Part shown: piece after piece, positions 1-64,000 of the stretch
Position numbering within the stretch: the first letter of the stretch is position 1
Layout of the letters: every line of letters starts with the position of its first letter
Assembly (NCBI GenBank): GCA_964525655.1
Contig: CAZGHZ010000002.1
Location: 22,897-86,896, forward strand
Length of the DNA: 64,000 nucleotides
Source: an uncultured Terracidiphilus sp.
GTDB taxonomy: Bacteria > Acidobacteriota > Terriglobia > Terriglobales > Acidobacteriaceae
Direction of reading: 5' to 3'
Position numbers and translations under genes: made by a program
Notes under the pieces: generated by a model
Seen by the model: only the letters and a program-made list of their open reading frames with translations
What the model was told of the DNA's origin: nothing
The model's database searches: none

Positions 1-91
1 GCTTGCCGGGAGCATCCGCCGTTTCATCTCGCGGCGCAGCGTGCCCATCCAAGGGGTGTCGTTGAATTAGAAACGGTATTCCCGCCAGCCG

Positions 92-1327
92 TCAGGGCAG
101 TCTGAAGGCTTTCACGGCGATCGCATTCGGAGCGCGGCCGGCGGAGAGAAACTCAAACAGCGAGCGCGAGGCGGTGCGCACCACTGCGATGTCGTCCGAA
201 CTGGAGTCCACAACGAAGAGCAGGAGTCCGGAGCTTGAAGACGCCAGTGCGACAGGACCGTCGCCGACCCGCACCGAGCCCGCCCGCTTTCCGTCGTTGA
301 TTGCGTAGACGGTAACGTACTGGGAGTGGGAGTTGGCCACATAAAGCAGCGCATTGTCGGCCGAGACGAGACCGCGGACCGGATAGTCTCCAATCATGTA
401 CGCGCCGCCGACATCGTCTGTGCTGGTCACCACCTCGGAGATCGAGTTCGACAGCGAATTCAGAACGAAGAGCTCGCCGCCGTCAGGCTTCAGCGCCAGC
501 TGCATCGGCGCCTGGCCTACATCAAGCAAGGCCTCAAGGCGGTCGGGCCGGGCGGTGACGGCCTCAGCATGACTGGCTTGGCTTGCGTTCGTTTCGCCTC
601 GCGCCAGTGCGATGGCCATGATCTGATGGCCTCCCGAGCAGGCCACAAAAGCCTTGGAAGAATCGGGAAGGATGACGGCGTTGCTCGCGCCGGGGCAACC
701 CTCGAAGACTTGGCGCACTCGGCGGGCGGCGGGGTCAATGAGGCTGACAGAGTTAGCCCCCCGATTGGCCACCACCAGCGTCTTGCTGTCCGGGGAGATG
801 CGGGCGGTTACCGGCTCCTCGCCCGCTCCGATGGCCGCGATCTCGCGCCGCGTCTTCAGGTCCACCACCGAAATCGCGTTCGAGCCGGAGTCGGCTACGT
901 ATGCCCGTTCGCCCGCGGGATCGATATCGATCGAGACGGGCCTTCGATGGACTGAGATCATCGTCACTACGGCGTTCGTTTCCGCGTCGATTACTGAAAC
1001 CGAGCCGTCTTTACCTGCCGCTCCCTTGTTGACCACGTAGACTTCGTTGCGGGTTGGGTTGACAGCGACGGCGACGGGATTCTCTCCTACCGCGATCTCC
1101 CGCTCCAGGCGCACATCCACAACATCGACCACCGTGACGGTGTTGCTGCCGCCGTTGGTCACGTAAGCGTATTCGCGATAGTTGGGCGGGTACTGCGGAA
1201 AGTCGTGGGAGCGGCAGCCGTTGAGAGCCATGGCCAGCAGCGTGAAGCCTACCAGGCGAGCGATCGGGTCGTGCGACGAGTTCATGCGCTGAATCCAGTG
1301 TTCATAGCGGTTTGATCTCGACCTCAC
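92..1327 (-). CDS. YVTN-family beta-propeller repeat lipoprotein (YncE-like)
   Basis: 411-aa ORF with repeated ~40-aa units ([59 protein letters not shown]). N-terminal hydrophobic stretch ends in LNGC (lipobox-like). The GTG start at 1327 overlaps the aroF stop as GTGA; an alternative ATG lies at 1285. Confidence 0.7.
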
Positions 1328-2376
1328 GCTCTGGCTATCCCGACGTGGATGCCCCTGGGCAACGAGCGGCCTACCACCGGGGCGATCTGTTCGAGCTCGT
1401 CCATCATGGCGGCGAACTGAGCCGGATAAATGGATTGAGGGCCGTCGGATAGAGCCTTTTCCGGGTGGTCGTGGACCTCGACCAGGATTCCATCTCCGCC
1501 CGAGGCGACCGCTGCGCGGGCCATCGGCAGCACGCTGTCCCGCTTGCCGGTGGCGTGGCTGGGGTCGACCAGGATCGGCAGGTGACTGAGGCGCTGGATG
1601 GCCGGGATAATGCTTAGATCAAGTGTGTTGCGGGCGTGGTCCGCAAAGGTGCGCACGCCGCGTTCGCACAAAATAACCTCATAATTGCCCTCACTCATCA
1701 CGTACTCGGCGGCCATCAAAAACTCTTCCAGTGTGGCCGACAAGCCTCGCTTGATCAGCACCGGCTTGCGCAGTTTTCCGGCGCGCTTGAGCAAGGAGAA
1801 GTTCTGCATGTTGCGCGCGCCGATCTGCACCACGTCGGCCCATTCGGCCACCAGGTCGAGGCTCTCGTTGTCGATGGCCTCGGTGACGATGCGCAGCCCG
1901 AAACGCTCGCGGATCTCGGCCATGATGCGCAGCGCCTCAAGGCCGAGGCCTTGAAATGCGTAAGGCGATGTGCGCGGCTTGTAGGCTCCGCCGCGGAAGA
2001 ACTGCGCTCCCGAGGCGGCCACTTGTTCGGCGATGGAAAAGGCCTGCTCCTTGCTTTCGATGGAACAGGGCCCGGCGACGATCGCCAATGCGTCTCCGCC
2101 GATTGCCGCGTCGGTTCCCGCGAAGCGGACGACGGTGTCCTCTTCCTTTACATCGCGGCTGGCAAGCTTATAAGCCTTAGAGACGCGGATGACTTCCGCC
2201 ACGCCAGGCAGCTCTTCCAGATTGCCGCGGTCCACCTCGCCCTGGTTGCCGGTGATGCCGATGGCGGTGCGCTGGGCTCCGGGGAGCGGGTGGGGCCGGA
2301 AACCCAACTGCTCGATATGTTCGCAAACTGCACGAATCTCTTCCGGCGTTGCCTGCGCCTTCATGACGACTAACAT
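1324..2376 (-). CDS. aroF: 3-deoxy-7-phosphoheptulonate (DAHP) synthase, type I-beta with N-terminal regulatory domain
   Basis: Strong family-level match: [53 protein letters not shown]. The start was trimmed from the track ORF (TTG at 2586) to the ATG at 2376 ([14 protein letters not shown]), which has a GAGGGG-like RBS upstream. The 70-aa extension looks non-coding. Confidence 0.9.
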
Positions 2377-2573
2377 GGTGGCCCCTCGATCCCTCAGTCT
2401 ATCGTCTGGAACCGCGAAGGGCAATTGCCGGGTGGCGGAGATTCCGGCCGTGTGGCTTGGGTGGCCGCGGAACTTTTTCCCGATTGCCGGGTTCTCACCC
2501 ATGACAGCTTCCGCGATTCTCCGTCTAAGCAGGGTGAAGCGGGGGCAGGACTTAAGGCGTAGGAGAGTGAAAA

Positions 2574-3881
2574 ATGGAACGGCCAATATTCAAGAAACTT
2601 GTTCTTCAGGCCCTTGCGTGGGCCGGACTGGTTGCCTTTTGCGGCGTGATTGCGCTGGCCCAAGATACGTCTTCGGCCGCGTCCCCAGCCGCGGCTTCCG
2701 CGCAGGCCGCGGATTCGCGCTCGGACGGCCAGATCGAGATGGATGTAGTGCATGCCCTGGATGCCTCCAAGGCGCTGAAAAACGACCTGATCACCGCAGC
2801 CACGATTCAGAGCGAGGTTACCCTCTCCGGCACCGTATCGAGCGAGGCCTCCAGCGAACTGGCGGAGTCGATTGCCGCCCATGTGGCCGGCGTAACCAAG
2901 GTTAACAACAACCTGAAGGTGGGTAATCCCCAAGCCGCGGCCAGCGCCGCCGAACCACCGGCGGCTGGCAGCGAACCCGAGGACTCGATGGCGCCCATTC
3001 CACCTGCTGCGGATGGACCGCAGGCAGCTCCGGGACAGTCCCCATATCCGGGATCAGCTCAGGGCCAACCCCAGAACCAGCCTCAGAGCCAGTCCCAGGC
3101 CCAGCTTGCTCCGCCCGACCGGCCGCAATATGTGCCGGCCAATCCTCGCATCACGCGGACACGGCCCTCCCCGCCGGCTTATGAAGAGCCTAAGGGCCCG
3201 GTGACCATCGCTCAGGGAACGCTGCTCCAATTGCGGACGGACGAGCCGATCGGGAGTAAACGCGCAAAAGACGGAACTCCGGTTGAGTTCACGGTGATCC
3301 ACGATGTGGCCGCTGATGGCGTGCTGGCGATTCCTCGAGGCGCAACGGTTCACGGAGTGGTCTCCGAAGTCAAGAAGGCCGGCGAATTCGCCGGAAAGCC
3401 CGAGTTGGCGCTCACGCTGACATCGCTTGATCTCGGCGGCCAGAGCTATCCGCTCCAGACCGACCAGTTCAAGGTGATGGGGCCCGGCAAGGGCGCGCAG
3501 ACAGCCAACAATGTAGTCGGCGGCGCCTTGCTTGGCACGATGATCGGCTGCATCGCTGGTCGAGGAGTTGGATGCGCCATTGGCGCCGGTGCGGGGGCGG
3601 CCGCGGGAACTGCGGCTTCAGCGGCCACTCCGGGGCCGGGTGTCTGGATTCCCGCTGAGGCGCGCGTAGACTTCCACCTGGCCGCCCCGGTGACGGTCAG
3701 TCCGGTCAGCCGGCAAGAGGCGGCCCGGCTGGCGCAGGGACTTTACCAAGGCGGTCCCAGCCTATACCGGCGTCCCGCTTACCCCTATGCGCGGCCTTAT
3801 GTGGTCGGATATCCCTACGGCTATCCGCCGGTTTATTACCGGCCGTACTACATGGTTGGCGGCTACTACTACTGGCGGTAA
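2574..3881 (+). CDS. Secreted BON-domain protein with Gly-zipper region and Tyr/Pro-rich C-terminal tail
   Basis: Signal-peptide-like N-terminus ([21 protein letters not shown]). BON-like segment ([59 protein letters not shown]). P/Q-rich linker, Gly-rich hydrophobic stretch ([30 protein letters not shown]) and a Y/P-rich end. Confidence 0.7.
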
Positions 3882-3903
3882 GAGCAGCTAAACGACAGAG
3901 AGG

Positions 3904-3946
3904 CAGCGGGCATCCCTGAAGCCGGGATGCCCGCTGTTGATTTGTG
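3904..3946 (+). terminator. Rho-independent terminator downstream of the BON-protein gene
   Basis: Perfect 13-bp stem cagcgggcatccc (3904-3916) / gggatgcccgctg (3924-3936), 7-nt loop, followed by the T-rich tail ttgatttgtg. Confidence 0.6.
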
Positions 3947-4113
3947 ATCGTACTTGCCTTCCATCCGCTCGGCTATAATTGCAGTGAATCGCGCCAAGCC
4001 ACAATTGCGCGACAATTGCGCATTCAGCAGAATCTCTGCCCTTGAGCCTCCGGGCTGCGGAAGGGCGGCTCCAGCAGGTCTGCGCGTAGAGAGTTGAAGG
4101 TCCGAGTCCACCC

Positions 4114-6078
4114 ATGATCCGTTTCCTGCAAAGAGACAATCGCGTAACCAAGGCATTTTTCATTGTCGTCATCGCCGCCGCTTCGGTGGGCATGGTGGTG
4201 TACCTGATTCCCGGCCTGACCGGCATGGGAGCCTCAACCACCGATACCTATGCCGTGATCTACCCCCACTGGTACAGCCGCATCCTCTCATCCGGCATGA
4301 CGGTGAGCCAGCAGCGAGTGAGCCAGGCTGCCCGTCAGCAGATACAGCGCAGCCGGTACCCTGACAACCCGATGATCGAGCGCATCATCGAGCAGCAGGT
4401 TGGCCAGCAACTGGTCCAACAGCAGATCCTGCTCTCTGAAGCTGAGAAGCTGGGCATTCATGCTACCGACGCAGATGTGGTCCAATTCCTGCACCAGGGC
4501 CAGTTTGGCGAATACATCTTTCCCAAAGGTGTGCAGATCAGCGACGAGCAATATACCGCCTTCGTCACCGGGCAGTTCAACATGTCGGTCCCGCAGTTTG
4601 AGCAGGAGGTAAAGGAGAGCATTGTCATCCGCCGGCTGGAATCGCTGATTACCGCCGGGGTTTCGGTGAGCGACCAGGAGATCCGTGACAGTTATCGCAA
4701 GCAAAACATCAAGATCAAGTTTGACTATGCGGTGATCTCCTCCGACGATCTGCGCAAGCAGATCAATCCCTCGGACAGCGACCTCCAGGATTTCTTCAAG
4801 AAGAACGCCGTGCGCTATGCCACGGCGGTGCCAGAGCAGCGCCGGATCACTTACTTTGCCTTCGGCGCGGATCAACTGCCGGGCGGGGTTCCGCTGCCCA
4901 GCCAACAGGAGATCCAGCAGTACTTCACCGCGCACCAGTCTGAGTATTCGGTGCCGGAGCAGGCGCGTGCGCGCCACATCCTCATCAAGGTGGCGCCGGG
5001 AGCTGACGCCAAAACTGACGCCGCCGCCAAGGCCAAGGCCGAGGGGCTGCTCAAGCAGATTCAAGGCGGTGCAAACTTTGCCGATCTGGCTAAGCAGAAC
5101 TCCGACGATCCCGGCAGCAAGGACAAGGGCGGCGAGCTGGGCTTTGCCCGTCGAGGCATGATGGTGCCTGAGTTCGACAGCGCGATCTTTACCCAGAAAA
5201 TCGGCGATACGAAGATCGTGAAGACCCAGTTTGGCTATCACATCGTGCAGGTCGAGGAGCGGCAGACGGCGCACTCCCAGGCGCTCAACGAAGTTCTCCC
5301 CACAATCCAGGCGACACTGATTCGCCAGAAGTCAGCCAAAGCCCAGCAAGACTACGCGCAGGCGCTCACCTCCGAGGCCATCAAGAATGGGTTGGAAAAG
5401 ACCGCCGCCGCCCACCATCTTGAAGTGGCCACCACGCCGCTGCTCGGCGTGCGGGATGTGATTGCCGCGCTGCCCGATTCCTCCCAGATCGTGGGGAAGG
5501 CTTTCCAATCCAAGCAAGGCGATCCGCCGCAGTCTGCGACTACCGGCGAGGGTTACGCCATCTTCCAGGTCAAGGAAATCACCCCGGCGCACGCGCCCGA
5601 TTTTACGAGCTGGAAGAGCCACGTGGCCGACGACTACCGCGACCAGGTGCTGCCTACGATGCTGAACTTGAAGACTCAGCAACTGGCGAACAGGGCCAAG
5701 GCCTCAAACGATCTGGCCATGGCCGCCAAGGAAGTTGGCGCGACTGTCAAGACCAGCGATCTGGTAGGCGAGTCTGAACAGGTGCCTGAATTCGGCCAGG
5801 TCGGCCAGGTGGCCCCGCAGCTCTTTGACCTCGCCGTAGGCAATATCAGCGGGCCCATCAACGCCGGGAGAACAGGAGTTGTGGCGAAGATTCTCAACAA
5901 ACAGGAGCCTACTGCCGAAGAGATCTCCAAGAATCTCGATCAAGCCAAGGACCAGATGCTCGATCAGCGCCGCGGGGAGGCTTTCAACGTATTCCTGAGC
6001 GCGATCATGGCTGACTACAAGAAGCACAATCGCATCCAGGTTTTCAAGCAGAAGGTCGAGGGGCTTCCCAACTCGTAA
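4114..6078 (+). CDS. ppiD: Periplasmic chaperone / peptidyl-prolyl isomerase, PpiD-like (SurA-N plus parvulin domain)
   Basis: N-terminal membrane anchor (AFFIVVIAAASVGMVVYLI). Parvulin signature region (ARHILIKV...GGELGFARRGMMVPEFDSAIF...GYHIVQV). The 654-aa length is typical of PpiD. Confidence 0.75.
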   Translation: MIRFLQRDNRVTKAFFIVVIAAASVGMVVYLIPGLTGMGASTTDTYAVIYPHWYSRILSSGMTVSQQRVSQAARQQIQRSRYPDNPMIERIIEQQVGQQLVQQQILLSEAEKLGIHATDADVVQFLHQGQFGEYIFPKGVQISDEQYTAFVTGQFNMSVPQFEQEVKESIVIRRLESLITAGVSVSDQEIRDSYRKQNIKIKFDYAVISSDDLRKQINPSDSDLQDFFKKNAVRYATAVPEQRRITYFAFGADQLPGGVPLPSQQEIQQYFTAHQSEYSVPEQARARHILIKVAPGADAKTDAAAKAKAEGLLKQIQGGANFADLAKQNSDDPGSKDKGGELGFARRGMMVPEFDSAIFTQKIGDTKIVKTQFGYHIVQVEERQTAHSQALNEVLPTIQATLIRQKSAKAQQDYAQALTSEAIKNGLEKTAAAHHLEVATTPLLGVRDVIAALPDSSQIVGKAFQSKQGDPPQSATTGEGYAIFQVKEITPAHAPDFTSWKSHVADDYRDQVLPTMLNLKTQQLANRAKASNDLAMAAKEVGATVKTSDLVGESEQVPEFGQVGQVAPQLFDLAVGNISGPINAGRTGVVAKILNKQEPTAEEISKNLDQAKDQMLDQRRGEAFNVFLSAIMADYKKHNRIQVFKQKVEGLPNS

Positions 6079-6098
6079 TCAATAATCCATCCGCCAAC

Positions 6099-6141
6099 GA
6101 AGAGGCCCGCAGCAGAAAAGCTGCGGGCCTCTTCGCTTTTT
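6099..6141 (+). terminator. Rho-independent terminator between convergent ppiD-like and GH2 genes
   Basis: Perfect 15-bp stem gaagaggcccgcagc (6099-6113) / gctgcgggcctcttc (6120-6134), loop agaaaa, then gcttttt. It sits between the stops at 6078 (+) and 6157 (-). Confidence 0.8.
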
Positions 6142-6156
6142 AACGGCTGAGAAACT

Positions 6157-8868
6157 TCAGCGCAGATCTTTGGTCTCGAAGGGTAGCCCGGTGAAGGTCG
6201 AGTGCTCGGGTTGAGCGTCGAGATTGGGCTCAATGTCCACATCGTGCAGATCGGCTGGCACCACCGTGACATTCCACCCATCCACCGTGATCAGGGGATC
6301 GTCGCCCTTGAAGGCGGCCAGATCGGATTCGATGGTGATGGTTTTGAATTCGTTCGCCACCAGCGAGAAGTAGTTTTCGCTGTAATAGGCCGGCAGCACG
6401 CGGTCGCCGGAGTGCTGCCGGCGCAGTTGCAGATGAGCCATCAGCGCGATATTTGCTGTTGGATTGTGCACGGTAAGCGTCAACTGGCGCTTGCCATTCG
6501 CGTCCGCGCGCGCGACCTGGAACTCGATGGGAACGGGGGGCATCTTGTCGAGATCGGTGAAAACGTCCGGGTAGCCAGGCTCGCCCCGCCAGTAGAAGTT
6601 CGTCGAAATGACCTTGCCCTGTGCATCGTCGAGTTCAAGCCTCAGGAAGTGCGTCGAGGTGAGCAGTTCCGGAAACTTCACAGTTCCAAGGCTGACGGCG
6701 GAACTGGGCTCGGCCGCCACTTTCGTGTCGTACTGAGTAGCCAGCGATCCATCGAGCAGATAAACCGAGACGTGCGCCACAGCATCGATTAGCGGCTGCG
6801 GCAGGTTATTGATCACCTCCAGGTCGCCGTCGGCTTCGTTGAACTGGATGTGCACCGGCTCACCCGCGCACTTGACCGCAAAGAGCGATGAGTTCGGTTC
6901 CAGGTCGTAGTGGTAGAGTTGCCAGACAAAGCTGGGCTGTGCCGGGTTGCTCATCCACGTGATGACGGCCGTTGCCGGGTGGAACATCTTGGCATTGCGC
7001 CCCTCGTACATCGCGCGGTAGCTCTCGTAGTTCATCATCTGAGCCTTGCGCACGAAGTCGGCAAGGTTGGCTACCTTGCCATAGCGCGCTGCCAGCACGC
7101 CTGGGTAGCTGTCACCGCGCTGCGCTCCCTTGGCCATATCGTGCTGGGCCCAGTCGTCGTCGATCGTCTCCCAATCCTTCCTGGGCATCATGCCGTGAAT
7201 CGATTCAATCGTCGGCACTGAGACGGTACCTGTCTCGGTCTTGAAATAGTCGTCGGCGATGGCGTAAAACTCGCGCGGAGCCCGCCAGTAATAGGGACCG
7301 CCGGAACGGACTCCTGCGCCGTCGGTCGAACTGGGCTGGTAGCGTCGCGTCGGTTCTAGCTCGGCCAGCAGTTTGCGCAGCTCCACGTCGATCTCCGGAG
7401 GCGGGAAGCCCTCGTTGCGCGCGCACCACAAGGCGATCGAAGGATGGTTGCGGAAGCGCAGTATCTTTTCGCGCACGTTCGCAATATAAGTGGCGATGTC
7501 GGTGGGGTCGGGCCCGTCGCTCGGATTGGGCTGGAAGAACTCGTCCCACACCAGGATGCCGTACTTGTCGCAGAGCTCGTAGAAGTCCTCGCTGGTGCTC
7601 TGTCCCACCCAGTTGCGAATCAGGTTCAGATTGGCCAGTTGGTGCATGCGAATCTGCGCCTCGAGCCGCTCGCGCGGAATGCGCTTCATCGCTTCGTCGA
7701 GTCCCCAATTGCCGCCGCGGATAAAGATCGGCACGCCATTCACAGAGATCGTCAGCGTGTCGGCGCCTGGAACGCTATAGCTGATCTTCCTGACGCCAAA
7801 GCTGACATCCTGGGCATCCGACTCCTGTTTCTCCACCTTGAAGCTCAAATGCAGTTTGTAGAGATTCTGCGCGCCATAGCCGTTGGGCCACCACAGCCTC
7901 GGATGCTCGATGTGCAGCGCCGGCGTGTCTTTCGCATCGAAGCCGACCATCTGCTTGCTGTGCGCCTCAAGCTGAACCTGCTTTTCAAACGCGATTTCTT
8001 CGATGCTTCCCGAGAGCACACCCGTCACCGGCTTATCGCTGACATTTTCGACCGTCGCCTTAATTGCCACATCCGTCGAGTCGGTGCTCGGCAAAGGAAG
8101 ATCGGTCGTCACCAGCGGATCCTTCACCACCACCGGCCCGGTGGCGGAGAGAAAGACCCTCTGCCAGATGCCGGTGTCACGGTCACGAATCGCCGGAATC
8201 CAATCCCAGCCGATCGTCGAGAGAAAGGTTGGCCCGTCGATCGCTGTAATGCCGCCGTTCTTTCCCGTGCCTACGCGCATCGTGTGTTCATGCGGATCGC
8301 CGGGGTTTGGCTCGGGCGTCACCAGTACAGCCACCGCGGCCTTGCTGCCCGGCTTCACGTTGGACGTGATATCGAAGATGCCGCGGACGAAGGCCCCGCG
8401 CATTGTGCCCACCTGCGCGCCATTCACCCAAACAGTTGCCGAGTAGTTGATGCCGTCGAAGTTCAGCCAGATGTGCTTCCCGTCATAGTTCTTGGGAATC
8501 TCGATTGCCGCGCGATACCAATAGGAGGTTCGCGCCAGGCTTTCCGGAATCACCTCCGGCCGGTCATTCTCACCGTAGAGCGGTTCGGGATAGACGTGAT
8601 TGTTCACCAGCGTCGTCAGCACAGTACCCGGAACCGTAGCCGGATACCACCCTGCCATCGAGAAGCCCAAAGTCGAAACTTCCGCACCGGTATGCGGTAC
8701 CTTGGCCACGTCCTGCAACATCCAGCCGGCGTTGAGCGCAACCGGCTCGGCGGGCTCCGGCTTCTTCGGGATGAGAGCAGCAAAGCGTGCGGGAAGCGGC
8801 CATGCCAACGGCGCAAAGGCCAACAATGCCAAAAATGAAACGAAGAATCGGCCAACTCGATTCTGCAA
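6157..8868 (-). CDS. Glycoside hydrolase family 2 (exo-beta-D-glucosaminidase / beta-mannosidase-like), secreted
   Basis: 903-aa ORF with a signal peptide (FFVSFLALLAFAPLAWP). GH2-type sugar-binding and TIM-barrel motifs (IWLNFDGINYSATVWVNG, RGGNWG, NLIRNW, NHPSIALWCARNEG). TTG start with GGAG about 9 nt upstream. Confidence 0.75.
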   Translation of the reverse strand: MQNRVGRFFVSFLALLAFAPLAWPLPARFAALIPKKPEPAEPVALNAGWMLQDVAKVPHTGAEVSTLGFSMAGWYPATVPGTVLTTLVNNHVYPEPLYGENDRPEVIPESLARTSYWYRAAIEIPKNYDGKHIWLNFDGINYSATVWVNGAQVGTMRGAFVRGIFDITSNVKPGSKAAVAVLVTPEPNPGDPHEHTMRVGTGKNGGITAIDGPTFLSTIGWDWIPAIRDRDTGIWQRVFLSATGPVVVKDPLVTTDLPLPSTDSTDVAIKATVENVSDKPVTGVLSGSIEEIAFEKQVQLEAHSKQMVGFDAKDTPALHIEHPRLWWPNGYGAQNLYKLHLSFKVEKQESDAQDVSFGVRKISYSVPGADTLTISVNGVPIFIRGGNWGLDEAMKRIPRERLEAQIRMHQLANLNLIRNWVGQSTSEDFYELCDKYGILVWDEFFQPNPSDGPDPTDIATYIANVREKILRFRNHPSIALWCARNEGFPPPEIDVELRKLLAELEPTRRYQPSSTDGAGVRSGGPYYWRAPREFYAIADDYFKTETGTVSVPTIESIHGMMPRKDWETIDDDWAQHDMAKGAQRGDSYPGVLAARYGKVANLADFVRKAQMMNYESYRAMYEGRNAKMFHPATAVITWMSNPAQPSFVWQLYHYDLEPNSSLFAVKCAGEPVHIQFNEADGDLEVINNLPQPLIDAVAHVSVYLLDGSLATQYDTKVAAEPSSAVSLGTVKFPELLTSTHFLRLELDDAQGKVISTNFYWRGEPGYPDVFTDLDKMPPVPIEFQVARADANGKRQLTLTVHNPTANIALMAHLQLRRQHSGDRVLPAYYSENYFSLVANEFKTITIESDLAAFKGDDPLITVDGWNVTVVPADLHDVDIEPNLDAQPEHSTFTGLPFETKDLR

Positions 8869-8987
8869 GGGATTAGCTCCTCGGGGAATTCCTGAAACTT
8901 CGGCGGCTTCCGCTGCCAGACAGACGGATTATAGCCGTCGAGCCGGGACCGGATGATCGGCTGCCCCATCCCGGCGATAATCAGGAT

Positions 8988-10541
8988 ATGCAATTCCAAC
9001 GTTCCTCGGGAGTTCTCCTCCACATCAGCTCGCTGCCCTCCAACGGAGGCATCGGCGACCTCGGCCCCGCAGCCCATGACTTTGTCGCCTTTCTCGCCGC
9101 CGCCAAGCAGCATATCTGGCAGGTGCTGCCGCTCTGCCCCACCGGTTACGGCAACTCGCCCTATGCCGGCACCTCGGCATTCGCGGGGAATCCCTTCCTC
9201 ATCAGCCTGGAAATTCTCGCGGAATGGGGATGGATCGCCCCTGAGCGTATAGCCGGCCAAGGCGGGAGCGGAGGGGCCGTCAACTTCGAAGAGATCGAGG
9301 GTCGCAAGGTCAGGCTGCTCGACGAGGCAGCGGGCAACTTTCTCGACCGCGGACCCGCTGCCACAAGCACTGAGCCGCAACTCGCCGCGCAATGGGTCCA
9401 GTATCAGGAGTTTTGTCGCCAAGAGGCAGGCTGGCTTGCTGACTACGCCCTCTATGCCGAGTTGCGCCGCCAGTTCAACACAGGTGCATGGACCGCCTGG
9501 CCTGAGCCCCTTCGCCGCCGCGAGCCTGAGGCGCTGGCCCAAGCCGCTGCTACCCATGCCCGCCGTATCGCCGAGGAGCAGGTCCTGCAATTCGCATTCT
9601 CGCTTCAGTGGAACAAGCTGCGCGAGGCCGCCGCCGAGCACAGCACACGCATCATGGGCGACCTGCCGATCTTCGTCAACATGGATTCGGCCGACGTCTG
9701 GGTGCACCCCGAGCTCTTTGAACTCGACAAGGACCTCCAGCCCATCCGCATCGCCGGCGTGCCTCCCGACTACTTCTCATCCACCGGCCAGCGCTGGGGC
9801 AACCCGCTCTATCGCTGGGACCTCCTCGCCAGCCAGGGATTCGGGTGGTGGATCGACCGCATCCGCCGAGCCTGCCAGTTTTACGACATCGTCCGCCTCG
9901 ACCACTTCCGCGGCTTCGAGGCCTATTGGGCCATCCCCGCTGCTGAGAAGACGGCAGTCAAAGGTGAATGGGTCAAGGCGCCCGGTCTTGAACTCTTCCG
10001 CGCCTTGGAAACAGCGCTTGGGCCCCTGCCGCTGGTGGCTGAAGACCTGGGCCTCATCACCCGCGAGGTCATCGCTCTGCGTAGGGAACTCGACCTGCCG
10101 GGAATGAAGGTCCTTCAGTTCGGCTTCGGCGACAAGGGCGCGCACATCCACCTGCCCCACCGCTTCACTCCCGGCACCGTAGCCTACACCGGGACACATG
10201 ACAACGACACAACCCTCGGCTGGTGGCAGACCGCCTCCAGAGCCGAGCGCAATGCCGTCAAAGCCTATGTGGGTCCGGTAGACAACAGTCCCGTCTGGCC
10301 GCTGATTCGCGCCTTGGAGTCAAGCGTTGCCGAGGTCGCCGTCGTCCCCGCCCAGGATCTGCTCGAACTCGGTTCCGAGGCCCGCATGAACACGCCCGCC
10401 GTAGCCTCCGGCAACTGGAGCTGGCGTGCGCCCGAGTCAGTCTGGATCCCGGAGCTAGCCGCGAAGCTGGCCTCGATGGCCGAGGTCACCGACCGCGACA
10501 ACGACCCGCTCGGCGAACCAGCGGAAGACCCAGAAAGCTAG
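8988..10541 (+). CDS. malQ: 4-alpha-glucanotransferase (amylomaltase, GH77)
   Basis: Characteristic N-terminus RSSGVLLHISSLPSNGGIGDLG. Also PDYFSSTGQRWGNPLY, VRLDHFRGF, AEDLG and YTGTHDNDT motifs. Confidence 0.9.
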   Translation: MQFQRSSGVLLHISSLPSNGGIGDLGPAAHDFVAFLAAAKQHIWQVLPLCPTGYGNSPYAGTSAFAGNPFLISLEILAEWGWIAPERIAGQGGSGGAVNFEEIEGRKVRLLDEAAGNFLDRGPAATSTEPQLAAQWVQYQEFCRQEAGWLADYALYAELRRQFNTGAWTAWPEPLRRREPEALAQAAATHARRIAEEQVLQFAFSLQWNKLREAAAEHSTRIMGDLPIFVNMDSADVWVHPELFELDKDLQPIRIAGVPPDYFSSTGQRWGNPLYRWDLLASQGFGWWIDRIRRACQFYDIVRLDHFRGFEAYWAIPAAEKTAVKGEWVKAPGLELFRALETALGPLPLVAEDLGLITREVIALRRELDLPGMKVLQFGFGDKGAHIHLPHRFTPGTVAYTGTHDNDTTLGWWQTASRAERNAVKAYVGPVDNSPVWPLIRALESSVAEVAVVPAQDLLELGSEARMNTPAVASGNWSWRAPESVWIPELAAKLASMAEVTDRDNDPLGEPAEDPES

Positions 10542-10719
10542 TCCTTCGTCGACTTCTCCGTACCCCATCCTTTCCGCCTTTTTCCGCGGAAAGGAAGGAG
10601 ACCACGAGGCCAGAAATAATCTCTGGACACTATTATGTACATATGGGCATAATCGAAGCGTAAAGCTCGCCTTCAGACCGCTACACTGGATCGGCTCTTC
10701 TAAGAAAGACCTGTCGGCC

Positions 10720-11331
10720 ATGCCGGATGAGGTGCAGCAGACCTTTGGATTTGCCCTGTATCATGCGCAGGTCGGCTTGCTTCACGCGGCCGCGAAGCCG
10801 CTCAAGGGATTCGGCTCAGCCGGCGTGCTTGAGGTCGCGGAAGACTGGCGCGGCGATGCCTATCGCGCCGTATACACTGTGCGATTCGCAGAGGCAGTTT
10901 ACGTGCTCCACTGCTTCCAGAAGAAGTCGAAACATGGAAGCGAAACTCCCCGCAAGTATATGGACTTGATTCGTGAGCGATTGAAGGAAGCCGAAGCGCT
11001 GGCAAAAAGGAGTCAAGCGATGAAGAATGCAGAAGGCATGAATGTCTATAAGGACCTGGGCTTTCCAGACTCTGAAGAGATGCTGGTGAAGGCGCAATTG
11101 GTGGTGAAGATAGCCCACATTCTGCGCGAGCGTGGATGGAGCCAGCAGCAGGCCGCAACGGTTCTAGGGATGACGCAACCGAAGCTCTCAAAGATGCTGC
11201 GCGGCCAGTTTCGCGGCATCAGCGAAATGAAGATGATGGATTGCCTCGTGCGGCTGGGATGCGCAGTCAAGATCGTTGTCGGCCCCGGGAGCCAAGCCAT
11301 AGAAGACCGCATCGAAGTGGTGGCGGCATAG
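10720..11331 (+). CDS. In-frame fusion ORF: RelE/HigB-type (Gp49/DUF891-like) toxin domain plus XRE-family HTH antitoxin; probably degenerate
   Basis: Residues 1-100 match the toxin family (PDEVQQTFGFALYHAQVG, KPLKGFGSAGVLEVAEDWRGDAYRAVYTVRFAEAVYVLHCFQKKSKHG). Residues 101-203 form an XRE HTH antitoxin (QQQAATVLGMTQPKLSKMLRG). No stop codon separates the two. Conserved toxin sequence (PLHWIGSSKKDLSA) continues in frame upstream of the ATG with no start codon. Confidence 0.7.
   Translation: MPDEVQQTFGFALYHAQVGLLHAAAKPLKGFGSAGVLEVAEDWRGDAYRAVYTVRFAEAVYVLHCFQKKSKHGSETPRKYMDLIRERLKEAEALAKRSQAMKNAEGMNVYKDLGFPDSEEMLVKAQLVVKIAHILRERGWSQQQAATVLGMTQPKLSKMLRGQFRGISEMKMMDCLVRLGCAVKIVVGPGSQAIEDRIEVVAA
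11020..11331 (+). CDS. XRE-family HTH antitoxin (HigA-like), probable independent internal translation start
   Basis: The ATG at 11020 is preceded by AAGGAG (11007-11012) with a 7-nt spacer. It encodes MKNAEGMNVYKDLGFPDSEEML... plus an HTH domain. Confidence 0.6.
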   Translation: MKNAEGMNVYKDLGFPDSEEMLVKAQLVVKIAHILRERGWSQQQAATVLGMTQPKLSKMLRGQFRGISEMKMMDCLVRLGCAVKIVVGPGSQAIEDRIEVVAA

Positions 11332-11346
11332 GGCCCGTCACCGAAC

Positions 11347-11907
11347 CTATCGCGTTCCGATGAACTGCGGTGAGCGGCTCTTGGGAAAGTTGTAGACTTC
11401 CGCAATCCGGTCCATCAGCGCACCGGCCTCAGCCTCGCTGACACCCGAGGCCAGGGTGCGCGTCCAGCCGTTAGCGGTGACGCAGACTTTGCTTCGGGTG
11501 TACCCAGCTCCGTCGCCATTGTTGACCCAGTAGGGCGCAATATAGCGGAGATTCTCCATTCGGCTGGTCTGAAACGTACTCGTGATCAACTCGAAGCCAA
11601 AGACCCTGCGTTGAATTGTCATTTTGGCCGCGGAAAGGGCCACGCGCGTTGTGCCCGCGAGGCTCCAGATCAACCAACCGCCGAAGAGGCACGAGGATAC
11701 CGCCCAACCCACCAGTCCCCACAAATTAGTGGTGGACTGGTCCTCGCCGTTGAGTGCCTTCCGGAGCATGTACACCCCTCCAAAAATCCAGAAAGCCAAC
11801 CATCCGGCCAGGAACAACTCGGTCCATCCCAACGGCGGAGGAATCTCCACGAGAATGCCTTGCTCCGTACGTTCCCACTTGAGTCCACCTGCCATTTGTT
11901 CCAGCAT
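11347..11907 (-). CDS. Hypothetical two-TM membrane protein (paralogue 1)
   Basis: 186-aa ORF: N-terminal LKWERTEQGILVEIP, two hydrophobic helices, C-terminal GVSEAEAGALMDRIAEVYNF. Same architecture as the neighbouring ORF. Confidence 0.55.
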   Translation of the reverse strand: MLEQMAGGLKWERTEQGILVEIPPPLGWTELFLAGWLAFWIFGGVYMLRKALNGEDQSTTNLWGLVGWAVSSCLFGGWLIWSLAGTTRVALSAAKMTIQRRVFGFELITSTFQTSRMENLRYIAPYWVNNGDGAGYTRSKVCVTANGWTRTLASGVSEAEAGALMDRIAEVYNFPKSRSPQFIGTR

Positions 11908-11934
11908 TGTGTGCTCTTTCTGCTTGTCTAAGTC

Positions 11935-12456
11935 TTACCGCGGCTCGATCTTGTGGAAGTTATAGACAGCAGTCATCTTTTCGATCAGGGCGTCAGCCTC
12001 CTGCTCGGTAATCCCAAAGGCGAATTTACGAGCCTTGGAATCTCTATCGATCTCAACCCTGCTGACGTCACTCATGAATAGCCAATCGCCATATTCTGAA
12101 GGGACAAATCGCAGGTTCCGTTGACGGCTGGTTGCGAAGGTATGCTTCCTCACCCCGATCCCCAATACGCGGCTTTGAACTGTCGTTTCAGCAGGGCTCA
12201 AAGTGAGGACGTGTTTGGTGGTGAAGAAGATCATCATCTGCATAACACCGAGGATTAAACCAACCCATATTGTGGCCACTGGCAACGGGCCAGTGACACC
12301 TCCGAGCTTGTCGAAAATTGACACGACACAAAAGGGGAGCGAAATCACGCCCATCCCAGATAAAACCGCCATAAATGGGAACCGCACAGGAATCACCACA
12401 CGAATGCCATTGCCTGTCCGCTCCCACTTGAGCCTGCCAGCCAACTTCTCGAGCAT
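11935..12456 (-). CDS. Hypothetical two-TM membrane protein (paralogue 2)
   Basis: Start moved to the internal ATG (MLEKLAGRLKWERTGNGIRVVIP), which aligns with the start of paralogue 1. C-terminal GITEQEADALIEKMTAVYNF matches paralogue 1. Confidence 0.55.
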   Translation of the reverse strand: MLEKLAGRLKWERTGNGIRVVIPVRFPFMAVLSGMGVISLPFCVVSIFDKLGGVTGPLPVATIWVGLILGVMQMMIFFTTKHVLTLSPAETTVQSRVLGIGVRKHTFATSRQRNLRFVPSEYGDWLFMSDVSRVEIDRDSKARKFAFGITEQEADALIEKMTAVYNFHKIEPR

Positions 12457-12582
12457 CACATTCTCCAGTTGTTTTCCCGATATTACCGCGTCCGGCCCTG
12501 GGGACGACATCGACTTGCAACTGCGCCCACTTCGCCACCGTCACTTTGTTCAGCCAACCAACCTTGTTATCCTTGCTTGCAG

Positions 12583-13383
12583 ATGGAAACTCCAGCGATT
12601 CAGACCCATGGCCTCACCCGGCATTTTGGCGCGCTCACCGCAGTTGAAGACGTGACCCTGAGCGTGGCTCCGGGACAGTTCTTCGGTTTTCTGGGGCCAA
12701 ACGGGGCAGGCAAGTCCACCACCATCAAGATGCTCACCGGCCTGCTGGAGCCAACATCGGGAACCATCGAGATCCTTGGCCAGCCCTTCAGCTCCAGCGC
12801 GCTGGAGCTCAAACGGCAGATCGGCGTGGTGCCCGAAGGAATGGCGCTGCTGGGCCGCCTGACCGCGCCTGAATTCCTCCACTTCGTTGGCCGCATGTAC
12901 GGCCTCGACCGCGAGACCGCTCGCCAGCGCACCGAGGAATTGCTCGACTTTATGAAGCTGGCCGACGAGAGCCGCAAGCTGGTCACCGACTTCTCCCACG
13001 GAATGCAGAAGAAGTTGGCCATGGCCGCCGCAGTGATTCACGGGCCCAAGGTGCTCTTTCTCGACGAGCCCTTTGAAGGTGTCGACGCGATTGCCGCCGG
13101 AATGCTGAAGGCCATGCTGCAAGGAATGCTGAACCGCGGCGCAACCATCTTTCTCACGACCCACGTGTTGGAGATCGTCGAGCGGCTGTGCAGCCACGTG
13201 GCCATCATTTCGCAGGGCCGCCTGGTAGCCAACGGGTCGATCGACGAACTGCGCGCCGGCGTGGCCAGCACGCTGCCCGGCTCGGGTGAGGAGCAGCGCC
13301 TGACCCTGGAAGAGATCTTCCTGTCGATCGTAGGCGCGAGCGGGCAACTGGAGCCGCAACAGGAGCTGTCATGGCTCGCCTAA
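12583..13383 (+). CDS. ABC transporter ATP-binding protein (ABC-2/DrrA-like)
   Basis: Walker A GPNGAGKST, signature-like FSHGMQKKL, Walker B LFLDEP. Start trimmed to the ATG at 12583 (METPAIQTHGLTRHFG). Confidence 0.85.
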   Translation: METPAIQTHGLTRHFGALTAVEDVTLSVAPGQFFGFLGPNGAGKSTTIKMLTGLLEPTSGTIEILGQPFSSSALELKRQIGVVPEGMALLGRLTAPEFLHFVGRMYGLDRETARQRTEELLDFMKLADESRKLVTDFSHGMQKKLAMAAAVIHGPKVLFLDEPFEGVDAIAAGMLKAMLQGMLNRGATIFLTTHVLEIVERLCSHVAIISQGRLVANGSIDELRAGVASTLPGSGEEQRLTLEEIFLSIVGASGQLEPQQELSWLA

Positions 13384-15164
13384 AGGAGGCTGGCGAAAAC
13401 AAGCTTGGCGTGAATGGGCGAGCCGATGGCCCGGAGATCAAAGCCGGCGGCGCGCGAAGCGCACATGCCCGGTCACAGTACGCAGCGATGGCCGCGCTGC
13501 GCTGGCACATCTTCGTTAATGGACTGCGCTCCAAGATGGGCGCTCTTGAATTTGGCATGCGCATGGTGGGATTTGTGATGTATGCCGGATTCGGCCTGGG
13601 CGCCGGAGCGCTGATCGGCGTGAGCGCGTACTTCGTCGCCGCCGAAAAGCAGTGGCAGTTTTTGCCGATCCTGTTTTGGGCGGTGTGCTTTCTCTGGCAA
13701 TTGATTCCGGTGGTGCTGGCCTCGCTTCAGGAGCAGTTCGATCTGAGCATCCTGCTGCGATTTCCGGTGAGCTTCTGGACTTACTTCCTGCTCTACGTGG
13801 TCTTCGGGCTGGCGGATGTCTCGACGATCCTGGGCGCACTCTGCTGCCTGGGACTCTGGATCGGAATCGCCGTGGCGCGGCCGGATCTCCTTGCTTGGAC
13901 GGCGGCCAGCCTGGCTGTCTTTGCGGCCTTCAATATCTTGCTGGCGCGTGCGATTTTTGCCTGGATCGACCGCTGGCTTGCCCAGCGCAAGACGCGAGAG
14001 ATCGTGGGCGCAGTCTTTATGATCCTGATGCTAAGCCTGCAACTGCTCAATCCGGCCTTCCATCAGAGGAAGCATCTGGGGCGCTCCACCGTACAGGACC
14101 GGAACGAGAACTACCGTCGGATGACGGATGAGTATTTGCCTTGGCTCAAGAAAGTCCAGGCGGTGCAGCAGTGGCTGCCGCCGGGGCTTGCCGCTGGAGC
14201 GCTGGCGGAGCCTGGCGCTGCGCGGTCTGGGTCGGCTGTGGGGTCGCTTAGCCTGCTCGGGCTGTATGCGCTGGCTGCGGGAGCCGTGCTGGCGGGGCGT
14301 CTGCGGGGCGAGTTTCATGGAGAGAATCTGGGCCGGGCGCCCAAGAGGAAAAAGGAAGTCTCGGGCCAAGAAAAAACCCCCTCAAGCAGAGCCAGCGTGG
14401 CCTCGCGCGAGGGCCGGGGCTGGTCAGCGGGTTCCGGACCGATCTCCGCACTGCTTGAAAAGGATCTGCGCAATTTGCTGCGCACCCTGCCGCTGCTTTG
14501 GGCTCTGGGCATTCCGGTGCTGATGGTCCTCATCGTTGCCAGCGTCTTTCGCAACGGAGCTGCTGGAGCGGCCAGTCCCTTCACCTTTGCGCTGCCGCTC
14601 TGCGTGGCCTACGCGTTGCTGGGTTTCACGCAGTTCTTCTACAACAATCTCGGCACAGAGGGTGCTGGGATACAATTGCTGTTTCTTTCGCCGACGCCCA
14701 TCCGAACCGTGGTGTTGGCCAAGAATCTCTTTCATGCCATGCTCTTCGGTTTAGACGCGCTGCTGGCAGCGATTCTCACCACGCTCCGGCTGGGCCGGCC
14801 CGGCGGAGCAATGGTGGCAGCCACGGTGGCATGGCTGCTCTTTGCGCTGCCCTGCAACCTGGCGGCGGGCAACATCCTCTCACTAGCCATGCCCTATCGC
14901 GTCAATCCAGGCCGGATCTCGCGGCAACGGGGATCGCAGTCCAATGCGCTGATCAGCCTGCTGATTGAGTTGGCGGTGATGGGCGTGGGTGCCGCAGTCT
15001 TCTCTCTGTCCTGGTACCTGGGTGATCCTTGGATGGCAGTGCCGGTTTTTGTGGCATTGGCTGGGGCAGCGTTTTTTGTCTGGCTGCGCGTGCTCGCGAA
15101 TGTCGACGGGATGGCCAACCGGCGCAGAGATAGTCTGATTGCGACGCTGATGAAAAGCAGTTGA
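13371..15164 (+). CDS. Large polytopic ABC-transporter permease-like membrane protein
   Basis: 597-aa ORF with many hydrophobic helices. It overlaps the ATPase gene by 13 nt, consistent with translational coupling. No specific family was recognised. Confidence 0.6.
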   Translation: MARLKEAGENKLGVNGRADGPEIKAGGARSAHARSQYAAMAALRWHIFVNGLRSKMGALEFGMRMVGFVMYAGFGLGAGALIGVSAYFVAAEKQWQFLPILFWAVCFLWQLIPVVLASLQEQFDLSILLRFPVSFWTYFLLYVVFGLADVSTILGALCCLGLWIGIAVARPDLLAWTAASLAVFAAFNILLARAIFAWIDRWLAQRKTREIVGAVFMILMLSLQLLNPAFHQRKHLGRSTVQDRNENYRRMTDEYLPWLKKVQAVQQWLPPGLAAGALAEPGAARSGSAVGSLSLLGLYALAAGAVLAGRLRGEFHGENLGRAPKRKKEVSGQEKTPSSRASVASREGRGWSAGSGPISALLEKDLRNLLRTLPLLWALGIPVLMVLIVASVFRNGAAGAASPFTFALPLCVAYALLGFTQFFYNNLGTEGAGIQLLFLSPTPIRTVVLAKNLFHAMLFGLDALLAAILTTLRLGRPGGAMVAATVAWLLFALPCNLAAGNILSLAMPYRVNPGRISRQRGSQSNALISLLIELAVMGVGAAVFSLSWYLGDPWMAVPVFVALAGAAFFVWLRVLANVDGMANRRRDSLIATLMKSS

Positions 15165-15166
15165 TA

Positions 15167-15335
15167 GGGAACAGGGAATAGAAGGACCCTGGATGGGCAT
15201 GCGGCTCTCGATGTTGACGCGGGAGATTCCTGGCCCTATCTCGATGTGGGATGGCGAGCAATCGGACCACTTTAAGTGAACCCAGCCATTATGCCCGCGG
15301 TCACCGGCCGATCCTAATCCCTAATCCCTGTTCCC
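15167..15335. repeat. Inverted repeat bracketing the whole permease/ssb convergent intergenic region
   Basis: gggaacagggaat (15167-15179) versus aatccctgttccc (15323-15335) match 12/13 as an inverted repeat. The arms lie 3 and 6 nt from the two stop codons. Confidence 0.45.
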
Positions 15336-15340
15336 TGCAT

Positions 15341-15829
15341 TTAGAAGGGTATGTCGTCGTCGGAGATCTCCGTCTGTTGCACGTAATCGTCCGAGCCGCC
15401 CGCGGCCGCCGGGGGGCGCTGGTCGAAGTTGGCCGAAGAACTGGAGGAACTCGCCGCCTTACTGTATCCCCCTCCGCCACTCGCGCCATCCTCGCGGCCT
15501 GAAAGCAGCGACAGGTCACTGACGATGATTTCGGTCCGGTAGACCTTCTTCTTAGTGTCCTTGTCCTCCCAAGTACGCGTGTTCAGCCGGCCCTCGACAA
15601 ACAACTTGCTGCCTTTCTTGACGTAATCCCTCACAATCTCGGCCAATTTGGAGTAGGCGACGACGTTGTGCCACTCGGTTTTGTCGGTCCAGTTTCCGGA
15701 CGCGTCCTTTTGCCGTTCGCTGGTCGCCAAGCCGAAGTTGGCAACCATCGTGCCGTTGGGAGTGGCGCGGATCTCGGGATCCTTGCCCACATTTCCTAAA
15801 AGAAAGACCTTGTTCACGCTTCGTGCCAT
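15341..15829 (-). CDS. ssb: Single-stranded DNA-binding protein
   Basis: MARSVNKVFLLGNVGKDPEIR, an OB-fold core, a Gly/Ser-rich linker and the acidic tail DDDIPF. Start set at ATG 15829. Confidence 0.92.
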   Translation of the reverse strand: MARSVNKVFLLGNVGKDPEIRATPNGTMVANFGLATSERQKDASGNWTDKTEWHNVVAYSKLAEIVRDYVKKGSKLFVEGRLNTRTWEDKDTKKKVYRTEIIVSDLSLLSGREDGASGGGGYSKAASSSSSSANFDQRPPAAAGGSDDYVQQTEISDDDIPF

Positions 15830-15917
15830 GTTGTTCGACTCCAATCATCGAGAAGAATAACAGAGGAGAGGCGTGGACGGGCGGTGGAGTCAAGTTGACC
15901 AGGCCCTATTTCTCACT

Positions 15918-15954
15918 GGCCCCCTTGACGGTGGCCGCCGTGGTCAAGGGGGCC
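15918..15954 (-). terminator. Stem-loop downstream of the amidohydrolase gene (possible terminator)
   Basis: 12-bp perfect stem ggcccccttgac / gtcaagggggcc with a 13-nt loop, 25 nt after the stop at 15979. No clear U-tract. Confidence 0.35.
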
Positions 15955-15978
15955 GAGAGTAAATAGCAGTCTCCAGGG

Positions 15979-17826
15979 CTAGAAATCCGCAACTTCATTT
16001 TCCGCTTCATCGCCGTCGCCATAATTGCCATCGCCGAAATTGAGTGGAGGCTGGGGAATCATGGCAACGGCCTTTTCCGGCGCTGTGTAGACCTTTTGGC
16101 CTCCCATGTAAGTTGCTTCGAGGACGATGTCCTTAATCGTATCGGGCGCGACCTTGCGCGGATCCTTTTGGAGAACCACAAAATCCGCCAGTTTTCCTGC
16201 AGCGATCGAGCCCTTGGTCTTCTCCTCGAATGTGGCGTAGGCTCCGTCGAGCGTCCAGACTTTGATCGCCTCATCGACGCTGACCTTCTGGTTTTCTCCA
16301 ACCGCGACTCCCTGGGAGCTCTTGCGCGTCACCATGTCCTGGATTCGCAGCAAAGGATAGGCCGCCGAGATTGGGGAATCGGAATGGCCGGCAACATGGA
16401 TGCCCATGTCGATCGCGGTGCGATAGGCGTGCATTGTCGCGAGACGCTCCGGTCCGTACGAGGCAAGGATATTCCCGTACTCCCACATATAGGAATGAAA
16501 AACCAGAATCACGCCGTCCTTCTTGGCGCGATCGAGCAGTGCCTGGTTCATCACGCTTGCGTGTTCAATGCGCCAGCGGGCATCGGGACGGGGGTTCTTG
16601 GCCGCAGCTCTTTCGATGGCCGTGAGCATCATGTCGATTTCGCGGTCGCCATTGGAGTGAGTCGCAACCTGCCACCCGGCGTCCCACCACTTCTGAACAT
16701 CCTCGTCGAGTTTCTCCTGATTCCGCGCCGGGGGGATGCCGAAGTAATTGGGCCGGTCGGAGTACGACTGACTCAGCCATGCGGTACGCCCACTGAGCGA
16801 GTTGCCTTGAAAGTTTTTGAGCGACGAGATGCGAAGACGATCGTCGCCGAAGCCGCGCTCTATTCCCGCTGCCGAGAGCTCGTCGAAAGATCCCACAGAG
16901 AACATGAACCCGACCCGGACCGGATTTCCCTGATCCCGCAACTCCTGCATCATGCGGAAGGAAGACGGGCTCCCTCCGGCAATCCCCACGCTGGTGATGC
17001 CCCTTGCCGAGTATTGCCGGAAGCAGTTCAGGTAGCCTTGAAGCTCCTGGTCGTGCGGGATCGCCATTCTGTCATTGGAGCCGGCATCGCGCTGATCGCG
17101 GCCCGCTGGCTTTGCGTCGGAGCTGCCTGCCTTTTCATCGGAGCTGCCGCTGCGCTGTTCGCGGCGGCCTCTGGAAAGCACACTGCGCCCGCTTTCACGC
17201 AAAACGCCGTTGGGGGTGCCGTCGGGATCGCGGTCAAGAGCGCCGCCCGGCGGATCCGCCGTCTCCTTAGTCACGCCGGCTGCCTCCAGCATGAAGCTGT
17301 TCACAACGGTGATGTGGCCGGAGCCGTGAGTGATCGACACAGGCTGGGTCGTCGAGACCTTATCCAGGTCGTGCCGGTTGGGATGACGGCCCAGCGAAAC
17401 ATCGTTGTATCCATATCCATTAATCGCTTTGCCTGGAGGAGTGATCGCGGCCTTCCGCTTCAGCGCGGCGACAAGGTCGTCCATGGTCTTGACCCGGTCG
17501 GCGCCGAGCCACACCCTGTAATACGGCGAGTCCTCATCGAAGATGGCCTGCGGATGCAGGTGCGCATCGTTGAACCCCGGAGTCACCGTCATTCCCTTGA
17601 GGTCGATGATCTGGGTAGTGGGCGTCTTAAGCTTGAGGATCTCGGCGTTTGTTCCAACCGCGGTGAATCGTCCGTTATCGATGGCAAAGGCCTGAGCCGC
17701 GGGATGCGCGGCATCGACAGTTATCACATTGGCGTTGATCACGATAGTTTCGGCGGCGCGCGCCATGGTCGCAAAGTATGCGAAGCCGGCAATCAGCGCG
17801 AAGCACAAACAAAGTCGTCTGCTCAT
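15979..17826 (-). CDS. Secreted amidohydrolase-family metallohydrolase (Amidohydro_3-like)
   Basis: Signal peptide. Motifs PGFNDAHLHP, HSNGDREID and GHSDSP, and the C-terminal GSIAAGKLADFVVL typical of the family. Contains a low-complexity insert. Confidence 0.8.
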   Translation of the reverse strand: MSRRLCLCFALIAGFAYFATMARAAETIVINANVITVDAAHPAAQAFAIDNGRFTAVGTNAEILKLKTPTTQIIDLKGMTVTPGFNDAHLHPQAIFDEDSPYYRVWLGADRVKTMDDLVAALKRKAAITPPGKAINGYGYNDVSLGRHPNRHDLDKVSTTQPVSITHGSGHITVVNSFMLEAAGVTKETADPPGGALDRDPDGTPNGVLRESGRSVLSRGRREQRSGSSDEKAGSSDAKPAGRDQRDAGSNDRMAIPHDQELQGYLNCFRQYSARGITSVGIAGGSPSSFRMMQELRDQGNPVRVGFMFSVGSFDELSAAGIERGFGDDRLRISSLKNFQGNSLSGRTAWLSQSYSDRPNYFGIPPARNQEKLDEDVQKWWDAGWQVATHSNGDREIDMMLTAIERAAAKNPRPDARWRIEHASVMNQALLDRAKKDGVILVFHSYMWEYGNILASYGPERLATMHAYRTAIDMGIHVAGHSDSPISAAYPLLRIQDMVTRKSSQGVAVGENQKVSVDEAIKVWTLDGAYATFEEKTKGSIAAGKLADFVVLQKDPRKVAPDTIKDIVLEATYMGGQKVYTAPEKAVAMIPQPPLNFGDGNYGDGDEAENEVADF

Positions 17827-18060
17827 GGATCTCTCCAGTCCGTTGAGGCGATATCCTCAGGTCCCCAGGACATATTTGCATTCCCGTATGTAGCGATAGT
17901 AACGAGTCGCTGAGCGCGAAGTGTGAACGCGGAATGAAAGGATGCGCGTTTAAGCGCAATCAACGCAGGATCGATTTGGTTGGGTATCGCCAAGGTCTTC
18001 AGGGACGTATCCGAGCGGGGTTCTTGGACCTGATCCGTAAATTGAGAAAGGGAGGCAGCG

Positions 18061-18154
18061 CCGGTCTCCGGACCGGCTGTACTGGCGACGTCCACGCCGC
18101 CAGACTTCGCCTGTGGGTCTGGAGACCCGCAGGACAGCCGACCTGGAGGTCGGC
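18061..18154. repeat. Cluster of three short GGTC/GACC palindromic hairpins downstream of the MFS gene
   Basis: ccggtc-tccg-gaccgg (18061-18076), gggtc-tgga-gaccc (18115-18128) and gccgacc-tgga-ggtcggc (18137-18154). Confidence 0.5.
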
Positions 18155-18177
18155 ACTACCGATTTACAGATAGGCTC

Positions 18178-19485
18178 TCAGTTGGCCGCTGCGCAAGGCT
18201 CCGGCTGCGGAACCTTCCCGTCAGTCTGACGAGCCGCGCCGCTGGAGGGCTTCAGATTCCAGATCGGGATCAGCGCCGCGGCACCCAAAAACACAGCTCC
18301 GGCAAGTACAAAAAAGAGGGCGTCCCATCCAAAGCGCTGGCTCACGTAGACGACTACATACGGCGAGAAGATCGCGCCCACGTGCCCGATGCCGTCTACC
18401 AATCCCGACGCGGTTGCCGCGGCCTCGGCCTCGCCGATGTCCTGTGCTCCGGCGCCGGAGATCAGAGTGTCCGGGCCAAAGGAGAAGATGCCGGCCAGCG
18501 AGATCGCTATCGCCGTGCCCACGAGCCCAAATTTAGTGAGTGCCGGCTCGGCCAAAAGGACGACGCCGAAGCCGCACAGCATGATTGCGGCCACGGGGGC
18601 GCGGCGCGACTGGATGAAACGATCCGAGATGTAACCCGCCAACACCGCGCCGGCAATGCCGATTAACTCGTACAGGGAGGAAAGATAGCCCGAAGCCTGC
18701 AAGCTGTACTTGAGGCCGCTCACCATGTAGAGCGGCAGCCAGAACATCAGAGCGTACCGGCAGAGCGTGAGGAAGAAATACGAAGTGCCGATCAGCCATA
18801 AGGCAGGTTTGCTCAATAAGTCGGCCAGTGCGCCCCAGCTCGTGTGGCTCGCATGCGACGCGGTCGAACTTGCCCCCAAGCGGGAGAAAGTCTTCGTTCC
18901 CTCAGGCTCCTCCCTGACGCCAGCGAAGAACAAGACTGTAATCATCAGCAGGAGCAGTGCCGGGAACCAGAAGCCGCGACGCCAGCCGAGCTCGGGAAAC
19001 AGCCAAGGCTGTGTAACTGTCCAGGTTGCGAAGGCCGTTGCCAGGAAGCCGCCGAGAACATAGTTCGTGCACCACCAGGACATAACGATTCCGCGATTCC
19101 CGCCCCGGAACCAGATGGCCATCGTCTTCACCAGCCCTGACCAGCCGGACGACTGCCCCAAGCCGTTCAGACAAGCGAGTATCAGCAGCCATATCAAGGA
19201 GGCGTGAGCGCCCATCAGAAAATTGCAGGCCACTACTAGTACAAGGCCTGCGCCAACGACGCGCTTGGCCCCAATACGGTCCGAGAGGGGCCCGCAGCAA
19301 AATTGGCCGATGGCATAAAGCACGCTGTAGCCGAAGACGATGTTTGCCAGGTCCATGCCTCGAAGCCCTGAGACGCTGTTCAGCAGGGGCAGAACGATGC
19401 TCAGGTTCTTGCGGCAGAGATAAAAGCCGGCGTAGGCGAGCCAGGTTAGTACGAAGATCCGGCGCTGGCTGGAAGAGAAGTTCAT
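18178..19485 (-). CDS. MFS transporter, organophosphate:Pi antiporter (OPA; GlpT/UhpC-like) family
   Basis: 12-TM-like profile. The N-terminal motif YAGFYLCRKNLSIVLP resembles the GlpT/UhpC signature. Confidence 0.75.
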   Translation of the reverse strand: MNFSSSQRRIFVLTWLAYAGFYLCRKNLSIVLPLLNSVSGLRGMDLANIVFGYSVLYAIGQFCCGPLSDRIGAKRVVGAGLVLVVACNFLMGAHASLIWLLILACLNGLGQSSGWSGLVKTMAIWFRGGNRGIVMSWWCTNYVLGGFLATAFATWTVTQPWLFPELGWRRGFWFPALLLLMITVLFFAGVREEPEGTKTFSRLGASSTASHASHTSWGALADLLSKPALWLIGTSYFFLTLCRYALMFWLPLYMVSGLKYSLQASGYLSSLYELIGIAGAVLAGYISDRFIQSRRAPVAAIMLCGFGVVLLAEPALTKFGLVGTAIAISLAGIFSFGPDTLISGAGAQDIGEAEAAATASGLVDGIGHVGAIFSPYVVVYVSQRFGWDALFFVLAGAVFLGAAALIPIWNLKPSSGAARQTDGKVPQPEPCAAAN

Positions 19486-19509
19486 CGGGGCTCCTGACCC
19501 ACTCTGGGT

Positions 19510-20292
19510 CTAGACTGAACGGTTGCGCTCGAAGAGGATGCGAAGCCCATCGAGCGTGAGCATGTCGTCGATTTCGGCGATATAACGAGAGTCTTCGGCG
19601 ATCATGCGGGCAAGACCGCCGGTGGCGACGACCCGCGGCTGGCAGCCCAGCTCGGCGAAGATACGCGCAAGGACTCCGTCGACAAGGCCGATGTATCCGA
19701 AGTAGAGCCCACTCTGCAGATGCCCGAGAGTGCTTGTGCCGATGACCTTGGCTGGCCGTTTGATATCGACCCTGCTCAACCGCGCCGCTTTTGAAAAGAG
19801 AGCATCGGCACTGATGCCAAGGCCCGGCGCAATCGCTCCGCCCAGATATTCGCCGCGCTCGGAGATGACTTCAAACTTGGTTGCGGTGCCGAAGTTCACC
19901 ACGATGCATGGGCCGCCGTAACGCTCGAATGCGGCGATGGAGTCGGCCAGCCGGTCGGCGCCCAACTCGGCGGGGTTATCCACCAGAATGGGCATCCCTG
20001 TCTTGATCCCCGGCTCAACGAAGAGCGGCTCAAGGTGAAAGTAGGTTTGGCAGACCTGGACCAGCGTTGACTCGACCGGCGGCACCACCGAGGAGATGAT
20101 GATGTGCGTCACCTGCTTGGGGGTCATGCCATTCATCTGAAAGAGATTCACGAAGAGCAGGCCGTACTCGTCGGCAGTCTGGCTGCGAGGCGTTGTAAGG
20201 CGCCAGTGGGCGGCCAAAGCGGGTTGCTGGCCATCCAGCCGGTAAAGACCGAGTTTTGTGTTGGTATTGCCTACATCGATGGCAAGTAGCAT
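19510..20292 (-). CDS. coaX: Type III pantothenate kinase
   Basis: MLLAIDVGNTNTKLGLY, NFGTATKF and GGLA motifs; 260 aa. Confidence 0.9.
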   Translation of the reverse strand: MLLAIDVGNTNTKLGLYRLDGQQPALAAHWRLTTPRSQTADEYGLLFVNLFQMNGMTPKQVTHIIISSVVPPVESTLVQVCQTYFHLEPLFVEPGIKTGMPILVDNPAELGADRLADSIAAFERYGGPCIVVNFGTATKFEVISERGEYLGGAIAPGLGISADALFSKAARLSRVDIKRPAKVIGTSTLGHLQSGLYFGYIGLVDGVLARIFAELGCQPRVVATGGLARMIAEDSRYIAEIDDMLTLDGLRILFERNRSV

Positions 20293-20295
20293 GGG

Positions 20296-21024
20296 TCAGC
20301 TCATTTCTGAATAACTTCTTGAAAGAGGGAGAGGGTCACGGAGAATGATCTCCGCGACCTCACCCATGGATGAAACGCAACGATCAGCCGAAGGATCGAA
20401 AGAGCCGATGAGGATGGACGGCAAGTGTGCAGCTCGGGCTGCTGCGATGTCCAGCCGGACGCTGTCCCCAATCATCCAGGCAGCGCTGGAGCAGCCGAGC
20501 GAGTTTAGAACGACTTCAAGAAAAGCAGGGTTCGGCTTTTCCACGCCCATCTGAGCCGAACAGAAGATTCTTTCAAAGTAGGAGCTTAGTCCTAGTGCCG
20601 CGACAAGGCCGGGCAACTCCGGAACATGATTGGAGACAATCACGTGTTTCCATCCCGCATTTCGTAGCGCTTTCAACGCATCATCCACTCCATCGATGAT
20701 CTGCCATGCATCTCGCCGGATGAACTCGCCGCGCACAGATTCGATGATCGATACCCGTTTGCCGGAGTCGATGCCCAGTCCGGCCAGAGCACGAAAGAAA
20801 ACTGGATTCAACTGGTCCCACCAGGCTTGCGGTGAATCGATGTAACGATGTTCGATCTCGGGTGTATGCCAGGGGAATCCACAGTGGAGATAGGGCCTCA
20901 CCATGTCGAGAGATAAGTCCATGCCGGGAAGATGAAGAAGGATGGCGTCGCGAAGCGCTCCAGCCCACATGCCGTCGCGATAGGCCAACGTGCCGTCAAA
21001 ATCCCAGAGCAGGTAGCGATTCAC
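20296..21024 (-). CDS. HAD-superfamily hydrolase
   Basis: DFDGTL motif I (LLWDFDGTLAY), VSNH motif II region, GDS..D motif (MIGDSVRLDI). Start proposed at GTG 21024, overlapping the HD gene stop as GTGA. The track ORF extends to 21093. Confidence 0.7.
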   Translation of the reverse strand: MNRYLLWDFDGTLAYRDGMWAGALRDAILLHLPGMDLSLDMVRPYLHCGFPWHTPEIEHRYIDSPQAWWDQLNPVFFRALAGLGIDSGKRVSIIESVRGEFIRRDAWQIIDGVDDALKALRNAGWKHVIVSNHVPELPGLVAALGLSSYFERIFCSAQMGVEKPNPAFLEVVLNSLGCSSAAWMIGDSVRLDIAAARAAHLPSILIGSFDPSADRCVSSMGEVAEIILRDPLPLSRSYSEMS

Positions 21025-21599
21025 GCACCGAACCAGCCTTTCCGACTTGCCTCTTCGAGATGGGCTTCGAGATACTCCCAAAGCGGCGGGCATCCGGCGC
21101 GGATGGGCGGTTCGTTACGGCGCACGACGCGATCATAGCTTATTCCGTTATCGCGCCAGCTTTGACCGTTGTTGGCCAGATTCAGCAATATCGGCATGGC
21201 CCTGTCTATTGCATGCGCAAAATGGGCTTCGGATGTGTTCCCATCGTCGAACTCCCGCCACAGAGACAGAAACTCCTCAGCAGGTCCATCAGGAAGCATA
21301 CCGAAGATTCGCGCAACTGCTCTTAATTCGGCGGCCTTGCGTTCTTCTCGTCCCTCGTCGACGTAGACCATCGTGTCTCCAGTATCGATTTCACCGATGT
21401 CATGGACCAGGAGCATCTTGATCACTCGGCTTATGTCGATCGCTGGACCGGCGAAGCGCCCAATCGAAATGGCAAACAGTGCAAGCTGCCAACTGTGCTC
21501 TGCGGAGTTCTCATAGCGGTCAAGTCCGAGAGGACGAGTCTTGCGCGTCACCGACTTGAGTTTGTCCACTTCGAGGATAAAATCGACGATGCGTTGCAT
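21021..21599 (-). CDS. HD-domain phosphohydrolase (YfbR-like 5'-nucleotidase family)
   Basis: ENSAEHSWQLA and LLVHDIGEIDTGD (H...HD...D) motifs; 192 aa. Confidence 0.8.
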   Translation of the reverse strand: MQRIVDFILEVDKLKSVTRKTRPLGLDRYENSAEHSWQLALFAISIGRFAGPAIDISRVIKMLLVHDIGEIDTGDTMVYVDEGREERKAAELRAVARIFGMLPDGPAEEFLSLWREFDDGNTSEAHFAHAIDRAMPILLNLANNGQSWRDNGISYDRVVRRNEPPIRAGCPPLWEYLEAHLEEASRKGWFGA

Positions 21600-22469
21600 T
21601 CAGTTGCTTCCACCACGGGAACTGCTCGCCGTTGCCGCCGCAGTCGCGTAGGCTGCTGGAAATGCCAAGTTCTCTGCGGGATCGTATGGATCGAGAAGAA
21701 ATGTTGCGCAGACCGGGAAATGATCGGAAGGGTAATGTCCGTTGGCGGCGTGGGTGACGGTCTCGGCTGCCACGGTCTCTCCGGTGTTGCGATGAAGAAT
21801 CCAGTCCAGCCTTCTAGATCCCTTGAATCGCCCAAAGCCATGGAACGTGCCTTCCGGCCCTTCAGTCTCATGCGCGGTGATCCATGCATCTTGGAGTTTG
21901 CCTGTCAGCATGGAGTGAACCTCTCCTTCGGCGGGCGCGTTGAAGTCGCCGGTGAGCAAGAGCGGCAGCTCCGGCGGCAGCGTTGCTATCGTCTGCAACA
22001 GCACGAGCGTCGATTGGCGGCGTGCCTCGTCGGCGCCACGGCCATAGGGCAAATGGGTATTCAAGATAAGAATGTCGGAGCCCACGGCTGGGCGCAGTCT
22101 GCCCCAGGTGACCATGCGCGGCTTTGGAATCTCCCAATCGCTGGAGCCTGGAATCTCAGGCGTTCGAGAGAACCATTTTTCACCGCAGTCGATGAGCGAG
22201 AATCTCTGCCGGTCAAAGAAGATGGTGTTGTGTTTGTCGCGATCGTCTCCGTAGCGTCCGCGGCCAAAGCAATTGAAGGACGGAATCCGGTCGAGAATGA
22301 AAACCGTCTGCTCGGCATGGATCTCCTGGGCGCCGAGTAGATCCGGTGAGCACAACTGAATCGTCTCGACAAGCAAATCCCGGCGCTGTTCCCAGGCCTG
22401 AGCGGGGTCTTCGACATCCATCTGCAAAACGTTGAACGACATGACCCGCAGACAGTCGAAATCGGTCAT
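21600..22469 (-). CDS. Endonuclease/exonuclease/phosphatase (EEP) family protein
   Basis: LRVMSFNVLQ start region, GAQE, LNTHL, GDFN and SDHFPV motifs. Start set at internal ATG 22469. The stop abuts the HD gene start. Confidence 0.8.
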   Translation of the reverse strand: MTDFDCLRVMSFNVLQMDVEDPAQAWEQRRDLLVETIQLCSPDLLGAQEIHAEQTVFILDRIPSFNCFGRGRYGDDRDKHNTIFFDRQRFSLIDCGEKWFSRTPEIPGSSDWEIPKPRMVTWGRLRPAVGSDILILNTHLPYGRGADEARRQSTLVLLQTIATLPPELPLLLTGDFNAPAEGEVHSMLTGKLQDAWITAHETEGPEGTFHGFGRFKGSRRLDWILHRNTGETVAAETVTHAANGHYPSDHFPVCATFLLDPYDPAENLAFPAAYATAAATASSSRGGSN

Positions 22470-22694
22470 ATGAGATTGCCCATAGCCGAACTGTAAAGCG
22501 AAGGGCTGGACCGGGGTGTCAAACGAATATAAATACTTGACGCCGAAGCAATGAGATTTGCCCGCGAAGCGCGATTTGGAAAGTCGGCTCCAACTTCGCG
22601 GCCAGTTCTGCTTGCGTGGCAGGCAAGACCAAGCGCCTAATTCCGCGGCAACCTGGTACTGGTTCCCTAACCTCTTCAAGATGGCTGAAATACG

Positions 22695-22758
22695 TCTCTC
22701 AGGAGTTAAAGCCCTTAATTCTATTGCTTCTTTTGCGGTAAGGCTGAAGCCGTGCCCT
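22695..22758 (-). repeat. Copy C of a 64-65 nt dispersed two-hairpin intergenic repeat
   Basis: The minus-strand sequence agggcacggcttcagcc...gggctttaactcctgagaga is colinear and equal in length with the copies at 56975-57038 and 60911-60975. Confidence 0.65.
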
Positions 22759-22784
22759 TGCAAGACCCACGTATGCAACCAGCT

Positions 22785-23375
22785 CTAGCTGCGTTTGGCT
22801 GTCAGAGGAGGTTGAGAATCGTCGGGTTGCGCTTCGTCGTATGCCGGTTCCGCCACCAGGTTTGTCGCTGACCTTTGAAGTAGCTTCTCCCGTTCACTTT
22901 GCATCGCACTGTATATCTCGTCGAGGATTTGCAGGGCCTGCTGTCCCGCTTCGCCGGCGAAGGCATTGCGCATCAGTTCGCGCATAGGCTGCCAATCCTC
23001 TGAGAGCCGCTGCATCACGGTTTGTCCATGCGCGGTGAGGAACAGAAGGCGCACGCGGCCATCGCTGGCGCAGGCCTTGCGCCGCAGGATTCCACGCTTC
23101 TCAAGCAAAGTGACCATTGCGGTTACGGTGTTGGGCTCGGCGAAGATCTCGTTGGTCACGTCGGCCTGCCGAATGCCCGGATGCCTTTGCACCGCGAGCA
23201 TCAGGGAATACTGTTCGGTGGTCAGCCGATAGGGGCTGAACATGGCGTCGCCGCATCGGCAGATCGAAAGAAAAGCTCTGCGCAGCCGGCGGACCACATG
23301 CAAAGAGCTTTCCCGCGAAGGTTGCACCGAAAGAGCCGCATCGGGAGCGATCTGTTCTTCATTCATCAGGGACAT
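22785..23375 (-). CDS. MarR-family transcriptional regulator
   Basis: Winged-HTH region LTTEQYSLMLAVQRHPGIRQADVTNEIFAEPNTVTAMVTLLEKRGILRRK..DGRVRLLFLT. Divergent from the TonB-receptor gene. Confidence 0.85.
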   Translation of the reverse strand: MSLMNEEQIAPDAALSVQPSRESSLHVVRRLRRAFLSICRCGDAMFSPYRLTTEQYSLMLAVQRHPGIRQADVTNEIFAEPNTVTAMVTLLEKRGILRRKACASDGRVRLLFLTAHGQTVMQRLSEDWQPMRELMRNAFAGEAGQQALQILDEIYSAMQSEREKLLQRSATNLVAEPAYDEAQPDDSQPPLTAKRS

Positions 23376-23627
23376 TGCGTTCCATTCGGTCCTCGACCGC
23401 CAGTTATTAGCGGGGAGGATTGTGGAAAACTCGTGTGTGAACTACCGCTCCGGCCTGCCTGCATTCCCAAGTCGTCTCGATGCAGGCCGTTCGACGATAA
23501 ACCGCCAGCCAATTTCGCCGCAATTCCTTGCCGATGCTTCACTTGCACCTAAGCCCGCACGATAAGGAATGACGCAATCTTGGAGTATATCAGAGAAATC
23601 AAGGGCTCACACATTAACACAGTAGAT

Positions 23628-23659
23628 ATGATTCGTATACGAATAATTAACCGAATCAT
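23628..23659. promoter_or_regulatory. Putative operator: perfect 14-bp palindrome ATTCGTATACGAAT with an extra flanking half-site
   Basis: attcgtatacgaat at 23631-23644. The outer inverted repeat atgattcg (23628-23635) / cgaatcat (23652-23659) adds a half-site. It lies in an AT-rich patch of the 577-bp MarR/TonB-receptor intergenic region. The 10-mer recurs at 39151, 39291 and 58773. Confidence 0.5.
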
Positions 23660-23952
23660 CACACCGCAACAATACTGGATGCCTACACTCCGCTCATAAC
23701 CACCCTGCAATTGTCTCTGTCCGCCAACGAGACAGGGCCAATCTCAACCGATCGCAAGGAGCATGGCAATGCCATCCGAATTGCGGCACGCAGAGCCGGA
23801 TGCAATCCAGTCTCCATCGGTGTGTGAGGGGGAGATCGGAAATCGAAGTAGCGCCTCATGACGATTGCCGGTCATGGAGCAAGCAACACACCGCGATCGA
23901 TCGTCTCTGGAATGACGCGATCAAGTACTTCACTTTGAATGGGAGCAATCCA

Positions 23953-26900
23953 ATGCGATCTATCTTCTGCCAGATGCGAACTTACCTCATTGCAGGTGTG
24001 TTCCTGTTGGCCGCTTGTTTCGGAACGCAGCTCTTTGCACAGAGCGCGGTCGTCAGCGGTCAGGTTGCCGACGCCAGCGGCGCAGCCGTAAAAGGCGCCA
24101 CCATCACTCTTCTCCGGCCATCTACAGATGTGAAGACCACAACGGTCAGCGACGCCAGCGGTATCTTCATCCTGCCGCCGGTTCCGCCCGGTCATTATGA
24201 AATCACGGTGGCGGCAACGGGATTTGAGCCCTGGAAGGACACCGGTATCGTGCTCGAGATCGGCGAGCAAAAGGCTGTGAACGCGGTGCTTCTGATCGGG
24301 TCGGTGAATCAGACCGTGACTGTAAGTGACGCGCCGGCGGAGTTGCAAGTTGAAAACGCGGATCGCAGCACGCTGCTGGAGCCGACCTTTATCGAAGACC
24401 TTCCGCTCGATCCGCGCAACCCGCTGCAACTGATCTCGGCGACGATCGGCGTTACCTCGAACGACGGTCAGATCACCTCCGGTACAAACACCACCACGGA
24501 GAGCACGACCAATCAATTCCGTATCAACGGCGCACATATGACCACCACCGATTTGTTGATCGACGGCGGCGCGGACATGGTTGCCTATAACAGCCAGGCC
24601 GCGGGCATCCCCGGCGTGGATGCGACGCAGGAGTTTCGCGTGCTGACCTCGGCCTACGCGCCCGAGTATGGCTACACCAGCGGCGGTATCGTCGATTTCT
24701 CGCTCAAATCCGGCACCAATACCGTCCATGGCGGCGGCTGGGAATATGACCGCCAGGCCTTCATGGATGCCAACGGCCACAACGCCAATGTGGCGAGCAT
24801 TGCGAAACCTCCATTGCACAGAGACCAGTTCGGCGGCCAGTTCGGCGGGCCGATCATCATCCCCAAGCTCTACCACGGACGCGACAAGACTTTCTTCTAC
24901 TTCTCCTACGAAGGGCTGCGCGACACCTTCGAGCAGGCGGGCGGCTATAGCGCGCTGGTGCCGACGGACGCGATGATCGGCCGCAACGGACTGCCCGGCG
25001 GCGACTTCTCTGCCGCGACCAACAGCGCCAATTACCCGATTACGGGAATCTCAGTTTACGATCCGACGAAGCTTGTGAGCGGCAAGCGCGTGCAGTTTCC
25101 AAACAACATTATCCCGGCGAACAGGCTCGATCCTGTTGCAACGAAGCTGCTCTCGATGTACCCCTCTCCGACGCCGGGGTATTTCCAGCAGTCCAATGGC
25201 GCTTACAACTACTTCAACCCGGCCACGGAGACGGATATCGACGACAGCATCGATCTCCGCATCGATCATAAGTGGAGCGACAAACACAACATGTTTGGCC
25301 ACTTCGACCGCTTCAGCAACTACATCAAAAACCCCGATGAATACGGTCCTACCGGCCTGGGCCACGAGCAGGAACCGACCAACTCGGACGACCGCATTCC
25401 CGGCTACCATGCGCTGGTCAACCACACCTGGACCGTCAAGAACAACCTGATCTTCAATCACCATGGCTCCTGGGGGCATAGCGAATCGAACCGTGCATCG
25501 GTATTGCCGCTCTCGCCGAGCACAGTCTTCGGTTTCAATGCCGCAGCCGCGCCTGCCAGAACCAACACCTTCACTCCGCAGGTTGAGTCGGTCTCTGGCC
25601 AGCTCTCCACTATCGGCAACTCCGAGCCATTGGAGACTAACAAATCATCGGTCTACCAATATCAGGCCGATCTAAGCTGGCTCAGAGGAAAGCACACCTT
25701 CAAGATGGGAACCGATCTACGGCACTACTTCGTACAGCACTGGGATCCGCAACTGCTGACGCTCACGGGGAGCAAAGCCCTGACCGGCGGCCCGAATCCC
25801 ACCTCGACCAACACAAACGGCAGCGCCATTGCCGAACTCATGCTCGGCTTTACCCCCGTTCTGAGCGGTTATGAACCCCTGGTGACCATTCGCGATCAGG
25901 TGTATTTCGTCTACGGCGAGGACACCTACAAGATCACTCCGAAACTGACGGCAACCTACGGCGTCCGCTGGGGCGTGATCAACAGTTGGAAGTCAGACGG
26001 CAACATCCTGAACTATCTGGACCTCACTTCGGCCTCTCCGATCCAATTCGCAGCCAACCCCTATTTCACAAGCTTGACTGGCGGCATGGGCATTCCCGGC
26101 GTCAGCACCTCGTCTCGCAACCTGCAACAGGCCGGCATGGCGCACATCGAGCCTCGCCTTGGAATCGCTTATGCGATGAATGAAAAGACGGTCATTCATG
26201 CCGGCTTTGGCATCTTCCGCCATCCGCAGGCGTCGGAGGCATCGTACTCCGAGTTGGGTGGCTCAGCGCGCATCTCCACCGCGGTAAGCAACCAGTCTGT
26301 CGGCGGAAACTATGTAATCGCGCCTGGATCGAGCACCACCTCCACCGGCTGCGGCGCACCCCCTGGCGCCTGCTATACATTGGGGAACCCGTTCTTCTCC
26401 AGCCCCGGCCAGGCTCCTCCCGCTCCCTATGGAGACAATCCATCTCCGCTGGCTGGAAACAACACTGCGAGCGGTCCGCTGAGCATCGAAGCCGGACAGA
26501 GTGTCTCCGGCGACTTGCGCCAGCAGACCGGTCCGTACCAGGAGGTATCTTCTCTCGACGTACAGCGCGTGCTGCCGGCTCACTTCGTTGTTAGCGTGGG
26601 CTACATCCTCAATCAAGGCGTTCGCCTGCGGTCCGCCATACAGCTAGATCAGGTCTCCGACTCCGTGCTGGCTCAGTGCGTGACCGGTGCCACCGTTGCG
26701 GGCAAGGCCGTGGCCGGCGACCCATCCGGGAAGACCTGCCCTGCGCTGACCACCAACGTTCCCAATCCCTTTTACGGCTCCATCACCGACGCTAGCTCGA
26801 ATTTCCAGTATCCTGCCACAACGCCGGCCGGTTACTTGCAACGCGCTTATCCTCAGTTTGCGAAGTTCAACGCACTCGACGTGGGCTGGGGACATGCTTC

Positions 26901-27612
26901 CTATAACGCGTTGCAGGTTACGGCCCAGCACCGCCAGGCCAACGGCCTCTCGGTTCTGGTGGGCTACACCTATAGCAAGGAGATCGATCAAACCGGCGAT
27001 AGCGGCAGCACAGCCTACATTCAGGACAACGGCTGCCACGCCTGCGAACGCTCCGTCGGCGAGATGGACGCGACGCACAACTTCACAGAGAACACGGTGT
27101 ATGAGCTGCCCTTTGGTCACAGCCACACGTTCCTCAACAACGGCATTGCAGCGGTTCTGGCTGGCGGCTGGCAGTTAGGCGATGCCTACAAATTCTACAG
27201 CGGCCTGCCGGTTCAGCTCACTCAGTCCTCTACCGCGCTGATCGGCAACGCGGCGATTCGCCCAACGGTCGTCTCCGGCGCAAGCCTCAAGCCGACCTCT
27301 AGCACGCAGGCCTTCAACCCCGCGGCTTTCACCGTCACACCGGCATACATGTTCGGCAACGCGCCCCGGTATGACTCTCAAATCCGCTATCCCAACTACT
27401 CTAACCTTGACGCTTTCGTGCAGAAGGAAACCAAGTTCAAGGGGGAACGGATGAGCGTCTTGTTCCGCTTCGAACTGCTCAACGCGCCCAACCACGTGAT
27501 CATGGGCGCCCCCGCCGTCAACGCGAGCACAGCGTCGACCTTCGGCAACAAGTCCACCTCGCAAGTCAACCTGCCGCGCGAAGGCCAGCTGAGCGCGCGG
27601 TTCACGTTCTAA
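23953..27612 (+). CDS. TonB-dependent outer-membrane receptor with N-terminal carboxypeptidase-regulatory-like domain
   Basis: Signal peptide (LIAGVFLLAACFGTQLFAQS). CarboxypepD_reg segment (VSGQVADASGAAVKGATITLL...GIFILPPVPPGHYEITV). Long beta-barrel region ending in the aromatic C-terminus LSARFTF. Start trimmed to ATG 23953. Confidence 0.85.
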   Translation: MRSIFCQMRTYLIAGVFLLAACFGTQLFAQSAVVSGQVADASGAAVKGATITLLRPSTDVKTTTVSDASGIFILPPVPPGHYEITVAATGFEPWKDTGIVLEIGEQKAVNAVLLIGSVNQTVTVSDAPAELQVENADRSTLLEPTFIEDLPLDPRNPLQLISATIGVTSNDGQITSGTNTTTESTTNQFRINGAHMTTTDLLIDGGADMVAYNSQAAGIPGVDATQEFRVLTSAYAPEYGYTSGGIVDFSLKSGTNTVHGGGWEYDRQAFMDANGHNANVASIAKPPLHRDQFGGQFGGPIIIPKLYHGRDKTFFYFSYEGLRDTFEQAGGYSALVPTDAMIGRNGLPGGDFSAATNSANYPITGISVYDPTKLVSGKRVQFPNNIIPANRLDPVATKLLSMYPSPTPGYFQQSNGAYNYFNPATETDIDDSIDLRIDHKWSDKHNMFGHFDRFSNYIKNPDEYGPTGLGHEQEPTNSDDRIPGYHALVNHTWTVKNNLIFNHHGSWGHSESNRASVLPLSPSTVFGFNAAAAPARTNTFTPQVESVSGQLSTIGNSEPLETNKSSVYQYQADLSWLRGKHTFKMGTDLRHYFVQHWDPQLLTLTGSKALTGGPNPTSTNTNGSAIAELMLGFTPVLSGYEPLVTIRDQVYFVYGEDTYKITPKLTATYGVRWGVINSWKSDGNILNYLDLTSASPIQFAANPYFTSLTGGMGIPGVSTSSRNLQQAGMAHIEPRLGIAYAMNEKTVIHAGFGIFRHPQASEASYSELGGSARISTAVSNQSVGGNYVIAPGSSTTSTGCGAPPGACYTLGNPFFSSPGQAPPAPYGDNPSPLAGNNTASGPLSIEAGQSVSGDLRQQTGPYQEVSSLDVQRVLPAHFVVSVGYILNQGVRLRSAIQLDQVSDSVLAQCVTGATVAGKAVAGDPSGKTCPALTTNVPNPFYGSITDASSNFQYPATTPAGYLQRAYPQFAKFNALDVGWGHASYNALQVTAQHRQANGLSVLVGYTYSKEIDQTGDSGSTAYIQDNGCHACERSVGEMDATHNFTENTVYELPFGHSHTFLNNGIAAVLAGGWQLGDAYKFYSGLPVQLTQSSTALIGNAAIRPTVVSGASLKPTSSTQAFNPAAFTVTPAYMFGNAPRYDSQIRYPNYSNLDAFVQKETKFKGERMSVLFRFELLNAPNHVIMGAPAVNASTASTFGNKSTSQVNLPREGQLSARFTF

Positions 27613-27626
27613 CCAAATCCATCCAA

Positions 27627-27662
27627 CTGCCGGCGGCTCAGGCCGCCGGCAGTGCCGTTTTT
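27627..27662 (+). terminator. Rho-independent terminator after the TonB-receptor gene
   Basis: 11-bp GC stem ctgccggcggc / gccgccggcag, loop tcag, followed by tgccgttttt. Confidence 0.75.
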
Positions 27663-27707
27663 CCCAAGGCGTGTTTTTTGCGCGAAAACCAACCACAAGG
27701 ACACCCG

Positions 27708-28856
27708 ATGACCGGCGAAGCAGTTCTGAAGAATGCCAAAATAGTTACTCCCACTGAAATCGTGGAGGGATCGGTCCATCTTCGCGACGGCTTGATTGCC
27801 GAACTTCAATCCGGGCCGCTCGAGTCCGTGAAGGCCATCGACTTTGAAGGCGACTATCTGATTCCCGGCCTGATCGATCTGCACACCGACAATCTGGAAC
27901 GGCACATGCGGCCGCGCAACTCAACCGATTGGCCCGCTGTTGCCGGAGTTTTGGCACACGATGCCGAGATGGCCGCGGTCGGAATCACGACTATTCTCGA
28001 CTCGCTGTATGTCGGCGGGAGAATGGCCGAAGGGTGGGAGAGCATCCTTGAGTCCGCCGTTTCAGCCATCGAGGCCGCACAGCGAGCGGGTATCCTCCGT
28101 GCAGATCATTTTCTGCACCTTCGCGCGGAGATCTCGCGTGAAGCCACGGTGGAGTGCTTCACAAGCGTCTATCCGAATCCGATCGTGCGCTTGGTTTCCA
28201 TCATGGATCACACGCCGGGGCAGCGCCAATTCGCCAACGGGGGCGGCGGCATGGGACGCGGTGGGCGCGGCGAACGGAACCGGGGAGCCAGCCAGCAGGA
28301 GCATCCCGCGCCGGAGATGACGGCGCAGGAACGGCGGGAGAAATACTCCGTGCCCAACCGCGCGCGTCTTCTCGAGATTCTGGCCGGCCACACGGTGCCG
28401 CTGGCCAGCCACGACGACACAACGGTCGAGCACATCGAGCAGTCGCATACAGAAGGCATCGGCATAGCCGAGTTCCCGACTACCATGGATGCCGCACAGG
28501 CGGCGCGCGAAAAACAGATGAAGATCGTTGCCGGCTCGCCCAACCTGGTTCTTGGCCGCTCGCGCAGCGGCAACGTCGCGGTCTCCGATCTGGTAAAAGC
28601 CGGCGCGATCGACGTGCTCGCGTCGGACTATGTTCCGGCGAGCCTGCTCTATGCGATCTTCCTGCTGGCAGACACGATGGAAGTGCCGCTGCCTAAGGCG
28701 GTAGGCTATGCGACCAGCGCTCCTGCGGATTTGGCGGGCTTTGCCGATCGCGGCAGCATTGCGCCGGGCAAGCGCGCCGATCTGGTGCGCGTGCGCGTCG
28801 TCGAGAAGATTCCGGTTCCCTCCATGGTCTGGCGCGGAGGAAAGCGTGTCTGCTGA
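27708..28856 (+). CDS. phnM: PhnM-family amidohydrolase (alpha-D-ribose 1-methylphosphonate 5-triphosphate diphosphatase-like), paralogue 1
   Basis: Colinear with E. coli PhnM: LIPGLIDLHTDNLE, SIMDHTPGQRQFAN, LASHDDTTVEH, AEFPTT, GSPNLVLGRSRSGNV, LASDYVPASLL, GKRADLV. Start at ATG 27708 with an AAGGA RBS. Confidence 0.85.
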   Translation: MTGEAVLKNAKIVTPTEIVEGSVHLRDGLIAELQSGPLESVKAIDFEGDYLIPGLIDLHTDNLERHMRPRNSTDWPAVAGVLAHDAEMAAVGITTILDSLYVGGRMAEGWESILESAVSAIEAAQRAGILRADHFLHLRAEISREATVECFTSVYPNPIVRLVSIMDHTPGQRQFANGGGGMGRGGRGERNRGASQQEHPAPEMTAQERREKYSVPNRARLLEILAGHTVPLASHDDTTVEHIEQSHTEGIGIAEFPTTMDAAQAAREKQMKIVAGSPNLVLGRSRSGNVAVSDLVKAGAIDVLASDYVPASLLYAIFLLADTMEVPLPKAVGYATSAPADLAGFADRGSIAPGKRADLVRVRVVEKIPVPSMVWRGGKRVC

Positions 28857-28959
28857 AGTCCTTTGCCAACCGCTCAAGAGGGAACTCCCGGTCGTCCGCT
28901 CAGCCAACGAGGCTTGCGGCCAACGAGAAGGGCTTGCTCTTCAAGGACTGAACGACCGA

Positions 28960-29820
28960 ATGAGAATCAGCGTCGACTTGCTCGAGGACGCCGCAACGTT
29001 CTCGGCGGTTGCGGGAGAGTTCCTGCGCTCGCGGCCGGTTCACCACAACCTGATGCTCACTCTGCTGGATGGCCGCCTGACCCGGCCTGAGCCGGGCCGC
29101 TATTGGGTCGCCACTCGCGACGGAGAGGTCGCCGGGGTAGTCTTTCAATCTCCGCTGACACATTCCGCGTTGCTGGTTCCAATGGAGCCTGAAGTGCTCG
29201 CTGCTCTAGCCGACGCGATGGCAGAAACGGGGGCCGCTCTTCCAGGCGTGAGTGGCGAAGCCGCAACGGCCGCCAGCTTTGCGGGCCGATGGACGGAAAA
29301 CACGAAGTCGGCAGCGGTTCCGAGGCAGGGACTTCGCATTTACGAATTGGACGGGCTAAAGGAGATCGGTTCAGTCGAGGGCAATCTGCGGAAAGCAGAA
29401 GAATCGGATCGCGCCCTGGCAGAGCGCTGGGCGCGCGAGTTTCAGACCGAGACCCACGAGCCATCCAGCGATCCCGCGCCCAGGGTCGATGCCTGGCTTG
29501 CAGCAGGGCAGATTTGGTTATGGCAGAACGGCGAAGCGGTGTCGATGACAGTGACTCGAAAATCTGCCCAGGGAGTCGTCCGGCTTGGGGGCGTGTATAC
29601 TCCTCCTGAGAAACGGGGCCGTGGCTACGCGACGGCCTGCGTTCATGGCATCTCGAAGGCGATCACCACGGCAGGCTTCCGCTGCATCCTGTATACCGAC
29701 CTGGGAAATCCAACGTCGAACTCCATCTATCGCAAGATCGGTTACCATGCGGTCAGTGAATGCCTTCACTACCGTTTTGAGCTGCCGGCGCAATCAGTTC
29801 ATCATGCTCAGACAATATGA
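28960..29820 (+). CDS. GNAT-family N-acetyltransferase (two-domain, ~286 aa)
   Basis: C-terminal acetyl-CoA binding region LGGVYTPPEKRGRGYATACVHGISKAI..YTDLGNPTSNSIYRKIGY. Start trimmed to ATG 28960 (MRISVDLLEDAATF). Confidence 0.75.
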   Translation: MRISVDLLEDAATFSAVAGEFLRSRPVHHNLMLTLLDGRLTRPEPGRYWVATRDGEVAGVVFQSPLTHSALLVPMEPEVLAALADAMAETGAALPGVSGEAATAASFAGRWTENTKSAAVPRQGLRIYELDGLKEIGSVEGNLRKAEESDRALAERWAREFQTETHEPSSDPAPRVDAWLAAGQIWLWQNGEAVSMTVTRKSAQGVVRLGGVYTPPEKRGRGYATACVHGISKAITTAGFRCILYTDLGNPTSNSIYRKIGYHAVSECLHYRFELPAQSVHHAQTI

Positions 29821-29860
29821 GAACCATTCATAGAGACAAGAGAGATAAGAGGATAGAGCG

Positions 29861-31000
29861 ATGACCGACGATTTGACGTTGAAGAATGCCAAAATCGTAA
29901 CGCCTACTGAAATTGTGGAAGGATCTGTCCATCTTCGCGACGGCTTGATTGCCGAGATTCAATCCGGAAAGAACGGACCGGCTAGCGCCATCGACCTCGA
30001 CGGCGACTACCTCATTCCCGGCCTCGTCGATCTGCACACCGATAATTTCGAGCGCCTTGTAAGGCCGAGGAACAGTGTGGATTGGCCGGTGACGGCTGCC
30101 TTGGTGGCGCACGACGCTCAGATGGTCTCCGCCGGAATCACCACCATCTTCGATTCGCTTTACGTAGGATTCCTCGGCTTCGGGTCCCGCAGCTTCGACA
30201 CGCTCAAGAATACGATCGCTGAGTTAGACACATGCCGGAGAAGTCTGATGTTTCGTGGAGATCACTTGCTCCACCTGCGCGCCGAGGTATCGATGGAAGT
30301 GATGCCCGAGCAGTTCGCCTCGGTTTATCCTGAGCCCAGCGTGCGGCTTGTTTCCCTGATGGATCATACGCCGGGACAGCGGCAGTGGAGAGATCTCGAC
30401 AAGTATGTCGCCATGGAGAAGAGGGATTTTCATCTCACGGAAGAAGAGATCAATAACTTCCTGAAGACTTCAAAAGAACGGCATGAGAAAGTCTCGCCGG
30501 CAAACCGCGTTAAGGTGATATCGATGGTGAAAGGTCATTCCGTGGTACTTGCCAGCCACGATGATACGACAGTCGAGCATGTCGATGCGGCTCATGCGGA
30601 GGGTATTACCGTTTCCGAGTTTCCCACGACAATCGAAGCGGCGGAAAGAGCGCGCGCCAGGGGAATGCATATCGTGGCCGGTTCGCCGAACCTGGTGTTG
30701 GGACGGTCGCACTCCGGCAATGTATCCGCGGAGGAACTTGCCCGCCGCGGCCTGCTGGATGCGCTTGCTTCCGATTATGTCCCATCCAGCCTGCTGCATG
30801 GCGCGTTCCTGCTCAACGAGAGGCTTGCAATGCCGCTGCCCGAGGCGATCAAGATGGTCACGATGGCTCCGGCGCGCATCGCAGGATTGCACGACCGCGG
30901 CAGCATCGAGACGGGCATGCGCGCCGATCTGGCGCGCGTGAAGATAGTGCAAGGCCTTCCACTTCCACTGGCGGTTTGGCGCGAAGGAGTGCGCGTGTGA
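29861..31000 (+). CDS. phnM: PhnM-family amidohydrolase, paralogue 2
   Basis: LIPGLVDLHTDNFE, SLMDHTPGQRQW, LASHDDTTVEH, SEFPTT, GSPNLVLGRSHSGNV, LASDYVPSSLL. 31 of the first 36 residues are identical to paralogue 1. Confidence 0.85.
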   Translation: MTDDLTLKNAKIVTPTEIVEGSVHLRDGLIAEIQSGKNGPASAIDLDGDYLIPGLVDLHTDNFERLVRPRNSVDWPVTAALVAHDAQMVSAGITTIFDSLYVGFLGFGSRSFDTLKNTIAELDTCRRSLMFRGDHLLHLRAEVSMEVMPEQFASVYPEPSVRLVSLMDHTPGQRQWRDLDKYVAMEKRDFHLTEEEINNFLKTSKERHEKVSPANRVKVISMVKGHSVVLASHDDTTVEHVDAAHAEGITVSEFPTTIEAAERARARGMHIVAGSPNLVLGRSHSGNVSAEELARRGLLDALASDYVPSSLLHGAFLLNERLAMPLPEAIKMVTMAPARIAGLHDRGSIETGMRADLARVKIVQGLPLPLAVWREGVRV

Positions 31001-31082
31001 TCGCCGAGCGACTGCGAATGCTCTTCGCTCCCAAACATCAGCACCTGAATCTCATCCGCTTTCTCATACAGAGGGACTGCGA

Positions 31083-31811
31083 ATGACAAGGCCTCCACAG
31101 ATCGTGGCGATGGGCGGCGGCGGTTTCTCAATGGAACCGGAGAACCCGTTGCTTGACCGTTTCATACTCTCAACGGTGCGAGTACCGGAGCCGAAGGTCT
31201 GTTTCCTGCCCACGGCGAGCGGAGATGCTCAGAGCTACATCGACAAGTTCTATGCTGCATTTCGTCTCCTGCCCTGTGTTCCGGCGCATCTTTCGCTCTT
31301 CAAGCCACCCTGCGCCGATCTGCGCGCCTTCGTTCTAGCGCAGGATGCGATCTATGTCGGCGGCGGCAACACTCGCGCCATGCTTGCTCTGTGGCGTGAG
31401 TGGGGTTTGGATTCGATTCTTCGCGAGGCCTGGCTCTCCGGCGTGGTCATGGCGGGGTTGAGCGCGGGATCTCTTTGCTGGTTCGAGCAAGGCGTGAGCG
31501 ATGCGGTCGCTCCCGGCGAACTGAGACCGATCGAGTGCCTGGGCTTCCTCGGTGGAAGCCATTGTCCGCATTATGATGGGGAACCCGGACGCCGCCCCGC
31601 TTATCACCGGCTGATCCTGGAGGGAGAGCTGGAGGCGGGATACGCCGTGGATGATGGCGCCGCATTGCATTTTATCGGCGAGAGGCTGGCAAAGATCGTG
31701 AGTTCCCGGCGGTTGGCCAAAGCCTACTCTGTGCGGCGTTCCGATGAAGGGGTCGAGGAGGTTGCTCTCGATACCGAGTGGCTCGCTTCACAAGGGGGAG
31801 ACGGAGCGTGA
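31083..31811 (+). CDS. Peptidase S51 (dipeptidase E / cyanophycinase-like) family protein
   Basis: FLPTASGD, nucleophile-elbow-like GLSAGS and HCPHYDGE motifs; 242 aa. Confidence 0.7.
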   Translation: MTRPPQIVAMGGGGFSMEPENPLLDRFILSTVRVPEPKVCFLPTASGDAQSYIDKFYAAFRLLPCVPAHLSLFKPPCADLRAFVLAQDAIYVGGGNTRAMLALWREWGLDSILREAWLSGVVMAGLSAGSLCWFEQGVSDAVAPGELRPIECLGFLGGSHCPHYDGEPGRRPAYHRLILEGELEAGYAVDDGAALHFIGERLAKIVSSRRLAKAYSVRRSDEGVEEVALDTEWLASQGGDGA

Positions 31812-31831
31812 TCGCCACTAGAATCGGTCGA

Positions 31832-32410
31832 ATGAATATTCATATTACCGGCGCTTCAGGAAGTGGCGTTACGACCTTAGGCAAGGCGCTGGCCCAAGAG
31901 TTGGGCTCTTTGCATCTCGACATCGACGATTATTTCTGGATGCCCACCGATCCGCCCTACACAACAAAGCGCCCGCGGGAGCTGCGACTGGCGCTGTTGA
32001 GGGAAGCGTTTGCACGAGCCTCCGGCACGGGATGGGTTCTCTCCGGCTCCATCCTGGAATGGGGCGATCCGCTGATACCGCTCTTCGACTTGGCGATCTT
32101 CGTTTCAACTCCGACGGAGTTGCGGCTGCAACGCCTTCGCGCGCGCGAGGCGGTCCAGTTCGGAGCCGAAGCGATTGCTCCCGGTGGCTCGCGACACAAA
32201 GAACATGAGTGGTTTATCGCATATGCCGCGGCTTACGACGAAGAGAAGCACGAGGGGCGCAGCCGCGCGCGACATGAGGCGTTGCTCGCCCAACTTCCTT
32301 GTCCTGTCTTGCGACTGGACGGAAGCCTGCCGATCTCCGCACTTGTGCAGCAAGTCATCAGCAAGCTGGGACAACTCAGCGAGTTGTCCCAGCTGCCGCA
32401 ACGGTTATAA
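31832..32410 (+). CDS. P-loop NTPase / small-molecule kinase-like protein (adenylate-kinase-like fold)
   Basis: Walker A ITGASGSGVTTLGKAL at the N-terminus; ~190 aa. Start at ATG 31832, or GTG 31808 overlapping the S51 stop. No guanylate-kinase-type PhnN motifs were recognised. Confidence 0.6.
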   Translation: MNIHITGASGSGVTTLGKALAQELGSLHLDIDDYFWMPTDPPYTTKRPRELRLALLREAFARASGTGWVLSGSILEWGDPLIPLFDLAIFVSTPTELRLQRLRAREAVQFGAEAIAPGGSRHKEHEWFIAYAAAYDEEKHEGRSRARHEALLAQLPCPVLRLDGSLPISALVQQVISKLGQLSELSQLPQRL

Positions 32411-33103
32411 GTATTTCTCGACAAACTCCTCGGCGCTGAGCTTGCGCAGGTCCGGCATTGCGAGTTCGAGCTTTTCGCGCGGCCAATCCCACCATGCAAT
32501 CTTGAGGAGTCCTTCCTGCACTTTTTCATCGAAGCGGAAGCGAATGAGTTTTGCGGGAACGCCGCCGACGATGGCAAACGGCGGCACGTCCTTAGAGACC
32601 ACCGCACCTGCTCCGACGCCGGCTCCTGTGCCGATCTTGACGCCTGGCAGAATCACCGCGCCGTGTCCGATCCACACATCGTTTCCAAGAGTGACCCGGT
32701 GCGCTTTGCGCCAACCGAAGAACTCTTCATCGTTTTCGACGGCAAAGCCGTAGGACTCGCTGCGGTAAGTGAAATGATGCAGCGCGGCGCGCCACATCGG
32801 GTGGTTGCCCGGATTGATGCGGTTGGCCGATGCAATGGAACAGAACTTTCCTATGTCGGCCCATACGATGCTGCATCCGTCGCAAACGTACGAATAGTCG
32901 CCGAAGGTGGACTCTCCCATCGAGGTGCGTGGGCCAATCGATGTGTAGGCCCCGAGCACGCACTCGCGAACGTGGGCGGTCGGATCGATGCGCGGTTCCA
33001 GCCCAAGCGGCTGTCTTCTGGGCCGTGCCTGATCCGCGGGTGGATCGGGCAGAGTTTCCATTGGTTCAAGGTGTGTCGTGGCCATGTCTTCCTCTCCATT
33101 CAT
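32405..33103 (-). CDS. Hexapeptide-repeat (LbH) acyl/acetyltransferase of the phosphonate-operon-associated family
   Basis: Left-handed beta-helix repeats (IGPRTSMGESTFGDYSYV, IWADIGKFCSIA, VWIGHGAVILPGVKIGTGAGVGAGAVV). Xenobiotic-acetyltransferase-like C-terminus. The family is described as occurring in C-P lyase operons (TIGR03308-type, from memory). Confidence 0.7.
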   Translation of the reverse strand: MNGEEDMATTHLEPMETLPDPPADQARPRRQPLGLEPRIDPTAHVRECVLGAYTSIGPRTSMGESTFGDYSYVCDGCSIVWADIGKFCSIASANRINPGNHPMWRAALHHFTYRSESYGFAVENDEEFFGWRKAHRVTLGNDVWIGHGAVILPGVKIGTGAGVGAGAVVSKDVPPFAIVGGVPAKLIRFRFDEKVQEGLLKIAWWDWPREKLELAMPDLRKLSAEEFVEKYL

Positions 33104-33125
33104 TGAATTGAATCGTCAATCGAAA

Positions 33126-34598
33126 TCAGTGGGCGGTTGTGTCCTCGAACTCCCGGCGCAGCATCGCCTCCACCTCGGGCAAGGACCTCATGCATTGCGA
33201 AAAAATGCGCTCATGGCTTGCGGCGCTGAAGCCCTCGATGCGCAACGAAAGAACGGCCTCTGTTCCGGACTCGCGGACCAGAACGACTCCGTCGCACAGG
33301 ACGAAACGGAGGCCGTCGATCTCCATGATGCCTGCCTCGGGAAATGCTGTCGCCAAAGCGGCCGCCGCCTTCGCGTAGGTGAGCAATCCGATTGGAATGC
33401 GCAACTCCGGCGTGGTGTAGATTCGAGGCAGACCGCGCCTGAGCTGAGCGAGGGACTGACCTCTACGTTGCACAATATCGAGAACGAAGAGGGCGGCAAA
33501 GAGTCCATCGTCTCCGCCATCCAGCTCCTTGAAAAAGTAGTGGCCGCAGGCGTCAAGGCCCAGTAGCGCCTGATCGGCCACCATCCGGCCGCGCATGAAG
33601 GCATGACCGGTACGTTCGAGGATCGGAACTCCTCGATTTTGCTCGATTGAGCGCCGTACGATGTCGGAGCACTTTACATCGACGACGATCTTGCCGTTCG
33701 TTGACCCGGTCCTCCGCTGCTCTTCAAGCACCGCGTCTGCCAACAGGAGAGCGATCTCATCTGGCGAAACGAATTCTCCATCTTCATCGACAAAGGCAAC
33801 ACGGTCGCCATCGCCGTCCCACGCAATGCCGATGGAGTTCGGTACTTCCACAACCGCGCGGCGCAAGCGCGTGAGATTGGATGCGCGTGAGCAATCGGGC
33901 GAGCGGTCAGGAAAGTTGCCATCGGCGATACACGAGATGCAGGCAACCGCGAAGCCAAGGCGCCGAAAAATCTCCGGCGCAACCTCCGACCAGGCTCCGT
34001 TTCCCGCATCAAGGACGACTCTGCGTGGAGCAGCCTTTCGGTGGTTGCTTTGACCGAGGCTATCCCAACGGGCGAGAGCGGTTTGAATGTACTCGTGGAT
34101 TATTTCGATCTGTTCGAACTTGCCCTGAATCGGGCCCTGGATCGAGCGAGAGGCGGGCTCCCTGGCCAATTCGCGGGCCAATTCGCGTATTTGTGCGAGT
34201 TGCTCCGGAGTCGTAGGCAGCGAGCCCAGCATCAGCTTCAGTCCATTGTGAGCGGCGGGGTTGTGCGAGGCGGTTACGATCAGCACGGCATCCGCGCCGA
34301 TGCGGCTGGCGGCAAAGTATGCCAGAGGCGTCGGGCCTTGTCCGGCATCGAGAACCTGAACGCCGGTTTGCAGCAGTCCCTCGCAGAGAGCGCTCTTCAA
34401 CTCCGGCGTACTCAACCTGAAGTCGCCCGCCACCAGAACGCGGGATGAGAGTGGAAGCAGAGTTCCAATGGCGCTGCCGATATCGCGAAAGAGGCGAGGC
34501 GAGACAACATCGGGATAGATGCCGCGAAGGTCGCAAGGCTTCCACGGGTCCGACTCCGGCAACAGCTCTTCGGTGTCCGTGGCAGTTCTCAATGTCAT
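33126..34598 (-). CDS. Alpha-D-phosphohexomutase superfamily enzyme (phosphomannomutase/phosphoglucomutase-like)
   Basis: Catalytic loop VTASHNPAAHNGLK, metal loop AWDGDGDRVAF, phosphate-binding VRESGTEAVLS. The sugar-binding loop is atypical (LERTGHAF instead of GEMSGH). Confidence 0.8.
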   Translation of the reverse strand: MTLRTATDTEELLPESDPWKPCDLRGIYPDVVSPRLFRDIGSAIGTLLPLSSRVLVAGDFRLSTPELKSALCEGLLQTGVQVLDAGQGPTPLAYFAASRIGADAVLIVTASHNPAAHNGLKLMLGSLPTTPEQLAQIRELARELAREPASRSIQGPIQGKFEQIEIIHEYIQTALARWDSLGQSNHRKAAPRRVVLDAGNGAWSEVAPEIFRRLGFAVACISCIADGNFPDRSPDCSRASNLTRLRRAVVEVPNSIGIAWDGDGDRVAFVDEDGEFVSPDEIALLLADAVLEEQRRTGSTNGKIVVDVKCSDIVRRSIEQNRGVPILERTGHAFMRGRMVADQALLGLDACGHYFFKELDGGDDGLFAALFVLDIVQRRGQSLAQLRRGLPRIYTTPELRIPIGLLTYAKAAAALATAFPEAGIMEIDGLRFVLCDGVVLVRESGTEAVLSLRIEGFSAASHERIFSQCMRSLPEVEAMLRREFEDTTAH

Positions 34599-35311
34599 AA
34601 AGGCCTCAAGCGAACGCGATCCAGAAGACGAAATGCTGCCCCCGGAAAGGCTTCGTGAAAGATGCAGATCGAGTCGATAAGCATCGGATGCTCACACGCC
34701 GATGCAAAGCGCGAGCGGAGATAAGGCTCGAAGAGCGAAAGGGACTTTGTGTGCATGGAACTGGTGAGCGACATATGGAACTTCCAGGTGTCGAAGACGT
34801 ACGGGTAGCCCCATCGCAGCACATGCGCCCGCTCGCTTGGGGAGAGTGAGCCGCGCAAGCGCTGAGTCGTCTCCTCTTCGGTTGCCGGAGCGCGAAAGCG
34901 ATCGAAGTAGCTGACGCTGTCGGCGGCGAGGCGAGAGAACTCCTCACTCGGCGCGGAGAGAATGAGAGCGAGGAAACGTCCAAGAGCGCCAACCTCGAGG
35001 AGAGGCGCGTAAAAGGCGTCGTGAGTGTAAGCGAATTCGGAAAGCGCCGCGTGCAAGTCCTCGAATGTGGCATTGTCCGCAAGCCGGAAGGGAGGCTTGA
35101 GGGTGGCATGAAAGCCATATCGGCGCGGACTATCGGTTACGCGCAACCAATCTTCATGCCGGATGTGGTCCGGCAGATTTGGCTCGATCGCAGCGCCGGT
35201 AACCGCGTCGCGGCCGAGCCATTGACTGCCCTGGTCGTAAAGCGGCGCGCTTGGGCTGGGGCAAAAATAAACTCCGTATCGTGAGGTCTTCCCGTTTAAC
35301 TCATGCATCAT
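34595..35311 (-). CDS. DUF1045 / 2H-phosphoesterase-family putative phosphonate metabolism protein
   Basis: RYGVYFCPSP..GSQWLGRDAVTG N-terminus typical of DUF1045. Two HxT/S motifs (GFHATLK, KFHMSLT). ATGA overlap with the phosphomutase gene. Confidence 0.75.
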   Translation of the reverse strand: MMHELNGKTSRYGVYFCPSPSAPLYDQGSQWLGRDAVTGAAIEPNLPDHIRHEDWLRVTDSPRRYGFHATLKPPFRLADNATFEDLHAALSEFAYTHDAFYAPLLEVGALGRFLALILSAPSEEFSRLAADSVSYFDRFRAPATEEETTQRLRGSLSPSERAHVLRWGYPYVFDTWKFHMSLTSSMHTKSLSLFEPYLRSRFASACEHPMLIDSICIFHEAFPGAAFRLLDRVRLRPL

Positions 35312-35337
35312 CGATGACTTCCCTTGATTGATTCCCG

Positions 35338-37320
35338 CTACCGCGTAGACTGGAGCATGCGTCCGTTGTCATGATCTTTCATTGTTGAGCTGTGCGCCTC
35401 GTGAACCTTCGGATTGGTTGCAGTATACGAAATCTCCGGTTCGGACAAATGAGCGAACTGAATCTGAAAGAGCCGCCAGTATAACCCGCGCCGTGCGAGC
35501 AGCTCCTCATGGTTGCCGACCTCGGCTACCTTGCCTTTGTGCATCACGAGAATGCGGTCGGCCGAGAGTATGGTCGACAGACGATGGGCGATCACAATCG
35601 ACGTTCTGTTTTCAAGCAGCCGGCCCATGGCGCCGCGAATGCGGGCTTCGGTCTCGGGATCGATGTTTGAAGTGGCCTCGTCCAGCAGCAGATATTGCGG
35701 ATCGTGAGCCAGGGCGCGGGCAAAGGCGATCATCTGCTTCTGCCCGGTAGAGAGATTGTCGCCGCGCTCCTGCACCCAAGTCTCAAGGCCATCGGGTAAA
35801 TCCCGCAGCAGCGCGTCCAGTCCGATCTGGTGGGCTGCCCGCAGCGCATCTTCATCGGTCAATACCTCGGAGCCGAAGCGGATATTATCCAGGATCGTTC
35901 CTTCGCGAACATAAGTGTCCTGAAGAACGACGCCAAACTGGCGGCGCAGGTCCGAGGGGTGCATATCCCAGATGTCGACGCCTCCAATACAAATTGTTCC
36001 TCGCTGCGGCTTGTAGAACCGCAAGAGCAGATTGCTCATCGTCGTCTTGCCGGCTCCCGTGTGGCCGACGATCGCCAGCATCTCACCCGCGCGAATGTTG
36101 AAACTCACATCGTTCAATACCCATCGGTCCTGCTTGTAGGCGAACCAAACGTTGCGAAACTCGACGTCGGCGCACTCGGGTATTGCCTTGGTTTCTTCCT
36201 CGATGTCAGGTAGAACTTCCGTGTCGAGCAGAGCAAAGACCTTTTCCGCGGAGACGATGCTTGTTTGCAAGACGCCATAGCGCTCGCTGATCTCCTGGAT
36301 CGGGCGCAAAAAGCGGCTTCCATATTGCAGGAAAGCGACCAGTGTACCAATCGTGAGAGCTCCATTGTGGAGAAGGTGAGCACCCATGATGAGAAGCCCT
36401 GCTTGCGAGATGGTGCCAAGCAGCTCGATCGACGGCATGAACCATGCGTTTGCGGTGACCCACTCCTTCGATGCAATCATGTGTTCCCGGTTGATGGTAT
36501 CGAAGGCATCCAGGCTTGGCTGCTGCCGATTGAAGAGATGGACCACGTAGATGCCGTTGACGTGTTCGGCAATGAATGCGTTGATTCTGGCCAGCAGGAT
36601 GCGGACCTTTTGCTGGCTGCGGGTAATCATGCGGCGAAATATCGTGGTGAGGATGACGAAGACTGGAATGACCGCGGCGAGCACGAGCGTCAAGTGCCAG
36701 TTCAAACCGAGCATTGCGGCAAGAAAGAACAAGGTCATGACCGCGTTCGCCAGCAATGCGACGATTCCGTTGGCAAAGAGATCGTTCAACGCTTCGATGT
36801 CGGTGGTGAGGCGCGTGACCAGCCTTCCGGCCGGCGTCACATCGTAATAGGCGATCGGCAGGCGGTGCAGATGCTTGAGCAGCTTGCGTCGCAAGTCGGC
36901 CATCGCCATCTGGCCGGTCCACTGCGCGAGAAAGTTCTGCGTGCTATCGATCGCGAGCGTCAGCGCCAGTACGCCGAGATAGGCGCAAGAGAGCAGGGCG
37001 ATCCCTCGCGTCGCGTCGCCGGGCAACAAGCCGGAAAGAAAGCCGGCCTTTGGCGCATGTCTCAAAAAATAGACATCGATGGCGATCGAAAGAATCAGGG
37101 GATTGAGGATCTGCAACAAAGTTGACAGGAGAGAGCAGACGAGGGAGGCGACCACGCCGGGCCAGTAAGGCAACAGCATCTTCAGCAGGCGAGAAAGAAG
37201 GAACCAGTCGCGAACCTTTGCGGAGATCTCCTCTGCATTGGCGCCGGGGTCGCCCATGCCTCTTCCGCCTCCTCCTCCTCCGCCAAAGCCGCCGCCGATG
37301 CCGAATCCGAATCCGCTCAC
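35338..37320 (-). CDS. ABC exporter, fused permease/ATPase (type I exporter half-transporter, MdlB-like)
   Basis: Six-TM domain followed by Walker A GHTGAGKTT, LSTGQKQ and LLLDEATS. Gly-rich N-terminus. The GTG start overlaps the upstream stop (GTGA). Confidence 0.85.
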   Translation of the reverse strand: MSGFGFGIGGGFGGGGGGGRGMGDPGANAEEISAKVRDWFLLSRLLKMLLPYWPGVVASLVCSLLSTLLQILNPLILSIAIDVYFLRHAPKAGFLSGLLPGDATRGIALLSCAYLGVLALTLAIDSTQNFLAQWTGQMAMADLRRKLLKHLHRLPIAYYDVTPAGRLVTRLTTDIEALNDLFANGIVALLANAVMTLFFLAAMLGLNWHLTLVLAAVIPVFVILTTIFRRMITRSQQKVRILLARINAFIAEHVNGIYVVHLFNRQQPSLDAFDTINREHMIASKEWVTANAWFMPSIELLGTISQAGLLIMGAHLLHNGALTIGTLVAFLQYGSRFLRPIQEISERYGVLQTSIVSAEKVFALLDTEVLPDIEEETKAIPECADVEFRNVWFAYKQDRWVLNDVSFNIRAGEMLAIVGHTGAGKTTMSNLLLRFYKPQRGTICIGGVDIWDMHPSDLRRQFGVVLQDTYVREGTILDNIRFGSEVLTDEDALRAAHQIGLDALLRDLPDGLETWVQERGDNLSTGQKQMIAFARALAHDPQYLLLDEATSNIDPETEARIRGAMGRLLENRTSIVIAHRLSTILSADRILVMHKGKVAEVGNHEELLARRGLYWRLFQIQFAHLSEPEISYTATNPKVHEAHSSTMKDHDNGRMLQSTR

Positions 37321-39236
37321 ATGACCTCCAATTCTTCTTCAAGCACTTGAAGGCGCGCCAGGTTTGCGTAACGTCCCCGCTTCTCGACGAGCGTCGAGTG
37401 CGTGCCCTGTTCGACAATGCGGCCATGCTTGAGAACAACAATGTGATCGGCCTGCATGGCGGTGGCCACGCGGTGGGTGACGAGAATCGTCGTCCGTTCC
37501 GCCATGATGCTCTTCAAATGCTGAAGAATGCGCTGCTCGGTCACCGAGTCCACGCTGGAGAGCGCATCGTCCAGCACCAGGATGCGCGGGTTTTTCAGGA
37601 CTGCCCGCGCGATGGCGATCCGCTGCTTCTGGCCTCCGGAAAGCATGATTCCGCGCTCCCCGACGATGGTCTCGAAGCCGGCCGGCAATGCAGCCAGGTC
37701 GGGATCGAGTCCGGCGATCGTCGCGGCGTGCGAGATCTCGTCCTCCGAAGCGGATTCGATCCCGAAGGCGATGTTCTCCGCGAGAGTGATGCTGAATAGG
37801 AAGGTCTCCTGCGGAACGACCCCAACCAGCGAACGCAGACGAGTCAATGGAAGCTCCCGGCAGTCGATGCCGTCGACCAGGATGCTGCCCCGGCTGGGAT
37901 CGATGGTGCGCGTCAGCAGCTTGACCAGTGTGCTCTTGCCCGATCCAGTCTCCCCCAGGATGGCCAGCGTGGCTCCGGCCGGAATATCGAGATCGATCGA
38001 ATCCAGCGCCGTATGTTCGCCGAAAAAGACGCTTACCTGGCGGAGCGAGATGCTGCCGGGGGCCTCGAGATCGAGGGCCTCGACGGCGCTGTTCGATTCA
38101 AGCCACTGGCCTGGATCGATTGCGGGCGTTTCGTCAAAGAGCAGCTTCAGGCGTCCGACCGAGGCCATACCGCGCTGCATCAGATTAACGACGCGGCCCA
38201 GGTTGGAGATGGGGCGCACAAGCATGGCCATGTAGGTTGTGAACATGACGAAGTTACCGACGCTCAACCGATGCGCGAGCACCAGTGCTCCGCCGTACCA
38301 GAGAACGATGAGCACGGAGATGCCGGTAATGAAGGTCAGCAGAGGATCGAGCGTGCTGGAATAGATGCCCAGGATGCAGTTGGAGCGCACATACGACCGG
38401 TTCATTCCTTCGAAGCGATGCTGCTCGGCCTCTTCGCGGACGAAGGAACGAACAACGCGAGCTCCGGCGATGGTCTGCTGCACGGCCGCGCTCATGGTGG
38501 AAAAAAGGGCCTGAATTCGATCGAAGCGCCGCCGGATGACCTTGCCAAAGCGCATCAGCAGCAGCACCGCGAAGGGCGACGGCAAGAGCGCGACTGCGGT
38601 CAGCCTCCAATTCACAGAACCCAAAACGACGATTGCGACCGGCAGAGAGACGAGTGATTCCAGAAGGGAAGTGAATCCGGGCCCCAGCATCATCCGGACC
38701 GCGTTCAGATCGTTTGTCGCCGAGGCCATCACGTCTCCGGTGCGCGTGTGCCCCCAGAATGTTGCATCAAGCCGGAAGAGATGCTGAAGAAGGTCCCTGC
38801 GCATCGAATACTCGACGTTGCGCGACGTTCCGATGAGGTTGAGCCGTGCCACGGTCTGGAATGCGGAGCGTGGAATGGCTACGCCGACAATGGCCAGGCC
38901 GATCCACACAATGCTCTCGTGGGCGCTGCCTCTTGCACCCGTCAAGGTGTTGATCCCAGACCTGATCAGAAGCGGAATGACGAAGGCGACGCCGTCGCGG
39001 CCGATCATCCCGGCGATGCCGATAAGGAGCGCGCGCGGATATTCCCTCAGGTACGCCCAGACGAAGGCGAATCGTTGACGAAAAGGAACAAATGCCTCGT
39101 CCTGTATGAATCTATTGGATGAAGTCGCCTGCACGAAGCAATTGTAGTACGTATACGAATTAATCGACTGTGAAAATCTGATGTATAGACGGGACCATTC
39201 GTCGCAATATCGTCTGTCCTCACGAAAGATAAGCAA
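37317..39236 (-). CDS. ABC exporter, fused permease/ATPase (partner half-transporter, MdlA-like); start uncertain
   Basis: TM domain plus GETGSGKST, LSGGQKQR and LVLDDALS. The track start is TTG 39236. GTG 39134 is an alternative that would place the palindromic motif at 39148-39160 outside the CDS. Confidence 0.8.
   Translation of the reverse strand: MLIFREDRRYCDEWSRLYIRFSQSINSYTYYNCFVQATSSNRFIQDEAFVPFRQRFAFVWAYLREYPRALLIGIAGMIGRDGVAFVIPLLIRSGINTLTGARGSAHESIVWIGLAIVGVAIPRSAFQTVARLNLIGTSRNVEYSMRRDLLQHLFRLDATFWGHTRTGDVMASATNDLNAVRMMLGPGFTSLLESLVSLPVAIVVLGSVNWRLTAVALLPSPFAVLLLMRFGKVIRRRFDRIQALFSTMSAAVQQTIAGARVVRSFVREEAEQHRFEGMNRSYVRSNCILGIYSSTLDPLLTFITGISVLIVLWYGGALVLAHRLSVGNFVMFTTYMAMLVRPISNLGRVVNLMQRGMASVGRLKLLFDETPAIDPGQWLESNSAVEALDLEAPGSISLRQVSVFFGEHTALDSIDLDIPAGATLAILGETGSGKSTLVKLLTRTIDPSRGSILVDGIDCRELPLTRLRSLVGVVPQETFLFSITLAENIAFGIESASEDEISHAATIAGLDPDLAALPAGFETIVGERGIMLSGGQKQRIAIARAVLKNPRILVLDDALSSVDSVTEQRILQHLKSIMAERTTILVTHRVATAMQADHIVVLKHGRIVEQGTHSTLVEKRGRYANLARLQVLEEELEVM
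39148..39160. promoter_or_regulatory. Variant of the ATTCGTATACGAAT motif in the ABC-exporter/phnG divergent region
   Basis: tacgtatacgaat at 39148-39160; the right half-site GTATACGAAT is identical to the site at 23635-23644. Confidence 0.4.
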
Positions 39237-39267
39237 TTTTTTTCACATCGTTGAAATACTTCCTGCG

Positions 39268-39304
39268 ATTTCGTATGGCATGATCTGCTTATTCGTATAC
39301 GCAA
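39268..39304. promoter_or_regulatory. Two further motif copies about 115-150 nt upstream of phnG
   Basis: atttcgtat (39268-39276, half-site) and attcgtatacgcaa (39291-39304, left half identical to the 23631 site). Confidence 0.4.
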
Positions 39305-39417
39305 GAGATGATCTGACGACGAACAACATGCAGCGGTTTTTCTCCGGTTTGCGAAGGGATTGCACCTCAGGGCGTCGGGCAGGTCTTAGCTCCGTTTGCA
39401 TCGATTGGGAATGAGGG

Positions 39418-39897
39418 ATGGGTTCTGGAATGACAACCGAAATTCAGAACGGGAATTCGAATGGAACAGGCCGCCTTGGACTGGGCCCCGACTACACGCT
39501 GTGTGAATGCGATTTGGAGCCGCTGAAGCAGTTGGTTTCGCGGCTGGAACTGTCTCATCCGGTAGAAATCCGGAGAACCCCTTCGGTCTGCCTGACGATG
39601 GTCTCCGCCGAAGACTCGCTGGAAAGCCAGAAGTTCTTTCTCGGCGAGGCTCTCACGACCGAGTGCGAGGTTGCGGTTGAAGGGCAACCCGGATTCGGTC
39701 TTTGCCTGGGCGATGAGCCGGTCAGGGCCTATTGCATCGCGGTCGTAGACGCGCTGTTGCATGGGGAGCGTCCTGCCCTGGGCGAGATCGAAGCCTTCCT
39801 TCGCGAGCAGGGAAAGATTGTCGCGCGCAGGGATCAGGATGAATTTGATTTAGTGCTCCAGACGCAGGTTGACTTCAAGCTGATGGAGGAGGAATGA
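39418..39897 (+). CDS. phnG: Phosphonate C-P lyase system protein PhnG
   Basis: Size and sequence resemble PhnG (SVCLTMVSAEDSLESQKFFLGEALTTECEVAV..GFGLCLGDEPVRAYCIAVVDALL). It is the first gene of a phnGHIJKL run. Confidence 0.8.
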   Translation: MGSGMTTEIQNGNSNGTGRLGLGPDYTLCECDLEPLKQLVSRLELSHPVEIRRTPSVCLTMVSAEDSLESQKFFLGEALTTECEVAVEGQPGFGLCLGDEPVRAYCIAVVDALLHGERPALGEIEAFLREQGKIVARRDQDEFDLVLQTQVDFKLMEEE

Positions 39898-40517
39898 GCG
39901 CTTTGGCGGAAGTAAAGCCCTACAACCAGGTCTTCGATGGCCAGAAACACTACCGGACTCTGCTGCAATGCACAGCGCGGCCAGGAACTATCGGTCAACT
40001 TGACGATGCCAAGGTGGAAGTTCCATCGCAACTGAACCGCGCTACCGCGCTGCTTGCGCTCGCGCTCTTCAGCGGGGACATCACGTTCTGGATCAATGAA
40101 GGGGCAGCGGCCGCCGCGAATTTCATTCAGCGCGAGACCAATGCCATGACGGCCCCTGCGGATAAGGCCGATTTCCTGGTTTTTACCGACATCGACCGGA
40201 TCGAGGAGCTTTTACAAGCAAAGCAGGGCACTCTCTCGTTTCCGGACCTGGGCGCGAGCGCGGTGCTGCAGGTTCAAGCCATCTCTCCGGCTCCGCTGGC
40301 GGAGTCGTTGCGTCTGAGACTCACAGGGCCGGGAATTGAAACGGAGACAGTGGTTTTTGTTTTGGGCGCATCCGAGGCATTCTTTGAGACTCTGCGGGAA
40401 CGGAATGCGGAGTTTCCGATCGGCGTGGATACTTTCTTGACCTGCGACAGCTTGTCGGCGGGTCCGTGTGTCATGGCTCTGCCCCGCACTACACGCGTGC
40501 ATTGGGAGCGGGTTTAA
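39894..40517 (+). CDS. phnH: Phosphonate C-P lyase system protein PhnH
   Basis: FDGQKHYRTLLQCTARPGTI, LRLTGPGI, FPIGVDTFLTC and ALPRTTRV match E. coli PhnH landmarks. ATGA overlap with phnG. Confidence 0.85.
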   Translation: MSALAEVKPYNQVFDGQKHYRTLLQCTARPGTIGQLDDAKVEVPSQLNRATALLALALFSGDITFWINEGAAAAANFIQRETNAMTAPADKADFLVFTDIDRIEELLQAKQGTLSFPDLGASAVLQVQAISPAPLAESLRLRLTGPGIETETVVFVLGASEAFFETLRERNAEFPIGVDTFLTCDSLSAGPCVMALPRTTRVHWERV

Positions 40518-40553
40518 GAGCAGCTTCAACCGTTTTGCTGGGATGGTGGCGAT

Positions 40554-41717
40554 ATGGGTTATGTAGCAGTCAAGGGCGGAGAGGACGCGATCGGGAACGC
40601 GAATAAACTGGTTGACTACTTCCGTTGGAAGGGCCGGACCAAGCCGATCGAACTCGATCAGGCGCGCACTCAGATGCGGCTGGCAGTGGACCGGGCCATG
40701 GGCGAGGGATCGCTCTATGCGCCGGAGTTGGCAGCGCTGGCGCTGCTGCAAGTGGAGGGCGACACCTTCGAAGCGGCGTTTCATTTGCGCGCCTACCGCG
40801 CGACGCTCGAGCGCCGCTACACTTCTGAGGTCATCGACACGCGAGAGATGTTCGTGCAGCGCCGCATCTCTTCAACCTTCCGCGATATACCTGGCGGCCA
40901 GATCCTCGGCCCCACGCGGGACTATTCTTTCCGGCTTCTGAATCCCGCCCTGCTCAATGCCAGCCTCGGCTCGATCGAGAAGTTTATCGCCGATCTCAAA
41001 GACGAGATCGATCCCAAGAAACTGCATGAGATGACCACTTACAAGAAAGTTATCGACATCTTCCTGAAGGAAGGCCTGATGAGCAGGAAGCCGCGTGAGG
41101 GCGAAGACCGGCGCGTCTTCGATGTAACCCGCGAGGCGATCAAGTTCCCGGTGCCGCGTTCCGCCGCGTTGCAGATGCTGGCCCGCGCGGACACGGGCGC
41201 GCTGATGTGCATGGCTTACAGCACCATGCGCGGCTTCGGCATGTCGCACGGAACGGTGGGCGAGTTGCGCGTCGGGGACGTGCTGGTGAAGGTTGTGGAC
41301 AAGCGCGGACGGACGCGCATCATCGGCAAGATCAAGGTTACCGAGGCAGAGATGGTCGGCGGCTCCGGCCGCGGCCAGACAGCCGATAGCGGCCGCGCGG
41401 CAAAAAGGAGTCCAGCGCCGCGGTACTCGATCGGCTACGGTCTTTGCTTTGGCCAGAACGAGACCAAGGGCATCTGCATGGGCATGGTGGAAAGCGCGCT
41501 GCGCACCCCGAATCCTGACAATCCCGCAAACAATCAGGAGTTCGTTCTGTATCACACCGAGGTGATTGAGGGTTACGGATTTACCAACCACCTCAAGCTG
41601 CCGCACTATGTCACCTTCCAGGCGGGAATGGAAGGCGCTCGCAGAAACGCCAGGAGAAACGCGGAACAAGGAAAGCAAGTGGCCGTGAGCGCGGGCGTGG
41701 AGGAAAACAATGATTGA
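40554..41717 (+). CDS. phnI: Phosphonate C-P lyase system protein PhnI
   Basis: MGYVAVKGGEDAIGNA, LAVDRAMGEGSLYAPELAALALLQVEGD, HLRAYRATL and IGYGLCFGQNETK match PhnI. Confidence 0.9.
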   Translation: MGYVAVKGGEDAIGNANKLVDYFRWKGRTKPIELDQARTQMRLAVDRAMGEGSLYAPELAALALLQVEGDTFEAAFHLRAYRATLERRYTSEVIDTREMFVQRRISSTFRDIPGGQILGPTRDYSFRLLNPALLNASLGSIEKFIADLKDEIDPKKLHEMTTYKKVIDIFLKEGLMSRKPREGEDRRVFDVTREAIKFPVPRSAALQMLARADTGALMCMAYSTMRGFGMSHGTVGELRVGDVLVKVVDKRGRTRIIGKIKVTEAEMVGGSGRGQTADSGRAAKRSPAPRYSIGYGLCFGQNETKGICMGMVESALRTPNPDNPANNQEFVLYHTEVIEGYGFTNHLKLPHYVTFQAGMEGARRNARRNAEQGKQVAVSAGVEENND

Positions 41718-42594
41718 AAACCTCAAGTTCCAGCATAGTTTCAACTATGCCTACATCGACGAGTACACCAAGAAAGAGATCCGCCGCAAGACGCTCAAGG
41801 CGGTTTGCATACCCGGCTATCAGGTTCCTTACTCATCGCCGGAGATGCCGATCTCGCGCGGGTGGGGAACGGGCGGCTTGCATGTCACGCTTTCTCTGGT
41901 CGGGCCCGACGATGTGCTCAAGATCATCGACCAGGGCAGCGACGCCAGCGTGAACGCCTGCAATCTGCGCAACTTCGTCAAAGAGATGTCCAACTGCGCT
42001 TTGACCTTCGACACGGCGGAGGCGACGCTGATCCAGACTCGCCATCGCGTTCCCGAAGAGATCTTGACCGAGAAGCAGATCCTGGTTCTCCAGGTGCCGC
42101 AGCCGGAGGTTCTCCGCGGCGTGGAGAGACACGAGGCCAAGACTCGCATCATGCACGGGGAGGCCGATTACGCCAAGATCTGGGTGACCCTTTACGAGGC
42201 CTATGTAAGAACCGGCGGGCTGCGCAGCGGGGCCGGCCATCCCATGATGGTCAACGGGCGTTATGTTGCCACGCCCTCTCCGATTCCGAGCTGGGATGTG
42301 CCGAATCTGAGCATGGCCCGCTGCCTCTATCTCTTTGGCGCGGGACGCGAAAAGCGCATCCACTGCGTTCCTCCCTTCACACGCGTCGAGCCGCTTGAGT
42401 TTGAAGATATCCGATTCAAGGTTGAGGAGTTTGCCGGCGTCAGGTGCTCCGTGTCGGGCCAGGACAAGGCCTTTATGGATCAGATCTACGCCGACGACCT
42501 GAGCAGCAGTTATGTGGTCAACGACAGCAACTTCCTTGACAAACTGCGGAAGGGTCCCCGGCCGCCGCAAAGACTTTTTACCAATCCCGAATAG
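41710..42594 (+). CDS. phnJ: PhnJ homologue (alpha-D-ribose 1-methylphosphonate 5-phosphate C-P lyase family) lacking the canonical Cys motif
   Basis: YAYIDEYTKKEIRR, IPGYQVP, GWGTGG, LIQTRHR, VNGRYV, LFGAGREKR and VPPFTRVE are colinear with E. coli PhnJ. The C-terminal CX2CX21CX5C is reduced to a single Cys (RCSVSGQ...VVNDSNFLD). Confidence 0.85.
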   Translation: MIENLKFQHSFNYAYIDEYTKKEIRRKTLKAVCIPGYQVPYSSPEMPISRGWGTGGLHVTLSLVGPDDVLKIIDQGSDASVNACNLRNFVKEMSNCALTFDTAEATLIQTRHRVPEEILTEKQILVLQVPQPEVLRGVERHEAKTRIMHGEADYAKIWVTLYEAYVRTGGLRSGAGHPMMVNGRYVATPSPIPSWDVPNLSMARCLYLFGAGREKRIHCVPPFTRVEPLEFEDIRFKVEEFAGVRCSVSGQDKAFMDQIYADDLSSSYVVNDSNFLDKLRKGPRPPQRLFTNPE

Positions 42595-42596
42595 AA

Positions 42597-43448
42597 ATGA
42601 AGGCCGCGATGGATAACCATTGGTTGTTGCGTGTTCGTAACCTGTCGAAAGTCTACGGCGAAGCTACGCCGGAAGTGCTTGAACGGACAGGACCGAGATT
42701 CAACTCGAATGTCTGCCCGAGGACCGGAGCTGTCGTCGCCGTAAGCGGCATCAATTTCGATCTCTATCCGGGCGAGGTGCTTGGCGTCGTCGGAGAGAGC
42801 GGCTCAGGCAAGAGTACGCTGGTTCAGATGCTCTACTTCGACCAGGAGGCGACTTGGGGCGAGGTGAACTTCAAGCCCGTCGAAGACGGCGCGGCCAACC
42901 TGTTCGATCTTTCCAACCAGAAGAAGCGCTACATTCGCAATCACCTGATGGGCATGGTCTATCAGAATCCACGCGACGGTTTGAATTTCCGCTTTTCGTC
43001 GGGAGGCAATATCGCCGAGAAGCTGCTGATGGCCAATGTATTTCATGTTGGAAAGATTCGCATCCGCGCCACCGACCTGCTGACGAAGACTGAAGTTCCG
43101 GTCAAGCGCATGGATGAGTCGCCGGCGCGCTTCAGCGGCGGCATGCAGCAGAGAGTGCAGATCGCCAAGGCGATGGCCAACAACCCGCCGCTTCTCTTGT
43201 TGGACGAGGTAACCAGCGGGCTGGATGTCTCAGTGCAGGCAAAGGTGCTCGACCTGATTCGCGGCCTGCAGCGTGATCTCGGCGTCTCGATGATCGTCGT
43301 CTCTCACGATCTTGGCGTGATACGGATGTTGACCGACCGCACCATGGTTCTCAAGCACGGCCAGATTGTTGAGCAGGGACTGACCGACCAGATCCTGCAA
43401 GACCCGCAAGATGGATACACGCAGCTTCTGGTCAGTTCGCTGCTCTAA
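42597..43448 (+). CDS. phnK: Phosphonate C-P lyase system ATP-binding protein PhnK
   Basis: GESGSGKST, FSGGMQQRVQIA, LLLDEVTSGLDVSVQA and the C-terminal PQDGYTQLLVSS resemble E. coli PhnK. Confidence 0.88.
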   Translation: MKAAMDNHWLLRVRNLSKVYGEATPEVLERTGPRFNSNVCPRTGAVVAVSGINFDLYPGEVLGVVGESGSGKSTLVQMLYFDQEATWGEVNFKPVEDGAANLFDLSNQKKRYIRNHLMGMVYQNPRDGLNFRFSSGGNIAEKLLMANVFHVGKIRIRATDLLTKTEVPVKRMDESPARFSGGMQQRVQIAKAMANNPPLLLLDEVTSGLDVSVQAKVLDLIRGLQRDLGVSMIVVSHDLGVIRMLTDRTMVLKHGQIVEQGLTDQILQDPQDGYTQLLVSSLL

Positions 43449-43492
43449 CTTGAGCAAATACGGACGGCCCGAGCCGAAGAGACGAGGAGCAG

Positions 43493-44206
43493 ATGGAAAA
43501 AATATTGAGAATTGTGGACCTGCAAAAACGGTTCGAGCTACACATCCTCAATGAGAAATCGATTGAGGCGCTGCATCAGGTCTCATTCGAGATGGACGAG
43601 GGGGAGATCATCGGACTCACCGGCAAGACCGGCTCGGGCAAATCCACCTTGATGAAATGCATCTATCGAACCTATCTCGCCACTGAGGGCAAGATACTCT
43701 ACGCAACCGGCCAGGGAAAGACCGTCGACCTTGCCAGCGCAAACGAGCATGAGGTTCTTCGGATTCGCAGATCTGAGATGACCTATTGCTCGCAGTTTCT
43801 CCAGGTCATTCCCCGCGTGCCTGCGCTCGATGTGGTTGCCTCGGCCCTTGTGTCGCGCGGCACCACGCTTGAAGAGGCAAGGAAGCTCACGTGCGAGTGC
43901 CTGGAACGGCTGAGCCTTCCTTCGGATCTGTGGGATGCCTATCCGGCGACCTTCAGCGGCGGCGAGCAGCAGCGCATCAACATTGCCCGCGCCATGATCT
44001 CGCGTCCGCGCATTCTGCTGGTCGATGAACCGACGGCCTCTCTCGATCTGAAGACCAAGGATGCGGTGATCGAAATGCTGCTCGATCTCAAGCGGGCCGG
44101 AACGTCGATCATTCTGATTACTCACGACGAACATACGTTGCGGAGAATGGCCGAACGCTCGCTGAATCTGGAAAACGGGCATCTCAAAGAAGTTGTCTAC
44201 GCTTGA
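43493..44206 (+). CDS. phnL: Phosphonate C-P lyase system ATP-binding protein PhnL
   Basis: GKTGSGKSTL, SQFLQVIPRVPALDVV, PATFSGGEQQRINIAR and LLVDEPTASLD match PhnL. Confidence 0.88.
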   Translation: MEKILRIVDLQKRFELHILNEKSIEALHQVSFEMDEGEIIGLTGKTGSGKSTLMKCIYRTYLATEGKILYATGQGKTVDLASANEHEVLRIRRSEMTYCSQFLQVIPRVPALDVVASALVSRGTTLEEARKLTCECLERLSLPSDLWDAYPATFSGGEQQRINIARAMISRPRILLVDEPTASLDLKTKDAVIEMLLDLKRAGTSIILITHDEHTLRRMAERSLNLENGHLKEVVYA

Positions 44207-44211
44207 GGGGA

Positions 44212-45153
44212 ATGATGAAGCGCCTGTGGAAGAGTCTGATCGTGCTTTCCATCGCGATGCTGTGTCTCTCGCTGGGCAGTTGCAGGGCAAGCCATGCGAG
44301 CGATGGACGGCCGGCAGTGTTGCACTTTGCATTTTCTCCGCAACAGGAGCAGTTAGAAGGGGGCGGGCTGCGCAAGGAGTTGATGCGCAAGTATCTTCAG
44401 GAACAACTGCACATGCCGGTCGATGTCGTAAAAGTAGAAGGATACGCCTCGACCATCGAGGCCATGCGCACGGAAAAGATAGATCTTGCAAACTTCGGTT
44501 CGCTTAGCTACACCATCGCGGCGCAGACTGCGGGCGCCGAGGCGATTACGGCCATGGGTAATCCCGACGGCACACTGGGTGGTTATCGGTCTGTGATCGC
44601 AGTGCCTAGAAACAGCCCGTATCACTCTCTTCAGGATTTGAAGGCTCATGCGAAGGATATTGTCTTTGCTTTTGGCGATCCTGCTTCGACCTCCGGCAAT
44701 CTCTATCCCCGCGTGGGCCTGCTGAACGCGGGCATCAATCCGGAGAAAGACTTTAAGAAGGTAATCTTCGCCGGCACGAGTCAACCTGCAACGGTCCTGA
44801 TGATTAAAGCAGGCAAAGTTGATGCGGGAGGGTTTATGCAAGCCGCAGCTAACCGGTTGCTCCTCACGCATAAGATTGATGCCTCCGACATCAATGTGAT
44901 TTGGACCTCGGATCCTATTCCTAACTCCTGCTATGCCGTTCGCAAGGGGCTTCCTGAACAACTGAAGAAGGATATTCAGGCGGCGTTGATTGCAATTCCC
45001 ACCAAAGATCCTGCGCTCTGGGCTAATCTTCTTAGCCTGCGGAGCACAATGTCGATCACTGGAACGCAATATGTCCCGGTCAAAGACTCGGACTATGACG
45101 GGCTCAGAAGATATTCGGGCCAGGTCAAGGACTTCAACTTTGTAGAAAAGTAG
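44212..45153 (+). CDS. phnD: Phosphonate/phosphite ABC transporter substrate-binding lipoprotein PhnD
   Basis: Lipobox LSLGSC; PhnD-like FGDPASTSGNLYP and position before phnC/phnE. Start set at ATG 44212; the track TTG at 44203 overlaps the phnL stop. Confidence 0.8.
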   Translation: MMKRLWKSLIVLSIAMLCLSLGSCRASHASDGRPAVLHFAFSPQQEQLEGGGLRKELMRKYLQEQLHMPVDVVKVEGYASTIEAMRTEKIDLANFGSLSYTIAAQTAGAEAITAMGNPDGTLGGYRSVIAVPRNSPYHSLQDLKAHAKDIVFAFGDPASTSGNLYPRVGLLNAGINPEKDFKKVIFAGTSQPATVLMIKAGKVDAGGFMQAAANRLLLTHKIDASDINVIWTSDPIPNSCYAVRKGLPEQLKKDIQAALIAIPTKDPALWANLLSLRSTMSITGTQYVPVKDSDYDGLRRYSGQVKDFNFVEK

Positions 45154-45159
45154 GCTTCC

Positions 45160-45999
45160 ATGCTTCATGTTTCTAACATTGTCGTAAAACTCCCGAGTGG
45201 CAAGCGGCTAGTCGACCGGGTAAGTTTCACGGTCGGTCGGGGCGAGTTCGTTGGAATTCTCGGATCGAGCGGAGCCGGCAAGTCTCTCACACTTCGGTGC
45301 ATTGTTGGACTCACAAAGCCTAACGAAGGCGAAATCACGCTCAACAGTCCATCCGGCAAGAGCTATCGCTCGACGAATGTTGGCCCGAAGGAATTGCGCA
45401 GGGCGCGTCGCCACATTGGACTTATCTTTCAAGGATCGAATCTGGTCAAGCGACTCACGGTCCTGGAGAATGTGATGCTCGGCCGCCTTGGGCACATCAG
45501 TCCTGTGCGCAGTTGGCTTCTTGGCTTCAAGGACTCCGAAGCGCGCGAAGCAATGGTGGCGCTGGACGGAGTCAAGATGGCCCCGTTTGCCGCGCGGCTG
45601 GCCGGTTCGCTCAGCGGCGGCGAAATGCAGCGCGTCTCTATCGCTCGAGCTATGCATCAGCGGCCCTTGATCTATCTTGCCGATGAGCCGATCTCCAGCC
45701 TCGACCCAAAGAATGCGGATGCGATCATGTCGATCCTACAGCCTCTCTCGCGAGAGACGCCGGTGATCGGCGCCTTTCATCAGCCGGCAGCCGTTGCCAG
45801 GTATTGCACACGCGCCATAGGCATACGCATGGGCAAGATCGTCTACGACGGCCCGGCGCAAATCTCGGCTCGTCAACTCGAATACATCTATGGCGGATCG
45901 GACGGAGAACCTGGCTCGCAGGCCTGGGAATCGGACTCGCAGCCGCCTTTCTTCGATTCCGGCATCGAGGCCGCGCTGCATCAAGGGGTGGCCGTCTAA
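45160..45999 (+). CDS. phnC: Phosphonate ABC transporter ATP-binding protein PhnC
   Basis: GSSGAGKS, IGLIFQGSNLVKRLTVLENV, LSGGEMQRVSIARA, LADEPISSLDP. Confidence 0.88.
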   Translation: MLHVSNIVVKLPSGKRLVDRVSFTVGRGEFVGILGSSGAGKSLTLRCIVGLTKPNEGEITLNSPSGKSYRSTNVGPKELRRARRHIGLIFQGSNLVKRLTVLENVMLGRLGHISPVRSWLLGFKDSEAREAMVALDGVKMAPFAARLAGSLSGGEMQRVSIARAMHQRPLIYLADEPISSLDPKNADAIMSILQPLSRETPVIGAFHQPAAVARYCTRAIGIRMGKIVYDGPAQISARQLEYIYGGSDGEPGSQAWESDSQPPFFDSGIEAALHQGVAV

Positions 46000-46839
46000 A
46001 TGGGTCTATCGAATTCACAGTCGTCCCGGCAAGAGCCTCCGTTCCTGGAATGGAAGCAAAGCATCACCGGCCGGCGCAGGAAGCTGGCTACCGTTGTCGT
46101 TGTTCTGGCTCTTTTGGTCGCTTTCACGTCATGGCGTTGCGATGTCAGTCTTGGGTCGCTGATTACGGGATACGAGCGAATCGTTCCGCTGCTGGGAATG
46201 TTCTTTCCCCCGGATTGGTCAGGACTGGTTGGCATGCTGCAGCCGCTCGCGGTCACCGTCGTGCTGGCGATGGCGGCCACAATCATGGGTATGTGCCTGT
46301 CTTTGCCTTGCGCGCTTGCTGCGTCCTCAAACCTCGCGCCCGGACCGATGCGCTTGGCCATGCGTGCATTCATCGCGCTGGAGCGGGGCTTGCCGGAGAT
46401 TGTCCAACTGCTTCTGCTCATCGCCATATTCGGATTGGGCGTCGTACCCGGTCTCATTGCGCTCTCCATCAGCAGCATTGGGATGCTGGCCAAACTGCTT
46501 GCCGACGCAATTGAAGAGATTGAACCGCAGATGCTCGAGGCCGTGGCTGGAACAGGCGCCACGCGGTCACAGGTCATTCGCTATGCGGTCGTTCCGCAGA
46601 TTCTTCCAGCATTGTTTGCCAATGGCCTGTTTCAGTTTGAATTCAACGTTCGTACAAGTATCATCCTTGGCGCGATCGGCGCAGGCGGAATCGGGTATGT
46701 GATGAGAACCTCCATGATGTCCATGGACTATCGAACCTCCTGCATGGCCACTCTGCTCACGCTCGCCCTGGTCTTCTCGACGGAACGAGTATCGGACTTC
46801 CTTCGAGCGCGCATCCTAAGCGGAGGGTTGCTGCGATGA
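46000..46839 (+). CDS. phnE: Phosphonate ABC transporter permease PhnE (1 of 2)
   Basis: Polytopic permease with the PhnE-type motif EAVAGTGATRSQVIRYAVVPQILP. Its start abuts the phnC stop. Confidence 0.85.
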   Translation: MGLSNSQSSRQEPPFLEWKQSITGRRRKLATVVVVLALLVAFTSWRCDVSLGSLITGYERIVPLLGMFFPPDWSGLVGMLQPLAVTVVLAMAATIMGMCLSLPCALAASSNLAPGPMRLAMRAFIALERGLPEIVQLLLLIAIFGLGVVPGLIALSISSIGMLAKLLADAIEEIEPQMLEAVAGTGATRSQVIRYAVVPQILPALFANGLFQFEFNVRTSIILGAIGAGGIGYVMRTSMMSMDYRTSCMATLLTLALVFSTERVSDFLRARILSGGLLR

Positions 46840-47660
46840 GCATCGATGTCCCAGCCGGCGCTCTGCCGTCGCGCAAATTCCGCCTCACGATCGTCTACAT
46901 TGTGTCAGTGTTTGCCACATTGTTCTTTCTGTTCTGGTTTCTGGATCTAAGCCCGGATAGCATCTTCGTTGACTTCCGCTTTATTCCGGATCTCGCGCAC
47001 CAGATGTTTCCCCCCAACATCGCTCTTCTCTGGACCAAGAGCGCGATGTTGACCTCATTGATCGAGACGCTGTCGATGGCCTTCCTGGCCACCGTCTGCG
47101 GTGGCGGCATGGCTCTGCTCCTTGCATTTCTCGCCGCAACCAATACCACGCCGCATCAGCTCATTAGGGTCGCCGTACGCGCCTTACTGGCCATGGAGCG
47201 CTCGGTACCGCAATTGGTTGTCATTCTTGTGTTGTTGATTGCCGTCGGCATTGGACCCTTCGCAGGAGTGTTGGCTCTGACGATCGGTTCAATGGGAATG
47301 TACGGCAAGTTTTTCGCCGACGCTATCGAACAGGCCGACAGAGCGATTCTTGAATCCGTGCAGAGCGTGGGAAGCACCCGCATGCAGACGATTCGCTATG
47401 CGGTGCTGCCGCAGGTGATGCCGTCATTTGTTGCAAATCTGTTTTATGCCTTCGACTACAATCTGCGCTTGGCCGTTCCCCTGGGTATCTTCGGCGGTGG
47501 CGGCATCGGCTTTGAACTTGAATTTGCTCGCGGCCTGCTTCACTACAAGGATGTGATGGCGTACACCATTCTGATCGTAGTGATGATTACCGCCATGGAA
47601 CGTATCTCCGACTGGGTGCGCCGCAGCATCATCACGCAACCGCAACTGGTCACTAAGTGA
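46836..47660 (+). CDS. phnE: Phosphonate ABC transporter permease PhnE (2 of 2)
   Basis: ESVQSVGSTRMQTIRYAVLPQVMP motif. ATGA overlap with the first phnE. Confidence 0.85.
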   Translation: MSIDVPAGALPSRKFRLTIVYIVSVFATLFFLFWFLDLSPDSIFVDFRFIPDLAHQMFPPNIALLWTKSAMLTSLIETLSMAFLATVCGGGMALLLAFLAATNTTPHQLIRVAVRALLAMERSVPQLVVILVLLIAVGIGPFAGVLALTIGSMGMYGKFFADAIEQADRAILESVQSVGSTRMQTIRYAVLPQVMPSFVANLFYAFDYNLRLAVPLGIFGGGGIGFELEFARGLLHYKDVMAYTILIVVMITAMERISDWVRRSIITQPQLVTK

Positions 47661-47694
47661 CGCAATTGAAACAAGGGAGCCTCTGAAAAAAGCC

Positions 47695-48903
47695 ATGACG
47701 GAGACCATACTGACCAATGCCCATATTGTTTGCCCCGACAGGGAATTCGATGGTTCGCTCGTGCTCGAAGACGGAATCATTGCCGAAATCCTGTCGTGTC
47801 ATCTTGCCAGTGGAATCGATCTGCATGGCGCCGTCCTGATCCCCGGCGTCATCGATATCCACACCGATTATCTCGAGCGCGAGATCAGCCCGCGGCCGAC
47901 GGCCAAGATCCCGCTTGAGCTGGCGTTGCATGTGATGGATCTGCGCGCTCTCAGTTGCGGCCTGACGACCGTGAGCACCGCGGCCCGCATTTCTGAGGAG
48001 CGCGAAGGCCATCCAGGCTCCTGGCGTGGAGACGGACTGGCGTTGGCGAAGAGATTTCAAGAGCTGATTCCGGAACTGCGCGCGCACCATCTGATCCATG
48101 TTCGCTGGAACACGAGCTTTACGCCGGACGAATCGGTTCTCGATCAGTTGCTGGAACTTAAGAGCATCGCCAATCTGGTCTTCAACGACGATATGCCCGG
48201 CCAGCGCCAGTTCCGTGACATTGAGGCGCTGCTCCAACAGCAAGCCACCCGCCAGAACATCTCCATCGAAGAGGCGCGGGCGCGGATGCAGGAGCGCATC
48301 GAACGGGCCAGCAAGATTAACAACCGGATGATGGTCAAGGCTCGCGTGGCCGGCAGGATTCCCCTAGGCAGCCACGACGACACCACAGTCGAGCACGTCA
48401 TCGAAGCATACGAGTCCGGAGCCAGCCTGTGCGAGATGCCGTGCTCGATCGAAGCCGCGCGGAAGGCAAAGGAACTGGGCATGATGGTCTGCATGGGCGC
48501 GCCGAACTACTACCGCGGCGGTTCCCACTGCGGCAATCTCTCCTGCCACGATGCGATGGCGGAAAACCTGGTCGACATCATCTGCAGCGACTATCATTTT
48601 CCGTCGATGCTAGCCTGCGCCCTTCGTATGGCCAAGGAAGGCATGACGCTCTCCGAGGCGATCAAATTGTTTACCCTGAATCCGGCGCGGCATCTAGGGA
48701 TGGCGGAGAGAACCGGCAGCATTGAAGTTGGCAAGCAGGCCGACCTCGTGGCTTTCCATCCGCACAACGGTTACGGAGATGTCGCTCGTGTCTGGGTTGA
48801 CGGCAAGGAACGCTACTCATCCCTCATGGACAGAGAAAACCGGAGACAGCCGGCACTTGAAGATTGCGATCAACTGGAGGAGGATGCTGTTTCAGCCAAT
48901 TGA
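47695..48903 (+). CDS. phnM: PhnM-family amidohydrolase, paralogue 3 (operon-terminal)
   Basis: LIPGVIDIHTDYLE, DDMPGQRQF, LGSHDDTTVEH, GAPNYYRGGSHCGN, CSDYHFPSML, GKQADLV. More divergent than paralogues 1 and 2. Confidence 0.8.
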   Translation: MTETILTNAHIVCPDREFDGSLVLEDGIIAEILSCHLASGIDLHGAVLIPGVIDIHTDYLEREISPRPTAKIPLELALHVMDLRALSCGLTTVSTAARISEEREGHPGSWRGDGLALAKRFQELIPELRAHHLIHVRWNTSFTPDESVLDQLLELKSIANLVFNDDMPGQRQFRDIEALLQQQATRQNISIEEARARMQERIERASKINNRMMVKARVAGRIPLGSHDDTTVEHVIEAYESGASLCEMPCSIEAARKAKELGMMVCMGAPNYYRGGSHCGNLSCHDAMAENLVDIICSDYHFPSMLACALRMAKEGMTLSEAIKLFTLNPARHLGMAERTGSIEVGKQADLVAFHPHNGYGDVARVWVDGKERYSSLMDRENRRQPALEDCDQLEEDAVSAN

Positions 48904-48955
48904 TTGCGATCGACGCTGCTCTCGATCCGGGTGCACAAACAGTAATGCTCGCAAT

Positions 48956-51769
48956 CTATCTTCCCGCTTCCGCTGCCAGCTTAAGTGCCCTCGTCATTGC
49001 TTCGGTGCGGCTTTGCTTCAATGCAGCCATATTCATGCCTCCTGGCAGCCATCTCTCTGGAGAATAGCGCCGCAGGTGGTCCTCCAGTTGACTGTCAAAC
49101 GCTGCGCCGATCTGAGCTATAGCAGACTGCGCTTTGGGCAGCGCCTGGTGGAAGTGGGTCATCTCTGCCTGCGCCGTTTCCGGGTGGTAGCTTAGCCGGT
49201 CTCCAGCTTGCATAACATCGACCAAGGCGTCAGGCGCGTCGGAGACGGGTGAGGTCTGGCGCATGGCATCATAAACGTCGCGCAGCCGGGTCATGGAACC
49301 GGCAAATCCATCCAACTCGTCTCGCCGCGCGGCCAGCCCAGGGGCGCGCCGCACTTCCACTGTCACCTTGGAGGCAACGCTGCGGCTGGAGATGGGAATC
49401 ACGGTGGTCAGCGTATTGCCCTCAAAGCGCCAGCCGTTTTTCCCGGTGATGCTCGCTTGTCGCAGCAGAGCGCCATTCACAGTGACGCGCTCTGGCGGCC
49501 AATCGGCCGGCAGCCGCAGTTCCAATGCGCGCTCGGCTGGCATTCCGGGGTAACTTCCCTCGACCGGCTCGATCTCCACTCGCAGTGTGTTGCCGCTCTG
49601 CGTCGCTTTGATCGGCGTACGGGCAAAGACGCCCCGTTGATACTCGACACCCACACCGGAATCTTCATAGAGCGAATAGCTCGACGTTGTGCCCGGAATC
49701 AGCGGCCAAATGTTGACGATCAGCGGATCGACAGGCTTTTCGCCGGTCGAGAGCATGGGCGGCTGCATGGGAACGATGGCGCCAGGACGCACGTAGACGG
49801 GGATCTGCTCAATGGAGAAACTACGCCCCACAGTGACGCCGCCGCTGAGATGCTTGCCGGTGGGCCATTCTATCCACTCGCCAGGTGGCAGCCAGACTTG
49901 CTCCGTGGCCAGTCCTGAAGCCTTGTCGGCGGGTGTGGTCACGGGCGCGACCAGCATCTGATCGCCAAACATATACCCGTTTCTGCTCTGGTAAGCCCGA
50001 TCTTCCTCGGGCCAGTCGTAGTAGAGCGGATGCAGGAAGGCTACGCCCGTGTCGTAGGTCTTGCGCGCCTCGGTATACAAATACGGCTCGAGCGCATAGC
50101 GGAGTTGATAGGCGGAGCGCAGAGCAGAGGAATAGGGCTCGGGATAAGCCCAGGGGCGGCGTTCGCTGTCCGGATTCTTGGTGGTGTGGGTACGCAGAAC
50201 CGGGCTGAAGACGCCAAACTGCACCCAACGCGTGTAAAGCTCCGGTTCGACTGAGCCGGGCAGGTGGCCGCCGATGTCGTGGCTCCAATAGGCATAGCCC
50301 ACATTGGCTGCTGTTGCTGTGAACCACGGCTGGAATGCCAGTGAATCCCAGACCGAGATCGCATCGCCTGAGAAGCCGATCTGATAGCGGTGATTCCCAA
50401 GCCCGCCCCAGCGGTGAAAGAGCAAAGGACGCTTGCCTTCGCGCTGCTGATCGGTGAAGTGCACGTAGTTCAGCCACCACGTAGGGTTGACGCCGGCCAG
50501 TTTAGTATCCGCTTGCTGTTGCCAGTCGAGCCACCAGAAATCGATACCCTGCTCTTCCAGCGGATGGTGCAGCAGGTTCATATAGTTTGTGGCGAACTTC
50601 TTGTCCGTGATGTCAAAGGGCACGTATTTGCGGGTCGCCGGATCGATGCCCATGGCCCGCGCCATCGCTGGATAAGCCGTCTCCCAAGGCTGCACACCGG
50701 AGGCCGGATGCAAATTGAGCGCCGTCTTCAGTCCCTCGGCATGAACCTTGGCCAGGAACCGATCGGGATCGGGAAATAGCAGCTTGTTCCAGCTATAGCC
50801 GCTCCACCCCAGCGACTCGCCGGACTGGTCCACCTCGCCGGCGGCCTCAAGCTGATCGTGGCTCGTGTGCCAGTCCATGTCGATGACTAAGACATCCAGG
50901 GGAGTGTCATTTTCACGGAAGCCGCGAACCAGTTCATCGAGATCCTGGTCGGTATAGGCCCAGTAGCGAGACCACCACGCTCCGAAGGCAAAGCGAGGCG
51001 GCAGCGGGATGCGGCCAGCCACACGCACAAAGTCGCCCAGCGTCTTGCGGTAATCGTGCCCGTAGCCGAAGAAGTACCAGTCCTGGCGCTGGCCCTCGGG
51101 ACGCTCCATCACCCACGGCCAGGGGCTGCGATCCCTATCGCGAAAGGTGAAGTCGGCCGAGTCGAAGAGTGGACGTGCGGAGTCGTCCACCACTGCCCAA
51201 CCGGATCGGGAGACCAGCCCTTGCCCCAGCGGTTCCATTGTCTTGTCGCCCAGCGCTGTGTCCAGGGTGCGAGTGGTGCCTTGCAGGTTGCCGGGGTCGG
51301 CCATGCCTGGATGCCAGACCACCGGCTTGCCATCTACCGTGAGCTCAATGGACAGGTTGTTAGCAGTGAATCGCCCGTCACCCGTGGGCACATAGGTAAG
51401 CGTGAGCGCCTCTCTGAGCGGAGATTGCAGGTAGGTATCGATGACAACGCCACCGCCGCTCACGGACCGGTTGACCTCGAACTTCGGCGCCGGCATCCGC
51501 CGATTCACGAATACAAACGAAGCATGATCCTCAAACTTGCCGTCGGCCGCCCACTCCATGCGGATCAACTGGGGAGTGAGGATGGTGAATCGCGCGGAAC
51601 CCAGCGTCACAACGGCTCTGGAATCGGCCACTGGATTGTAGAAACCCTCTACGCTTTTTCCCTGGATGGGCGCGGCGCTCGGAGTGGCTGGCTGGGCCAG
51701 CAACACTCCGCCAAGCGAGATTGCGACTGCAATTGCGGCAAGATGTCCAGGGAAGGTTCGCATTCGCAT
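48956..51769 (-). CDS. Glycoside hydrolase family 31-like enzyme, secreted
   Basis: VIDMDWH, GIDFWWLDWQQ and HRYQIGFSGD (GH31-like catalytic-region motifs); signal peptide after MRMRTFPG. Start trimmed to ATG 51769. The family call comes from motif memory only. Confidence 0.65.
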   Translation of the reverse strand: MRMRTFPGHLAAIAVAISLGGVLLAQPATPSAAPIQGKSVEGFYNPVADSRAVVTLGSARFTILTPQLIRMEWAADGKFEDHASFVFVNRRMPAPKFEVNRSVSGGGVVIDTYLQSPLREALTLTYVPTGDGRFTANNLSIELTVDGKPVVWHPGMADPGNLQGTTRTLDTALGDKTMEPLGQGLVSRSGWAVVDDSARPLFDSADFTFRDRDRSPWPWVMERPEGQRQDWYFFGYGHDYRKTLGDFVRVAGRIPLPPRFAFGAWWSRYWAYTDQDLDELVRGFRENDTPLDVLVIDMDWHTSHDQLEAAGEVDQSGESLGWSGYSWNKLLFPDPDRFLAKVHAEGLKTALNLHPASGVQPWETAYPAMARAMGIDPATRKYVPFDITDKKFATNYMNLLHHPLEEQGIDFWWLDWQQQADTKLAGVNPTWWLNYVHFTDQQREGKRPLLFHRWGGLGNHRYQIGFSGDAISVWDSLAFQPWFTATAANVGYAYWSHDIGGHLPGSVEPELYTRWVQFGVFSPVLRTHTTKNPDSERRPWAYPEPYSSALRSAYQLRYALEPYLYTEARKTYDTGVAFLHPLYYDWPEEDRAYQSRNGYMFGDQMLVAPVTTPADKASGLATEQVWLPPGEWIEWPTGKHLSGGVTVGRSFSIEQIPVYVRPGAIVPMQPPMLSTGEKPVDPLIVNIWPLIPGTTSSYSLYEDSGVGVEYQRGVFARTPIKATQSGNTLRVEIEPVEGSYPGMPAERALELRLPADWPPERVTVNGALLRQASITGKNGWRFEGNTLTTVIPISSRSVASKVTVEVRRAPGLAARRDELDGFAGSMTRLRDVYDAMRQTSPVSDAPDALVDVMQAGDRLSYHPETAQAEMTHFHQALPKAQSAIAQIGAAFDSQLEDHLRRYSPERWLPGGMNMAALKQSRTEAMTRALKLAAEAGR

Positions 51770-51990
51770 TTCCAGTCTGACCGTCACCGAAAGCCTACCA
51801 CCGGAAGCTTGAATCCTGCCTGGGCCGCGCAAACTCACCGGATGGTAGAGAACATTCTATGCTCCCTCAGGAATCTTCGATCTGCAACTGCAGTATTAAG
51901 GGACCTGATCTGAGGTTCCCTGAAATGCTCGATTCGCTTGTGTTTCGAAACGGGGTTTTTTCCGGCAGGGTGCGCCCTTGATTGCTTTGC

Positions 51991-52026
51991 CTGCTCTGCC
52001 GTTTCCCAAAGGAAACGGCAGAGCAG
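51991..52026 (-). terminator. Strong stem-loop downstream of the S46 peptidase gene
   Basis: Perfect 16-bp stem ctgctctgccgtttcc / ggaaacggcagagcag with loop caaa, 39 nt after the stop at 52065. No clear U-tract on the minus strand. Confidence 0.5.
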
Positions 52027-52064
52027 CGGACCCCCTTGCTGTTTGATTAAGATCCCGCAAAGAG

Positions 52065-54155
52065 TTATTTCTTGCCCTCCAATTCATCGGCGAGGGTGCC
52101 GGCGCCATAGAGTTTGCGCAGAGCTTCGATCATTCCCGAAGTGTGCACCGCGACCGCACGGTTCTTGCTGCCGTCGTAGATAAAATCGCCGGCCAGCGAC
52201 TCAATATTGCCGTCGAAGATCAGGCCCACCAGTTCTCCGTCGCGGTTGACAACCGGCGAGCCGGAGTTGCCGCCGATGATATCTGCTGTCGAAACGAAGT
52301 CGAGCGGAGTTGAAAGGTCCAGCTTGTCGCGCCCGGCCTGTTCTTTGGGCGTGAGGTCGAAGGGCGGCTTGTTGCCGAAGCTGGCCGCGCGGTCATAGAG
52401 CCCATAGAAGGTGGTGAAGGGAGGCGCAATGGTGCCGTTATAGGGGTAGCCGCCAACCGTTCCGTAGCTCAGCCGCAGAGTGAAGGTGGCATCGGGATAG
52501 GCGTCTTTGCCATAGACCAGAAAGCGTGCCCTGCCCAGTTTCTCGCCCGCAGCAGTCAGTACACTGCTGATTTCATCGTGCCGCCAACGGCGATCTTCGC
52601 GAACCAGCGGGTCGGTGCGGAGGGCCGCGACGATCATCGGATCGGTCGAGGACGAGACAGCTGCCTCGCCGCCGTCGAGGAGGGCCTTGCGCACCGCAAC
52701 ATCGGCAAGCTTGGTGCCATCGATGGCGGAGTTGACGAAGGTGTTCACATCGCTGCCTTGAAGCAGTTTGACTAGGTACTCATCGTTTTTGCCCAGCTTC
52801 TCCGCGGCCAGGCTGAGCGCCGTGGTCATATTGAGTTTTTCAACGGAAGAATAGATGGGAGCGGGCGAGAAGAGCTGGAATCTAAGCGATTCGAGCTGAG
52901 CGTCGTGGTAGCCGTCAAGCCGCTCGCCGTCTGGCTTTTTCACTTCGGTGACGTATTGCACGATCTGGCGCGCGATGGTGAACAGGCGGCTATCGGTGCG
53001 CCGGAAGATCATGGCCTTTTGCCGCGCAGCGGCCTTCTTGAGTACGGCGTCAATCGTCTCCCAGGCATCGCCATAGGACTTTTGCCACTCCGGATTGGCT
53101 GCGACGCGAGCACGAAAGTCGTTTTCTTCGGCCTGCTTCTTGGCCATAATCCCCTTGTCGTTCAGGGCTTCATTGCGGCCTTCGTACACCTTGAGCGAAT
53201 TCTGCAAACTCAAGATCGCTGTGCCGACCAGGCGAGCTTGCTCCGGGCCCCGAGCGGCAAAAGCCTGTGCGGCCGCGATTCGACGCTGCAAGTATTCGGT
53301 CATGGCCGGTCCATTCAGCTCGCGTTCCATGAGCAGTTCCGAGACCGTGTCGTCGCGCTGCGTTGAGCCTGGATGGCCCGGGACGAAGATTAGCGCGCCC
53401 GGAGCGGCGCCCTTGGAGTTCCACTTCAGATAGTTTTCGGTGTGCAGCGGCTTGCCGTTGTCGTAGATGCGGAAGAGAGCCATGTCGAGGTCGTAGCGCG
53501 GATAAGTGAAGTTGTCCGGGTCGCCGCCAAAAAAGGCCGCCTGCTGCTCGGGCGCGAAGACGAGCCGCACGTCTGTGTACGCCTTGTACTGGTAGAGCCA
53601 ATACTCGCCGCCCTGGTAGAACGAGACGACATCGGAGCGCAGGCCGCTCTTGTCCTTGCTCTCCTTCTCAATGGCCGCGATCTCGGCATCGCGGGCCCGT
53701 AGCGCCTTAGTGTCGTCGGTTTGCCCCAAGGCCGCGCCCTGGATGCGGGCGGTCACATCCTGCAGGGCAACGAGCACATCCACTTCGAGGTCGGGGGACT
53801 TCATCTCTGCATCCGGCGTTGCCGCATAGAAGCCGTCGCGTACATAATCGTGCTCGGCGGTCGAGTTCTTCTGCAACTGACCGCGGGCCATGTGGTCATT
53901 GGTTAGCAACAGGCCGTCAGGACTGACAAACGAGCCGGATCCGCCGTCGTTGAGCCGCACGCTAGATAAGCGAAGATGATCCAGCCAGCCCTGCGTTGGA
54001 TGGAAGTCATACTTGGCCGCCAATTGCTTCAGAGGCAGGTTGTCAAAGGTCCACATGCCTTCTTCGGCGTGAATCGTGGGCGCGGCTGCCAGCAGCAGTG
54101 CTGCCGGCAGCAGGACGAGAGAGCGGAGATCTCGAACGAGCATCAGTGGCCTCAT
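52065..54155 (-). CDS. S46-family dipeptidyl-peptidase (DPP7/DPP11-like serine protease)
   Basis: Signal peptide followed by EEGMWTFDNLP. Catalytic Ser region GGNSGSPVVNRDGELVGLIFDGN; 696 aa. Confidence 0.85.
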   Translation of the reverse strand: MRPLMLVRDLRSLVLLPAALLLAAAPTIHAEEGMWTFDNLPLKQLAAKYDFHPTQGWLDHLRLSSVRLNDGGSGSFVSPDGLLLTNDHMARGQLQKNSTAEHDYVRDGFYAATPDAEMKSPDLEVDVLVALQDVTARIQGAALGQTDDTKALRARDAEIAAIEKESKDKSGLRSDVVSFYQGGEYWLYQYKAYTDVRLVFAPEQQAAFFGGDPDNFTYPRYDLDMALFRIYDNGKPLHTENYLKWNSKGAAPGALIFVPGHPGSTQRDDTVSELLMERELNGPAMTEYLQRRIAAAQAFAARGPEQARLVGTAILSLQNSLKVYEGRNEALNDKGIMAKKQAEENDFRARVAANPEWQKSYGDAWETIDAVLKKAAARQKAMIFRRTDSRLFTIARQIVQYVTEVKKPDGERLDGYHDAQLESLRFQLFSPAPIYSSVEKLNMTTALSLAAEKLGKNDEYLVKLLQGSDVNTFVNSAIDGTKLADVAVRKALLDGGEAAVSSSTDPMIVAALRTDPLVREDRRWRHDEISSVLTAAGEKLGRARFLVYGKDAYPDATFTLRLSYGTVGGYPYNGTIAPPFTTFYGLYDRAASFGNKPPFDLTPKEQAGRDKLDLSTPLDFVSTADIIGGNSGSPVVNRDGELVGLIFDGNIESLAGDFIYDGSKNRAVAVHTSGMIEALRKLYGAGTLADELEGKK

Positions 54156-54442
54156 CAGTTAGACGCTGGGCGAGAGATAGGTGCGATGCAAGAGCAAAAC
54201 CGGCCCGAGCGTCGGCTGGGCACCGGCACGGCTTGCACATCTTCGGCTTGAATCTCCTGAACAACCAGAGTAATCCAGCAGGGTGGGGGCGTGGTGGTGG
54301 TCAGGCAATCGCATCCTTAGGAAAGAAACTTGGCAAGCTGTTTGCCGCACTCGGATGGATTGCCAGCGTCCGGCAACCTGCGCAACCGAGACGGCCCGCG
54401 AAGATCCAACGGAATTGCCGGCCATCTCACTATACTGAATTC

Positions 54443-55078
54443 ATGGCCAAGGCCCCGGCATGCGGTTGGACGCTGGAAGATGCCGCGCGCGAGCGCGGAG
54501 CGTTGCGCATCGCCGGTCTGGATGAGGTGGGCCGCGGGCCGCTCTTCGGGCCGGTCGTGGCTGCCGCAGTCATCCTTCCAAGAGGTTGCCGTCTCCACGG
54601 CCTCGACGACTCAAAAAGACTCACCGCGAAGAAACGCACTGAACTCGATCTGGAGATTCGCGCCAATGCGATCAGTTGGGCGATTGCCGCTGTGGACGCT
54701 GAGGCGATCGACCGCATCAACATTCGTCGGGCTTCGCTACTGGCCATGCGTCTTGCGGTCGAGCAACTCACCCTCAGCCCCGATTTCCTGCTCATCGACG
54801 GCCGCGATGCAATCGACTGGAGCTGTCCGCAGCAGGCCGTGATTCATGGCGACGGAATCAGTTTCTCCATCGCAGCCGCCTCTGTGATCGCCAAAGTCCA
54901 TCGCGACCGGATGCTGGTGGAACTGGACCGCGAGTTTCCCGGCTATGGGCTGGCGCAGCACAAGGGTTACCCATGCCCCGAGCACCTTGCCGCTCTGGAG
55001 CGCCTCGGGCCAACGCCTTTGCACCGCAAGAGTTATCACCCCGTGGCGCAGTCGGCGCTACAATTCCCTGAGTCCTGA
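54443..55078 (+). CDS. rnhB: Ribonuclease HII
   Basis: IAGLDEVGRGPLFGPVVAAAV, DDSKRLT, IDGRD, KGYPCPEH. Start trimmed to ATG 54443. Confidence 0.9.
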   Translation: MAKAPACGWTLEDAARERGALRIAGLDEVGRGPLFGPVVAAAVILPRGCRLHGLDDSKRLTAKKRTELDLEIRANAISWAIAAVDAEAIDRINIRRASLLAMRLAVEQLTLSPDFLLIDGRDAIDWSCPQQAVIHGDGISFSIAAASVIAKVHRDRMLVELDREFPGYGLAQHKGYPCPEHLAALERLGPTPLHRKSYHPVAQSALQFPES

Positions 55079-55097
55079 AGAGCAGCGGAGGCTTGCG

Positions 55098-56261
55098 ATG
55101 GCGCGTTCGCGTTTGCTGTGGATTCTTGTGTGCTTCTGTCTCTTCGCGGGCGGCTGCGATCAGCACTCGGCGAAGAAGCCCGATCCAGCCAAAGGCGTAG
55201 TCACCGGAGTTGTAACCTGCGCGGATACTGGCAAGCCAGCTCGATTTGCCACGATCCATCTTGTCGCGGTGCCTAAGGAGGATGCCAAGGCTGACGGCCA
55301 GACGCCAGAACCGGAAAGCACTCTTACCGACCTCGACGGGCGTTTCAGGCTTGAGGCTGTCGAGCCGGGCCAATACTTCGCATTGGCGACAATGGAGGGT
55401 TACCTGGACCCTGAGCGCGGCCTCGATTTGAGACGATTGAACGCCTTGGGAAATGAGAAAGAGCAAACCCTCGAAATGGCCAAACAGTGGAAGACGCACT
55501 TGGTCGAAGTGACCGTCAGCAGGCATCGCACTGCCGAGGTTAGCATTCAGGTTGAGCGGGGCGCCGAGATCGATGGATCGGTCACTTATGACGATGGAAG
55601 CCCGGCCATCGGCATGCACTTCCTGCTGCTTCGCAAGGCCGAAAAGAGCGAGTGGAGCGGCGTCGGCCTCGCGCTCTTCAGAGGCTGGTCGATCGATTCA
55701 AAGAGCGACGGACACGGCCACTATAGCCTCACCAATCTCCCCGCTGGTGAGTACAAGCTCTGCGCGTCGATGCCCGTGGAAAACGAAGGCGCGGCACCGG
55801 CCATCTGTCTCGGAGATACCTTTCGCAGGAAGAATGCGACCATTACAAAGCTTGCTGCCGGAGAGATCGTGAACGGCGCGGACATTATGATCCCTCTCTC
55901 CGGACTGCACACCGTCTCGGGCACCGTGACGGCCCTCGCCGATGGTCATACGCCCACTCACGCGACGGTTCGGCTGCTCTACGCCGATGATCGTGAGGAT
56001 GCGCGCGAGCTATCTCCCAACGATGGTGCGTTTGCCTTCGAGTATGTCCCGGAGGGCAAGTACATCCTTCAAGTCACGGGCGCGGAGGACGTAGAACCAG
56101 CCAATGCTGCGACCGGAGCCGGTGACCCCGGCCCTGCGCCACCAAAGGCGAAAGCCGTCCGCTACGACGACAAGGAGATTCCGCTGACGGTCCAAAACGA
56201 TATGGAAGATCTGCTGGTTTCGTTGACCCCTGCTCCACCTGCTGCGCCAGCCGCGCCTTGA
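55098..56261 (+). CDS. Lipoprotein with repeated carboxypeptidase-regulatory-like (Ig/prealbumin-fold) domains
   Basis: Lipobox LFAGGC. Repeated units of the type GxVT..DG.P......L......(G.Y.L), e.g. DLDGRFRLEAVEPGQYF, SDGHGHYSLTNLPAGEYKL, NDGAFAFEYVPEGKYIL. Confidence 0.6.
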   Translation: MARSRLLWILVCFCLFAGGCDQHSAKKPDPAKGVVTGVVTCADTGKPARFATIHLVAVPKEDAKADGQTPEPESTLTDLDGRFRLEAVEPGQYFALATMEGYLDPERGLDLRRLNALGNEKEQTLEMAKQWKTHLVEVTVSRHRTAEVSIQVERGAEIDGSVTYDDGSPAIGMHFLLLRKAEKSEWSGVGLALFRGWSIDSKSDGHGHYSLTNLPAGEYKLCASMPVENEGAAPAICLGDTFRRKNATITKLAAGEIVNGADIMIPLSGLHTVSGTVTALADGHTPTHATVRLLYADDREDARELSPNDGAFAFEYVPEGKYILQVTGAEDVEPANAATGAGDPGPAPPKAKAVRYDDKEIPLTVQNDMEDLLVSLTPAPPAAPAAP

Positions 56262-56269
56262 TGCGGGTC

Positions 56270-56899
56270 TCAATCGGCGGCCCGCGCGGCCTTTGCACTC
56301 TGAAGCCGCTTCTGCCACAGGGTCCATGCCGGCCGCGACAGCAGCAGAACTGCCAGAACTACCGTCAGGTTCATCGGCGCGAGAACCCCCGGTTTGACCT
56401 GCCACCAGTAGTGAATCACTCCGCAGACGGCGGCCAGGTAGACCAGCTTGTGCAGGCGGTTCCAGCGCTTGCCGCCCAGCTTGCGAATGGCCCAATTGGT
56501 CGAGGTGGCGGCCAGCGGCACGAGCAGCAGCCACGCGGCCACGCCGACGGTGATAAAGCGGCGCTTGGCGATGTCGGTAGCCATGGTGTTGACGTCGAAG
56601 CCCGCATAAAGAGCGATGTACGTACCCAGATGCAGCGTGGCATAGAAGAAGGCAAACAGGCCCAGCAGGCGGCGGAACTTCACCAGCCAGGTCAGCTCTG
56701 GGATGAGGCGGCGAACCGGCGTGACGGCCAGCGAAATGATGAGCAGGAGCAGGGTTGTGTAACCCGTTGTAAGAGTGATTTTGGCTGTAGGGTCCGCGCC
56801 CAGATTGTTGGTCGCTGCGCCCCAAACAAGTTGGGCCAGCGGCCAAAGGCAGGCCAGCCAGGTGAGGGTCTTGAGCGCGATGAGGGTCGGTCGTTTCAT
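56270..56899 (-). CDS. msrQ: Protein-methionine-sulfoxide reductase heme-binding membrane subunit MsrQ (YedZ)
   Basis: Six-TM ferric-reductase-like protein of ~209 aa, immediately downstream of the msrP-like gene. Conserved His-containing helices (ATLHLGTYI, LHKLVYLAAVCGVIHYWW). Confidence 0.8.
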   Translation of the reverse strand: MKRPTLIALKTLTWLACLWPLAQLVWGAATNNLGADPTAKITLTTGYTTLLLLIISLAVTPVRRLIPELTWLVKFRRLLGLFAFFYATLHLGTYIALYAGFDVNTMATDIAKRRFITVGVAAWLLLVPLAATSTNWAIRKLGGKRWNRLHKLVYLAAVCGVIHYWWQVKPGVLAPMNLTVVLAVLLLSRPAWTLWQKRLQSAKAARAAD

Positions 56900-56974
56900 G
56901 GTCTCCGCGAGTCGGCGAGTCTCTTTGAATCTTGTTGAGAGGCCAACAGCCCGTTGTGAAATTCCTGTTTTGAA

Positions 56975-57038
56975 AGGGCACGGCTTTAGTCGTGCCGTAG
57001 GCGGCTCAAAATAGATGCGGGCTTTAGCCCCTGAGGGA
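56975..57038 (+). repeat. Copy A of the 64-65 nt dispersed two-hairpin repeat (between msrP and msrQ)
   Basis: agggcacggctttagtcgtgcc...gcgggctttagcccctgaggga. Hairpin 1 is ggcacggc/gtcgtgcc and hairpin 2 is gggc/gccc. Confidence 0.65.
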
Positions 57039-57099
57039 TGGTTTTTCGGCCTTTTCGATTTTCAATACAGGCTGTAACGGGCTGTTCCCTGATCCCTCG

Positions 57100-58092
57100 T
57101 CAGAAGTTCCTCTTCAAGTTCATGCCGTTGTAGAGCGAGGCGACCTGGTCGCCATAGCCGTTGAACATCAGCGTGCTGCGGCGCTGTGCATAGAATGGCT
57201 GCCCGATGCGGCGTTCGGTCTTCTGGCTCCAGCGGGGATGGTCCACCTCGGGATTCACGTTCGAGTAGAAGCCATATTCGCTGGGTCCCATGTCGTTCCA
57301 AGTCGTAGGTGGCTGATGGTCGAGGAAGCGCACGGTTACAATCGACTTCGCGGATTTGAAGCCGTACTTCCACGGCACCACGACGCGCACCGGAGCGCCG
57401 TCCTGGTTGGGCAGCACCTCGCCGTAGAGGCCAAAGGTCAGCAGCGTCAGCGGGTTCATCGCCTCGTCCATTCTCAGGCCTTCGGAGTAGGGTGAATAAA
57501 ACGAGGCCTGAGTCGCCCACTTCTCGACCTTCCTGTCGTAGTAGGAGAGGAATTGCACAAACTTTGCGCTGGGCAGCGGGTCGCACTGGTTGATGAACTC
57601 CGAGAGCGAATAACCGACCCAGGGTATGACCATGCTCCAGGCCTCGACGCAGCGATGGCGATAGACGCGATCTTCGAGCGGACGCAGCTTGAGCAGCGCC
57701 TCGATGTCAAAGGTCTTGGGCTGCTTGACCTTGCCCTCCACCTTGATCGTCCATGGCCGCGTTGGAAGCACGCCGGCGTTCTTTGCCGGCTCGGCCTTGT
57801 CCACGCCGAACTCGTAGAAGTTGTTGTAGTGGGTGATGTCTTCGAGGCTGGTCAGTTGCTCGCCGGTGGTGGTCAGCGGGCTTTTGACCGTCTCGAGCTT
57901 CGTTCCGGCCAGCGCCGCGACGCTAGGCGAAAAAAGCTCCGCCAGACGCTCGGCGCCGATTGCGGTTGCGCCAGCGGCAACCGCCGTTGAGGCGGCTGAA
58001 CGCAGGAAGCGGCGGCGATTGAGGTACCAGTTGTATCCCTCTCGGGATGTGATCTCGGAAGAAGGGTTATCGGGCGGTTTGCCGATGAGCAT
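57100..58092 (-). CDS. msrP: Protein-methionine-sulfoxide reductase catalytic subunit MsrP (YedY), molybdopterin enzyme
   Basis: Tat-type signal [11 protein letters not shown]. Motifs [23 protein letters not shown] and [15 protein letters not shown] typical of YedY. Confidence 0.88.
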
Positions 58093-58217
58093 GAATGTGA
58101 CCTCGCGCTGGGAAGCGCCGATTGCAATCATTAGACACGAAAAGGGTCACATAAGTTACAGAAGTAGGGCTTGTTTTTTGGGAGAGTGTGAGACGTTCGG
58201 CAAGTTCCTTTCGACTC

Positions 58218-58769
58218 TCAACTCGGTCCTGGAGCGGTGGGAACCCAATAGCGCCGCTCCAAAATGCCTTCGTGATTTGAATCCTCGATGCGATCTCCGC
58301 CACACTTTTCGATCACTCTTGCGGAAGCGGCATTGCCATCGTTGCAAGTGACCAGCGCCTTCTCGACGCCAGTCTCTGCCAGCAGCTGCAGAGCAAACCT
58401 CATTGCGGCGGTGGCGACGCCCCGATTGCGGCAGGACGGTCTGACCTTGTAGCCGATGTGGCCGCCAACAATCTTGAGTCGTGGTGATAATTGGCGACGG
58501 ATGAAGAGCTCTCCCAGAATTCGTTCATCGGCTTCGATGAAATAAGAATCCATCGGCACGATCTCCGGCCTCGGGTATCCGCCGGCCTTCATTTGTGAAA
58601 GCAACGCGTAATAAGCGGAATAGCCTTCCCACCCGATCGCCTGATCTCCGCTATAAACGTCCTGCTCGCCTGCCGCTCGAAACTCAGCGAGCATTCCGGT
58701 GAACTCCTGATCTCTTCCCGGAGCCATGGGCGTCAGGACAACACGGGCAGCAAGGTTCTCGTCGCTCAT
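58218..58769 (-). CDS. GNAT-family N-acetyltransferase
   Basis: IGYKVRPSCRNRGVATAAMRFALQLL..NAASARVIEKCGG (acetyl-CoA binding motif A). Start trimmed to ATG 58769. Confidence 0.75.
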   Translation of the reverse strand: MSDENLAARVVLTPMAPGRDQEFTGMLAEFRAAGEQDVYSGDQAIGWEGYSAYYALLSQMKAGGYPRPEIVPMDSYFIEADERILGELFIRRQLSPRLKIVGGHIGYKVRPSCRNRGVATAAMRFALQLLAETGVEKALVTCNDGNAASARVIEKCGGDRIEDSNHEGILERRYWVPTAPGPS

Positions 58770-58976
58770 GCCATTCGTATACCATGCACGCTTGCTGTTG
58801 ACGACCCAAACACTCCGCTTGTGTGAATGGTCATTGCCCGAGCCGCCGTGCGCGGAAGCAGTAGATCGGTGTGCCGAAAGCGCCGACTCTCGCCGCAACC
58901 CCCAGCCAAGTCCCTTCGCATTGGCAACTCACGATCCGCCCCCCGTTCGATCCTGAGATCTACTTTCGTTAGATGT

Positions 58977-59330
58977 TTATGGCCATTTCACCCCAAACCG
59001 CGCCTTCAGCACGGAAGCTTTCCTTGCCGCCGGCGCCATCTTGGACAAAAGCAGAAAGACGGCGACGATCCCAGAGAGAATCTTCACACCCATTGCTGCA
59101 TCTTCTGCATCGGGAAACGTAACGGCCATCATCAATCTGATTGGAACACTTATCAAGAGCACCCCCCAGGTGGCCCAAAGGAAGAAATCGATGCTCTTGA
59201 GTTCCAGCGCCTTCCACTCTACGAATGCTTCTTGAGGCATTGCCGGAAGCTGCTCGGTGGTGAGCGCCTTGAGCTTGGGTCTTCGGAATGCGTAAACGAT
59301 CCCCGCTATCAGGACTATGAGTTCAATCAT
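58977..59330 (-). CDS. Small hypothetical membrane protein
   Basis: 117-aa ORF with three hydrophobic helices; no family recognised. Confidence 0.45.
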   Translation of the reverse strand: MIELIVLIAGIVYAFRRPKLKALTTEQLPAMPQEAFVEWKALELKSIDFFLWATWGVLLISVPIRLMMAVTFPDAEDAAMGVKILSGIVAVFLLLSKMAPAARKASVLKARFGVKWP

Positions 59331-59433
59331 CGCTATCCTTACAGTTGTTGTCTGGTTGTTTGCTTACTCGCATCGTAATGTTCGCCGCTCACTTCATCAA
59401 ATGAAAATTCGACTAACAGTTACTTGACACGCT

Positions 59434-60870
59434 TCACTTTGCGGCGGCGCGCGTAAACGGCCATTGTCCCAGCCGCCGTGCGCGGACCCCATAGATCAGC
59501 GTGCCGGATGCGGCAATTCCCGCGGCTACCCCCAGCCCGCCTAGCGCGTGGCTGCGGTTCACCAACATAAACAGGAACCCCGCGATGGCCGCCAGCGGAG
59601 GCAGCGGGTAGAACGGAATCCTGAAGGGGCGCGGCAGCTCCGGCCTTTGCGCCCGCAGCACCATCACCCCCACATGCTGCAAAAAGAACTGGATCAAGAT
59701 TCGCGTGACAACCAGCATCGTGATCACCTGCGCCAGCGAGAAGAAACAGAATCCTGCGGCCACCAATCCCAAAGCCACCAGCGACCTGTGGGGAATGCCG
59801 TGCTTTGGATGGACCGCGGCGAGGAACCGGAAGTAGTTGCCATCTCGGGCGGCGGCGTAGGGCACGCGGGAGTAGCCGAGCAGCAGTGAGAAGATGGATC
59901 CGAAGGCCGTCCAGATGATCAGCGCGGCCATCAATCGGCCTGCCAGGCTGCCAAAGGCTGATCTGGCGATGTCGGCCACCAGTTGCAGGCGGACCGCAGC
60001 TCCGGCAGCAACGTGCGATGCGGCATCGCGACCTCCATCGCGCATTGCCGGCAGCGCGGCCAGGTCCATTGCAACGTAAAACCCCGCGACGAAGAGCAGC
60101 GAGAGCAGAATGGCGCGCGGAATCGTCCGCTCGGGCTTGCGGACCTCGCCGCCCAGGAAGGCAATGTTGTAGTAGCCCCAATAGCAATAGGTCGTCAGCA
60201 GCGTGGCCTGCGCCAGACCGCCCAGCGCCACGGGAAGTGAGATCGCCGGCTCGGCTGGCATCCGCCATCCGCCTGTGGTCGCTGCGTGCGCAAAGCCGGA
60301 GACGATCACCCCAGCGATGGCCGCCAGCACACCGGCAAAAAGCACCCAGGCCAGCCGCGTGACGGACTTCAGGTTCCGATAGAGCAGCGCCGTCACCAGC
60401 AAGCAGGTGGCGGCGGCGGCGAAGTTCGAGTAGTGCAAAGCGGGCAAGGCTGCAAAAGGTGCGGCATCTAACCCCGGCCAGAACCAGGCCAGAAAGCTGG
60501 ACAGCCCGATGCAGCCCGAGGCAATGGCCAGCGGCGCGGTGAAGCTCACCTGCCAGACATAGAGAAAGCTCAGCCAGTTGCCGGCCCGCTCGGGGCCGTA
60601 GATCTCGCGCAGGAACGCATAGGAACCGCCGGCCCTGGGGAAGGCTGCACCCAGCTCGGCCCAGACCAGCCCGTCGGCCACGGCGATGGCCGCGCCCAAC
60701 ACCCAGGCCCACACCGAGAGCCGGTAGCCAGCAGCGGCGATCACCAGCGGCAGCGTAATGAAGGGACCAACCCCGATCATCTCCAGCATGTTGAAGGCGA
60801 CCGCCGAGCGCAGGCCGATGCGGCGCTCAAGGGTAGGGGCACTAGCGGACTGGGTGGAGGAATTATTCAT
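59434..60870 (-). CDS. APC-superfamily amino acid/polyamine permease
   Basis: 478-aa 12-TM profile. N-terminal IGLRSAVAFNMLEMIGVGPF and AELGAAFPRAGGSY motifs typical of APC permeases. Confidence 0.8.
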   Translation of the reverse strand: MNNSSTQSASAPTLERRIGLRSAVAFNMLEMIGVGPFITLPLVIAAAGYRLSVWAWVLGAAIAVADGLVWAELGAAFPRAGGSYAFLREIYGPERAGNWLSFLYVWQVSFTAPLAIASGCIGLSSFLAWFWPGLDAAPFAALPALHYSNFAAAATCLLVTALLYRNLKSVTRLAWVLFAGVLAAIAGVIVSGFAHAATTGGWRMPAEPAISLPVALGGLAQATLLTTYCYWGYYNIAFLGGEVRKPERTIPRAILLSLLFVAGFYVAMDLAALPAMRDGGRDAASHVAAGAAVRLQLVADIARSAFGSLAGRLMAALIIWTAFGSIFSLLLGYSRVPYAAARDGNYFRFLAAVHPKHGIPHRSLVALGLVAAGFCFFSLAQVITMLVVTRILIQFFLQHVGVMVLRAQRPELPRPFRIPFYPLPPLAAIAGFLFMLVNRSHALGGLGVAAGIAASGTLIYGVRARRLGQWPFTRAAAK

Positions 60871-60910
60871 ACAGACACTGGAGCCTGTTTCGAGAATGCC
60901 GCATTGTGCC

Positions 60911-60975
60911 AGGGCACGACTTCAGTCGCGTCGCACGACGAAAACAGAACATTCTGCCTTTTAGCCCCTGAGGGA
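60911..60975 (+). repeat. Copy B of the 64-65 nt dispersed two-hairpin repeat
   Basis: agggcacgacttcagtcgcg...ccttttagcccctgaggga. The shared upstream cctgttt lies at 60884-60890. Confidence 0.65.
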
Positions 60976-61056
60976 ACTGCTCTTGGAGCGGGCTGTCGTA
61001 GACTCCAATCTTCGAAGCCCCGACATCGCTCCCCGGATTGTACACTGACGGCAGGT

Positions 61057-63960
61057 ATGATCCGAGCCAAGAGAGTTCAACAATTAGTGGTTGAGGCGGT
61101 CCTCACCGTGCTGATACTGGCGGGGGCTGGAGCGCTTTGCCTGAGTGCGCAGCAACCTGGACAGGCCACACAGCAACCCCAATCGCAAGCCCGCGACCTT
61201 TCCTCGATTCCTCTTCCCGAGCCGAGCGAGATCGCGCTGCCCCTGCCCGAAGACCGCGGCGCAGCGGCTCTGGAGCAATCGCTCAAGCGCCTTTCGACCA
61301 CTGCCAGCGTGATGATGATCGTCGCGCATCCGGACGACGAGGACGGCGCACTGCTGACCTACCTGAGCCGTGGCCTCGGCGTGCGCACGACCCTGCTGAC
61401 GCTGAATCGCGGAGAAGGCGGGCAAAACGCCATGAGCGCCGACGCCGACGATGCGCTGGGGCTGATTCGCACCAATGAACTGCTGCGGGCCGGTGAGTTC
61501 TATGGCGCGAAACAGCTCTGGGGCACCGAGGCCGATTTTGGTTTTTCGAAGACGCAAGAGGAGGCCTTTGCCAAGTGGGGCCACGAGCGCGTCCTCTACG
61601 ATGCGGTGCTGGCCGTGCGCCGCGAGAGGCCGCAGATTATCGTTTCGACATTCGTCGGCGGAGTCACCGACGGCCACGGCCACCACCAGGTCTCCGGCGA
61701 GATCGCGCAGGAGGTCTTCAAGGCCGCCGGCGATCCGACGGTTTTTCCGGAACAACTGAAGGATGGATTGCAGCCCTGGCAGCCGCTGGCCGTGTACTCG
61801 ATGGTGCCGTTTGCGCCCATCACCGACAAAGGCATGTTCGACTATGCGACCGGCAAATGGACCCCGGCGCGCTTCAAAAACTACGTGACTGGCGAATGGA
61901 CTGAAGGCGCTCTCTCGACCGATGTAACGCTGCCAGTTGGCACGCTCGACCCGGTGCTTGGCCGCAGCTATGTGCAGATCGCGCGCGAAGGCTGGGGCGA
62001 GCAGAAGTCACAGAACGGCGGCGCAAACCCCACGCTGAGCGGCCCAGCGACCACGAGCTATCATCTGTGGACGGTGGCGCCGCCTGCGCGGCCACGGCCT
62101 GCCGACTATAACGGGGACGCCAAGCCCAGGGAGAGCCCGAAGATCGACGCGAGTCTCTTCCGCAACCGCTCCGTCTCGATCGACACATGGATCGGAGGGC
62201 TGCCACAATTGGCCAAGGCTCCCGCCCCTCGGTGGCTGGTTATGGGCACGGCTGAGATCGGCGGCAATCTGAGGGATCTTCTGGAAGAATGCAAGGGCAA
62301 TGAAGGGGTCGAGACAGCGCACAAGCTGGCTGCTATTTACAGGCAAACCTTGGATCTTCGCGCGCAAGTTCAGAACGCTCCGGAGGCGGATCTGGATGCC
62401 CAGTCCAAAGCTAACCTGCTCTTCGAATTGGACCTGAAGATTGACCAGTTCCAGACCGCACTGAAGGAATTGCTCGGTCTGGACCTGATCGCCTTCACCA
62501 CCAAAGCCGACAACGTTCAGAGCGGCGGCCCCTTCCGCGGCGGCTCAGCCGATGAGACTCCGCGCAGCGTCACGCCGGGCGAGGAGTTCAAGGTTCGCGT
62601 CCATACCGCGCAGGCGACCGGCGATTCCCGGATTGAAAAGGTCTGGCTCGTCAGCCAAAGCGGCGACCCGTGGAAGGCAGAAATCTCAACCGGCGCAATC
62701 GATCCGGCAGCCCCATCCGTTGATTCGATCTTCCGCGTGCGCGCCGCCGAAAACAGCGAGCCGACGAAGCCTTTCTTCACTCGGCCCTCCATCGAGCAGC
62801 CTTTCTACGATTTGACCAAGCCCGAAGATCGCCTCCGTTCCTTTGCGCCTTATCCGTTGCAGGCCTGGGCCGAGTTTTCCTTCGACGGCCTGCCCATCCG
62901 CGTCGGCCAGGTGGTGCAGACTTTGCAGCATGTTCAGGGGCCCGGCGGGATCTATGAGCCGCTGGTGGTCACGCCAGCAATTGGCGTACGCATGGAGCCC
63001 GAGGCGCGCGTTCTTCCCTTTGATGGCAGCGCCTTGCCGGTCAAAGTCACAGTTCACAGCGAGGCCGCTGCTGAGGGAACTGTCACCCTTGAGTTGCCGG
63101 CTGGATGGACGGCCCAACCCAGCGAAGCGAAGTTCCATCGCGACAGCGCCGGCGACACCGAGCCTCTGCTCTTCTTCGTCTCGACGGACGGTGCGACAAC
63201 CGGCGCATACTCCATCACGGCGGTAGCCCACTCCGGCGGTCACGACTACCAGACCGGCTGGAAGAGCATTGGCTATGGCGGGTTACGCCCCTATGATTTG
63301 TACAAGCCAGCCGAGCTGAAGACTCGCAAAGTGGATGTAAAGCTGGCGCCGGGCTTGCGCATCGGCTACGTAATGGGCACCGGCGACCTGGTTCCCGAGG
63401 CCATCGAAGCCATGGGCGTCGCGCCGCATCTGCTCACTGCGGCCGAGTTGACCTCGGGCGACCTCTCCTCGTGGAATGTCATTGTCCTTGGCATTCGCGC
63501 TTACTCCGCCCGCCCCGAACTGACCACCGCCCAACCCAGACTGGAAGAGTTTGTCCGCCGTGGCGGGACCCTGATTGTCCAGTATCAGAGCGGAAACTTT
63601 CCGGCTCCGTTTCCGCTCTCGATGGGGCGCATGGCCGAGCGCGTTGTGGATGAGACTGCGCCGGTGAAGCTCCTCGATCCGGCCCACCCTATTTTCACCT
63701 CGCCCAACGCGATCACCGCTGCGGACTTCAACGGATGGGTCGAGGAGCGCGGCCACTCCTTCCTGGATAGCTGGGACAAGAGTTACACGCCGCTTACCGA
63801 AACCGCCGACCCCGGACAGGACCCGCAACGCGGCGGCCTGCTGGTGGCTCATCCCGGAAAGGGAGCCTATATCTACTTGGCATACGCTCTCTATCGCCAG
63901 CTACCCGAGCTGGTTCCCGGCGCCTACCGCCTGCTTGGAAACCTGCTGAGCGCAAAATAG
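61057..63960 (+). CDS. Large secreted PIG-L/LmbE-family deacetylase domain protein with long C-terminal extension
   Basis: LmbE signature MMIVAHPDDEDGALLTYL..TLLTLNRGEGGQN and HGHHQ. N-terminal signal/anchor. The C-terminal part resembles class-I amidotransferase-like/ThuA-like regions (WNVIVLGIRAY..GGTLIVQY). Start trimmed to ATG 61057. Confidence 0.75.
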   Translation: MIRAKRVQQLVVEAVLTVLILAGAGALCLSAQQPGQATQQPQSQARDLSSIPLPEPSEIALPLPEDRGAAALEQSLKRLSTTASVMMIVAHPDDEDGALLTYLSRGLGVRTTLLTLNRGEGGQNAMSADADDALGLIRTNELLRAGEFYGAKQLWGTEADFGFSKTQEEAFAKWGHERVLYDAVLAVRRERPQIIVSTFVGGVTDGHGHHQVSGEIAQEVFKAAGDPTVFPEQLKDGLQPWQPLAVYSMVPFAPITDKGMFDYATGKWTPARFKNYVTGEWTEGALSTDVTLPVGTLDPVLGRSYVQIAREGWGEQKSQNGGANPTLSGPATTSYHLWTVAPPARPRPADYNGDAKPRESPKIDASLFRNRSVSIDTWIGGLPQLAKAPAPRWLVMGTAEIGGNLRDLLEECKGNEGVETAHKLAAIYRQTLDLRAQVQNAPEADLDAQSKANLLFELDLKIDQFQTALKELLGLDLIAFTTKADNVQSGGPFRGGSADETPRSVTPGEEFKVRVHTAQATGDSRIEKVWLVSQSGDPWKAEISTGAIDPAAPSVDSIFRVRAAENSEPTKPFFTRPSIEQPFYDLTKPEDRLRSFAPYPLQAWAEFSFDGLPIRVGQVVQTLQHVQGPGGIYEPLVVTPAIGVRMEPEARVLPFDGSALPVKVTVHSEAAAEGTVTLELPAGWTAQPSEAKFHRDSAGDTEPLLFFVSTDGATTGAYSITAVAHSGGHDYQTGWKSIGYGGLRPYDLYKPAELKTRKVDVKLAPGLRIGYVMGTGDLVPEAIEAMGVAPHLLTAAELTSGDLSSWNVIVLGIRAYSARPELTTAQPRLEEFVRRGGTLIVQYQSGNFPAPFPLSMGRMAERVVDETAPVKLLDPAHPIFTSPNAITAADFNGWVEERGHSFLDSWDKSYTPLTETADPGQDPQRGGLLVAHPGKGAYIYLAYALYRQLPELVPGAYRLLGNLLSAK

Positions 63961-64000
63961 GAGATCGAGGCAGGCGGAATCGAAATTCAAGCGCCGCTCT

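Follow-up and report, generated by a model that had tools for sequence, protein, structure and literature searches.

The window, that is, the whole 64-kb stretch of DNA analysed, carries between about 20.3 and 48.9 kb a large phn gene cluster with the features below. Counts over related loci refer to genes found within 10 kb of a phnJ gene that, like the one described here, lacks the cysteines needed by the known radical mechanism (Cys-less phnJ), in 18 distinct loci.

20296-21093, minus strand: HAD-family phosphatase (NCBIfam TIGR02252/TIGR01549), possible member of a left-hand unit
21021-21599, minus strand: HD-domain phosphohydrolase, YfbR-like (Pfam HD_3, E 5.5e-46)
21600-22469, minus strand: EEP-family (Exo_endo_phos) enzyme, cytoplasmic, about 289 aa (Pfam PF03372)
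22785-23375, minus strand: MarR-family regulator (NCBIfam MarR-type matches)
23632-23643: operator-like perfect palindrome TTCGTATACGAA between the MarR and receptor genes, at the same position in metagenome contig L035
23953-27612, plus strand: TonB-dependent outer-membrane receptor (Pfam OMP_b-brl_4, E 6e-171, and CarboxypepD_reg)
27626-27653, plus strand: terminator-like hairpin 3' of the receptor gene (12-bp stem, 10 G-C pairs, then a T run)
27708-28856, plus strand: PhnM-1, amidohydrolase of the RPnTP diphosphatase family (NF011984, 463 bits), GRSRSGN replacing GGSHSGN
28960-29820, plus strand: GNAT acetyltransferase, 286 aa (Pfam FR47/Acetyltransf_1), a gene also called in locus L046
29861-31000, plus strand: PhnM-2, 56% identical to PhnM-1 (NF011984, 504 bits)
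31083-31811, plus strand: S51 peptidase (Pfam Peptidase_S51, E 2.6e-51)
31808-32410, plus strand: P-loop kinase, PRK06217/AAA_18 (NF004861, 231 bits)
32405-33103, minus strand: LbH (hexapeptide) transferase, phn-associated TIGR03308 (289 bits), 15 of 18 related loci
33126-34598, minus strand: alpha-D-phosphohexomutase, 13 of 18 related loci
34595-35311, minus strand: DUF1045 2H phosphoesterase (PF06299, E 3e-48; TIGR03223), 15 of 18 loci
35338-37320, minus strand: ABC exporter-type half-transporter 1 (ABC_membrane and ABC_tran), 14 of 18 loci
37317-39133, minus strand: ABC exporter-type half-transporter 2, 13 of 18 loci, probable start a GTG near 39133
39148-39159: operator-like palindrome TACGTATACGAA, conserved in relatives
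39292-39303: operator-like palindrome TTCGTATACGCA, 115 nt upstream of phnG, conserved in relatives
39418-39897, plus strand: PhnG (TIGR03293), six cysteines versus one in E. coli
39894-40517, plus strand: PhnH (TIGR03292)
40554-41717, plus strand: PhnI (PF05861, E 7e-120), zinc-site histidines H232, H346 and H351 kept
41710-42594, plus strand: PhnJ homologue without the radical-SAM and thiyl cysteines (PF06007, E 2e-117), new C-terminal motif VVNDSNFLDKLRKGPRPPQRLFTNPE
42597-43448, plus strand: PhnK, intact ATPase motifs (TIGR02323)
43493-44206, plus strand: PhnL, intact ATPase motifs (TIGR02324)
44203-47660, plus strand: PhnD-PhnC-PhnE-PhnE ABC importer (TIGR01098/TIGR03431, TIGR02315, TIGR01097 twice)
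47695-48903, plus strand: PhnM-3, operon-linked divergent paralogue (TIGR02318, 325 bits)

The genes, overlaps and gaps that a first-pass annotation had listed were borne out by the open reading frames and by NCBIfam and Pfam scans, which recognised PhnG, H, I, J, K, L, D, C and both PhnE proteins as well as the families of unit 1 (receptor, PhnM-1 and PhnM-2, GNAT, S51 peptidase, kinase) and unit 2 (LbH, phosphohexomutase, DUF1045, two exporters). The same reading frames give unit 2 its 4-nt overlaps and its gaps of 22 and 26 nt, unit 3 (phnG to phnM-3) its gaps of 44 nt or less, and the convergent units 1 and 2 their 6-nt overlap (32405-32410). Units 2 and 3 do diverge from a common region, but the 181 bp given for it assumed the longest exporter ORF; comparison with relatives and the operator at 39148-39159 place the exporter start near 39133, and the divergent region therefore measures about 284 bp. 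The gene content of unit 1 stands as well, but its description as one unit is called into question by the strong hairpin that separates the receptor from phnM-1, so that it may be two transcripts. The left edge, formerly set at 23376, had to be moved since the cluster runs further left through the genes for MarR, EEP, HD and HAD proteins, a unit that had been missed; the HAD gene is contiguous with the HD and EEP genes on the same strand. The receptor start at 23953 is preceded by GGGAG. An Rfam scan of the whole 64-kb window matched no RNA family, and a scan for the sigma-70 consensus promoter, probably unsuited to this phylum, returned no sites.

The supposition that the three units belong together is supported by synteny and by regulation. 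Unit 2 is syntenic with phnGHIJKL in 13 to 15 of the 18 related loci (LbH 15, DUF1045 15, phosphomutase 13, exporter pair 13), and the complete tripartite layout was found again in L035, a diverged contig that was the one useful locus of a metagenome scan with the phosphomutase, whose proteins are 58-94% identical and which has a receptor ortholog (68% identity) in the same place. One copy of the palindrome TTCGTATACGAA lies between the MarR and receptor genes and two lie between the exporter and phnG genes, three copies versus 0.06 expected; putative operators stand at the same positions in relatives, and the shared operator ties the receptor promoter to the divergent promoter of units 2 and 3. 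The MarR gene adjoins the palindrome here, in L035 and in L017; its product is a candidate repressor of the regulon, and its binding to the palindrome would probably place the receptor, the exporter pair and the phnG operon under joint control. Taken as a whole, the locus reads as a conserved, co-regulated cluster with which soil Acidobacteria scavenge the phosphorus of organophosphorus compounds. The S51 peptidase, which had been counted as part of the system, has no counterpart at this point in L006, L007 and L035, where the kinase gene directly overlaps the PhnM-2 stop by 4 nt; it is present in same-species assemblies and seems to have been inserted in this species only.

The genes of a PhnGHIJKLM-type C-P lyase pathway lie in the window and are conserved in 18 of 18 related loci, together here with those of a PhnCDE phosphonate ABC importer. 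The three PhnM proteins match NF011984 or TIGR02318 with E values of 1e-87 to 1e-151, and PhnM-3 is present in all 17 loci that reach its position. Triplication of PhnM had been presented as non-standard; the three copies are there, but NCBIfam has about eleven PhnM sub-models, so that divergent forms are already recognised, and extra copies are common in other phn clusters. Among the accessory enzymes, the phosphohexomutase has the TASHNP serine loop, the DGDGDR metal loop and the RxSGTE phosphate loop that are the catalytic, metal and phosphate loops of canonical members, with LDACGH as sugar loop where PMM/PGM enzymes have GEMSGH. The EEP enzyme, whose nearest solved relatives include mannosyl-6-phosphatase 4c1r, is proposed from these distant relatives to be a sugar-bisphosphate phosphatase; homologues lie inside Cys-less phn clusters of both clades described below (L017, L001, L035, L023, L045, L044). 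The DUF1045 protein has both HxT/S motifs of the 2H superfamily (HATL at 68, HMSL at 179), and its homologue in L001 also matches PF13563. DUF1045 is a recognised 2H-phosphodiesterase substitute for PhnP (PMC10574752, PMC3266647), and the locus thus has a putative PRcP phosphodiesterase without PhnP. PDB sequence searches with the kinase, DUF1045 and GNAT proteins gave no matches.

Homologues of PhnC, D, E, G, H, I, J, K, L and M of the E. coli phnCDEFGHIJKLMNOP system (4xb6, 7z15) are all found here, with 49% identity for PhnJ, 42% for PhnI and up to 42% for PhnM. Unlike in E. coli, and as had been noted for three of these genes, tblastn with E. coli queries (E <= 0.01) found no phnF, phnN or phnP in the 64-kb window, nor anything with PhnO; a MarR-type regulator with a palindromic operator is present instead of a PhnF (GntR/HutC-type) regulator, and extra features here are a TonB receptor, an exporter pair, a phosphomutase, EEP, HD and HAD proteins and three PhnM. 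With no match to E. coli PhnO, the GNAT protein was rejected as its ortholog. A PhnN query from Ruegeria likewise found no homologue in the window by tblastn, and the PRK06217-family kinase is unrelated to PhnN; a 61%-identical Bradyrhizobium homologue of this kinase sits in a non-phn context, and it is by local context, therefore, and not as a phn-specific family (which that homologue rules out), that the kinase is a candidate PhnN substitute. A phosphate-releasing cyclic phosphodiesterase route was reportedly described in Eggerthella lenta by Ghodge et al. in 2013. The phn operon variant of Trichodesmium erythraeum does without PhnN, PhnO and PhnP (reviewed in PMC10574752). In both variants, as here, other phosphoesterases replace downstream steps and phosphorus may leave as phosphate rather than PRPP, but the enzymes here (DUF1045 and EEP phosphatase) come from different families. 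The plasmid of the alphaproteobacterium Ruegeria sp. SCSIO 43209 (NZ_CP065362.1) shares DUF1045 in place of PhnP (40% identical), a TIGR03308-type LbH protein (44% identical), PhnCDEE, GHIJKL and M; DUF1045 and LbH, formerly regarded as non-standard content, thus occur in canonical four-Cys clusters. In contrast to our locus, the Ruegeria PhnJ has four cysteines and its PhnG one, PhnN and PhnF are present, and an exporter pair, a phosphomutase, an EEP enzyme and a TonB receptor are all lacking.

PhnJ performs the textbook radical-SAM step of bacterial phosphonate breakdown, and in the canonical enzyme the radical is carried by Gly32. Alignment to E. coli PhnJ (7z15_D) agrees with the first-pass annotation that the cysteine motif is gone from the protein encoded here: of CX2CX21CX5C at the C-terminus, which supplies three [4Fe-4S] ligands and the thiyl-radical Cys272, only the equivalent of C241 is present, while C244 is replaced by S, C266 by V and C272 by L (three of four signature cysteines). 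The alignment is continuous, which excludes a frameshift, and a search of all six frames found no split-off Cys-rich PhnJ C-terminal domain in the window. Since two of three [4Fe-4S] ligands and the thiyl-radical cysteine are missing, this PhnJ cannot function as the known radical-SAM enzyme. By contrast with these losses relative to E. coli, Gly32 is kept (G36 here, in an IPGYQVP motif), as are R111, H112, Q128 and the GWGT loop, and the PhnI-PhnJ zinc His site is fully conserved (E. coli PhnI H219/H328/H333 and PhnJ R107/H108/Q124). This site binds the cyclic phosphate PRcP in E. coli (PMC9947105, from which the residue list is taken); in that complex some 30 Å separate the Fe-S site from Gly32, and the cyclic-phosphate product is bound far away, at the zinc site of PhnI and PhnJ (PMC9947105). 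An AlphaFold2 model of our PhnJ is of poor quality, with a mean pLDDT of 61.9.

What had been taken for a local anomaly is instead a widespread clade, a point missed earlier, and PhnJ belongs to a large group, apparently undescribed so far, without the cysteines needed by the known radical mechanism. The substitutions are common to nearly all of the best 120 homologues (one Cys at position 244 among 117 aligned), which are 72-93% identical. Clade A, to which our protein belongs, ranges over Acidobacteriota, Verrucomicrobiota and Bacteroidota, with the loss seen in loci L001-L025 and a conserved new C-terminal tail. Its full-length loci have a cysteine at each of the E. coli positions 80, 92 and 241, and so do the 117 aligned homologues with a single exception. 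Clade B, which appears as its sister, occurs in Chloroflexota and Rhodobacterales (120 homologues among the matches listed); its PhnJ has no conserved cysteine, and G32, R107, H108 and Q124 are invariant. The clade-B clusters (L029, L044, L045, P0514) resemble ours in a PhnJ without the motif, PhnGHIKL, PhnM, LbH, EEP and a weak DUF1045/2H-like protein, which follows PhnL in three loci; they differ in the C-terminal tail TYYDDEGNFYHDGYLK, and neither exporter pair nor phosphomutase nor TonB receptor was seen there. No radical-SAM gene occurs in any examined neighbourhood of Cys-less phnJ. The nearest outgroup (L026, Omnitrophota, 60% identity) has the canonical motif, and the loss is therefore clade-specific. 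A search of representative sequences with PhnJ, in which clustering at 50% identity collapses the conserved family, yielded mostly fragments and few extra Cys-poor examples, and full-text searches and targeted look-ups of the literature found no account of a PhnJ without the cysteine motif.

These comparisons indicate that the cysteine loss is real and selected. They leave little room for an ordinary C-P lyase locus whose differences are annotation noise, gene decay or chance operon adjacency: all core phn families are indeed present and the public annotation is PhnJ, but decay is hard to square with 72-94% identity across orders and phyla and with the new C-terminal motif, chance adjacency with synteny and a shared operator, and the canonical motif of L026 shows the loss to be clade-specific. 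This explanation is very improbable and largely refuted already. The earlier idea of a variant pathway, possibly for another substrate class, seems reasonable, the loss of PhnJ cysteines being its important anomaly. We propose, with a probability of roughly 0.4, that the jointly regulated system imports an organophosphorus compound and extracts its phosphorus by C-P-lyase-type ribosylation, non-radical cleavage and a phosphate-releasing end. Going by family membership, the receptor and the PhnDCEE importer would take up the substrate, and PhnG, H, I, K and L with ATP and PhnM would couple it with ribose 5-phosphate, just as C-P lyase systems do. The ribose 2-OH would then attack the phosphorus in the conserved zinc His site of PhnI-PhnJ, yielding 5-phosphoribosyl 1,2-cyclic phosphate, which the DUF1045 2H phosphodiesterase would open; the EEP-type sugar phosphatase, with phosphomutase, kinase, HD and HAD proteins, would release free phosphate and return ribose phosphate to metabolism, an ending that would take the place of PhnP and PhnN. 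Because DUF1045 is found in 15 of 18 loci and a 2H-like protein in three clade-B loci, the cyclic phosphate is probably still the intermediate. The conserved accessories (DUF1045, EEP phosphatase, phosphomutase) suggest that the pathway ends in phosphate release and not in PRPP. Non-radical chemistry needs phosphorus substituents that leave heterolytically, and the substrates are therefore probably not plain alkylphosphonates. The more general claim, that a widespread natural Fe-S-free form of PhnGHIJKL cleaves a P-substituent bond without radicals at the zinc site, is put forward tentatively and with rather more doubt than belief. Against such non-radical cleavage it counts that spending ATP on substrates whose leaving groups are good seems wasteful beside simple phosphatases, that the exporter pair has no role in it, and that Gly32 is still invariant.

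In a rival reading, with which the conserved Gly32 agrees, clade-A PhnJ would hold a relocated Fe-S cluster, through C84, C96 and C246 (perhaps with C205) or through the Cys-rich PhnG or PhnM-3, and work as a normal alkylphosphonate C-P lyase. Throughout clade A, the Tenacibaculum and Opitutales loci among them, C84, C96 and C246 show little or no variation (C205 97%); cysteine reaches 3.8% in PhnG, 2.0% in PhnJ and 2.7% in PhnM-3 versus a background of 0.68%, and C266, C279 and C297 of PhnM-3 are invariant in clade A next to metal-binding motifs. The cysteines at positions 80, 92 and 241 and the enrichment in PhnG and PhnM-3 thus make an alternative metal or Fe-S site possible. Yet the new cysteines replace V, V, A in E. 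coli and A, A, H in clade B, as is typical of buried small residues rather than ligands; a fourth invariant cysteine to stand for the thiyl C272 is absent (L022 and L024 have T or N at position 205), just two PhnG cysteines hold across the clade, and the apparent sister clade B has no conserved cysteine at all. We regard a relocated radical site as unlikely. Nor does it seem probable that PhnJ is a scaffold only, in a complex that does PhnI-type ribosylation and the PhnM step while the ribosyl-phosph(on)ate product is handled by other enzymes, pumped out by the ABC pair (detoxification or a secreted compound) or cleaved by a canonical phnJ elsewhere in the genome. The core complex does require PhnJ structurally (PMC9947105), the exporter pair diverges from phnG in 13 of 18 loci and shares the operator region, and several acetyltransferases are present; but a pure scaffold would not need the PRcP-contacting residues that are invariant in both clades, the clusters have retained DUF1045-type cyclic phosphodiesterases, the PhnDCEE importer and TonB receptor point to uptake and catabolism, and neither PEP mutase nor any further biosynthetic gene was seen in the neighbourhoods examined. 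That the cluster makes a secreted phosphonate was also considered and rejected, as no PEP mutase was found and importer genes are always present.

Should the more general claim of a widespread Fe-S-free form be true, "C-P lyase" complexes would include a second mechanistic class with a different substrate range, and part of the phnJ counted in soil and other environmental metagenomes would be no indicator of methane-forming phosphonate cleavage. Natural variants in which the zinc site and Gly32 persist without the cluster ligands offer a direct experimental handle on the relation between the Fe-S site, Gly32 and the zinc site. In metagenomes, phnJ serves as a marker for phosphonate use and aerobic methane production; the public annotation calls the Cys-less proteins PhnJ, and surveys may therefore overcount canonical C-P lyase in soils and other habitats rich in Acidobacteriota or Chloroflexota.

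Aligned with the E. coli protein (7z15_D), the PhnJ of the window keeps C241 alone, C244, C266 and C272 being replaced by serine, valine and leucine, respectively, as the first-pass annotation had stated in reporting the absence of the cysteine motif. A frameshift as the cause of this loss was ruled out, since the alignment is unbroken and the ORF stops 19 residues further on. The best 120 homologues (72-93% identity) possess one or two cysteines each within their final 62 residues, and the sampled tails have V[VI]NDSNFLDK..RPPQRLFTNP in common. When a single genome of each species was scanned, this form, referred to as clade A, was present in Acidobacteriaceae/Terracidiphilus, Vicinamibacterales, Bryobacteraceae, Opitutales, Chthoniobacterales and a Tenacibaculum MAG; the next-nearest PhnJ outside the clade, from an Omnitrophota MAG (60% identity), displays the canonical CxxC...C...C, and so do those of Actinobacteria (51-54% identity). 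Judged from these sequences, the loss of cysteines is clade-wide and not an accident. No PhnJ devoid of the motif is described in the literature found by full-text searches and targeted look-ups, and papers that mention the motif take the conservation of its four cysteines as a test of function (e.g., PMC11978286). No radical-SAM gene occurs in any of the neighbourhoods examined, and a detached Cys-rich C-terminal domain of PhnJ was not found in the window.

The ORF map together with NCBIfam and Pfam scans reproduced the gene list and coordinates proposed from the sequence alone, and the overlaps and gaps were exact. The three units read as follows:

Unit 1, plus strand: TonB-dependent receptor, PhnM-1 (27708-28856), GNAT, PhnM-2 (29861-31000), S51 peptidase, P-loop kinase (PRK06217 family)
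Unit 2, minus strand: LbH transferase (TIGR03308), phosphohexomutase (33126-34598), DUF1045 (TIGR03223), two ABC exporter-type genes
Unit 3, plus strand: PhnG (39418-39897), H, I, J, K, L, D, C, E, E, PhnM-3 (47695-48903)

GNAT and the kinase measure 286 and 200 aa in the gene calls of assemblies of the same species. The missing phnN, phnP and phnF were confirmed by tblastn with the E. coli proteins, which, PhnO included, gave no match anywhere in the 64-kb window. The second exporter probably starts near 39133, and the region between units 2 and 3 is therefore about 284 bp instead of the 181 bp initially given. The gene content of unit 1 stands, but the unit may be two transcripts: a strong terminator-like hairpin (27626-27653; 12 bp, 10 of them G-C pairs, then a T run) lies just 3' of the receptor gene and suggests that the receptor is transcribed apart from phnM-1.

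The phosphomutase has intact catalytic serine, metal and phosphate loops, and its sugar-specificity loop reads LDACGH, where PMM/PGM enzymes have GEMSGH; its substrate may therefore be something other than a hexose, e.g., a ribose phosphate. PhnM-1 carries GRSRSGN in place of the G-x-S-H-x-G-N of E. coli PhnM, PhnM-2 and PhnM-3; an arginine has taken the place of a histidine that probably belongs to the metal site, and the protein may accordingly have another catalytic role or none.

To what extent is this gene content non-standard? DUF1045 is a known 2H phosphodiesterase of phn operons without PhnP (PMC10574752, PMC3266647, PMC11893972). On a Ruegeria plasmid, DUF1045 and the LbH transferase occur with PhnN and PhnF next to a PhnJ that has all four cysteines. 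NCBIfam holds about eleven PhnM sub-models, so divergent forms of this protein are already recognised, and extra PhnM copies are common in other phn clusters. DUF1045, LbH and divergent PhnM are hence ordinary parts, to which the initial claim of unusual content does not extend. What is new is the clade of Cys-less PhnJ with its specific partners, namely the receptor, the two exporters, the mutase, an EEP enzyme and a MarR gene with its putative operator.

Co-occurrence was assessed by counting genes within 10 kb of the Cys-less phnJ at 18 distinct clade-A loci. PhnG, H, I, J, K and L are present in all 18, and a PhnM-3 type follows PhnE at all 17 loci that extend to that position; the LbH transferase and DUF1045 are each found at 15 of the 18, the phosphomutase and the exporter pair each at 13. 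Contig L035 repeats the whole gene order (MarR, receptor, PhnM-1, GNAT, PhnM-2, kinase; LbH, mutase, DUF1045, two exporters; PhnGHIJKL-D), with a PhnJ 94% identical and other proteins 58-90% identical to those of the window. The S51 peptidase does not follow this pattern: it is absent from L035 and from the related loci L006 and L007, where a 4-nt overlap links the PhnM-2 stop to the kinase gene, and it therefore appears to be an insertion limited to the window's species. TonB receptors of the same architecture adjoin the operon in one Bryobacteraceae and one Vicinamibacterales locus. Several relatives (L002, L006, L007, L010 and L019) have yet another ABC exporter-type gene, their third, directly after PhnM-3, with 26-32% identity to exporter 1, and at that position the window has a cysteine-free GH31 glycosidase gene (48956-51838, minus strand).

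Three more genes lie on the minus strand to the left of MarR (20296-22778), coding for a phosphatase-like protein of the EEP family (21600-22469), an HD phosphohydrolase and a HAD phosphatase, and we take the cluster to be larger than the first-pass annotation had drawn it. EEP homologues reside inside Cys-less phn clusters of clade A and of a second group, clade B (L017, L001, L035, L023, L045, L044). Among proteins of solved structure, the EEP protein of the window is closest to uncharacterised ones from Bacteroides and to the mannosyl-6-phosphatase 4c1r, with Nocturnin more distant, and it is predicted to be of the sugar-phosphate monoesterase type.

Clade B is also large and was met in Chloroflexota (L027, L029, L044, L045) and in Rhodobacterales MAGs, including a Pseudorhodobacter MAG (P0514). 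In the Chloroflexota form, none of the cysteines is conserved across 120 homologues with 71-97% identity to the query (the C241 position reaches only 84%), while G32, R107, H108 and Q124 are invariant. In a neighbour-joining tree built without the C-terminal domain, clade A is monophyletic and clade B is weakly placed as its sister. The C-terminal extension of clade B, TYYDDEGNFYHDGYLK, is unlike that of clade A. Clade-B phnJ shares its operons with the genes of PhnGHIKL, PhnM and LbH, with an EEP gene and with one that weakly resembles DUF1045; weak yet consistent DUF1045/2H matches were obtained at three loci for the protein encoded next after PhnL.

How might such a complex work? In the E. 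coli complex, PhnI H328 and H333 (plus H219) together with PhnJ R107, H108, Q124 and loop 47-50 make up a zinc site that binds the product, 5-phosphoribosyl 1,2-cyclic phosphate (PRcP; PMC9947105). All these residues are conserved in the window proteins, PhnK and PhnL have intact Walker A, signature and Walker B motifs, and genes for uptake and ribosylation are present; PhnJ itself lacks the thiyl cysteine and the canonical cluster ligands. It is tempting to hypothesize, in a model given a probability of roughly 0.4 as a whole, that ribosylation would be followed by cleavage at this zinc site without radical-SAM chemistry. PRcP would probably still be formed, since the zinc site and the cyclic phosphodiesterase are retained. 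Cleavage of this kind would call for a phosphorus substituent that can leave heterolytically, and the substrates are therefore probably unlike unactivated alkylphosphonates. DUF1045 would then open the cyclic phosphate ring, the EEP phosphatase would release phosphate, and the mutase and kinase would recycle the ribose phosphate.

One may argue instead that an Fe-S or metal site has been relocated within the clade-A complex. The cysteines at E. coli PhnJ positions 80, 92 and 241 are invariant or nearly so and that at position 201 is kept in 97% of sequences; PhnG (6 Cys, 3.8%) and PhnM-3 (11 Cys, 2.7%) are enriched relative to the other ORFs of the window (0.68%), an enrichment specific to clade A, and in PhnM-3 the invariant C266, C279 and C297 border the GGSH and SDY metal motifs. 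However, the positions of the new cysteines elsewhere read V, V, A or A, A, H, which resembles the exchange of buried residues, C272 has no invariant replacement in clade A, and clade B does without any of these cysteines. We regard a relocated site as unlikely, though as the main rival of cleavage at the zinc site.

The units seem to share their control. A perfect palindrome, TTCGTATACGAA, lies at 23632-23643 between the MarR and receptor genes, and copies with one mismatch lie at 39148-39159 and 39292-39303 between the exporter gene and phnG; three matches with at most one mismatch were observed against 0.06 expected. The latter pair is conserved in most Acidobacteriaceae relatives (at the one-mismatch threshold, both copies in 8 loci and one in 4 more), and the MarR-side copy in L035 and L017. 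The palindrome is probably the operator of a MarR-family regulator, the adjacent MarR protein is likely the regulator replacing PhnF, and this in silico evidence points to the units forming one regulon. A fourth, weaker copy with two mismatches, TTCGTATACCAT (58774-58785), close to the 5' end of an ORF coding for a GNAT (58218-58898, minus strand), may be due to chance. Elsewhere in the window, ORF 10720-11331 combines Gp49-like (HigB-type toxin) and HTH_37 antitoxin-like domains in a single gene; it may represent a toxin-antitoxin fusion, or else a pair of separate genes called together.

Follow-up and report, generated by a model that had tools for sequence, protein, structure and literature searches.

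Bacteria draw phosphorus from unactivated phosphonates mainly through C-P lyase, which is also the source of 'aerobic' methane from methylphosphonate. The reference system is that of Escherichia coli, whose PhnJ, the alpha-D-ribose 1-methylphosphonate 5-phosphate C-P lyase, is known from structures 4XB6 and 7Z15-7Z19. The textbook mechanism is a radical one: cysteines C241, C244 and C266 form the triad of a radical-SAM cluster, C272 is the proposed thiyl-radical residue, and Gly32 is the glycyl-radical site. Structural biologists call this mechanism unresolved. The solved structures place 30 A between Gly32, the bearer of the radical, and the proposed Fe-S site, which is occupied by zinc (PMC9947105).

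A second described system comes from a hot-spring cyanobacterium, Synechococcus JA-2-3B'a(2-13), also called OS-B'. In their abstract, Gomez-Garcia et al. (2011, ISME J 5:141) reportedly describe the release of methane or ethane by this strain from the respective phosphonates. It has a full phn cluster, and its growth with phosphonates as sole phosphorus source has been reported (PMC5955973); its relative OS-A, which is without the operon, shows no heterotrophic dark growth on phosphonates (PMC9600594).

The phn operon of the window and its PhnJ

The window, that is, the whole 64-kb stretch of DNA that was analysed, contains a phnGHIJKLM operon whose phnJ, an open reading frame without internal stop, is placed between phnI and phnK as in E. 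coli. The features discussed below are collected in Table 1.

Table 1. Positions, in the 64-kb window, of the phn genes and of the PhnJ codons under discussion.
Feature	Position	Strand	Basis or remark
Two more phnM paralogues, around a GNAT gene	27678..31000 (27678-28856 and 29861-31000)	+	
Accessory phosphonate genes	32405..35311	-	Syntenic in Acidobacteriaceae loci
TIGR03308 hexapeptide transferase	32405-33103	-	
PGM/PMM-family mutase	33126-34598	-	
DUF1045/TIGR03223 'Phn operon protein'	34595-35311	-	
phnG	39418..39897	+	PF06754, E=7e-21
phnH	39894..40517	+	PF05845, E=7e-41
phnI	40554..41717	+	PF05861, E=7e-120; Zn-ligand His (E. coli H328, H333) conserved
phnJ, Cys-poor subfamily ('clade A')	41710..42594	+	294 aa; PF06007 and E. 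coli PhnJ structures
G36 codon, E. coli Gly32	41815..41817	+	Identical in every PhnJ aligned, Cys-poor or canonical
C84 and C96 codons	41959..41997 (41959-41961 and 41995-41997)	+	Val in E. coli, Ala in clade B
C205 and C219 codons	42322..42366 (42322-42324 and 42364-42366)	+	Ligands proposed by the sequence-only reading
C246 codon, E. coli C241, sole motif Cys retained	42445..42447	+	Cys in 120/120 clade-A homologues
S249 codon, E. coli C244 column	42454..42456	+	Ser/Thr in almost every member of clades A and B
V270 codon, E. coli C266 column	42517..42519	+	Val/Ile/Met/Leu in all Cys-poor members
L276 codon, E. coli C272 column	42535..42537	+	Leu/Met/Ala/Val in all Cys-poor members
C-terminal tail G-P-RPPQRLFTNPE, clade-specific, conserved	42553..42591	+	Alignment of 120 homologues; absent from E. 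coli PhnJ
phnK, ABC ATPase	42597..43448	+	Best match TIGR02323, 238 bits, under its cut-off
phnL, ABC ATPase	43493..44206	+	TIGR02324, 254.6 bits, cut-off 256.3
phnD-phnC-phnE-phnE, phosphonate ABC importer	44203..47660	+	TIGR01098/TIGR03431, TIGR02315, TIGR01097 twice
In-operon phnM paralogue, divergent, 11 Cys	47695..48903	+	NF011984, 294 bits, over cut-off

The family of the protein, first proposed from the sequence alone, is confirmed by its matches. It covers positions 2-273 of the 275 of the Pfam profile PF06007 (E=2.2e-117, 391 bits for a cut-off of 25), and it matches the E. coli chains 7z15_D and 4xb6_D over residues 10-275 (HMMER, E=1e-84), with approximately 48-49% identity over 266 residues. 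An AF2 model (pLDDT 71.6) matches chain 7z19_D with E=4e-33 and TM 0.79/0.83; the fold is that of the solved PhnJ, shared at a TM of about 0.8. Also shared with E. coli are Gly32, here G36 within the invariant motif IPGYQVP, the motifs GWGTGG, QTRHR and GAGREKR, and the first motif cysteine. In contrast, the window protein carries the added conserved tail RPPQRLFTNP, three to five extra cysteines at hydrophobic positions, and Ser, Val and Leu in place of C244, C266 and C272.

As had been claimed, none of the ten phn genes around it is disrupted; they overlap or are at most 44 nt apart. The operon is adjoined by genes to process the cyclic phosphate that it produces, and by further phn accessory genes; unlike that of E. 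coli, it does not contain phnF, phnN, phnO and phnP, and genes for a DUF1045 protein, a mutase and a hexapeptide transferase are nearby instead. Compared with TIGR02318, the in-operon PhnM scores 325 bits, under the cut-off of 390.55, and the two further paralogues score 406 and 438 bits, over it.

The four cysteine columns in two lineages

Column equivalences were taken from the HMMER alignment and from MAFFT alignments, and both bear out the claim that three of the four canonical cysteines are missing. Of the E. coli cluster triad, the window PhnJ has the equivalent of C241 only, namely C246, with no cysteine anywhere downstream of it. The sequence-only reading had located the other losses at +25 and +31 from C246: the residues there, N271 and D277, were counted correctly, but they are not the homologous ones, since a one-residue deletion in the alignment puts V270 and L276 in these columns; the loss of the cysteines stands regardless. 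It was also right in reading substitutions rather than a frameshift, since the same residues are found in 120/120 independent homologue clusters and in 16 genome loci. More generally, a frameshift or a sequencing error is ruled out, because these residues recur in many loci and in over 240 protein clusters that are independent of each other. The loss is not a chance fluctuation either, because 94 of the 97 PhnJ of an arbitrary metagenome sample have cysteines at all four columns.

We define here the Cys-poor subfamily as the otherwise canonical PhnJ, encoded in a complete phn operon, that have Ser or Thr in the column of C244, Val, Ile, Leu or Met in that of C266, and Leu, Met, Ala or Val in that of C272. 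The window PhnJ, its matches in two groups that we call clade A and clade B, and the proteins of Thermus and Synechococcus all belong to it. Among the columns that are invariant in canonical PhnJ, none but the three cysteines is lost in every Cys-poor lineage. A further candidate signature of cysteine loss, F37Y, is true of clades A and B and fails in Thermus and Synechococcus, where Phe is kept.

Clade A is the group of the window. The closest 120 relatives of the window PhnJ, at 72-93% identity, come from Acidobacteriota, Verrucomicrobiota and Bacteroidota, and the three cysteines are missing in 120/120; they are also missing in the 16 genome loci, which represent three phyla and all have intact syntenic operons. 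The phnGHIJKL-DCEE-M operons of the relatives are intact. A search for orthologues sharing the variant had been suggested: the pattern of one retained and three lost cysteines is common to the closest 120 clusters, and C205 and C219 are not kept in all. Calculated over the entire phnJ gene, dN/dS is 0.07, and over the C-terminal domain 0.16; together with the conservation across the clade, the former value upholds the earlier argument against decay.

A second Cys-poor lineage, with the same three cysteines missing, is formed by Chloroflexota, Thermus/Meiothermus/Deinococcus and hot-spring Synechococcus, and includes Thermus thermophilus HB8 (plasmid pVV8) and OS-B'. The Chloroflexota relatives, clade B, are without the three cysteines in 120/120, and 11 of them have no cysteine at all; the C241 equivalent is Cys in only 84% of the clade. 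At the four columns, the OS-B' protein (ABD01166.1) has C, S, I and M, and the HB8 protein has C, T, V and M. Like the window PhnJ, these two proteins keep Gly32 and belong to complete phn operons, and a related G-P-LF tail is found in Thermus and Synechococcus; unlike it, they belong with Chloroflexota to a separate lineage, at 52-53% identity to the window PhnJ (53% for OS-B'). Cysteine content also separates the lineages: the clade of the window is Cys-rich, whereas in HB8 and OS-B' PhnG, PhnH and PhnI have zero cysteines and PhnJ has one or two. Such a near-absence makes a Cys-ligated [4Fe-4S] cluster impossible in these core complexes. The use of phosphonates is reported at the level of the organism for OS-B', a member of the sister lineage and not of clade A; for clade A it is predicted from sequence.

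Neighbor-joining trees were computed on the core domain alone, with 200 bootstraps. Clade A is recovered in 199/200, clade B in 193/200, the Thermus type in 196/200, and the union of clade B and the Thermus type in 198/200. All Cys-poor PhnJ appear as one group in only 17/200, and canonical actinobacterial PhnJ interleave with them. Judging from these trees, two losses of the cysteines seem likelier than one. In the alignments, the Cys-poor PhnJ is a trait of at least two large lineages, not the peculiarity of one genome; full-text literature searches found no description of a Cys-less PhnJ. In the 50%-identity representative library, the PhnJ family is reduced to a few clusters and fragments, which makes that library uninformative here.

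Competing readings of the Cys-poor PhnJ

The reading that we favour, and hold to be reasonably probable from these comparisons, is that the Cys-poor PhnJ is the catalytic subunit of a functional C-P lyase, and represents a distinct and widespread subfamily whose chemistry would be independent of the E. coli-type cluster and of Cys272.

Its first competitor is that in clade A the [4Fe-4S] cluster sits on other cysteines and the radical-SAM chemistry is unchanged. The ligands would then be found among C84, C96, C205, C246 and C33 of PhnJ, or in the Cys-rich PhnG, PhnH, PhnI or PhnM. The clade-A Phn proteins are indeed enriched in cysteine (3.8% in PhnG, 2.7% in PhnM, 2.0% in PhnJ) compared with 0.69% for the 26 other open reading frames of the window. 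Over the 120 homologues, C84 and C246 are Cys in 100% and C96 in 99%, and the PhnG of most members contains a CxC motif.

Several observations speak against it. The triad C205/C219/C246, proposed in the sequence-only reading with correct coordinates for the first two residues, is ruled out on conservation: the C219 column is Cys in 67% of the closest 120 relatives and Ala in the remainder; the C205 column is Cys in 97% of clade A, with Thr or Asn instead in the members from Chthoniobacterales and Tenacibaculum (L015, L017); and the second Cys-poor lineage has Cys at neither column. The triad C84/C96/C246 is disfavoured by geometry, since a 14-residue helix, predicted with confidence (residues 81-94, AF2), separates C84 from C96, so that the two would be approximately 15 A or more apart and are not expected to bind one cluster; moreover, canonical PhnJ, too, can have Cys at the C96 column. 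A move to PhnG fails as well, because conservation of the CxC motif does not extend to the whole of clade A: together with C58, it is missing in the Bryobacteraceae and Tenacibaculum members. The clade-specific cysteines are mostly changes from Ala, Ser or Val, spread over all subunits. Finally, the core complex of the sister lineage is essentially without cysteine, so that no relocation is needed to explain the loss. A relocated cluster thus seems unlikely.

It is also conceivable that the complex has acquired another substrate, or a reaction that does not cleave C-P bonds, and that its annotation as C-P lyase misleads. The residues of the known mechanism are missing, PhnG, PhnK, PhnL and the in-operon PhnM score under the NCBIfam equivalog cut-offs, and the window holds three PhnM paralogues. 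We consider such a change of function improbable, given that a phosphonate importer of the PhnCDE type and the phn-specific accessory genes TIGR03308 and TIGR03223 are linked with this operon, that nearly all other invariant residues of PhnJ and the Zn ligands of PhnI are kept, and that OS-B', whose PhnJ is Cys-poor, uses phosphonates (PMC5955973).

There is likewise little probability in a division of labour, in which the cleavage would fall to a canonical PhnJ, or to another radical enzyme, encoded elsewhere in the same genome, the Cys-poor PhnJ being a structural or regulatory paralogue. No direct pointer leads toward it, and in a complete operon it is the Cys-poor phnJ that takes the place of the catalytic gene. 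Neither the 64-kb window nor any retrieved 20-kb locus of relatives contains a second phnJ, and no gene-length open reading frame of the window has a CxxxCxxC motif. In the literature, OS-B' is said to have one C-P lyase cluster only.

The suggestion that the protein is an inactive relic, with PhnJ catalysis lost and the operon decaying or kept as a scaffold, appeals to the missing residues that are essential in E. coli, and is made very improbable by the purifying selection noted above, a pattern common to more than 240 independent clusters, intact operons in four or more phyla, conserved clade-specific C-terminal tails, and the use of phosphonates by OS-B' (PMC5955973).

A candidate chemistry and its consequences

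Under the favoured reading, a functional C-P lyase with a Cys-poor catalytic subunit, the four-Cys metal site would be replaced by a metal-free C/S/V/L arrangement, and the remainder of the system would be kept: Gly32, nearly all canonical invariant residues, PhnGHIKLM, the importer and the accessory genes. The reaction, from 5-phosphoribosyl-1-alkylphosphonate to the 1,2-cyclic phosphate and alkane, is most likely unchanged, while the route through a PhnJ-borne [4Fe-4S] cluster and a Cys272 thiyl radical would be closed. Radical chemistry centred on Gly36 may be retained, with the invariant C246 as a putative thiol relay in place of Cys272; this is plausible because in E. coli C241 and Cys272 share one metal ion, and are thus side by side. 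Such a relay cannot be general, given the 84% of Cys at its column in clade B. The radical itself would have to be initiated from outside PhnJ, and this initiator has no candidate, since no radical-SAM gene (PF04055) is found among the operon neighbours in loci L027, L029, L151 and L153. The main alternative would be a cleavage of the C-P bond, without Fe-S cluster, at the conserved PhnI-His/Zn site.

Two analogies may help in judging this proposal. Zinc-ribbon ribosomal proteins exist as C+ and C- paralogues, the latter with hydrophobic or polar residues instead of the four-Cys knuckle, and with fold and role kept. The metal is there purely structural, whereas the cysteine site of PhnJ is assigned a catalytic role, as radical-SAM cluster and thiyl radical. 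Glycyl-radical enzymes, such as pyruvate formate-lyase with PflA, offer a possible model of a conserved Gly carrier whose radical is generated by a separate polypeptide; however, they have no kinship of sequence or fold with PhnJ, and no gene for the dedicated radical-SAM activase that characterises such systems adjoins the examined phn operons. Counting against the proposal, Kamat et al. (2011 and 2013) reportedly found the cysteines and Gly32 to be essential in E. coli.

The textbook radical mechanism is probably not universal, because the Cys-poor PhnJ form lineages that are large and conserved, and a cyanobacterium reported to grow on phosphonates belongs to one of them. We put forward more tentatively, and at somewhat less than even confidence, the wider conjecture that several phyla may have a C-P lyase core without Fe-S cluster or thiyl-forming Cys272, which would release the alkane by a route other than that of E. 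coli, either by cleavage at the PhnI-His/Zn site or through a Gly radical begun by an unlinked factor. If the cluster-free reading is true, the four-Cys site of E. coli would be a feature of its lineage, and not the essence of the enzyme.

Natural lineages of PhnJ that are without Cys272 and the ligands of the cluster open the mechanism of C-P lyase directly to experiment, and one of these lineages includes both the genetically tractable T. thermophilus HB8 and a cyanobacterium reported to use phosphonates. Either these enzymes work without the cluster, and the mechanism has to be revised, or they should reveal an initiating partner not known so far. The cysteine columns also bear on surveys that use phnJ as a marker of methane production from methylphosphonate, some of which check for 'four conserved cysteines' (PMC11978286): the acidobacterial and Chloroflexota phnJ of soils, peat and mats fail this check, and are counted or discarded whatever their activity.

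Cysteine columns of the window protein

By homology, the product of phnJ is a PhnJ protein: it matches the Pfam family PF06007 nearly end to end (391 bits, E = 2e-117), and over residues 10-275 it aligns with the E. coli PhnJ chains (4XB6, 7Z15-7Z19; E = 1e-84), which bears out the family assigned in the sequence-only reading. That reading also held that three of the four motif cysteines are lost, and we find the same. With columns matched through the alignment to the E. coli structure chains and through independent MAFFT alignments, Gly32, Cys241, Cys244, Cys266 and Cys272 correspond to G36, C246, S249, V270 and L276, and no cysteine lies downstream of residue 246. The residues it had named at +25 and +31, N271 and D277, were correctly counted, but a one-residue deletion shifts the homologous columns back by one; the substance is unaffected. 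Two of the three sequence features that define radical-SAM PhnJ were tested and found lacking, and the protein should therefore not be classed with the E. coli-type enzymes. The ten neighbouring phn genes are intact, as had been stated, and also tightly packed. The observation is thus confirmed, and its interpretation is supported in part only.

Two cysteine-poor lineages

The same loss recurs in orthologues, which form a lineage that we call clade A. In a collection of 5.8 billion proteins, C244, C266 and C272 are absent from all of the best 120 matches (72-93% identity), and a scan of one genome per GTDB species, yielding 25 loci, found the pattern in Terracidiphilus/Acidobacteriaceae MAGs about 94% identical to the window, and in Vicinamibacterales, Bryobacteraceae, Opitutales, Chthoniobacterales and a Tenacibaculum MAG, with identity down to 65%. 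At every clade-A locus of the scan, phnJ lies within the same phnGHIJKL-D-C-E-E-M operon. Pairwise comparison of 15 clade-A phnJ genes gives a dN/dS of 0.07 over the full length and of 0.16 over the C-terminal domain; the domain that formerly held the Cys site is thus maintained by purifying selection in its altered form, which includes a conserved tail, G-x-RPPQRLFTNP, absent from E. coli. One Acidobacteriota MAG carries two tandem PhnI-like frames 5' of phnJ (64% and 61% identity to the window PhnI), and in a long-read MAG the phnJ frame is broken, open only from residue ~80 on, probably through an assembly indel rather than as a pseudogene.

Two Chloroflexota loci of the scan lack the three cysteines, yet are unlike clade A. 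A search with one of these proteins listed 120 relatives (Anaerolineae, Phototrophicaceae, Chloroflexales, Roseiflexaceae), in all of which the three columns hold Thr/Ser, Leu/Val/Ile and Ala/Met/Leu; a cysteine equivalent to C241 is kept in only 84% of them, 11 of the 120 have no cysteine, and no further column of their alignment is conserved as Cys. Using tblastn against plasmids, we found the same type, 293 residues with one cysteine, on plasmid pVV8 of Thermus thermophilus HB8; a search with it reached Meiothermus, Deinococcus oregonensis and an 83%-identical cluster that includes ABD01166.1, encoded by CP000240.1, that is, Synechococcus sp. JA-2-3B'a(2-13) (OS-B'). The OS-B' PhnJ has two cysteines, with C, S, I and M at the motif columns. 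The pVV8 operon is a complete phnCDE-GHIJKLM in a model thermophile, its seven C-P lyase proteins holding three cysteines in sum; we found no report on its function in the literature.

Neighbor-joining trees were built from the PhnJ core domain alone, excluding the Cys region, with 200 bootstraps. Clade A (199/200), the Chloroflexota clade (193), the Thermus/Synechococcus group (196) and the latter two together (198) are all recovered, as against only 17/200 for all Cys-poor sequences together, and canonical actinobacterial proteins interleave with them. On these trees, two independent losses are the likelier history. As a measure of rarity, metagenome contigs were scanned for a nucleotide pattern encoding the universal motif GWGTGG...DQG, giving 120 arbitrary PhnJ genes: where the C-terminus is present (n = 97), 94 have all four cysteines and three, all of the Chloroflexota/Thermus type, are Cys-poor. 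In general, then, conservation of the four-Cys motif is very strong, and Cys-poor forms are a small minority, about 3% of the sample. Recent work states or assumes conservation of the four cysteines (PMC11978286; PMC9947105; PMC12413358), and a full-text literature search, with subscription journals mostly outside its scope, returned no description of a Cys-less PhnJ; earlier notice is possible.

Proposed mechanism and its alternatives

Gomez-Garcia et al. (2011) are reported to have found that OS-B', given the matching phosphonate, frees methane or ethane; such alkane release is the hallmark of C-P lyase. The weightiest evidence for activity is that PMC5955973 credits this strain with a full phn cluster and with growth on phosphonates as sole P source; its relative OS-A, which has no phn operon, shows no heterotrophic dark growth on phosphonates (PMC9600594). 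This evidence is organism-level and comes from the sister lineage rather than from clade A; nevertheless, growth and alkane release on phosphonates are what the sequence-only reading had proposed to test, and they speak against an inactive protein. In Thermus HB8 and OS-B', judging from the encoded proteins, the core complexes cannot hold a Cys-ligated [4Fe-4S] cluster, because PhnG, PhnH and PhnI have no cysteine and PhnJ has one or two; this lineage thereby decides the general question of whether the cluster has merely moved.

We lean towards a working C-P lyase in the window, in which the four-Cys metal knuckle of PhnJ would have given way to a metal-free arrangement unable to use the E. 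coli scheme, and so without an intrinsic [4Fe-4S]/SAM site or a Cys272 thiyl radical as in E. coli. The overall reaction would be the same, Gly36 would still carry a radical, and radical initiation would come from elsewhere, with no candidate gene: there is no radical-SAM gene beside any operon examined, and no CxxxCxxC motif in gene-length ORFs of the 64-kb window. In clade A, C246 might substitute for Cys272, since Cys241, its equivalent, neighbours Cys272 at a shared metal site in the E. coli structure (PMC9947105; PMC11978286); such a relay could not operate in the 16% of Chloroflexota proteins in which that cysteine is missing. Cys-poor PhnJ bears directly on the mechanism of C-P lyase, its lineages supply tractable test organisms, and it matters wherever phnJ serves as a marker of methane formation from methylphosphonate.

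A serious alternative is an Fe-S-cluster-free route at the PhnI/PhnJ zinc site; the PhnI histidines that hold the zinc of this second putative active site (H328, H333) are kept everywhere. A cluster relocated within clade A is unlikely. The proposed triad C205/C219/C246 does not stand up: 67% of clade A has Cys at C219 and the remainder Ala, two clade-A phyla have Thr or Asn at C205, and neither column is Cys in the other Cys-poor lineage. The cysteines invariant in clade A are C84, C96 and C246. C84 and C96 sit at opposite ends of a well-predicted 14-residue helix, a geometry that would keep them from both reaching one cluster, and the C96 column holds Cys in canonical PhnJ too. The most suggestive motif for a moved cluster, a CxC in PhnG, is missing in Bryobacteraceae and Tenacibaculum members.

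Neofunctionalisation has a low probability: the three cysteines aside, every column invariant in canonical PhnJ is retained in at least one Cys-poor lineage, and phosphonate accessory genes sit just upstream of the window operon. We give an equally low probability to the presence of a canonical phnJ at another place in the same genome. An inactive relic is hardly credible under the purifying selection described.

As to composition, clade-A Phn proteins are Cys-enriched (PhnG 3.8%, PhnM 2.7%, PhnJ 2.0%, PhnL 1.7%, against 0.69% in 26 other window ORFs), though the functionally assigned cysteines are lost, and the Thermus/Synechococcus/Chloroflexota lineage is almost Cys-free. The extra cysteines, mostly replacing Ala, Ser or Val, are spread across all subunits.

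Genes around the operon

Coordinates of features in the window and at other loci
Feature	Sequence	Position	Strand	Remark
TonB-dependent-receptor-like outer-membrane protein	window	23800-27612
PhnM paralogue	window	27678-28856	+	out of operon
GNAT acetyltransferase	window	28708-29820
PhnM paralogue	window	29861-31000	+	out of operon
Peptidase S51	window	31083-31811
PRK06217 kinase-like protein	window	31778-32410
MsbA/CydDC-like ABC exporter pair	window	35338-39236	-	divergent from phnG
TIGR03308 hexapeptide transferase	window			just upstream of operon
DUF1045/TIGR03223 'Phn operon protein'	window			just upstream of operon
PGM-family mutase	window			just upstream of operon
Phn proteins (Cys content)	window	39418-48903
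phnJ	window	41710-42594	+	294 residues, no internal stop
phnG, H, I, K, L, PhnD-type binding protein, phnC, two phnE, phnM	window			intact
In-operon phnM	window	47695-48903	+	11 Cys
Two PhnI-like ORFs	L011	7557-9992
Broken phnJ	L018	10001-10886
PF03372 gene	L027 (Chloroflexota)	12483-13262
PF03372 gene	L029 (Bryobacter-like)	16801-17556
phn operon	pVV8, NC_017767.1	19025-26935

The transferase is the 'act' gene, reported to be induced together with phn genes in Vibrio (PMC12413358). With the additional two genuine PhnM paralogues that lie just upstream of the operon, the window has three; this pair exceeds the TIGR02318 equivalog cut-off of 390.55 (406 and 438 bits) and, at 42% and 39% identity, is nearer to E. 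coli PhnM than the in-operon copy (33%, 325 bits). The block around them, 23800-32410, is possibly a second module that takes up and processes organophosphorus compounds. At the Chloroflexota and Bryobacter-like loci, a gene of the PF03372 endonuclease/exonuclease/phosphatase family closes the phn operon and may process the cyclic phosphate in place of PhnP or DUF1045. The operon-proximal block (transferase, mutase, DUF1045, exporter pair) keeps its synteny in related Acidobacteriaceae; the exporter arrangement is kept at 70-84% identity in L001-L009 and L018, and a similar pair adjoins phnG at the Opitutales locus L014.
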